From positions 1 through 29,389 of IMG/VR virus record IMGVR_UViG_3300023242_000170: a stretch of 29,389 nucleotides of DNA; one strand, 5' to 3'. Of this stretch, positions 1 to 29,389 are shown one piece after another. This DNA comes from a virus (taxonomy: Duplodnaviria > Caudoviricetes). The translations under genes were made by a program, and so were the position numbers. How positions within the stretch are numbered: the stretch's first letter is position 1; each line of letters opens with the position of its first letter. The notes beneath the pieces were generated by a model that had not been told where the DNA came from, made no database searches, and saw nothing but the letters and a program-made list of their open reading frames with translations.

Positions 1-357
1 AATCAGGCAAGATTTAAAACAACGTTTAGTTGTTCGCCCAAGCTCTCCGTATCTGGTGAATCTTGGGCAGACGCTATTAAGCCTGCTGTTGCTGCCAATT
101 ACCGCTCTATACTTAATGCTGATATGTATTTTAAATTTGTCGTTGCTGACAGTGTTGACGTTGAAGAAGTTGATAGGGCTGTCAAGGCTTATAGAAATAT
201 CGGAATCAATGTGCCAGTTTATCTTATGCCAATGGGTGGTCGTACAGAAGGTTATAACCTTACCGTACAGGAAGTTGCAAAACTTGCTATGGCAAAAGGA
301 TACCGATTCACTCCAAGACTCCATATTAGCTTATTCGGAAATGCCTGGGGGACTTGA
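1..357 (+). CDS. queE: 7-carboxy-7-deazaguanine synthase QueE (radical SAM), C-terminal part, 5'-truncated by window
   Basis: Frame 1 is open from base 1 (NQARFKTTFSCSPKLSVSGE...). It contains the QueE-typical SPKL, FKFVV, VYLMP and C-terminal RFTPRLHISLFGNAWGT motifs. Confidence 0.85.
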   Translation, partial: NQARFKTTFSCSPKLSVSGESWADAIKPAVAANYRSILNADMYFKFVVADSVDVEEVDRAVKAYRNIGINVPVYLMPMGGRTEGYNLTVQEVAKLAMAKGYRFTPRLHISLFGNAWGT

Positions 358-427
358 TGATACTGCGCTTAAAACACTTAGGCGTGACATACCCACAGAA
401 GAACAATTCGATAAACTAAGGAAATAG
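341..427 (+). CDS. possible 28-aa peptide (MPGGLDDTALK...)
   Basis: Fills the gap between queE and the next gene exactly (stop 427, next ATG 430). Weak RBS. Confidence 0.25.
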   Translation: MPGGLDDTALKTLRRDIPTEEQFDKLRK

Positions 428-429
428 AT

Positions 430-630
430 ATGAAAGACCCAAAAGTGATAGCTCTTGTAAAACAGTTTGAAAAAGATGTTAACGCACTTAATGTAAGCTG
501 GAATAAATTACAAGCAAACGACGTGTATGTTAGATTAGAGATTAAAGGTACTAGTAGTTATACTGAGCCTAAGTATTTGTTGATCGGCGAAATTACACAA
601 CATGTGACATACACAAAGGAGAGCGAATGA
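430..630 (+). CDS. hypothetical phage protein
   Basis: AAGGA RBS upstream; ATGA overlap with the next gene. Confidence 0.7.
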   Translation: MKDPKVIALVKQFEKDVNALNVSWNKLQANDVYVRLEIKGTSSYTEPKYLLIGEITQHVTYTKESE

Positions 631-1031
631 AAAACTTTTTAAAGAAATTAACAGGTTTAGATAAAGTAGAAGCACGTATTGCTGAGGAAGCAGCGGCACT
701 AGAAGCAAAAGAACTAGAATTACTTAAAGTAAGAGATCCTAAAGCGTATGCTACTAAACGTAAAGAGCCTTGGGTAAATGTTATTGATGTTAAAGTAAAC
801 GCAGAGAATGTGCGTAACGGCTTCTTTGAACTTGATTGGAATGATTACTTTATTGCGCAACTAGTTCAAGCAGGATACGGCGTTGACAATGATCCTGAAG
901 AAGAAATTGTTGATCGTTGGTTCCGTGACATCGTACACAATATGTTAGAAGAAGGTGGTCAAGATACAAATCGAGGCGCGGGCTATATTAATGTTATTCC
1001 TATCTCTAAAGGTAAGTCGGAAGTTAGTTGA
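627..1031 (+). CDS. hypothetical phage protein
   Basis: AGGAG RBS; 134 aa; translationally coupled to the previous gene. Confidence 0.8.
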   Translation: MKNFLKKLTGLDKVEARIAEEAAALEAKELELLKVRDPKAYATKRKEPWVNVIDVKVNAENVRNGFFELDWNDYFIAQLVQAGYGVDNDPEEEIVDRWFRDIVHNMLEEGGQDTNRGAGYINVIPISKGKSEVS

Positions 1032-1056
1032 CAATTATGTGTAAACATGTTATACT
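1028..1056 (+). promoter_or_regulatory. sigma70-type early promoter
   Basis: TTGACA (1028-1033), 17-nt spacer, TATACT (1051-1056), with an extended -10 TG. Confidence 0.85.
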
Positions 1057-1089
1057 ATATTTAAATTAACGCAATAAAAGGTTACACAA

Positions 1090-2076
1090 ATGGCAACTTA
1101 CATTCTAGTAGATACTGCTAATACTTTCTTTAGAGCTCGTCACGTAGTACGCGGCGATATCGACACAAAGGTAGGCATGGCACTACACATTACGCTAAAC
1201 AGTGTAAAGAAAGCATGGACTGACTTTAAAGCAGATCACGTTGTGTTCTGTTTAGAAGGTCGTAGCTGGCGCAAGGACTTTTACGAGCCCTACAAGCGCA
1301 ACAGGCAAGTTGCCCGCGGCAAACTATCTGTAACAGAAGCAGAAGAAGATACTGCATTCTGGGGTATCTTTGACGAGTTTAAAAACTTCGTTACTGAAAA
1401 GACTAATTGTACTGTTATGCGTCATTCGCAACTAGAAGCAGATGACTTAATTGCTGGTTGGGTACAAATGCATCCTAATGATACTCATATTATTATTAGT
1501 ACAGATGGTGACTTTGCACAACTTATTGCGCCTAATGTAAAGCAATATAATGGCGTTGCTAACATGACTATTACACACGAAGGTTATTTTGATGACAAAG
1601 GCCAGCGAGTAATTGATAAGAAAACTAAAGAAGCAAAGCCTGCGCCGCACCCTGCATTTATGCTGTTTGAGAAATGTATGCGTGGCGATACAAGCGATAA
1701 TGTGTTCAGTGCGTATCCAGGTGTACGTACAAAAGGTACTAAGAACAAAGTTGGTCTTATAGAAGCATACGAAGATAAGACTTCAAAAGGCTTTAATTGG
1801 AATAACATGATGTTACAACGTTGGTCCGATCACGAAGGTGCAGAGCATCGTGTATTAGATGATTATAATCGTAACGTAGTATTATGTGATTTAACTGCAC
1901 AACCTGCAGACATTAGAGAAATTATTAATACAACTATCACAGAAAATGCGGTGCCTAAAGAAATTACGCAAGTAGGCATGCGTCTTATGAAGTTTTGTGC
2001 CAAGTGGGATATGCAACGTATTGCAGATCAAGCACAAAGCTATGCAGAACCATTACAAGCGAGGTATCCAGTATGA
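1090..2076 (+). CDS. rnh: T4 RNase H-like 5'-3' exonuclease (FEN1/Pol I N-terminal nuclease family)
   Basis: Motifs ILVD, WRKDFYEPYKRNR, EADDLIA, ISTDGDFAQL and GDTSDNV. Confidence 0.9.
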   Translation: MATYILVDTANTFFRARHVVRGDIDTKVGMALHITLNSVKKAWTDFKADHVVFCLEGRSWRKDFYEPYKRNRQVARGKLSVTEAEEDTAFWGIFDEFKNFVTEKTNCTVMRHSQLEADDLIAGWVQMHPNDTHIIISTDGDFAQLIAPNVKQYNGVANMTITHEGYFDDKGQRVIDKKTKEAKPAPHPAFMLFEKCMRGDTSDNVFSAYPGVRTKGTKNKVGLIEAYEDKTSKGFNWNNMMLQRWSDHEGAEHRVLDDYNRNVVLCDLTAQPADIREIINTTITENAVPKEITQVGMRLMKFCAKWDMQRIADQAQSYAEPLQARYPV

Positions 2077-2549
2077 CATTAAAAGCAAAACCTGTACTAA
2101 AAGATAAATTTTGGATTGTTGAAAGCAACGAACAACGTATCGGTACTATGACATGGAATGACAATCGATATATGTTTAGTAGTCGTGTAGAAACTTGTTT
2201 CTTTGACAATAAACGACAAATGAAGAAAAAGTTTGGTACTGATATTATTTGGAGTGATATTACACCAAAAGTAGTAGACGATACACTTGACCTGTTTATA
2301 GTACACGGATTCCCAACTAGTGTTAATCCGTTTAATACGCTGTATGATGTAAAACGTAAACTTCCATTGTTTACTAAAAGCAATAATTCAAAAAGTCAAT
2401 ACTGTGCAGGATATTATATTATTAAGTTTGACAAAGGATGGGTTAAGAGCCATTGCCCTAAACTTATTACAGTGGAACGATACGAAACTAGAGGCCCGTT
2501 TAAGTTTGAGTTAGAAATGCGTCAGGAGTTATCAATTGCAAATCGTTGA
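2073..2549 (+). CDS. hypothetical phage protein (start reassigned to ATG 2073, MTLKAKP...)
   Basis: ATGA overlap with the rnh stop and a GAGGT RBS upstream. Confidence 0.75.
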   Translation: MTLKAKPVLKDKFWIVESNEQRIGTMTWNDNRYMFSSRVETCFFDNKRQMKKKFGTDIIWSDITPKVVDDTLDLFIVHGFPTSVNPFNTLYDVKRKLPLFTKSNNSKSQYCAGYYIIKFDKGWVKSHCPKLITVERYETRGPFKFELEMRQELSIANR

Positions 2550-2778
2550 ACCGTTAAACACTATTCCTTTACAACAGTTTTTAAATGCTGTAAAGGCTGC
2601 TGAACAAAGCCGTGCAAGAGAAGTTAAACTAGACATTGCTACAGCAAAGACACTGGCATTTACACTCGGTGCTGTTATGAGTCGTTTACATGGCGATCTT
2701 GAACTATTAGTTGCACAATCTAAAAATAACAACGATGAAATTATTGAGATTAAACTCGATGGTGGATCTAAGTTTTAA
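2536..2778 (+). CDS. hypothetical phage protein
   Basis: AGGAG upstream of a TTG start; 80 aa, helical-looking. Confidence 0.7.
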   Translation: MQIVEPLNTIPLQQFLNAVKAAEQSRAREVKLDIATAKTLAFTLGAVMSRLHGDLELLVAQSKNNNDEIIEIKLDGGSKF

Positions 2779-2802
2779 GTACGCAGATAACTGTTGAAAA
2801 GA

Positions 2803-2810
2803 GATAAATA
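2803..2810 (+). promoter_or_regulatory. late-promoter-like GATAAATA
   Basis: One mismatch to the T4 late consensus TATAAATA; intergenic, 30 nt before ATG 2840. Confidence 0.6.
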
Positions 2811-2839
2811 TATACGTAGTTAATTAAAGGATTACGTAT

Positions 2840-3130
2840 ATGAGTAGACCAAAGCCAACAGTTATTTTAGAAAATATAAACAATAAAACGTATAAGTCAG
2901 AACAAGTTTTAGAAGCTGACGCTATCTGGGCAGTTTTTTATCAGAGTAAGCCGTTCAATCTTAAAAGTGCAAATGCCCTAACAAATTATCCCGGACCTAA
3001 GTACAAGAAAACTAGCTTTAGTAATCCCGGACATGCACATAATCTTTCTAAAAAATTAAACGAAATGTTTAGATGTGAAGACTTTGCAGTATATAAGCTC
3101 ACTAACGGTGAGGTGGTTACAGAAGAATGA
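2840..3130 (+). CDS. hypothetical phage protein (MSRPKP...)
   Basis: AAGGA RBS; ATGA overlap with the next gene. Confidence 0.8.
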   Translation: MSRPKPTVILENINNKTYKSEQVLEADAIWAVFYQSKPFNLKSANALTNYPGPKYKKTSFSNPGHAHNLSKKLNEMFRCEDFAVYKLTNGEVVTEE

Positions 3131-3510
3131 ACTGGAAAGAGACTTATACTAAAATCTTTCTAAAAGAACTAGATAAAAGTACAAACGAATCAACTATAAA
3201 AGAATACATTCCTCTGTGGTGGAAAAACAACAGAGATAAAGGTGCGGGCGGCCTAAGGCTAACGGACACAGGATTTGAGGTTCTCCTACAGATAGATCTA
3301 GCAATATACGATATACCTTTTGCTAAGGATATGCCGCTTACTACGCAAGTTATTATATTCTTAGATCAGTTTATTGACTGCCCTTACTATCTTACACACA
3401 AAAGTATCACAGTAACGAACGAAAAGAAAGCAGTCGAACTTACTCTTTTCAGCGGCGATCTTCGCAAATATGGCATTACAAAGGCCATGAATAGACAAAA
3501 AAGTTCCTAA
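3127..3510 (+). CDS. hypothetical phage protein
   Basis: 127-aa ORF coupled to the previous gene. Confidence 0.75.
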   Translation: MNWKETYTKIFLKELDKSTNESTIKEYIPLWWKNNRDKGAGGLRLTDTGFEVLLQIDLAIYDIPFAKDMPLTTQVIIFLDQFIDCPYYLTHKSITVTNEKKAVELTLFSGDLRKYGITKAMNRQKSS

Positions 3511-3525
3511 GTTCTTATAAAACAC

Positions 3526-3553
3526 TTGACATTTCCTGTATTGGTGCTATAAT
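3526..3553 (+). promoter_or_regulatory. sigma70-type early promoter
   Basis: TTGACA (3526-3531), 16-nt spacer, TATAAT (3548-3553), with extended TG. Confidence 0.85.
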
Positions 3554-3596
3554 ATATACATAGCGTAACAAAACACACACTTAAAAGGAATGCAAA

Positions 3597-4682
3597 ATGG
3601 ATACTGGAACACGTACTGTAAGCCCTAATAGCGCAAAAGCGTCAATCAAGCATGCAATGCTTAAAAAACGGCCGCTGTTTCTTTGGGGACCTCCGGGCAT
3701 TGGTAAGTCAGATATTGTACGTCAGATTACTGACAGTTTTACAAATGCGCATTTGATTGACATTCGTTTGAGTCTTTGGGAACCTACAGACATTAAAGGT
3801 ATTCCGTATTTTGATAGTAACTCAGGTACTATGGTATGGGGTGCGCCTTCAGAACTTCCTACACAAGAGTTTGCAGCACAGTACGATACTATTGTATTGT
3901 TCTTAGACGAAATGAACTCAGCGGCTCCTAGCGTACAAGCAGCAGCATATCAACTAATTTTGAATCGGCGTGTAGGCACTTACAAGTTGCCAGACAACGT
4001 TGTTATTGTTGCAGCCGGCAATCGTGAAGCAGATAAAGGCGTTACTTATCGTATGCCTGCTCCGTTGGCTAACCGCTTTATTCACTTAGAACTACGTGTT
4101 GACTTCAACGACTGGTTTCAGTGGGCAGTTGATAACAGAATCCATAAAGATGTTGTAGGTTACTTGACATTTGCAAAGAAAGACTTGTACGACTTTGATC
4201 CTAAGAGCCCAAGTCGCAGCTTTGCAACTCCTCGTAGCTGGAGTTTTGTTAGCGAATTGCTCGAAGACGGCATCGACGATAACACTACTACTGACTTAGT
4301 TAGTGGCGCAGTAGGCGAGGGCCTTGCTGTAAAATTTATGGCGCACCGTAAAGTTGCGTCAAGCATGCCTAATCCTACTGACATTTTGCTTGGTAAAGTA
4401 AAAGAGATGAAGACTAAAGAAATTAGTGCTATGTATTCATTGACAATTTCACTCTGTTACGAACTAAAAGAAGCCGCTGACAAAAACGATAAGAAGTTTG
4501 ATGATAAAGTAAATAACTTCCTGCGCTTTGCAATGGATAACTTTGAGACTGAGCTAGTTGTTATGGGTATTAAACTTGCTCTTACACAGTATGCTTTGCC
4601 TATTGACCCAGATGAAGTAGAGTGTTTTGACGAGTTTCATGAGCGATTCGGTAAGTATATTAAGGCTGCGCAGTCCGCTTAA
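3597..4682 (+). CDS. MoxR-like AAA+ ATPase
   Basis: Walker A GPPGIGKS, Walker B LFLDEMN, sensor AAGN, and Arg finger PLANRF. Confidence 0.9.
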   Translation: MDTGTRTVSPNSAKASIKHAMLKKRPLFLWGPPGIGKSDIVRQITDSFTNAHLIDIRLSLWEPTDIKGIPYFDSNSGTMVWGAPSELPTQEFAAQYDTIVLFLDEMNSAAPSVQAAAYQLILNRRVGTYKLPDNVVIVAAGNREADKGVTYRMPAPLANRFIHLELRVDFNDWFQWAVDNRIHKDVVGYLTFAKKDLYDFDPKSPSRSFATPRSWSFVSELLEDGIDDNTTTDLVSGAVGEGLAVKFMAHRKVASSMPNPTDILLGKVKEMKTKEISAMYSLTISLCYELKEAADKNDKKFDDKVNNFLRFAMDNFETELVVMGIKLALTQYALPIDPDEVECFDEFHERFGKYIKAAQSA

Positions 4683-4688
4683 TGAACG

Positions 4689-4724
4689 GAAAGGACGGGT
4701 TCTTTTGGACCCGTCCTTTCTTTC
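4689..4724 (+). terminator. intrinsic terminator
   Basis: Perfect 12-bp stem GAAAGGACGGGT/ACCCGTCCTTTC, extendable by 2 bp around a TTTT loop, with a T-rich 3' end. Lies just after the ATPase stop. Confidence 0.8.
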
Positions 4725-4739
4725 AAATTAAAATAACGG

Positions 4740-4767
4740 TTGACATATGCACTATAGATGCTATAAT
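4740..4767 (+). promoter_or_regulatory. sigma70-type early promoter
   Basis: TTGACA (4740-4745), 16-nt spacer, TATAAT (4762-4767). Shares TGCTATAATATAT with the 3526 promoter. Confidence 0.85.
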
Positions 4768-4798
4768 ATATGTATAAGTTAATAAAAAGGTGATACAA

Positions 4799-6109
4799 AT
4801 GGCTACTAAAGATACTGCAAGTAAGCTTAAAAACTGGCAACCTAATCCAGATATCACTGAGCAAGCATTAGAAGTAATGCGTGTTGAAGTTATGGACCGT
4901 ATTATTACTGCTCGTGTAGGACTGTTGTTGCGCCATCCTTTCTTTGGTAACATGGCTACACGCTTGCGTATTGCAGCGGCAGACGAATGGCTTCCTACTG
5001 CCGCTGTAGACGGACGTAATTTATTCTACAACACACAGTTCTTTAATGCAATGGACAATAAAGAAATTGAGTTTGTTGTTGCGCACGAAATTCTACATAT
5101 GGTGTTTGATCACCTTGGGCGGCGCGATGAGCGGAATCCTATGTTGTATAATATTGCCGCCGACTATATTGTAAACAATTTACTTGTACGTGATCGCATC
5201 GGCTGTAAGCCTAAAATTGTAGACTGCTATCAAGACTTTAAATATGAAGGATGGACTTCTGAAGATGTGTACGATGAACTATTTAAAGAAGCAGAAAAGA
5301 ACGGCGAAGAGTACTTAAAACAACTAGGCGAAATGCTAGATGAACACCTTGACATGGAAGGCGAAGACGGCGAAGGTAAAGACGCCGGCGAATCTAAAGA
5401 CGGCAACGGAAATAATGTAAGCAAGAGTAAGCCTAAGTACTCAAAAGAAGAAATGAAGAAGATTAAAGATGGGATCAAAGAAAATATGATCTCAGCGGCG
5501 CAGACAGCAGGTGCAGGTAATGTTCCTGCAGGTGTTGCACGTATGATACAAGAGTTAACTGAGCCTAAGATGAACTGGCGTGAACTACTGCGTCAGCAGA
5601 TCCAAAGTACTATTAAAAGTGATTATACGTTTAGTCGTCCTAGCCGTAAAGGACAAATGAGCGGTGCTATTTTGCCAGGCATGAACTTTCAAGATACAAT
5701 TGATGTTGCTATTAGCTTAGACATGTCAGGTTCTATAGGCAATGAACAAGCTAAAGACTTCTTAAGTGAAATTAAAGGTATTATGGACGAATATCAAGAC
5801 TACAACATTAAATTGTGGTGCTTTGATACTAAGGTCTATAACGAGCAAGACTTTAGTGCAGACGGCGGTGATGACTTGTCAGACTACGAAATTATGGGCG
5901 GTGGCGGCACTGACTTTGATGCTAACTGGACATATATGAAAGAGAATGACATCCAGCCTAAGAAGTTCATTATGTTTACAGATGGATATCCTTGGGACAG
6001 CTGGGGTGATTCAGATTACTGCGATACAGTTTTTATTATTCACAGTCATCGTGATAAAAACTTGCAGGCGCCGTTTGGAGTTACTGCGCACTATGACGTG
6101 GCGGCATGA
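4799..6109 (+). CDS. HExxH metallopeptidase-like N-domain plus vWA C-domain protein (DUF2201-like); partner of the MoxR ATPase
   Basis: AHEILH motif, acidic linker, MIDAS DMSGS, GGGGTDF and FTDG. AAGGTG RBS before ATG 4799. Confidence 0.85.
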   Translation: MATKDTASKLKNWQPNPDITEQALEVMRVEVMDRIITARVGLLLRHPFFGNMATRLRIAAADEWLPTAAVDGRNLFYNTQFFNAMDNKEIEFVVAHEILHMVFDHLGRRDERNPMLYNIAADYIVNNLLVRDRIGCKPKIVDCYQDFKYEGWTSEDVYDELFKEAEKNGEEYLKQLGEMLDEHLDMEGEDGEGKDAGESKDGNGNNVSKSKPKYSKEEMKKIKDGIKENMISAAQTAGAGNVPAGVARMIQELTEPKMNWRELLRQQIQSTIKSDYTFSRPSRKGQMSGAILPGMNFQDTIDVAISLDMSGSIGNEQAKDFLSEIKGIMDEYQDYNIKLWCFDTKVYNEQDFSADGGDDLSDYEIMGGGGTDFDANWTYMKENDIQPKKFIMFTDGYPWDSWGDSDYCDTVFIIHSHRDKNLQAPFGVTAHYDVAA

Positions 6110-6387
6110 TAAAAAACAGGACGCCTAATCCGTTAAATGTATTTGAAGTGAGGCAAGTCAAATCGGCTCCGCCTCATTTTGAATACGTTAACTTGCCTAT
6201 GACATACAATATCGAAGCTAGTATTGTAAAATGGGTTAAACAAAACTTAAAAAATCGTTTCTATATTGGTAAAAACGTATCACTGAACGACGAGAATAAG
6301 ATAACACCAGTTTTAACTGTAGGGTTTGAAGAAATTAAAGACCTCAGTTATTTCATGTTAGCGTGTCCACATTTAAAGTACAAATAA
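6106..6387 (+). CDS. hypothetical phage protein
   Basis: ATGA overlap with the previous gene; 93 aa. Confidence 0.7.
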   Translation: MIKNRTPNPLNVFEVRQVKSAPPHFEYVNLPMTYNIEASIVKWVKQNLKNRFYIGKNVSLNDENKITPVLTVGFEEIKDLSYFMLACPHLKYK

Positions 6388-6390
6388 ATA
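6383..6390 (+). promoter_or_regulatory. late-promoter-like AATAAATA
   Basis: One mismatch to TATAAATA; upstream of the gene at 6424. Confidence 0.5.
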
Positions 6391-6423
6391 AAGTACGCAT
6401 ATATACTATACAAGGAGATAATT

Positions 6424-6651
6424 ATGAGTGAAGATACAAACGTTGAAGCAACCCAACCCGTAACACAAGAAGTTGCTCAGGGTCCCGACCTAACTGTGCA
6501 AGATTTACAAGCACTAAAGAGCATTATTGATGTTGCTAGTCAACGTGGCGCTTTTAAGCCAAACGAAATGATGACCGTTGGTCAAACTTATACTAAACTA
6601 GAGCAGTTTTTAAACGCAGTAGCACAACAGCAACCTGCAAAAGGAGCATAA
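6424..6651 (+). CDS. hypothetical phage protein
   Basis: AAGGAG RBS; 75 aa. Confidence 0.8.
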   Translation: MSEDTNVEATQPVTQEVAQGPDLTVQDLQALKSIIDVASQRGAFKPNEMMTVGQTYTKLEQFLNAVAQQQPAKGA

Positions 6652-6652
6652 T

Positions 6653-7285
6653 ATGTTAAAGCACGTAGGCCGTATGGCTAATAATCAACGCAAAGTAATT
6701 GTTGCATACAAAGTAGTACCGGGTGAGCCTGATAACTGTATTGTAGTAACTACAGAAAATTTAGGCGCTGACGAACATGATACACTTATCAAACTAGTCG
6801 AATCAGCAGCAGGACAAGAATCAGAAGATCTAGCAACAGCAATGATGCGTACATCTTTACCAGATGGCAGCAACATGCTTGCACGATTCCATACCACTGG
6901 TAAAATGATTAAAGTTCCAACTAAGAATGTTGAGATGATGCCTAATAGAAACACTAGTATTCTATTAAGTGAATTAAATGAACTAATTGCACAACAAAAA
7001 GGTGTAACCGTAAACGACTTAGCTGTAAAAACTAGAGACGGTTCGACAGTTCCAACAGCACAACAATCTGAGCCAAAGATCACCGCTAGCGAAATGGCTG
7101 CACAATCGGCAGGAACCGCTGCGGTAGCTACTGATGGCGTACTAACTGACGAAGCACTAGCAGCTAAATTCCGCAGTGATGCAGACCGGTTAAGCAAGGA
7201 AGCAGCAGTATTACGTAGACAAGCAGAAGAGCTTATGCCTACAGTAAAGAAAGCTATTGTTAAAAAGACATCAGCAAGTGCCTAA
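6653..7285 (+). CDS. hypothetical phage protein with C-terminal coiled coil
   Basis: AAGGAG RBS; 210 aa. Confidence 0.8.
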   Translation: MLKHVGRMANNQRKVIVAYKVVPGEPDNCIVVTTENLGADEHDTLIKLVESAAGQESEDLATAMMRTSLPDGSNMLARFHTTGKMIKVPTKNVEMMPNRNTSILLSELNELIAQQKGVTVNDLAVKTRDGSTVPTAQQSEPKITASEMAAQSAGTAAVATDGVLTDEALAAKFRSDADRLSKEAAVLRRQAEELMPTVKKAIVKKTSASA

Positions 7286-7595
7286 GAACAAATTACCCCC
7301 AGAAGTAATCAAACAGTGGCCTGAGATTTTTGACGATGTTGAAATAAAAGCAGTTCCGATTGATTATATTCATAGCGTACACGTACACTTTCATTCTGGA
7401 AAAATCTGGGAAATTGATTTAGATCGACAAGCGTTGCAAAACAAAGGAGATGTTTCTAAAGTTGAAGGTAGTTTAGAAACTTTTCTTGCAGAATATAATG
7501 AAGAAATATCGCATGTTGATTTTCGTTTAAATACTGCTAAAGTAGTTGCAGATGTTAAAAGTAGAACTAAAAGCTTTATGAAAAAACGTAAATAG
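7278..7595 (+). CDS. hypothetical phage protein (probable GTG start at 7278)
   Basis: ORF overlaps the previous stop by 8 nt; start codon uncertain. Confidence 0.65.
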   Translation: MPKNKLPPEVIKQWPEIFDDVEIKAVPIDYIHSVHVHFHSGKIWEIDLDRQALQNKGDVSKVEGSLETFLAEYNEEISHVDFRLNTAKVVADVKSRTKSFMKKRK

Positions 7596-7618
7596 TTCTT
7601 AGGATATCTTTAAAAATG

Positions 7619-7626
7619 TATAAATA
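7619..7626 (+). promoter_or_regulatory. T4-type late promoter TATAAATA
   Basis: Exact consensus, 30 nt upstream of a structural-looking gene. Confidence 0.8.
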
Positions 7627-7655
7627 CTAATAATAGATATTTTAGGAGTTTACAT

Positions 7656-8765
7656 ATGGCACTACGTCTAAGACGCGGCACAAATGCAGAGCGCTTGCTA
7701 ACAACCCCATTAGCAGGCGAGTTGATTTACACCACTGATACTAAATTAGTATATGTAGGTGACAGTACTACTGTTGGTGGAACAATTGTTACCGGCGGCA
7801 GCGGTGGTTCTACTACATTAGATGCGCTTACTGATACTGATTTAACAGGCGCATTAAATAACGATGTACTAAAATTTAATAGCGGAACCAATAAGTGGGA
7901 AGCAGCAGCAGATAGTGTCGGTTCACTAACTGGTAGTTTTTCAGGTACGTTTGACGGTGACGTAACTGGTAGTTTATTTGCTGATGATAGTACACTTATA
8001 GTAGACGGAGTTGGCAATACTATTACTATTCAGTCACTTCTTGCTTCTACAACTAGTACAAATAGTGTTACAGCAGAAGGCATTTTAGATCTTAAGAGCA
8101 ATACAAACGTAGTACGAACAACAGCAACAGGGGTAAAGTTAGTATCTCAAACTGTTGGGGGCGAAATTGAACAAGGCCCAGTACACCGTACTACAACTTC
8201 AAGAGGAACACTTGCTGCTCCTACTACTGTTGTTGTTGGCGATTCAATATTGTCAATATTAGGCGAAGGATACGATGGCGCTGCTTATAAAACACAAGCA
8301 GTTATAAATATCGGAGTATCTGAAAATACTGTTGGTACGGAAGCGACACCAGGTAGAATAGATTTTAGTATACGAGATGACAACGGCACATTCAACACTT
8401 CGTTTGCTCGTTTAGAATCAAACGGAGTATTTACTGCACCAGCAATTCAATCACTAGGCATAACAACTACAGTCAAAAATTCACTACTTGCTAAAGTAAG
8501 TGGCGGATTAGGTTTACAAGGCACAATAGTATACGATACTACACTTGCTGGATTAAGTTATTATCACGGTACAGATGGATGGAACAACATACTAACTGGA
8601 AATAAACCAGTTGAAACTACATCATTCATTAAGCCAGGTGTATATGCTGATAACACTGCTAGAGATGCAGTAATTACTACTCCAACAGCAGGTATGATGG
8701 TGTTTAATACAACAGGTACTAAGTTCCAAGGCTACACTGGATCAGCCTGGGTAGACTTAAACTAA
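7656..8765 (+). CDS. virion structural/tail fibre-like protein
   Basis: N-terminus LRRGT...GELIYTTDTKLVYVGD resembles the Mtd-N/tail-fibre anchor. G/T/S-rich, with two copies of a G-x-x-V-[YF]-[DN]-TT...Y..W motif near the C-terminus. Has a late promoter. Confidence 0.75.
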   Translation: MALRLRRGTNAERLLTTPLAGELIYTTDTKLVYVGDSTTVGGTIVTGGSGGSTTLDALTDTDLTGALNNDVLKFNSGTNKWEAAADSVGSLTGSFSGTFDGDVTGSLFADDSTLIVDGVGNTITIQSLLASTTSTNSVTAEGILDLKSNTNVVRTTATGVKLVSQTVGGEIEQGPVHRTTTSRGTLAAPTTVVVGDSILSILGEGYDGAAYKTQAVINIGVSENTVGTEATPGRIDFSIRDDNGTFNTSFARLESNGVFTAPAIQSLGITTTVKNSLLAKVSGGLGLQGTIVYDTTLAGLSYYHGTDGWNNILTGNKPVETTSFIKPGVYADNTARDAVITTPTAGMMVFNTTGTKFQGYTGSAWVDLN

Positions 8766-8768
8766 TAA

Positions 8769-9374
8769 CTAAACTTTATAATTAAAAAAGTCTACGTCTC
8801 GTGCGTGGACTTTTTTTATGGCTGCAATACTTGCGCTATTGAAATGCTCTTTGAACTCCCAATGATCGTATCCTACAATGTTAGGTAATGGCAAGTTACA
8901 ACCTAAGTACTCTTGTACAGTTTTTAAATCTTCTTCTAGGGTTTCTGCTTTACATATATAATCAACCCATTCGTTGTTTACATTAATAAAGTCTACTTGA
9001 TTCGTAAAGCGATTAAACCATCTTGGAAATTCAAAAGGTATATCAGGATTGCAATAGTCAGCAACCCATTCATTGATAGGCTTTAGTTCTAGTACAGTTT
9101 GTCCATTCCAGTCTAACCAATATCCTTCGTCACGCACTTTGCGGTATAAGCTAAAAACTCTTTGCCACGGGTTGCGTACTACAGTTATTGTCTTAGCATT
9201 TGGATAGTGTTCACGTACCATGCCTAAGTGCGGATGATCAACCATCCAATCTACGTGAGATAGTACATTAAAGTTAGGATGTAACCAATCTGAGATAACC
9301 TTCTTCATTGCCATGCCAGTTCTAGGAACATGGACATATGCTAGTTCAGGCTTTTCTATATAAAATGTACCCAT
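8769..9374 (-). CDS. sulfotransferase family protein (Sulfotransfer_2-like)
   Basis: 5'-PSB-like YVHVPRTG and 3'-PB-like VVRNPWQRVFSLY motifs; C-terminal DVDFFNY. Confidence 0.8.
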   Translation of the reverse strand: MGTFYIEKPELAYVHVPRTGMAMKKVISDWLHPNFNVLSHVDWMVDHPHLGMVREHYPNAKTITVVRNPWQRVFSLYRKVRDEGYWLDWNGQTVLELKPINEWVADYCNPDIPFEFPRWFNRFTNQVDFINVNNEWVDYICKAETLEEDLKTVQEYLGCNLPLPNIVGYDHWEFKEHFNSASIAAIKKVHARDVDFFNYKV

Positions 9375-10144
9375 TAGTCAATCTTAATTAATTTAATTAA
9401 TGATCCCATTAAGTCCCACTCCCACCATTTTTCTCCAGTGTGATAATTTGCAGGCTTTGCATGATGGTTGTTATGCCATCCTTCACCTAAACTAACAATG
9501 TTAGCAATCCAACTATTAGAACTATGATCCTTTGTTTCGTGATTTCTGTAACCATGATAGTGTCCAAGCACATTAACTACGCCTATTAGATGCACTGTCA
9601 TGCTTGCAGGAACAACATATGCAAATAACCATAGTGCAGGATCTATTAATAGTAATACAGCAGAAAATGCAAATATAATTTTAAAGTAGTTTTTAAAGAT
9701 AAACTTATGTGTAGGACTACGCATCAAGTCTTTAATATACCTTACTGGGATAGCTGGTACTTTCCAATCGTATCCTAGCCAAACTTTAATTGCTTCTTTA
9801 AAATTAAACTTGCCATCAGCCCACGAACTATGCGGATCGCCTTCTCTATCTGATTGTGCATGGTGTTGTCTGTGTAAAGCTACCCAACTCATTGTAGGTC
9901 CTACTGTGCTAATAACGCTAATGTAACTTAGTATAGTTTCTAACCAAGGGTATGTTTTAAAACTTCTATGTGTTAGTAATCTATGCAGAGTTATAACACT
10001 GCTAATAGGTCCAATAATTAACCAAGAAATTGCAGCAATTGCAAATAGGTAATACTGTTGTGTGTACACTGCATATACAACTGCCGGTATGGTTACTACG
10101 TGATTGAATCCTTGTAACAGTCTTACTTTGGTGTTTAAATTCAT
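9374..10144 (-). CDS. membrane fatty-acid desaturase (delta-9/DesC-like)
   Basis: Three His boxes (HRLLTH, HRQHH, GEGWHNNHH) and hydrophobic transmembrane segments. Confidence 0.92.
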   Translation of the reverse strand: MNLNTKVRLLQGFNHVVTIPAVVYAVYTQQYYLFAIAAISWLIIGPISSVITLHRLLTHRSFKTYPWLETILSYISVISTVGPTMSWVALHRQHHAQSDREGDPHSSWADGKFNFKEAIKVWLGYDWKVPAIPVRYIKDLMRSPTHKFIFKNYFKIIFAFSAVLLLIDPALWLFAYVVPASMTVHLIGVVNVLGHYHGYRNHETKDHSSNSWIANIVSLGEGWHNNHHAKPANYHTGEKWWEWDLMGSLIKLIKID

Positions 10145-10761
10145 TTGCCTTCCTCTAACTTACTCCATTCAGCATGAGTAATTGTCTTTGGTGCCCAGTT
10201 GTCAAAGGCACCTTGTGTTGTCTCTTTCCATACAAAATTTTGCCAACACTTTTGTACGGGCCACGGGCAAGTTTGTATATATCCATTTGTTCCTAATGCC
10301 CATGCGCCTTCACTGGCAATGTCCATGTGCTTACACCATACTTTCCAAAATCCTCTGTTAGGTCTTGCAGGACGATTTTGCATTGTGATTAAGTACACTT
10401 CATACGTATTTACTTCTTCTAGTGCATCTATTAGTTTACAGGTACAACGAAAGCCGTCTGTCATATCTGTAGCAGTCATTCTAAAGTCTGGAAAAGTGTA
10501 CAGTCTGTTAATTTGTTTAGCAACATTAGGAGGATATCTACTGTCGTTAAACACACCTCCCATTACCATAGGTTTGCCCGTGCTGATTTGGTAAAGTACA
10601 CCGTAGCCTGTGTGTTCTTCTACTTTTAAATTATCTTTAATATAATTATTGCGAAGCCAGTTATCTTCCTCTAAGCAAATATCTCTTACTTTTTCAAACT
10701 CAGGTGTAGACTCGTAATAAATTTTGACATGCGTGTCTGTTAAATCGTATCTGTATCCCAT
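10141..10761 (-). CDS. hypothetical protein, possibly GNAT-like (start reassigned to ATG 10761, MGYRYD...)
   Basis: NRLYTFPDFR resembles GNAT motif A. The start at 10761 avoids overlap with the divergent gene. Confidence 0.6.
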   Translation of the reverse strand: MGYRYDLTDTHVKIYYESTPEFEKVRDICLEEDNWLRNNYIKDNLKVEEHTGYGVLYQISTGKPMVMGGVFNDSRYPPNVAKQINRLYTFPDFRMTATDMTDGFRCTCKLIDALEEVNTYEVYLITMQNRPARPNRGFWKVWCKHMDIASEGAWALGTNGYIQTCPWPVQKCWQNFVWKETTQGAFDNWAPKTITHAEWSKLEEGK

Positions 10762-10768
10762 TGTAACG

Positions 10769-10782
10769 TATTTACATAAATA
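10769..10782. promoter_or_regulatory. back-to-back late-promoter-like element TATTTA-CA-TAAATA
   Basis: TAAATA is present on both strands between divergent genes 10761(-) and 10800(+). Confidence 0.6.
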
Positions 10783-10799
10783 TTTTTCAGAGGAGTCCG

Positions 10800-11402
10800 A
10801 TGTTGGATACTGTAACAAAACTAAATTTTAAATTAGGTATTAACGAACTACGCCAATACTACGACAAATTAAACACAGACTACCAACATTTAGATTGGAG
10901 TTGGGAGAAGTGTGGCAATGATATTGTCAAACAATGGCGAGATGCTGCTTACGAAGATCCTGCTAACTTATTAACACACGGCTGGGCTATACAAAGTAAT
11001 TTAAAAGATATTACAATACCGTGTCCTCCTTGGAATATTAGCAAACACGAAACAGTAGATTATCGTAATACAGAATTAGCATTTGGTATAATTAGTTGTT
11101 TGCAAGATAAGATACCGTTTGGGTATCGCTGGGCAGTAAGTGTGCAGCCGCCAGGTGGCAAGGTTACCGAGCATACTGATGCAGAAGACGAATACACTGT
11201 GTGGTTGCCTATTCACACTAGCGGTCCTGCAATAACATTTGACAAAGAATACGAACTAATTGCAGATGGAAGTGCTTATTTGTTAAACACTACAAATCCG
11301 CATCACACATTTAATTCTAGTAATGAAGACAGAGTTACTATTATTTTTAGATTAAAACAAGATAAACTCAACGACTTAATATCTTTAGAAGGAACTATAT
11401 GA
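10800..11402 (+). CDS. Asp/Asn beta-hydroxylase-like 2OG-Fe(II) oxygenase
   Basis: PGGKVTEHTD...PHHTFN...DRVTII gives the HxD...H...R signature. Confidence 0.8.
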   Translation: MLDTVTKLNFKLGINELRQYYDKLNTDYQHLDWSWEKCGNDIVKQWRDAAYEDPANLLTHGWAIQSNLKDITIPCPPWNISKHETVDYRNTELAFGIISCLQDKIPFGYRWAVSVQPPGGKVTEHTDAEDEYTVWLPIHTSGPAITFDKEYELIADGSAYLLNTTNPHHTFNSSNEDRVTIIFRLKQDKLNDLISLEGTI

Positions 11403-12043
11403 AACATCTAGCATACTTGCCTATAGATATTGATGTAGAATGGCCTAACGAAGAATTGCTGTTGCAATGGTTCGAAAATCATAAATTGTTAGATAACGAC
11501 TATTGGGAGTTAACTTCAAACCGGCATGCATGGGCAATGACTTCAACTTGTAAGGAACCTAAAGACTGGCGTAGGTTTGATAAAGAAATGTGGGACAATC
11601 GTAGAACTGACGGAGTAAACGAAGGCTTATTTTTTCATCCTGGATTTGAGGAAACATTTCCTAGTCTTGCTAACTGTATCAAACAATTGCCATTTAAGCA
11701 ATTAACAGTAAGTGGTATGCTTTATCAATTAGGACCCATTCCAAATCATCAAGATGCACACGATCCGCATAATCCGGCAGAACCTAGACGTTATACAATT
11801 TATTTAACAGACCCTAAACATAATACGTTTTATTTTAGTAAAGAAGAAAACGGAGAAAAACACTATCCAAATATACAGAGTCCGTGCTTTGCATTTAATA
11901 ATAACAATGTATGGCATGGAGCAGTAGAAACACATCGACCAAAAATAATATTGACTACTGCTGGTATTATAGATAATGATAAACATAACGCATTAATTAA
12001 CCGTAGCTTAGAAAAGTACAACAACAAGGCATTATACATATGA
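11399..12043 (+). CDS. 2OG-Fe(II)/cupin oxygenase-like protein
   Basis: IPNHQD...FAFNN...WHGA...K motif. Confidence 0.7.
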   Translation: MKHLAYLPIDIDVEWPNEELLLQWFENHKLLDNDYWELTSNRHAWAMTSTCKEPKDWRRFDKEMWDNRRTDGVNEGLFFHPGFEETFPSLANCIKQLPFKQLTVSGMLYQLGPIPNHQDAHDPHNPAEPRRYTIYLTDPKHNTFYFSKEENGEKHYPNIQSPCFAFNNNNVWHGAVETHRPKIILTTAGIIDNDKHNALINRSLEKYNNKALYI

Positions 12044-12747
12044 ACTACGATTACTACTGGAATGACATACCAGGCGAAGGGAAATGTCGTAACAATTTAA
12101 TTTACACAAGTCTTATGAGAGAAGATAGACAGTTGTTTTGTCAATGGTTTTACAATGATGCTGTTTATCACAAAGGACAAAACGAAGTACTTGATCCTGC
12201 ATTAATGACAGAAAAGTGGAATCGAGAAGTTAAGTATTCACAACTAATGGCCGAAGAATATCCGCAGCATGTTCCTAACATATTTAAAGTCGATGCACAA
12301 GAACAAAAATTATACCTTAGTGTTGACGGGATTGACTTTTGGAATCGTGCTAACTGCACTGTAGCAAATTACGATAGTGTGCTGCCAGACTGGAGAGAAC
12401 AAATGCTTGAGATATTACAAGCATACAAAGATGTAGGATTATACAAATATAGCCTACATCCTAGCAGTTACTTTATAGTAGACGGAAAATTAAAAAGTTT
12501 TAATCATTTTTTCTGCTATCACGAAAGTGAAGGTTCAATTAAGATTTCAGATCATGCTAGTCATATATACAGTACAAGACAAGATATAATGCGTACACAA
12601 ATAGAGACTATGGGCATAAGTTGGGATGAGCCAGAATCGTTAAATACATTACAACATTTATGTTTTGAAAGTTTTAGAAAAAACTATACTGACGACTTTA
12701 TAGATGCAGCAAAACAAATATACAATAAAGGAACTAATAATTGTTAG
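12040..12747 (+). CDS. hypothetical protein, possibly a degenerate protein-kinase-like fold
   Basis: REVKY...VPNIF...YSLHPSSYFIVDGKLKSFN is spaced like kinase/APH motifs but lacks the catalytic Asp residues. Confidence 0.55.
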   Translation: MNYDYYWNDIPGEGKCRNNLIYTSLMREDRQLFCQWFYNDAVYHKGQNEVLDPALMTEKWNREVKYSQLMAEEYPQHVPNIFKVDAQEQKLYLSVDGIDFWNRANCTVANYDSVLPDWREQMLEILQAYKDVGLYKYSLHPSSYFIVDGKLKSFNHFFCYHESEGSIKISDHASHIYSTRQDIMRTQIETMGISWDEPESLNTLQHLCFESFRKNYTDDFIDAAKQIYNKGTNNC

Positions 12748-13949
12748 ATCAAATTAAAATAGTTGGTATAAATCAATTTACGCAGAACGCAATTGATACT
12801 ATACGTTCTGCAATAGAAGACGTCGATGGTAATGAACTGTTGCCCACTGTTAGTCTATGCCAGCACTGTCATTATCATGTTCCGGCATTACGCTATCACA
12901 AAAATAATCAAGTATTTATAGCCAAACATTGTGAAACACACGGTACAAGTCACCACATGATTGAAAGTGATTACGAATTTTATCGTAATATATACTATAC
13001 CCAAGATAACCCTCAATACAACTTTAACGGCGGAGTGCTAATAGAAGTAACTGACAGGTGCAATTTAGCCTGTCCGCATTGTTATCACGAACCTGATAAT
13101 GCACTTACAGATCAATCAGCTGAAAAAATTATTTCACAAATTAAAAAGTGGCCCCTTGGCGAAGATGCTATACATCGCGTCATCCTTAGTGGAGCAGAGC
13201 CAACTTTACGTAAGGACTTTAATAGTCTTGTTGAACAAATTAATGCTTTAGATCCTAGTATTACTGTGTCTGTAATGACTAACGGTATTCGTTTTTCAGA
13301 TAGAAACTATGTAAAGTCGGCAATTGCAAGCGGATTAAGTAGTGTTAACATAGGATTGAATCATCCAAGTTATAATGATCACAAAGTAATTAGAAGAAAA
13401 CAACTTGAAGCCATTCATAATGCACATGCAGAAGGATTACATATAAGTTATATCAGTTATACTATGATGACTCTAGGAGAAGTTGACTTTATAATGAACG
13501 AAATATGTAGCAACGAATGGCGAAGTAAAAACTTTAGAATTCGTTACGGAAGCGATATTGGTCGTAATCCTGGACAAGTGCGTATATTTGTTAGTGACGT
13601 ATACAAAGCAATCGAACAATGGTGTAAGGATAATAATAAATTATTTGAAAGAATTGTAGGAGCTGACAATAATATATATCATGTTATGGCTAAAATAGAC
13701 GGCAAAGACATAAGAATTATTCAATGGTGTGACGAAACAGATATTGATATGGAAGAACTTCGCTCTGGACCATGGTGCGATTTTGTGCCAGGTGGTATAA
13801 CAAATTTCTTACATCAAATTATTAGAAGAGACGCTTGGAAAAATAAAGGCAATACCCTTCCTGACAGTCCAATCGAACGATATATGTTTACTAGAAATCC
13901 AACTAAAGAACCATTAGATTTATTAACAGTATATAAAAAAGAGAAGTAG
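12741..13949 (+). CDS. radical SAM protein with N-terminal CxxC-x20-CxxH domain (MJ0619/COG1964-like)
   Basis: TVSLCQHC...KHCETHG, then IEVTDRCNLACPHCY, SGAEPT and MTNG. TTG start with AAGGA RBS. Confidence 0.88.
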   Translation: MLDQIKIVGINQFTQNAIDTIRSAIEDVDGNELLPTVSLCQHCHYHVPALRYHKNNQVFIAKHCETHGTSHHMIESDYEFYRNIYYTQDNPQYNFNGGVLIEVTDRCNLACPHCYHEPDNALTDQSAEKIISQIKKWPLGEDAIHRVILSGAEPTLRKDFNSLVEQINALDPSITVSVMTNGIRFSDRNYVKSAIASGLSSVNIGLNHPSYNDHKVIRRKQLEAIHNAHAEGLHISYISYTMMTLGEVDFIMNEICSNEWRSKNFRIRYGSDIGRNPGQVRIFVSDVYKAIEQWCKDNNKLFERIVGADNNIYHVMAKIDGKDIRIIQWCDETDIDMEELRSGPWCDFVPGGITNFLHQIIRRDAWKNKGNTLPDSPIERYMFTRNPTKEPLDLLTVYKKEK

Positions 13950-13950
13950 C

Positions 13951-14760
13951 ATGATTAAAGGTATTAACGGACGACCATACTTAGATATGGAACAGCACGT
14001 AGACATGGAAACGTTTGAACAATTGCAGCCAGAAATTATGCGAGGCTTTGCTGAAGCAAGATGGTTTGCAAAAGAAGGCACTTGGATGAAACCAGGCTTT
14101 GAATTTAAAGACATGAGTTACACGCTTAATTGGAAACCTATATATGCTGCAATGGAAGAGTTCCAAGCATTGCCCGACGATGATCCAATTAAAGTAGAGG
14201 GTATGAAAATATGGCCTACAGACTTTAAAGACTATAAGCAGCGTAATGTAATTACACGTTATCTTAAAATGGCAATGGAAGCGTACGATCCTTATATCTA
14301 TTACTTCTTACACGAAGAAGGCGACTGGGATGATCGTCCTGAGGAGAAAAAAGAAACTGAAGAATCAGAGTTCTTTCCTAATACTATGCGTTGGCTACAA
14401 GGCTTTAAGGATAATGAAATATTCAAATCATTTGGTCGAGTAATGTTTTTTCACTGCGAAGCAGATGGATTGCCATTTGAACACAGAGACTTAGGCGCAC
14501 AAAACGGCATATGGCCCAAAGACAGATACGAAGATCATAACAACGAGTTTATACATATCCGTACAGACACTCGCAATCAATTTTATATTTGGGATCCTGA
14601 CAAAAAGATGAAACACGGCATTAACACTCGTGCAGCTTTTTGGAATGATCAAGATTGGCACGGAGGGAATCGTGTTATGAGTCCTACATACGGTATGCGT
14701 ATTGACGGAACGTTCACTGATGCATTTAGAGAAAAATTAAAACTAAGTGGAACTTACTAA
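13951..14760 (+). CDS. 2OG-Fe(II)/cupin oxygenase-like protein
   Basis: GRVMFF...EHRD...WHGG...MRIDG. Confidence 0.65.
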   Translation: MIKGINGRPYLDMEQHVDMETFEQLQPEIMRGFAEARWFAKEGTWMKPGFEFKDMSYTLNWKPIYAAMEEFQALPDDDPIKVEGMKIWPTDFKDYKQRNVITRYLKMAMEAYDPYIYYFLHEEGDWDDRPEEKKETEESEFFPNTMRWLQGFKDNEIFKSFGRVMFFHCEADGLPFEHRDLGAQNGIWPKDRYEDHNNEFIHIRTDTRNQFYIWDPDKKMKHGINTRAAFWNDQDWHGGNRVMSPTYGMRIDGTFTDAFREKLKLSGTY

Positions 14761-15312
14761 GGCTGTAAATGTAAAAAGGAACTTAGTGCCTAGCCCGGCA
14801 TTAAATCCTGCATGCCAGCTTTCTAGTTTCGGATAGCGATATATAGTACCTTGTGGTTCCATATAGAAACATTCGTCTTCGACCATAAATGCTTGTCCTG
14901 GTTTAGGTTTATCTATAAAACAAATACATCTCATTAACTGTTCTTTAGTATACCCGACCAAGTTAACATCCTCTGTTAGACTAGGAATATCCCAATGCCA
15001 AGGAGCGCACTTTCCAGGACGTATTTCACTAATAAAACTTTGTAATACTGTGGTATTAGATGCCTTGCCAATTATTTTGTTAACTTCTTTGTCGTAGTGA
15101 GTGCCTGGTCTGTAATGAAAGAATTCTACACTGTTGCCTTTTGAATAACCGTGTTTGTCAGCTAGTTGTTTTTGTTTTAAATGATCTTCGTAAAATGCAT
15201 GCCCAGGATCAAGATCTCTATTACCAGTAAACGGCGTCACAGTATGTTGTAGACATTCGTTAATTAACGAGTCACATAAATGCGGCGGTAGTTTTCCTAA
15301 GTAATGTTTCAT
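14743..15312 (-). CDS. 2OG-Fe(II)/cupin oxygenase-like protein
   Basis: PGKCAPWHWD...WHAGFNAG...KFLF. Confidence 0.75.
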   Translation of the reverse strand: MKHYLGKLPPHLCDSLINECLQHTVTPFTGNRDLDPGHAFYEDHLKQKQLADKHGYSKGNSVEFFHYRPGTHYDKEVNKIIGKASNTTVLQSFISEIRPGKCAPWHWDIPSLTEDVNLVGYTKEQLMRCICFIDKPKPGQAFMVEDECFYMEPQGTIYRYPKLESWHAGFNAGLGTKFLFTFTALVSST

Positions 15313-15986
15313 ATTGCTGTTCCTACTGCTAAATTAAAATACGAAGTTTCGATTAATTTAAATTCTTCTAAATGACTACTTTCAATGTTAAACGAAACGT
15401 AGTTAGTGTTATACACAAAGCTATTTACTATTCCGTTTTTATTTGCTGCATTAAGCCAGGGACTGTAAAACTCATCAAACACATATCTATAATCAGGCGT
15501 GAATGTAGTTAATGTCATTGTTATATGCACAGGATCTATTAATATATTTTGATTAAGTAGTTTCCTAACTACTAATTGTATTCTATCAATTCGTCCTGTA
15601 TTTACTGCGCTATGCAGTTCACCGGCGTTCATATCAAACCAATAGTTTGATTCTACCTGCGGGTATATTAAATTAGCGTCAGTATATAATACAAAGCTAC
15701 GTTCGCCCTGGATATTAAAATGATACCTATCGTCCATATCTGCATGCGAGCGATATGCCTGTCCAGGCTCTAGTTTTATTAATCGTGCTTCGCCTATGTT
15801 GCTAGGTAATGTAGATACTAGTTTGTCCCATACTGTGCCTTTGTATTCTTCTTTAATAGTCCACGCATCGTAGAAAAAGTCCCCAGTAGGCTCATTTAAA
15901 GGTAACTTAAAGTTAACATCTATATCAGCAGACTTTAACTCTTTTTTAATTTTATCATTGACAAGGTAGTTAGTCTGTGCTATCAT
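15309..15986 (-). CDS. Asp/Asn beta-hydroxylase-like oxygenase with C-terminal extension
   Basis: ARLIKLEPGQAYRSHADMD...HSAVNTG...RIQLV. Confidence 0.78.
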   Translation of the reverse strand: MIAQTNYLVNDKIKKELKSADIDVNFKLPLNEPTGDFFYDAWTIKEEYKGTVWDKLVSTLPSNIGEARLIKLEPGQAYRSHADMDDRYHFNIQGERSFVLYTDANLIYPQVESNYWFDMNAGELHSAVNTGRIDRIQLVVRKLLNQNILIDPVHITMTLTTFTPDYRYVFDEFYSPWLNAANKNGIVNSFVYNTNYVSFNIESSHLEEFKLIETSYFNLAVGTAI

Positions 15987-15987
15987 A

Positions 15988-16020
15988 TATTTATTTATGT
16001 GTGTAGTTAATGGATAAGTA
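15988..16020. promoter_or_regulatory. divergent late-promoter-like elements
   Basis: CATAAATA on the minus strand (15992-15999) and GATAAGTA on the plus strand (16013-16020), each a few nt from an ATG. Confidence 0.55.
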
Positions 16021-16025
16021 CTTTT

Positions 16026-17294
16026 ATGAATAATAAATCATGTACATTTTGTATGCATCCTTTTACAGGACTAGCTACCCGCGAAGACGGTGCCATTAAG
16101 ATATGCTGCCGTAGTGCGCCTATTGGCTATATTCAAAACGAAACACTAGAAGAAGTGTGGAATGGTGATGCCATGCGCGAAGTACGCAAGCAAGTTCTTA
16201 ATAACGAACGTCCAGAAGTGTGCAAACCTTGCTTTGACCTAGAAGATCAGGGGGTGCAGAGCTTACGACAGCGTCATATAGCAGGGGTAATACCTGAAGC
16301 TAGAGTCAACTTGTACCCTGATGCACTTGATGCATTAGAAGAAGATTATACAATGCCGTTTGAACTTCCTACTATGGAAATTAAACTAAACAACTTATGC
16401 AACTTAAAATGCCGTATGTGTAATCCGTTAGACAGTACTAGCTGGAAGGACTGGGATCAAGTAACAGAGTTTTATAAAAAAGAAGATAACATATTAATTC
16501 CTATTGTAGAATCACTTGTAACTAAGCCAGGGCAGTATATAGGACCATTCGATAATAGCGACAACTGGTGGTCATCGTTTGAAAAACTATTACCATTCTT
16601 TAGGCGTGTAGAGTTTGCAGGCGGTGAGCCTCTAATGGATCCATACCATTACAAGATACTAGACAAGCTTGCAGAGTACGGTGACAACATTGAACTAAAG
16701 TACGCTACAAACGGTACTACGCTGGGCATTAAAGGTGGCAGAACGATCCATGACTATTGGCCTAAGTTTAAAAGCATAGCTGTAAACGTAAGCATAGACG
16801 GCTTACATGACGTTTACGAGTACATTAGAGGCAATGGTAAATTTAGCGTAATAGAAGAAAACATTAAAGTTTTTAAGAGTTTTCCTAATGTAAGCAGAGT
16901 AGTTGGTGCATTTACTGTACAATCAAACAACATAATGCAGATTGATAAAGTTATTGATTACTTTATTAACGAACTAGGAATTGTGTTTTATTCTCACAGA
17001 GTATCTTATCCTAAATCATTAAGTGCGCAAGTATTGCCGCCAGAACTAAAAGCAAAAGTAATAGCACGTTTAGAACAAATGAAAACAGAAGTATTAGAAT
17101 ACCCGATGGTTAAACAGCATAAACTATTAGAAACTGTAACACTACAACAGATACAAGATAACATTAACTTCTTACAAGCAAAGTGCATGTATGAAACACA
17201 TTGGCAAGACTGTATAGAGTTTAACAAACGCTTAGATAAAACTCGTGGGCAAGACTTCCTTGCAGCTAATCCAGAATTTATTCCGTATGTTTAA
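16026..17294 (+). CDS. radical SAM protein with N-terminal SPASM/twitch-like domain
   Basis: FCMHPF...ICC...CKPC, then NLCNLKCRMC, FAGGEP, TNG and SIDG. Confidence 0.9.
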   Translation: MNNKSCTFCMHPFTGLATREDGAIKICCRSAPIGYIQNETLEEVWNGDAMREVRKQVLNNERPEVCKPCFDLEDQGVQSLRQRHIAGVIPEARVNLYPDALDALEEDYTMPFELPTMEIKLNNLCNLKCRMCNPLDSTSWKDWDQVTEFYKKEDNILIPIVESLVTKPGQYIGPFDNSDNWWSSFEKLLPFFRRVEFAGGEPLMDPYHYKILDKLAEYGDNIELKYATNGTTLGIKGGRTIHDYWPKFKSIAVNVSIDGLHDVYEYIRGNGKFSVIEENIKVFKSFPNVSRVVGAFTVQSNNIMQIDKVIDYFINELGIVFYSHRVSYPKSLSAQVLPPELKAKVIARLEQMKTEVLEYPMVKQHKLLETVTLQQIQDNINFLQAKCMYETHWQDCIEFNKRLDKTRGQDFLAANPEFIPYV

Positions 17295-18189
17295 AGTAGA
17301 AAGTCGATGGGGACATCATACCAGTGTTCATGTAGAATGGAATATAGGCAAACGCTGTAACTTAGATTGCGGATACTGTCCTGCGGAAATACACGATAAC
17401 TTTAGTCCGCACACTAATATAGATACAATGACTGCTGCAATATATAAATTAGCGGAATTAGATAAACCAATACGTCTTAGTTTAACTGGTGGCGAGCCAA
17501 CTGTACATCCTAAAATAAATGAAATATTAAAATGTGCCAGAGATAGTTTAGATTGGCTAAGTGTTACAACTAATGGGCTACGCTCATCAGATTGGTACAT
17601 TAAGCAACCAGTAAACCAATGGGTGTTTAGTTTACATTTTGATAACAAACACAGTCGGCGAGCTGCTGAAAACGTTGTTAAGTACTCGCAACTACTAGAT
17701 ATGGAAGGCATGGCTACACTATACCAAGTCAATCTAATGGCACATCACGAACACATGGACGAAGTTAGAGCAGCAGCTACATTGTTAGAAGGACATAACA
17801 TTCCATATGTGTGCAGACGTATCAGATGGACCGAAGCAGATAATCGAGAATGGTTTGACGATTTACGCTATCAGACAGCAGACTTAGATTGGATATTAAG
17901 TAAAGTTGCAACTGTAAAGCCAAACTGTATCATTGACGATAATGATATGCTGCATGCCAACGATGTTATTAAGCATAAATTAAATCAGTTCAAAGGATGG
18001 AAGTGTAATGCAGGCCTTGAAAGTTTAATGATTAATTGGGACGGGGATGTACATCGTGCAACTTGCAGGGTAGGAGGAAGTTTAGGCAATATATATAATA
18101 ATACGTTTGAAGTTCCTCAAGAGGCTATTACTTGTTCTCGTAAATTTTGTACATGCGCTGCTGATATTCCGTTAACAAAATGCAAATAA
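17287..18189 (+). CDS. radical SAM protein with C-terminal SPASM-like domain (start ATG 17287)
   Basis: RCNLDCGYC, TGGEPT and TTNG; C-terminal CNAG...C...CSRKFCTC. Confidence 0.9.
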   Translation: MFKVESRWGHHTSVHVEWNIGKRCNLDCGYCPAEIHDNFSPHTNIDTMTAAIYKLAELDKPIRLSLTGGEPTVHPKINEILKCARDSLDWLSVTTNGLRSSDWYIKQPVNQWVFSLHFDNKHSRRAAENVVKYSQLLDMEGMATLYQVNLMAHHEHMDEVRAAATLLEGHNIPYVCRRIRWTEADNREWFDDLRYQTADLDWILSKVATVKPNCIIDDNDMLHANDVIKHKLNQFKGWKCNAGLESLMINWDGDVHRATCRVGGSLGNIYNNTFEVPQEAITCSRKFCTCAADIPLTKCK

Positions 18190-19022
18190 CTAATTTAGAC
18201 GTTCGTAAATACAAAAGATTCTTTGCATTTGGATGCAGTTTTACTAATTACATATGGCCTACTTGGGCTGACTTAGTTGGAAATAACATTCCTATATACG
18301 AAAACTGGGGATGCGGTGGTGCAGGCAATCAATATATTTTTAATTCTATTATAGAATGTAACAAGCGCAATACCTTTAATAAAGATGACTTAGTTATAGT
18401 AATGTGGACTAGCTGTTCTAGAGAAGATAGATATGTCAACGATGATTGGTTATTAACTCCTACTATACAACGAGAAAAAGTATACGGAAAGTCATGGGCT
18501 AAGAAATTTGCAAATCAAGGCAAAGGACTTATGATTAGAGATTTTGCAACAATTGACGCTACCCAACACTTATTAGATGCCTGGAATGTTGATTGGGTAA
18601 ATTTAAATGGATTGCCGCTAATACGGCCGAATATGAACCGAGTAGAAACAGACATTAAAAAGAAAATTGCAACTGTTGAAGAATTTGAACAACAGTGGTC
18701 TGATTATCAAACTAATCTTTCTCAAGGAATTATTAATGATAGTGATTATATAGAAGGAGTAGAAGTCATACAGTTATATAAAGATATGTTTAAGAATATA
18801 AAATACCCAATGTTAAATGATATTATTAAAAACAAATCTAGACCAAACTATGGTGACGCACATCCACTACCATCAGAAGCATTGAGTTATTTAAACAACA
18901 CTATTACTCACAATTTAATTGCTAGCGAATTTGTAAAAACATGGGATTACCATGTAACTAATATACAAAAAGTAAATGTTATGCCTGTTACATTTGACCG
19001 AACTAATCCTAACAGATTTTAA
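18180..19022 (+). CDS. SGNH/GDSL-like hydrolase/acyltransferase-fold protein
   Basis: FGCSFT (block I), NWGCGGAGN (block II) and DAHP (DxHP, block V). Confidence 0.65.
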   Translation: MQITNLDVRKYKRFFAFGCSFTNYIWPTWADLVGNNIPIYENWGCGGAGNQYIFNSIIECNKRNTFNKDDLVIVMWTSCSREDRYVNDDWLLTPTIQREKVYGKSWAKKFANQGKGLMIRDFATIDATQHLLDAWNVDWVNLNGLPLIRPNMNRVETDIKKKIATVEEFEQQWSDYQTNLSQGIINDSDYIEGVEVIQLYKDMFKNIKYPMLNDIIKNKSRPNYGDAHPLPSEALSYLNNTITHNLIASEFVKTWDYHVTNIQKVNVMPVTFDRTNPNRF

Positions 19023-19031
19023 TTAACGATT

Positions 19032-20438
19032 TCACAGTAAGTGTGCTAGTTCAGGAAATATAGATGCAGCATCTAGCTTACGTATTGTATCTAGTTTGTT
19101 TACATACTCTTTAAAGCCTGGCAGCATATGACTATTATCTCGACTATCCATATGCTTTAATAATCCTGTCCACTGTCGCCAGCCCTTAGGATTGTGTATC
19201 CAAAATTCATCGTCTTGTGTATAATTGTCCCATAACCATGTTTTAAGTTCTGCAAAGCGTTCGCGTACATCTTGTTTGTCTGCTTCAGGTAACATTGTAA
19301 TGTTAAGGAATGTAGGTATATGAACTAAGTGTGCATTAACAAGTCCACCTCCCATCATCATATTGTGTACTCGTCCTACATTCATCTTCTTAAAGTTGCT
19401 GTTTACTTTCCACTTTATAAAGTCTGGTATATGTTTGATGTTGAATATCTGTACTGCTGTTGCCATACTAACATGTATATTATCAGGAGTATTGTCTAAC
19501 ATATGCAAAGTGCGCTCTACTTCTGCAAACTTTCCAGGGAAGCGTATGTAATCGTCACGTTCAAAACTTGCATCAACACTAACTGCAAATTTAACTTTGC
19601 GGAACTTGCTCCACAACTCAATTAGCTCGTTGTCCACAAGAAGTCCATTTGAATTATAGCGTAATAACACTTTGTCTTGATAACCTTGTCTAACAATTTC
19701 TTGAATAAACATTTTATGTTCTTTAATCATTAAAGGTTCGCCGCCAGCAAAGTAGACTTGTTTTAGATTAGGTATTTGTGCATACAACTCTTTCCAGAAT
19801 GATTCTTTTTCGTGCCACTTGTTATTAAATTCTTTCTTATCCCATGTCATCTGTTTCTTTACAGATTCATCTTCTAACTGCGGAACAAGTTTCTGCCAGT
19901 CTGCAACCCACTTGCTTGAATCATGTGGACTGCACATTACACATTTAATATTACAAGTATGTCCTAAACGCAAATCTAGGTATTGCAAGCGTTCAGGCAC
20001 AGTGCCATCTTCTTCTGTTTGGCGTATTAATTCTTCAGCGTCAACACCTTCGTCATTTAACCAAGTATAAGTTTCCCAGATACGTTTACTAACAATGCCT
20101 TGTGATTCTTCGTCAAAGCATCCTGTACAACTTGCTGGTATTTCGCCTGCAAGCATAGTAGTACGAACATTTTTCATAAAGTCGCTGTTCCATGCTTCCA
20201 TAGGAGTAACTTTTCCAAAGTTAGCATGACTGCCGTCTTTGTTTTTGATCAATCCAACAGTGTGATTTTCTCCTGCGCCGCTTGCATTTGCAGTACAGCA
20301 TAATCTCATATCGCCATTAGGACGAGTTGCTAAGTGTATCCACGGTAGTACACAAAACGTGCAACTTGATTTAGTTTCTAGGTCACGTTGAAACTTCCCT
20401 AGAATTGTATCTTCTTTATCGTACCAATACTTAGACAT
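19032..20438 (-). CDS. radical SAM protein with N-terminal SPASM/twitch-like domain
   Basis: FCVLPW...LCC...CTGC, then TCNIKCVMC, FAGGEP, NSNG and SVD. Confidence 0.9.
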   Translation of the reverse strand: MSKYWYDKEDTILGKFQRDLETKSSCTFCVLPWIHLATRPNGDMRLCCTANASGAGENHTVGLIKNKDGSHANFGKVTPMEAWNSDFMKNVRTTMLAGEIPASCTGCFDEESQGIVSKRIWETYTWLNDEGVDAEELIRQTEEDGTVPERLQYLDLRLGHTCNIKCVMCSPHDSSKWVADWQKLVPQLEDESVKKQMTWDKKEFNNKWHEKESFWKELYAQIPNLKQVYFAGGEPLMIKEHKMFIQEIVRQGYQDKVLLRYNSNGLLVDNELIELWSKFRKVKFAVSVDASFERDDYIRFPGKFAEVERTLHMLDNTPDNIHVSMATAVQIFNIKHIPDFIKWKVNSNFKKMNVGRVHNMMMGGGLVNAHLVHIPTFLNITMLPEADKQDVRERFAELKTWLWDNYTQDDEFWIHNPKGWRQWTGLLKHMDSRDNSHMLPGFKEYVNKLDTIRKLDAASIFPELAHLL

Positions 20439-20457
20439 ATGTTTTCCTGTTATTGTG

Positions 20458-20526
20458 TACTTATCGCCGAGGCCCGATCTATGTTCTTCAGTTTGGCAAT
20501 AAGAGTGCAGGACTAGTAACTAAATA
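20458..20526. promoter_or_regulatory. divergent promoter region with late-like motifs
   Basis: GATAAGTA on the minus strand (20458-20465) and ACTAAATA on the plus strand (20519-20526). Confidence 0.45.
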
Positions 20527-20532
20527 TTGTTA

Positions 20533-21039
20533 ATGAAACATTTAGGTAATATAGAAAATAACAACTGGATTACCCAAGTTGTAGAGCAAGTAATGTCTAA
20601 AGAAGGCATGTTGCGTCCTAAGCAAGGCGGTATTCCAGATGGAGACAAAGGAAAACGTGAGTGGCAAAAAGCAATTGATGCTGGTTATGATCCTACTGCG
20701 GTGTACTTTCAAATGTTTGATAAAGACAATTTACAAATAGACGTTCCAAATATTTCAACATGCGGCAGACTGCAACACTGGTGGATTACTAAAATGCTGC
20801 CTGGCAACTTTATGCCGATGCATATGGATCCTCATACTGTGCAACAACAAAATGCAGATAGATTTTGGATACCATTACAAGACTGGCAACCCGGACACAT
20901 CTTTATGTACGAAGACTATGTTACAACTAACTACAAAAAGGGTGATATATTTCAATACGCAAATAGTGCTGCACTACATGGTGCAGCTAATATAGGATCT
21001 ACTCCAAGAGTAGTATTACAGGTTACGTTACATGAATAA
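20533..21039 (+). CDS. 2OG-Fe(II)/cupin oxygenase-like protein
   Basis: PGNFMPMHMD...LHGAANIG..PRVVLQ. Paralog-like to 14743-15312. Confidence 0.78.
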   Translation: MKHLGNIENNNWITQVVEQVMSKEGMLRPKQGGIPDGDKGKREWQKAIDAGYDPTAVYFQMFDKDNLQIDVPNISTCGRLQHWWITKMLPGNFMPMHMDPHTVQQQNADRFWIPLQDWQPGHIFMYEDYVTTNYKKGDIFQYANSAALHGAANIGSTPRVVLQVTLHE

Positions 21040-22591
21040 AAAAATAGTAATAGTCGGCGGTGGCACAGCAGGATGGATGGCTGCTGCTTATCTTGCAAAG
21101 TACCACGGTAGTGAAAATGTTACAGTTGTAGAGTCTGCTACTATTCCAAAGATCGGAATTGGTGAAAGTGTTACTCCGCACGTTCGAGATTTCTTTGAAG
21201 AGATTGACATGGACGAAACCGACTGGATGAAAGAAACAGGTGCTATTCACAAGTATGCAAATAAGTTTGTTGACTGGTGCGGTGCAGATGACGAGTCGTA
21301 TTTTAGCTTTAATTACACTACTCCTGCAAAAAACCTGTACAAGGATATATCTAAAAATGTATCCAGCAACGATTTTAGTGAAAATACTACACAAGCAAGA
21401 ACTATAGATATTTTATCTCACTTCTTGCATAATAATACGTATGACAGATTTGATCAATACTTTTGCCCACAGTTTCATTATATGGAAAATAATGTTTCTC
21501 CATATAATAACAATACTGCTGTGTTAAATCAAGCACACAGTTATGCCCATCATATTAACGCAGAGCTTATAGGCACTTATATTAAAACTAAAGTTGCTCC
21601 TAATATTACTAATATAATTGCCAACGTTATTAAAGTAAATGTACACGAAGAAGACATTAGTTCAATCGAATTAGACAATGGATCTATAATAACTGCTGAC
21701 TGGTTTATCGACTGTACCGGGTTTAGTAAAGTATTAGTTAATGCACTAGACTGGAAAACAAAAACATACGATCATCCAATAGATAGTGCCTGGGTGTGCC
21801 AAACCGATTATAGCAATCCTGAATCCGAGATGGTAAACTATACACAAAGTATTGCAGAGCCATACGGATGGCGTTTTAATATAGGACTATATCATCGTGC
21901 CGGGAACGGCTACTGTTTTAGTTCACAACATGTTAGTGACGAGGATGCTAAAGAGCATTTTCTAAAACAAATTAAGACTCCTAAAAACGAACCAAGATTA
22001 ATTAAATGGAAGCCTGAGAGATTAGAAACGTTTGCTAACGGAAACTGTGTAGCTGTTGGCCTAACGTGTGGATTTGTCGAGCCACTTGAAGCAAATGCGC
22101 TATACACCATAGTTACTAGTATTAGAAGATTGAACGAAGTATTAAATCTAGCAAATTATGATTCGTATAATGAAAAAATGGCATGTACTATTGACGACAT
22201 TGCTGATTTTATTTTAGTACACTATACGCTTAGTCCTAGAACAGATACTAAATTTTGGACAGACATGCAGGTAATGGGAAAAGCAAACGATCATGCATCT
22301 TTAGTTATAGACAAAATTTATAACAAACGTAATAGTATGCTTGGGGCTATTACAGGATATACTATGTTTCCTGATTATATGTGGGCACAACTTGCAGCTC
22401 ACTGGAATATAGATTTCGACATTCGGAATAACTCTAGCGATGCAGATAAAATATTAGCAAAGATGCATTTTGATTTTAATAATAATAAACATAAGTATAT
22501 TTCATCATTAGGCGAAAACAACTACGCATGGCTTAAGAGTAATATCTTTGGAAATGTACCTAGCAAAAAATGGAAAGCTAGTAGTGAGTAG
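21032..22591 (+). CDS. tryptophan halogenase-family flavin-dependent enzyme
   Basis: GGGTAGW, IGIGES, TGAIHK (catalytic Lys position), FIDCTGF and GFVEPLEA. Confidence 0.88.
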   Translation: MNKKIVIVGGGTAGWMAAAYLAKYHGSENVTVVESATIPKIGIGESVTPHVRDFFEEIDMDETDWMKETGAIHKYANKFVDWCGADDESYFSFNYTTPAKNLYKDISKNVSSNDFSENTTQARTIDILSHFLHNNTYDRFDQYFCPQFHYMENNVSPYNNNTAVLNQAHSYAHHINAELIGTYIKTKVAPNITNIIANVIKVNVHEEDISSIELDNGSIITADWFIDCTGFSKVLVNALDWKTKTYDHPIDSAWVCQTDYSNPESEMVNYTQSIAEPYGWRFNIGLYHRAGNGYCFSSQHVSDEDAKEHFLKQIKTPKNEPRLIKWKPERLETFANGNCVAVGLTCGFVEPLEANALYTIVTSIRRLNEVLNLANYDSYNEKMACTIDDIADFILVHYTLSPRTDTKFWTDMQVMGKANDHASLVIDKIYNKRNSMLGAITGYTMFPDYMWAQLAAHWNIDFDIRNNSSDADKILAKMHFDFNNNKHKYISSLGENNYAWLKSNIFGNVPSKKWKASSE

Positions 22592-23018
22592 CGTCGAACA
22601 AGGTATTTCTGAATGGATTGATAAGATTTCAGAAACACGTTCTGAATTAGGAGGATTACCTGTTTGTCCGTTTGCCAAAAAAGCTAGATACAAAGTAGAA
22701 CATTTAGTAGACCTCAATATTAATCCTGTGCTAGGTTCATTAGAACTAATAGTTTATATACTAGACAACAAGTACACATTCGAACAACTAGATACTATTG
22801 CAAAAGAGTACAATAGTTTTTATCCTTCTTTAGTATTTTTGCCAGACGGTATAGATAGATATTCTAATATTAATGGAGTACAAACTAGTAACGGAAAATA
22901 TAATATATTATTATGCCAAGACAGGGCTGGGCTGCAAAAGGGCAGAGATACACTACAAAATACATCGTATTACTCGTTCTGGGACAAAGATTATTTAAAG
23001 GAGATTTTAGAACAATGA
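22584..23018 (+). CDS. hypothetical protein (DUF1415-like CPFA motif); probable GTG start at 22584
   Basis: LPVCPFAK motif; ATGA overlap with the next gene. Confidence 0.6.
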   Translation: MSSVEQGISEWIDKISETRSELGGLPVCPFAKKARYKVEHLVDLNINPVLGSLELIVYILDNKYTFEQLDTIAKEYNSFYPSLVFLPDGIDRYSNINGVQTSNGKYNILLCQDRAGLQKGRDTLQNTSYYSFWDKDYLKEILEQ

Positions 23019-23632
23019 CTGAAAATATATACCACCGATACTTAACACTTCCATTTGAGTTTACTAAACCAGAAAAATTTAATTATGCTGGCGAACGTTT
23101 TGCAGTTGCAATGGAAGAAAGCGATGTTTATCAACCTTTTAGAGAGTGGATTCAAAGTCTTGGGCTAGAATTATCTAATATCTTAGAAGCGTTTTATACA
23201 TGTCCAGGTGGCAGCGATGTACCACTTCATGCCGATCCTGGAATGTTGCCTGGGACCGCAGACGTATGTAAATTAAACTTTACATGGGGGCCGGAAGATA
23301 GCACCACACGATGGTACAAAATTAGAGACGAAACAAAGTATGAAAAATTTTACGGTGGCACAGCCAGTGGATCTAATAAGAAGTTTTATGAGGCTGGTAT
23401 TAATCCTGACATTGACATAGACTATAGCATAATAGCAGATTTTGACGACTGTGACTTAGTGTACGAAGCTGTTATAAACAAGCCTAGTCTTATTAATGTT
23501 GGACAGCTTCACTCTACATGGAATCCTGGCGACGAATACCGCTGGACCTTTTGTTTTGTGTTATTAGAAAATAACGAGCCAATAACAATGGAAAGAGGAT
23601 GTGAAATATTCAAGAACTACATAGATAGTTAA
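23015..23632 (+). CDS. cupin/2OG-Fe(II) oxygenase-like protein (start ATG 23015)
   Basis: AAGGAG RBS; PLHAD...KLNFTWG...PSLINVGQLHSTWN...RW. Confidence 0.7.
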   Translation: MTENIYHRYLTLPFEFTKPEKFNYAGERFAVAMEESDVYQPFREWIQSLGLELSNILEAFYTCPGGSDVPLHADPGMLPGTADVCKLNFTWGPEDSTTRWYKIRDETKYEKFYGGTASGSNKKFYEAGINPDIDIDYSIIADFDDCDLVYEAVINKPSLINVGQLHSTWNPGDEYRWTFCFVLLENNEPITMERGCEIFKNYIDS

Positions 23633-23639
23633 CTACGCA

Positions 23640-23647
23640 TATAAATA
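23640..23647 (+). promoter_or_regulatory. T4-type late promoter TATAAATA
   Basis: Exact consensus, upstream of the aminotransferase operon. Confidence 0.75.
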
Positions 23648-23672
23648 GTTTAACACTGAATAGGAAACAAAC

Positions 23673-24812
23673 ATGAAATTTAAAGGATTAATACCTGAAC
23701 ACCAAGTCCAAGACATACTTTTACCGTTACCGAGGTGGAATTATGGTGAAATTAGAGAAGGTAGAAAAGTTATAGATCCTCTTATGCACTTTGGTGCATT
23801 TGTATTAGGATACCAAAAAGACGAAATCGTAGACTTTGTTGCAGATGTACTCAAAGGCGAACGTCCTGAGCTTGGCGAAAACCAAATGTCAAAGGGCGGT
23901 GCTAACAGATTAAATCATATCAGCTTTGAATTTGCCGACAGAGTTCATGCACTAACTGGAATGAAGTCTTTTTATTCACTTAGTGGGTCCGATGCTAATG
24001 AAGGCGCTATTAAATTAGCTACTGCATACCAATGGCAAAAAGGCAACAAACATAAGAACATAGTTGTAGGGTTCAGCGACAGCTACCACGGTAGTACTAT
24101 GATGACATGCAGCGTAGGCTACGAAAACTTTATGGACAATCCATTTTATACACTAGAGCCGCATCAGAATACAAGACGCATATCCAGAATCTGGGCAGAG
24201 CAAGATATAGACTGGGATAATGTGGCTGCTGTAATGATCGAACCATGTTCATACGGTTCTGCGCTGCTACCTCCTACTGATGAATGGTGGGCACACTTAG
24301 ACAAACTACGCACAGACCACGATGTTGTAATTATATTTGACGATATCTTTACTGGTGGTGGTAAGACAGGTAACTATGTAGGTTGGCATGACACTCCTAT
24401 CAAGCCAGATATTTCAACTATGGGCAAAGCAATAACAGGTGGATTTTTCCCCCTAAGTATGGTATTATATAATGAGAGAATTGAAAATGTTCTGCCTGAA
24501 GGCTTTTTCTGGGAACACGGATTTACTTACAGCTTTAGTTTAGCAGGAATAGCTAGTGCTATAAAATACTTAGATATTCTAGAACGTGATAACTTATTAG
24601 AAAAGCATGACGAAATAGTAGAACGTGCTATTTCAGTATTTGAAAATAACGGACACGTAGTTACTAGTAGATATGGATTAATATTTAAAGCTGCTAGAAG
24701 CGACAATAAAAAAGACAAACACTTTTATGTAATACCGATGAACGCGGGCGATGAATACTTTGAAGCACTACAGGAGAACCTAATATGGTTTACACAGAAT
24801 ACGACCCACTAG
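23673..24812 (+). CDS. class III PLP-dependent aminotransferase
   Basis: SGSDANEGAIK, SYHGST, IEP, IFDDIFTGGGKTG, GKAITGG (PLP Lys) and HGFTY. Confidence 0.9.
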   Translation: MKFKGLIPEHQVQDILLPLPRWNYGEIREGRKVIDPLMHFGAFVLGYQKDEIVDFVADVLKGERPELGENQMSKGGANRLNHISFEFADRVHALTGMKSFYSLSGSDANEGAIKLATAYQWQKGNKHKNIVVGFSDSYHGSTMMTCSVGYENFMDNPFYTLEPHQNTRRISRIWAEQDIDWDNVAAVMIEPCSYGSALLPPTDEWWAHLDKLRTDHDVVIIFDDIFTGGGKTGNYVGWHDTPIKPDISTMGKAITGGFFPLSMVLYNERIENVLPEGFFWEHGFTYSFSLAGIASAIKYLDILERDNLLEKHDEIVERAISVFENNGHVVTSRYGLIFKAARSDNKKDKHFYVIPMNAGDEYFEALQENLIWFTQNTTH

Positions 24813-25867
24813 AAGAAGTTATTGTTGCAGATTCGTATGCAGGTGGTGACTTAGATCATTTATTTCCAAATGAGAACTTATCACAGTTTAATCAAATACT
24901 AGACGAAACAAAAGAAGACTTTGACAAATTAGCAGACTTCTTAAAAGCAGCCGGAGTTACAGTTAAGAGACCAGACGTATATCATTACGATGGTCATATC
25001 GCAATGTCAGGGTTTGATGTAAAGTTTCCAATGGGACCAACCGTTCCTAGAGACCAATACAAAGTATTAGATAAAACTATTATCCAAACATACACTAGCT
25101 TAACTGATCGGTATTTTGATGGACTAAGTTTTTATAATATATTTTCAGAAATGTTTGACGAGGGCTATAATTGGATTAGCCAAGCTGCTCCTCCATTAGT
25201 TCCTGTTACGCCAAGTGACATATGGTACATGCCGGGGCAAGAGCCCGGAGCTAACATTTATTATAGTAAATTAAAAGACAGAATATTATTTCACACAGCA
25301 ACTATGTATCCTGTAGGTGATAAAATTATTATAGACGCCGATGGACCTGGTAGTAAAAAAGGCTACGAATGGCTTAAACGTAATTTAACAGACTTTGAAT
25401 TTATAGAAAACACTAACGGGCATGCTGAAAACTACGGACATATTGATCACGGATTTCTTATGATCGACGACGAGACAGTTTTACATGCTGGCATTGAATG
25501 GGTACCACATGCATTGCGGCATTTAAAATTAATCGATGCTGAACAATTTGTTCCTTCACCGAAGACAAAAGAATACAAAAGAAACTTCATTGCTAAAGGT
25601 GGTAGATACGAATTAGACTGGGTTGAAAATTATTTAGGTAATTGGACAGGATATAACCAAGACTGTTGCTTTGACTTTAACGTACTAGTTGTGGATAGAA
25701 ACAACCTTATCTTTGGACGAAAAGTTCCAGATCTATTTAAATTCTTAAAAACACACGGAATTGATTGTCATGTATGTGACCAACGTCATATGCTGTTCTG
25801 GGAAGGTGGCATTCATTGCAGTACATTAGATACTAAAAGGCGTGGTTCTAAAAGGTCAATTATTTAG
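24785..25867 (+). CDS. amidinotransferase (glycine/inosamine-phosphate amidinotransferase, pentein fold)
   Basis: EYDPLEEVIV, PRD, HID and GGIHCSTLD (catalytic Cys). Confidence 0.88.
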   Translation: MVYTEYDPLEEVIVADSYAGGDLDHLFPNENLSQFNQILDETKEDFDKLADFLKAAGVTVKRPDVYHYDGHIAMSGFDVKFPMGPTVPRDQYKVLDKTIIQTYTSLTDRYFDGLSFYNIFSEMFDEGYNWISQAAPPLVPVTPSDIWYMPGQEPGANIYYSKLKDRILFHTATMYPVGDKIIIDADGPGSKKGYEWLKRNLTDFEFIENTNGHAENYGHIDHGFLMIDDETVLHAGIEWVPHALRHLKLIDAEQFVPSPKTKEYKRNFIAKGGRYELDWVENYLGNWTGYNQDCCFDFNVLVVDRNNLIFGRKVPDLFKFLKTHGIDCHVCDQRHMLFWEGGIHCSTLDTKRRGSKRSII

Positions 25868-25868
25868 T

Positions 25869-26006
25869 ATGGAACAATTAACTGTACAAGATGTTATTAA
25901 GCGAGCCGGTGGAATAAAGTTAATCAACGACACCGGCATTTCTAGTGATAATAAGTACATAGTCCATGCTGAAGACTGTATTAAAGAACAATTAGATAAC
26001 TTATGA
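25869..26006 (+). CDS. 45-aa hypothetical peptide (MEQLTVQDVIKRAGG...), not in the ORF track
   Basis: Starts 1 nt after the amidinotransferase stop and ends in an ATGA overlap with speD. Confidence 0.55.
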   Translation: MEQLTVQDVIKRAGGIKLINDTGISSDNKYIVHAEDCIKEQLDNL

Positions 26007-26374
26007 AATTACTAGAACACAAACACTTGATCATTCGTACCGAAGTTAACAACCCTCCAAGAGATGAAGTTTGGTTACAAAATTGGCTTACTGAACTAGT
26101 AGATAAAATTGGTATGAAAGTATGCCGAGGGCCTATTACTGCATATGTTGACATGCCCGGTAACGAAGGATTAACTGGCGTAGTTGTAATCGAAACTAGT
26201 CATATTGCAATACATGTATGGGACGCTGTTGAGCCAGCACTTGTGCAACTAGATGTTTACACATGTGGTGCTTTAAATAAAGACATTATTTTTGCAGAGT
26301 TAAAACAATGGGATCCTGTTAAAATTGAATGGAAATACCTAGATAGAGAATTTGGATTAAACGAAGTGAAGTAA
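26003..26374 (+). CDS. speD: S-adenosylmethionine decarboxylase proenzyme
   Basis: KHLI, GLTGVVVIETSHIAIHVW (pyruvoyl cleavage site) and QLDVYTCG. Confidence 0.92.
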   Translation: MKLLEHKHLIIRTEVNNPPRDEVWLQNWLTELVDKIGMKVCRGPITAYVDMPGNEGLTGVVVIETSHIAIHVWDAVEPALVQLDVYTCGALNKDIIFAELKQWDPVKIEWKYLDREFGLNEVK

Positions 26375-26387
26375 AGAAAGAAGTATT

Positions 26388-26987
26388 ATGATATTATCAA
26401 TATTTGGATTACCAGTTGTTATAATTAAAAATAATGATATAAACACATTATTTTCGAACGAACTACATGACGAAGTAATGAAGCATCTTATGCTTCCTGA
26501 AAATAAAGATGTTAGTCACCCGTACGCAAGAGGTGGACGAGTTTGTAGTACAGATCTTAATTTTACATTAACTAGCGATAAAGCGAAACAATTTAATATA
26601 CTATTAGATACACTTAAACAAACAGGAATAAAGTATGCTAATTTGTATTCAGATGCCACTGATTTACAATTTGATAATATGTGGATTAATTTAACTTATG
26701 CAGGTTGCGAAACTAGAAATCACTGGGATAGGTATACCGAAGAAGATGAAAAAACTCTAATAATGTTATTCTATCCTAAAGCTCCTTTGGGTGGATCAAA
26801 TTTAGTTTTTATACACAACAGCAATTACGGTGATTGGCCTAGCGAATATCAAGATAGTGACGTACTTAGACTTGCTATCGAAGAAGGCGATATTGTTATT
26901 ATGGACAATACTATTTTACATGCTGTAGATGCACATATGCCAAGTGAGCCTCGTATGTGTATTGCTACTGAATTTAAGTTTGTTTAA
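26388..26987 (+). CDS. 2OG-Fe(II) oxygenase (TIGR02466-like)
   Basis: FGLPV, MWIN, NHWD, EEGDIVI...LHAV and PRMCIA. Confidence 0.78.
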   Translation: MILSIFGLPVVIIKNNDINTLFSNELHDEVMKHLMLPENKDVSHPYARGGRVCSTDLNFTLTSDKAKQFNILLDTLKQTGIKYANLYSDATDLQFDNMWINLTYAGCETRNHWDRYTEEDEKTLIMLFYPKAPLGGSNLVFIHNSNYGDWPSEYQDSDVLRLAIEEGDIVIMDNTILHAVDAHMPSEPRMCIATEFKFV

Positions 26988-27825
26988 CTTTTTTATCAGT
27001 ACCAATAAAGTCGTGTCCTATGTTATAGTTACTAGGACAAAATTTGCATTGCGGTATAGGATTAACTAAATTGTTTACAAATTTCTCAACATCATCATCG
27101 TGCGACATTGGTTGATATGCATGTGCTAACTCTTTATCTGCAACTGCAACATTAAATTGATTTAAAAAATCTGGTAATACACTTACTAATGGACATTTGT
27201 ATAATTTGCCTTTATTAAGTTGATGGCAAGTTTTAAATCCACAAACATCGTGTGCTTCGTCTACATCGCTATCGTACCCCAGTGTTAGTTGCTTATTAAC
27301 TAAGTCCATTGCACTAGCTCTAAATGTTTGTGACCAGTCAAGAATTACTTCAACACCGTTTTTATCAATGAATATTCTAGACACTCTGCGAGCAGGAGCT
27401 TCTCCAGTATCAGATACGATTACATCAAGGAATGTGTTAATAAAGTCTAAAAAGCCGTCATAAAGTTTTATATCATGACATGTTATCCAAAGTGTACCAT
27501 TATTCTTTGATAGTACATCATAAACATCTTGTGTTAGTTTATTAAGTGTTGACCCATTAGTAGATATTTGTAATTTAGCAGTTGGCCATAAGTTAGATAT
27601 ACCTTTGAGCCATTTATTGAAATCAGGATTCAGTGTAGGCTCGCCGCCCATAAGTTGTATTATGCCAATATCAAGTTTTTTGCTTAACAGTTCGTACTCA
27701 TCTTTATAGTCGTCCCACCGCTGGTGTCCTTTGAAAGCATAATTATTAAAGCTCTGACAATGTGTACAACTGTAATTACATACATTGGTAATGTACATTT
27801 CTGAATATTTTAAAGTAGGCTTCAT
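26974..27825 (-). CDS. radical SAM protein
   Basis: ITNVCNYSCTHC, MGGEPT and STNG; C-terminal C..C..GKLYKCP..CKFCP. Confidence 0.9.
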   Translation of the reverse strand: MKPTLKYSEMYITNVCNYSCTHCQSFNNYAFKGHQRWDDYKDEYELLSKKLDIGIIQLMGGEPTLNPDFNKWLKGISNLWPTAKLQISTNGSTLNKLTQDVYDVLSKNNGTLWITCHDIKLYDGFLDFINTFLDVIVSDTGEAPARRVSRIFIDKNGVEVILDWSQTFRASAMDLVNKQLTLGYDSDVDEAHDVCGFKTCHQLNKGKLYKCPLVSVLPDFLNQFNVAVADKELAHAYQPMSHDDDVEKFVNNLVNPIPQCKFCPSNYNIGHDFIGTDKKVKQT

Positions 27826-28427
27826 TTCTTTTTTCCAATAATCATATAGCGTGTATACATAGGAGTTTCAAATTCACCTCGCCATAGAGGTTTAACTTTA
27901 CTCATACGCATAAAGTCATCTGCGTCTGTTGCACAACGTATATGTTCGGGCAAGTCAAAATAGTTATTACTCTGTATTACAAATATTGCATCGTCTGGTT
28001 GATTACTTAACCATTGTTCGTATTGTTCTTGCGTAACGTGTTCACAGCTTGTGTTAATAATAATATTTGCAGGAGATGAATAATCACACATATCTGCTGT
28101 TACTGCGGTAAACCGTCCTTCGATTTCCTGACGCTTGTTTACTGTACACGCTGTTTCTTCACATACAGGGTCTATATCTACACTTGTAATGTGCCTAATG
28201 GACATATCACTATTAAATAGCAGATTTGATAGTACTCCGTTCCAGCCACCAAAAATTACTATATTAGATTTACTATAATGCGCTTTATACACTTTAGTTA
28301 ATTGTTCAATGAGCCAAACTTTACTGTTGACTTGTCCTTTCCAAAAGCTTTCTAGAGTACGATAGCGATCTTCACTATTACGAATAGCATCCATCCAGAA
28401 TAACACATCTTGTATTTCAACTTTCAT
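27822..28427 (-). CDS. class I SAM-dependent methyltransferase
   Basis: IVIFGGWNG, SVDID, TADM and INTSCEH. Confidence 0.8.
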   Translation of the reverse strand: MKVEIQDVLFWMDAIRNSEDRYRTLESFWKGQVNSKVWLIEQLTKVYKAHYSKSNIVIFGGWNGVLSNLLFNSDMSIRHITSVDIDPVCEETACTVNKRQEIEGRFTAVTADMCDYSSPANIIINTSCEHVTQEQYEQWLSNQPDDAIFVIQSNNYFDLPEHIRCATDADDFMRMSKVKPLWRGEFETPMYTRYMIIGKKK

Positions 28428-29388
28428 ACTTTACCTTTGGTAGTTTACTATCTGCACTACTTACGCAAGTAGGAGTAATGCACTTACGTGGCGCTTTAAA
28501 GAGCTCAAAGCCGCCGTCTAACGTGCCTAGAGGTTCGTCATGGCAACTGTAGCTGCGCTTAACTTCATTCTCTCTAATGACGCATCCTTGGTATCCTGCA
28601 TTACAACTCCAGCCTTTGAACTTGTTGAATCCGAAGGAATTAAAGCGTTCTGCTTGATCTACGTAGTAGACGTTACCGTCTTTGTCTTGCAATTCTACTT
28701 GCAATAACGGTATTATTTTTTTAAATTCGTCTGGGATTCTTTGTGGGAATCCTGTTTGCAACAAGCCGAGTTGTACATCCGTATATCCGGATACCACACG
28801 AGAGGCTGTAGGATCGGACTGTGGCTTGACAGTAACATTAATGCCTCTGGCGGCAAATCGCTGTAAACGTTCGTAAAGCTCTTCAAACATTTCAGGAACC
28901 ATAACTTGATTGATCGTAATATATACATTATTTTTCATTAATTGGAGACATTTATCCCCAAACTCCTGTTCATTTGCAAACTCTGCATGGTAGCTTGCTG
29001 TTATACTTCTACGTTGCAAACTGCTTGTAGATTCTAACCAGTTGTTCCACCATTTGCTTCCTGGGCTTAGATTGGTTGTCATGTGGATACTCTGGTACTC
29101 AGGAGCTGTATCACTACAGTAATGGTCTATAACCTTCCCAAAGTATTTATATGCAGTAGGCTCACCTCCACTAAAACTAAAGTGAAAGTCAGTAAAGCCG
29201 TTTTCTCTTGCTTGGCGCTTTATTTCGTCAATTGTGTTAGTATATACTGCTAAATCTTGATGATCAGGAGTGCTGCTACGAGCATAGGGCCAGCAATAGC
29301 TACAATTGTAGTTACAAAACCTAGCAAGGATCCAACTAACTGTAAACAAGTTTGTGTTCAACAGCGTCTTTTGGCCGAAGCTTGTTAT
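28417..29388 (-). CDS. radical SAM protein with C-terminal SPASM-like domain; probably 5'-truncated by window
   Basis: RFCNYNCSYC, SGGEPT, TTN and CNAG...C...CITPTC. The frame is open to the window edge (ITSFGQKTLLNT...). Confidence 0.9.
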   Translation of the reverse strand: MTSFGQKTLLNTNLFTVSWILARFCNYNCSYCWPYARSSTPDHQDLAVYTNTIDEIKRQARENGFTDFHFSFSGGEPTAYKYFGKVIDHYCSDTAPEYQSIHMTTNLSPGSKWWNNWLESTSSLQRRSITASYHAEFANEQEFGDKCLQLMKNNVYITINQVMVPEMFEELYERLQRFAARGINVTVKPQSDPTASRVVSGYTDVQLGLLQTGFPQRIPDEFKKIIPLLQVELQDKDGNVYYVDQAERFNSFGFNKFKGWSCNAGYQGCVIRENEVKRSYSCHDEPLGTLDGGFELFKAPRKCITPTCVSSADSKLPKVKYES

Positions 29389-29389
29389 A

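Follow-up and report, generated by a model that had tools for sequence, protein, structure and literature searches.

Organization of the enzyme island

The analyzed window (the whole stretch of 29,389 nucleotides, IMG/VR record IMGVR_UViG_3300023242_000170) originates from an uncultured marine giant phage. Its left arm matches genes of Rak2/PA5oct-like phages and overlapping contigs back the joins, which supports the presumed phage origin of the contig; the genome is likely that of a Rak2/PA5oct-related jumbo myophage. The region 8769–29389 is occupied by 26 packed ORFs (g16–g41), in agreement with the first-pass annotation, which had proposed about 26 consecutive genes, mostly for modifying enzymes, directly after a tail-fibre-like gene (g15). 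Because the contig end cuts g41, the island is incomplete in the window. Ten of the 26 genes (g21, g22, g23, g24, g25, g26, g27, g29, g40, and g41) were found in 4/4 complete related islands and form a backbone, so the random assortment named as a possible objection was not seen; the remaining genes represent accessory cassettes.

The left boundary of the island is g15 (7656–8765, + strand), preceded by TAAATA at 7621. It encodes a mosaic fibre-type protein (as revealed by an alignment of 20 homologues) with an Mtd_N anchor above the Pfam cut-off and a conserved C-terminal motif. This protein contains 25% Ser+Thr and no Cys, and is a candidate acceptor of a decoration; the Ser+Thr content of g15 and the fibre genes is 17–25%, compared with 6–15% for the island enzymes. 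Fibres in general are often rich in Ser and Thr.

The left arm and the island reassort, with crossovers inside g15. The crossover zone (7955–7967, + strand, about codons 100–104) lies at a conserved motif. Contig L001 shares 72.5% identity with the window over 816–7011 and 99.97% from 7955 on, while RNA contigs from 3/4 runs, which show only the presence of island sequence, have a loose end at 7967 and a differing 5′ part. Contig L006 backs the window's own join up to 8108. The 3′ two-thirds of g15 thus co-travels with the island, and the crossover site may merely be a conserved homology anchor.

Radical SAM enzymes

The six radical SAM proteins noted earlier (g22, g26, g27, g29, g39, and g41) were all confirmed, as each carries CxxxCxxC and G[G/A]EP motifs and exceeds the cut-off of Pfam Radical_SAM (PF04055). 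The products of g26 (16026–17294, + strand; TAAGTA 5 nt before ATG) and g29 (19032–20438, − strand; common to Bdellovibrionota) are N-terminal twitch enzymes scoring 327 and 377 bits, respectively, against NCBIfam NF033640 (N_Twi_rSAM; curated cut-off 170 bits), a model that names an architecture and not a reaction. The other four proteins are below this cut-off (e.g., g39 33 bits and g41 35 bits). The best PDB match of the g29 profile, a weak one (E 0.005), was cytosylglucuronate decarboxylase. Characterized twitch/SPASM radical SAM enzymes frequently use sugars or aminocyclitols as substrates. Short radical SAM proteins are encoded by g27 (17287–18189, + strand) and g39 (26974–27825, − strand), whereas g41 (28417–29389, − strand) has lost its 5′ end at the contig edge.

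The g22 protein (12741–13949, + strand) shares with the tetraether synthase Tes/GDGT-MAS the N-terminal metal (Zn) ribbon and the radical SAM core, and its best PDB match is 7tol (2.5e-13). The resemblance to Tes/TrsS is, however, confined to the N-terminal half. Assignment as Tes/GDGT-MAS was rejected, as the protein reaches 75 bits against the NCBIfam Tes cut-off of 450, and since the alignment stops near residue 226, C–C coupling by g22 cannot be assumed.

Oxygenase-like proteins and other island genes

An HxD motif with a distal His is present in 8/8 oxygenase-like proteins (g19, g20, g23, g24, g25, g30, g33, and g38), so the expected number of about eight HxD..H oxygenases holds at the motif level. 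Library support is clear for AspH-like g19 (10800–11402, + strand; Pfam Asp_Arg_Hydrox above cut-off) and for the 2OG-Fe(II) oxygenase g38 (26388–26987, + strand; phrog_81, 1e-11), and weak for AspH-like g30 (20533–21039, + strand; Pfam E 0.007; TAAATA 6 nt before ATG). Profile searches gave no library match for the remaining five, identified by the motif only: the putative Fe/2OG oxygenases g20 (11399–12043, + strand), g23 (13951–14760, + strand; 55–65% identity across the four islands), g24 (14743–15312, − strand; 32–38% to relatives), and g33 (23015–23632, + strand), and the AspH-like g25 (15309–15986, − strand; TAAATA 5 nt before ATG), one homologue of which matches Asp_Arg_Hydrox at 2e-4.

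The proposed mix of tailoring enzymes was corroborated above Pfam cut-offs for four families. These are the fatty-acid desaturase g17 (9374–10144, − strand; FA_desaturase, 74.5 bits; intact His boxes), the flavin-dependent halogenase family protein g31 (21032–22591, + strand; Trp_halogenase, 313 bits; PDB 1e-55), the class III aminotransferase g34 (23673–24812, + strand; Aminotran_3, 147 bits; TATAAATA upstream), and the SAM decarboxylase SpeD g37 (26003–26374, + strand; AdoMet_dc, 51 bits). WxWxIP and FxxPxxSxG are signature motifs of flavin-dependent halogenases; in g31 GxGxxG is kept and both of these motifs are degenerate, which makes halogenation uncertain.

Other calls stood in part. The probable amidinotransferase g35 (24785–25867, + strand) was recognized by PDB matches to HsvA (9e-23) and inosamine-phosphate amidinotransferase (8e-17). 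An alignment shows that, from the Cys-His-Asp catalytic set of amidinotransferases, Cys and His are invariant in 9/9 family members and the Asp of HsvA is replaced by His in 8/9. The sulfotransferase-like g16 (8769–9374, − strand) matches Pfam Sulfotransfer_2/3 at E 1–2e-4, just below the cut-off. The kinase-like g21 (12040–12747, + strand) was recognized by Atlas features and alignment as Kdo/RIO/APH-type with altered catalytic motifs. The SGNH-like esterase/acyltransferase g28 (18180–19022, + strand) has a GxS-type motif only and no match in the profile libraries searched. Likewise, g40 (27822–28427, − strand) is likely a class I SAM-binding methyl- or aminopropyltransferase on weak library matches (Spermine_synth, Methyltransf_25; E 0.002–0.05), with no PDB match; it has 4,899 homologues and is common to Bdellovibrionota and phage RsoM2USA.

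The product of g18 (10141–10761, − strand) is a probable GNAT-fold acyltransferase, a lead from an Atlas feature match to a cluster with 12% Acetyltransf_1, and its gene is found at most three genes from g17 in 7/7 loci. Similarly, g33 is within three genes of g34 in 16/16 g34 loci, and g33-g34-g35 co-travel in 16 loci, 13 of them at <75% identity. The set is completed by g32 (22578–23018, + strand; start at 22554 or 22578), matching phrog_10325, and g36 (25867–26006, + strand), a 46-aa ORF from the ORF list that lacks homologues in the examined loci and is missing from all four complete islands. For the desaturase, the Tes-like protein, SpeD, and the HsvA-like enzyme, lipids or polyamines fit at least as well as sugars.

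Promoter motifs

The motif TAA[AG]TA is located within 40 nt upstream of 7/7 visible operon heads, compared with 1/18 internal genes, and none of 20,000 shuffles gave six or seven heads. The claim that operons start with TAAATA/TAAGTA was thus upheld, but the motif is not confined to the island, as it also precedes g7, g12, and g15 of the left arm. ATAA[AG]TA was found in 43 of 52 unique upstreams of g15 homologues, and the island operon motif also precedes the sheath and tube genes of RsoM2USA, its background frequency in coding sequence being 0.5%. The TATAAATA-like motif at all seven heads is therefore common to structural genes, as in a T4-type late unit. Back-to-back TAAATA sites (10769–10782, no strand assigned) serve g18-g16 and g19-g23; the former site lies 7 nt before ATG, and the g18-g16 transcript is likely leaderless.

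The available part of the PA5oct paper reports only TTGAC/TATAATA promoters, and the reading of TAAATA as a late promoter is for this reason based on T4 analogy and on association with structural genes, which support it in part. The late expression assumed previously is accordingly suggested by the operon-head motif only, which also serves left-arm genes, while the head of the glycosyltransferase (GT) operon beyond the contig end has a sigma70-type promoter in 4/4 complete related islands. A promoter of this type was also found in 16 of 28 upstreams of the GT2-like gene f10, and hence the GT core may precede virion assembly in expression.

Related islands and glycosyltransferase-like genes

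No NRPS, PKS, or GT family was matched inside the window in Pfam, PHROG, and NCBIfam profile searches, as the first-pass annotation had stated, but GT-like genes lie just past the contig end, and the apparent absence of a GT core results from truncation of the contig. Two contigs (L086 and L087), 99.9% identical to positions 27001–29389, continue beyond g41 into another radical SAM gene (f1) and f10, the latter about 1.1 kb past the right end of the window. In 5/5 long contigs, 23–40 kb separate g15 from a block of four GT-like genes, which tail-fibre genes directly precede in 4/4 islands read end to end. The related islands repeatedly contain genes for UDP-glucose dehydrogenases and epimerases.

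The four genes (f10, f81, f203, and f335; GT2- and GT8-like) have an invariant DxD and likely encode glycosyltransferases, although these are remote, sequence-based assignments. Among 120 listed f81-f10 fusions, seven were picked by a precomputed GT2 label, and five of these seven exceed the cut-off of Pfam GT2 (PF00535) and one further that of PF13641. In contrast, 0/31 single-domain f10/f81 members exceed any Pfam cut-off, and profile–profile comparison with GT2 gave only 3–5% probability. In the predicted f10 model (pLDDT 93) the invariant DxD follows a strand, and the f335/f203 profile matches glycogenin (E 0.01) with DxD aligned. Of the 37 loci with f335 (many near-identical), 36 also contain f10 and 32 contain g41, and f10 has at least 8,000 homologues.

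The GT-radical SAM-methyltransferase core was also found in Bdellovibrionota genomes and in the isolate RsoM2USA, where an epimerase, four GT-like genes, a twitch radical SAM gene, and a g40 homologue come right after the sheath and tube genes. Among 71 GTDB loci found via g29, 52 contain g41, 31 contain g40, and 29 contain f10-like genes. In phages and bacteria, the GT genes are interleaved on the same strand with g41, f1, and g40, and cellular homologues adjoin GT2 genes and carbamoyltransferases. As this core is chromosomal in Bdellovibrionota, the virion cannot be its target there.

We also scanned 77 unassigned proteins from the four complete islands for families. An NRPS/PKS/RiPP cluster was rejected, because no carrier, condensation, or ketosynthase domain was found in the window or among these proteins, and no conserved precursor peptide in the window or complete islands. 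One island (G001) holds a single truncated AMP-binding gene.

Possible function of the island

What the analysis shows directly is which genes are present, their order and conservation, the promoter motifs, and the reassortment. We propose, with a probability of about 0.5 for the reading as a whole, that a hypervariable enzyme island, of which the window covers the part next to g15 and relatives show the far end, builds and edits a predicted sugar decoration on virion fibre proteins rich in Ser and Thr. A sugar decoration is likely because the end missing here holds, in relatives, likely sugar-transferring enzymes beside tail-fibre genes; modification of a macromolecule, one of the roles originally suggested, is the likeliest. 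The GT-like proteins would transfer nucleotide sugars, some of them supplied by island epimerases and dehydrogenases, and g26, g27, g29, g41, and f1 together with g40 would oxidize, epimerize, deoxygenate, or alkylate these sugars. A further conserved arm (g21-g25) and the accessory cassettes might then attach variable substituents: g17 and g18 an unsaturated acyl group, g16 a sulfate, g33-g35 and g37 guanidino or aminopropyl groups, and g31 and the oxygenases possibly halogen or hydroxyl. Crossovers in g15 and cassette swaps would vary the decoration, likely under host-recognition selection.

A bolder version seems rather improbable to us. In this version, a widespread clade of marine jumbo phages of about 350–390 kb would coat their fibres with a self-made exotic glycan or glycolipid, built by unstudied radical SAM families common to predatory Bdellovibrionota; the Tes-like g22 would catalyze C–C coupling, cassettes would contribute guanidino, sulfate, and acyl groups, and recombination inside g15 would switch the fibre tip and decoration kit together, as a "chemical serotype".

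Instead of the virion, the island might remodel the surface glycan or lipid of the infected host (LPS, capsule, or membrane lipids), excluding competitor phages or prolonging survival of the infected cell. Analogous islands have been interpreted in this way in print (available parts of PMC7029224 and of PMC7824862, section 3.4.10), and the sigma70-type promoters of the GT operon, the GT2 and carbamoyltransferase neighbours of cellular homologues, and the desaturase, AspH-like, and Kdo-kinase-like proteins, which suit envelope chemistry, agree with it. We consider it unlikely, as the island is fixed between tail-fibre genes and g15, carries the structural-gene motif on all seven visible operons, and gave no flippase, polymerase, or ligase match among the 77 proteins of the four complete islands.

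Still less probable is that the island makes a small diffusible molecule or a modified lipid (e.g., a guanidino-polyamine or aminocyclitol conjugate) that is freed at lysis or acts against competitors. HsvA, the best PDB match of g35, amidinates spermidine, the second is an inosamine-phosphate amidinotransferase, the SpeD and aminotransferase genes are adjacent, and g33-g34-g35 co-travel, also between diverged loci; moreover, the available part of PMC7824862 proposes a secondary metabolite for the cyanophage halogenase-2OG cluster. These genes are, however, accessory (g34 and g35 in 1/4 and g37 in 0/4 complete islands), the window and the 77 proteins gave no match to exporters, carrier proteins, or condensation or ketosynthase families, and the invariant part is the GT-radical SAM set beside the fibres.

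The AspH-like oxygenases, the linkage of the 3′ two-thirds of g15 to the island, and its conserved C-terminal motif could also point to RiPP-like modification of the fibre proteins themselves (hydroxylation, halogenation, radical cross-links), with the GT block as a separate neighbour. This reading is more doubtful again, since the GT genes interleave with g41, f1, and g40, no conserved short precursor was found (g36 being missing from the four complete islands), g15 lacks Cys, and every NCBIfam peptide-maturase model is far under its cut-off.

GTs, radical SAM enzymes, and oxygenases also serve in phage DNA modification, and related islands include a QueC-like PP-loop gene (f20), but base hypermodification is very improbable, as the island gave no match to families of the TET/JBP, DNA methyltransferase, or DpdA type, the QueE and FolE genes are found left of g3, outside the island, and the island is linked to fibre genes. 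A cellular or chimeric contig or a random pile of genes is largely refuted by the phage left arm, the overlapping contigs, and the ten conserved genes, even though L001 and the window are identical on both sides of a divergent segment of 7.9 kb, an assembly bubble.

Comparison with known systems

Calling the island an undescribed system was an overstatement, as islands of the same general kind have been published (available parts of PMC7029224, PMC7824862, and PMC2853527), although none of the papers we found assigns a product to this one. In pelagimyophages and cyanomyophages, the host recognition cluster, as far as described in the accessible text of PMC7029224, is also a large hypervariable island of the structural region with fibres, GTs, and added radical SAM cassettes, and the present island is likewise hypervariable, non-syntenic, and equipped with fibres and GTs. 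It belongs to another phage group, with Rak2/PA5oct-like core genes; its flanks are tail-fibre genes and g15 instead of VrlC and the neck gene gp14, so identity by position was rejected, and it has a conserved ten-gene radical SAM/oxygenase/kinase-like backbone. Zaragoza-Solas et al. (2020; same portion of PMC7029224) ascribed the GTs, without a test, to host O-chain modification.

The S-SSM6a halogenase-2OG-carbamoyltransferase cluster (Iyer et al., 2021; available part of PMC7824862) similarly combines phage tailoring genes, among them those for a halogenase, a methylase, and several 2OG oxygenases, and its product is a prediction only. It differs in its size of 8–12 genes, in that no radical SAM array is described there, and in the phages that carry it, group 2.1 cyanophages versus group 2.2-like phages here. 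The interchangeable module of Campylobacter phages CP220/CPt10 (PMC2853527, in part), compared by description, combines an amidinotransferase gene with five radical SAM genes, but no oxygenase array or GT-fibre link is described in that part.

In mycobacteriophages, GTs adjoining structural genes reportedly decorate the virion, and two or three GTs are said to act there, without radical SAM or oxygenase tailoring. The likeness here consists in GT-like genes beside structural genes.

If the proposed fibre decoration is true, abundant marine jumbo phages rely on virion chemistry, beyond fibre sequence, for host recognition or shielding, and devote 23–40 kb of every genome to it. The island supplies several uncharacterized radical SAM families with thousands of relatives, and since its families are large (e.g., g40 and f10) and a minimal core is defined, their chemistry is testable. 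The occurrence of this core in Bdellovibrionota, too, hints that bacterial predators and phages may have an attachment-surface chemistry in common.

Gene content of the island

The region 8769-29389 was found to contain 26 close-set ORFs (g16-g41), the last of which is incomplete, as the contig end falls inside it; GC content is 33-40% versus 35-42% in the left arm, and a tRNA scan of the window found none. This bears out the block of about 26 genes for modifying enzymes described in the first-pass annotation. All six radical SAM proteins (g22, g26, g27, g29, g39 and g41) carry the CxxxCxxC motif and passed Pfam Radical_SAM, while g26 (327 bits) and g29 (377 bits) also passed NCBIfam N_Twi_rSAM (cut-off 170 bits). 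The HxD motif with a distal histidine was present in eight island proteins, with clear library matches for g19 and g38 and a weak one for g30. Pfam cut-offs were passed for the halogenase, class III aminotransferase, SpeD and desaturase families, the amidinotransferase assignment of g35 comes from PDB matches, and the labels of g16, g18, g21, g28 and g40 are based on weak matches, Atlas features or motifs. The halogenase-family protein g31 lacks two halogenase signature motifs, and the likeness of g22 to tetraether synthase (Tes) is confined to its N-terminal half; therefore, neither reaction can be assumed.

In the kinase-like g21 family (12040-12747; alignment A4), a non-canonical sequence is conserved at the expected catalytic loop; the protein could therefore be a pseudokinase or catalyse something else. 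The profile of the SAM-binding transferase-like g40 gave no significant match against the PDB. Its homologues weakly match a spermidine synthase domain, a SpeD gene is inserted near g40 in two unrelated contexts (loci L116 and L134), and g40 could be an aminopropyl transferase.

Conserved backbone and glycosyltransferase-like genes

Of 276 loci found with g40, 80 were kept. Two of them (L086 and L087), 99.9% identical to positions 27001-29389, run on into a radical SAM gene (family f1) and then into f10, about 1.1 kb past the window edge. Farther along, relatives have UDP-glucose dehydrogenase, PP-loop-motif proteins and another sulfotransferase-like gene. In all five long contigs, the fibre-type gene g15 (7656..8765, +) lies 23-40 kb from four glycosyltransferase (GT)-like genes (f335, f203, f81 and f10). 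The islands of four of these five contigs were read end to end, and their gene order is tail-fibre/tail genes, f334, f335, f203, a spacer gene, f81, f10, g41, g40 and f1, g26/g27/g29, g25, a g24-like gene, g23/g22/g21 and g15. Ten window genes (g21-g27, g29, g40 and g41) are present in all four complete islands; g30 is found in three, g17 (25%), g31, g33, g34 and g35 in one, and ten others in none. The g18 gene was left out of this backbone, being without detectable homology to the conserved family f35. Among 37 loci found with f335, many of them near-identical, f10 was present in 36 and g41 in 32, the misses falling at locus or contig ends.

The earlier claim that a scaffold-building core is missing thus stands only in part: among the 77 unassigned proteins scanned in the four complete islands, carrier, condensation and ketosynthase families gave no match, as expected of an island without NRPS/PKS, whereas GTs are absent from the window because the contig ends early.

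The f10, f81, f203 and f335 proteins are likely GT-A enzymes. In f10/f81, a DxD motif with an invariant Asp follows a strand in the model (pLDDT 93), and among the matches listed, seven of 120 f10-type homologues bear a GT2 label; when these seven were rescanned, five passed PF00535 and one more PF13641. The f335/f203 profile aligned with glycogenin (E 0.01), DxD included. On the other side, none of the 31 single-domain members exceeded a cut-off in the Pfam scan, profile-profile comparison of f10 and f81 with bacterial GT2 gave probabilities of 3.1% and 4.6% (DxD aligned), and the f10 profile had no significant match in the PDB.

Promoter motifs and RNA contigs

The TAA[AG]TA motif occurs at most 40 nt upstream of all seven visible operon heads versus one of 18 internal genes, the maximum in 20,000 shuffles of the head upstreams being five of seven. 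At four heads (10761, 15986, 16026 and 20533) only 5-7 nt separate it from the ATG, an arrangement suggestive of leaderless messages. The motif had been thought to set the island apart from the left arm; its presence at the island operon heads holds, and the distinction does not, as it also precedes g7, g12 and g15. Among the unique upstream sequences of relatives, ATAA[AG]TA is found before g15 (43/52), g7 (35/39) and g12 (22/34), with a background of 148 in 27,699 coding windows, and in the cultured phage RsoM2USA it stands before the sheath and tube genes. The motif is therefore not island-specific; its association with structural genes and the analogy with T4 late promoters support a putative late-type promoter.

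A sigma70-type site stands before the GT operon head in all four complete islands, where 7 of 188 ORFs were flagged altogether, and before f10 in 16 of 28 upstreams; these sites count against a purely late island. A sigma70-like site (15958-15986, +) also lies inside the 5' end of g25, facing g26, with similar ones in L003 and L116. For phage PA5oct, the promoters given in the published passages covered are TTGAC/TATAATA only (PMC7318152).

In RNA data from three marine studies, contigs of four libraries span 20-26 of the 30 bins of positions 1-20000. They show presence, not timing, DNA carry-over being possible, and their depth differences and uncovered bins were left out of interpretation.

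Proposed role of the island

Inferring reactions, acceptor and timing alike, we give a probability of about 0.5 to the reading that the island builds a glycan decoration on the virion fibres, since invariant genes for GT-like, radical SAM and SAM-binding transferase proteins are fixed behind fibre genes, and since the visible operons carry the structural-gene motif. The fibre proteins contain 17-25% Ser+Thr. Acyl, sulfate or guanidino groups would come from the accessory cassettes.

Modification of the host envelope, to be weighed with the sigma70-type sites on the one hand and the position behind fibre genes on the other, is unlikely, yet the best placed of the alternatives. A small molecule or lipid product is rather improbable; g35 is nearest to HsvA, which amidinates spermidine (PMC6187163), and SpeD adjoins it, while the carrier and ketosynthase scan was negative. 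Direct protein modification has a slightly smaller chance still. We consider DNA modification very improbable. An artefact is hardly conceivable, the island being real, conserved and transcribed or at least present.

Reassortment and accessory cassettes

The related contig L001 shows 72.5% identity to the window over 816-7011 and 99.97% from 7955, within g15, remaining 99.99% identical through to 29082. The same trend was observed for L002 (arm 75-78%, island 92-96%) and L003 (71% and 87%), and L010 has an arm with 91% identity at the protein level followed, after g15, by unrelated genes (three seen). RNA contigs break at 7967 in three of four runs, with a third 5' version. Because L001 matches L006 exactly for 120 nt at the left end before it diverges, movement of the island as a unit into L001 is weakened: the exchanged segment could be the arm, in either direction. 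The crossover coincides with a motif that g15 homologues conserve, and for this reason may reflect a homology anchor and not a functional link.

Cassette genes travel together: g17 with g18 (7/7 loci), g33 with g34 (16/16) and g34 with g35 (16/16). Between g25 and g26, at position 16025, the near-identical L004 and L085 have a QueC-like PP-loop gene (f20) that is absent from the window, and L085 is without g28 (window segment 18180-19036); both are clean single-gene gains or losses. In L094 and L090, identity to the window shifts gene by gene (in L094: g31 99%, g33 54%, g35 90%), showing allele replacement within the island.

Phage identity and left arm

The g10 and g13 proteins are closest to those of PA5oct-, Rak2- and GAP32-like jumbo myophages (25-43% identity). 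The five related long contigs (78-201 kb) are an estimated 20-57% complete, implying genomes of roughly 350-390 kb. Among cultured phages, g15 has no full-length relative; four matches are C-terminal only. A MoxR AAA+/metallopeptidase-vWA pair is located at 3597-6109, with sigma70-type promoters in 35/36 and 28/38 upstreams, and has been reported for group 2.2 jumbo phages (PMC7824862). At positions 1-357 (+), the window begins with the C-terminal part of a QueE-like radical SAM protein, and FolE and SAM synthetase genes lie upstream in relatives (L056:963-1649; L021:1346-2434), pointing to 7-deazaguanine-type genes outside the island.

Similar islands and wider distribution

Analogous islands are the host recognition cluster of pelagimyophages (PMC7029224), halogenase-2OG clusters of cyanophages (PMC7824862, section 3.4.10), radical SAM-amidinotransferase modules of Campylobacter phages (PMC2853527) and, in Aeromonas phage 332-Vera, a set of eight radical SAM genes located amid those for structural proteins (PMC12390700). 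The passages covered contain no experimentally tested product for such islands, and our search, with most subscription journals outside it, found no literature on the island of this clade or on the Bdellovibrio core. Passages of a 7-deazaguanine preprint (10.1101/2023.04.13.536721) do not implicate a g35-type enzyme. What the window adds is the full two-armed architecture and the split between backbone and cassettes, along with a crossover within g15 and a mixed set of promoter signals.

In 50,697 phage records, f10 and f335 each matched RsoM2USA alone, in which an epimerase gene, four GT-like genes, a twitch radical SAM gene and a g40 homologue lie directly behind the sheath and tube genes; the passages covered of its description (PMC8504454) do not discuss them. 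The same phage has a long array (L081:25132-41197) of paralogues of about 200 aa that are similar at both their N- and C-termini; these are distinct from the oxygenases of the island. In the cultured jumbo Vibrio phage K566 (L082), a stretch of 18 kb contains five distant twitch-like radical SAM genes, and no f10 or g40 homologue occurs within the 41 kb examined.

A GTDB search with the g29 alignment matched 71 loci, 56 of them titled Bdellovibrionota or Oligoflexia and several on megabase contigs, whereas the single g29 sequence gave no match. These 71 loci contain g41 (52), f1-family (57), g40 (31) and f10-like (29) genes, often with carbamoyltransferases or further GT2 genes close by; a cultured Bdellovibrio (L208) is among the carriers of the core. 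Of the remaining 15 loci, some resemble binned phages. Phage-like contigs binned into bacterial or archaeal MAGs include L209, L163 and L164, L209 holding homologues of g4, g5, g9 and g10.
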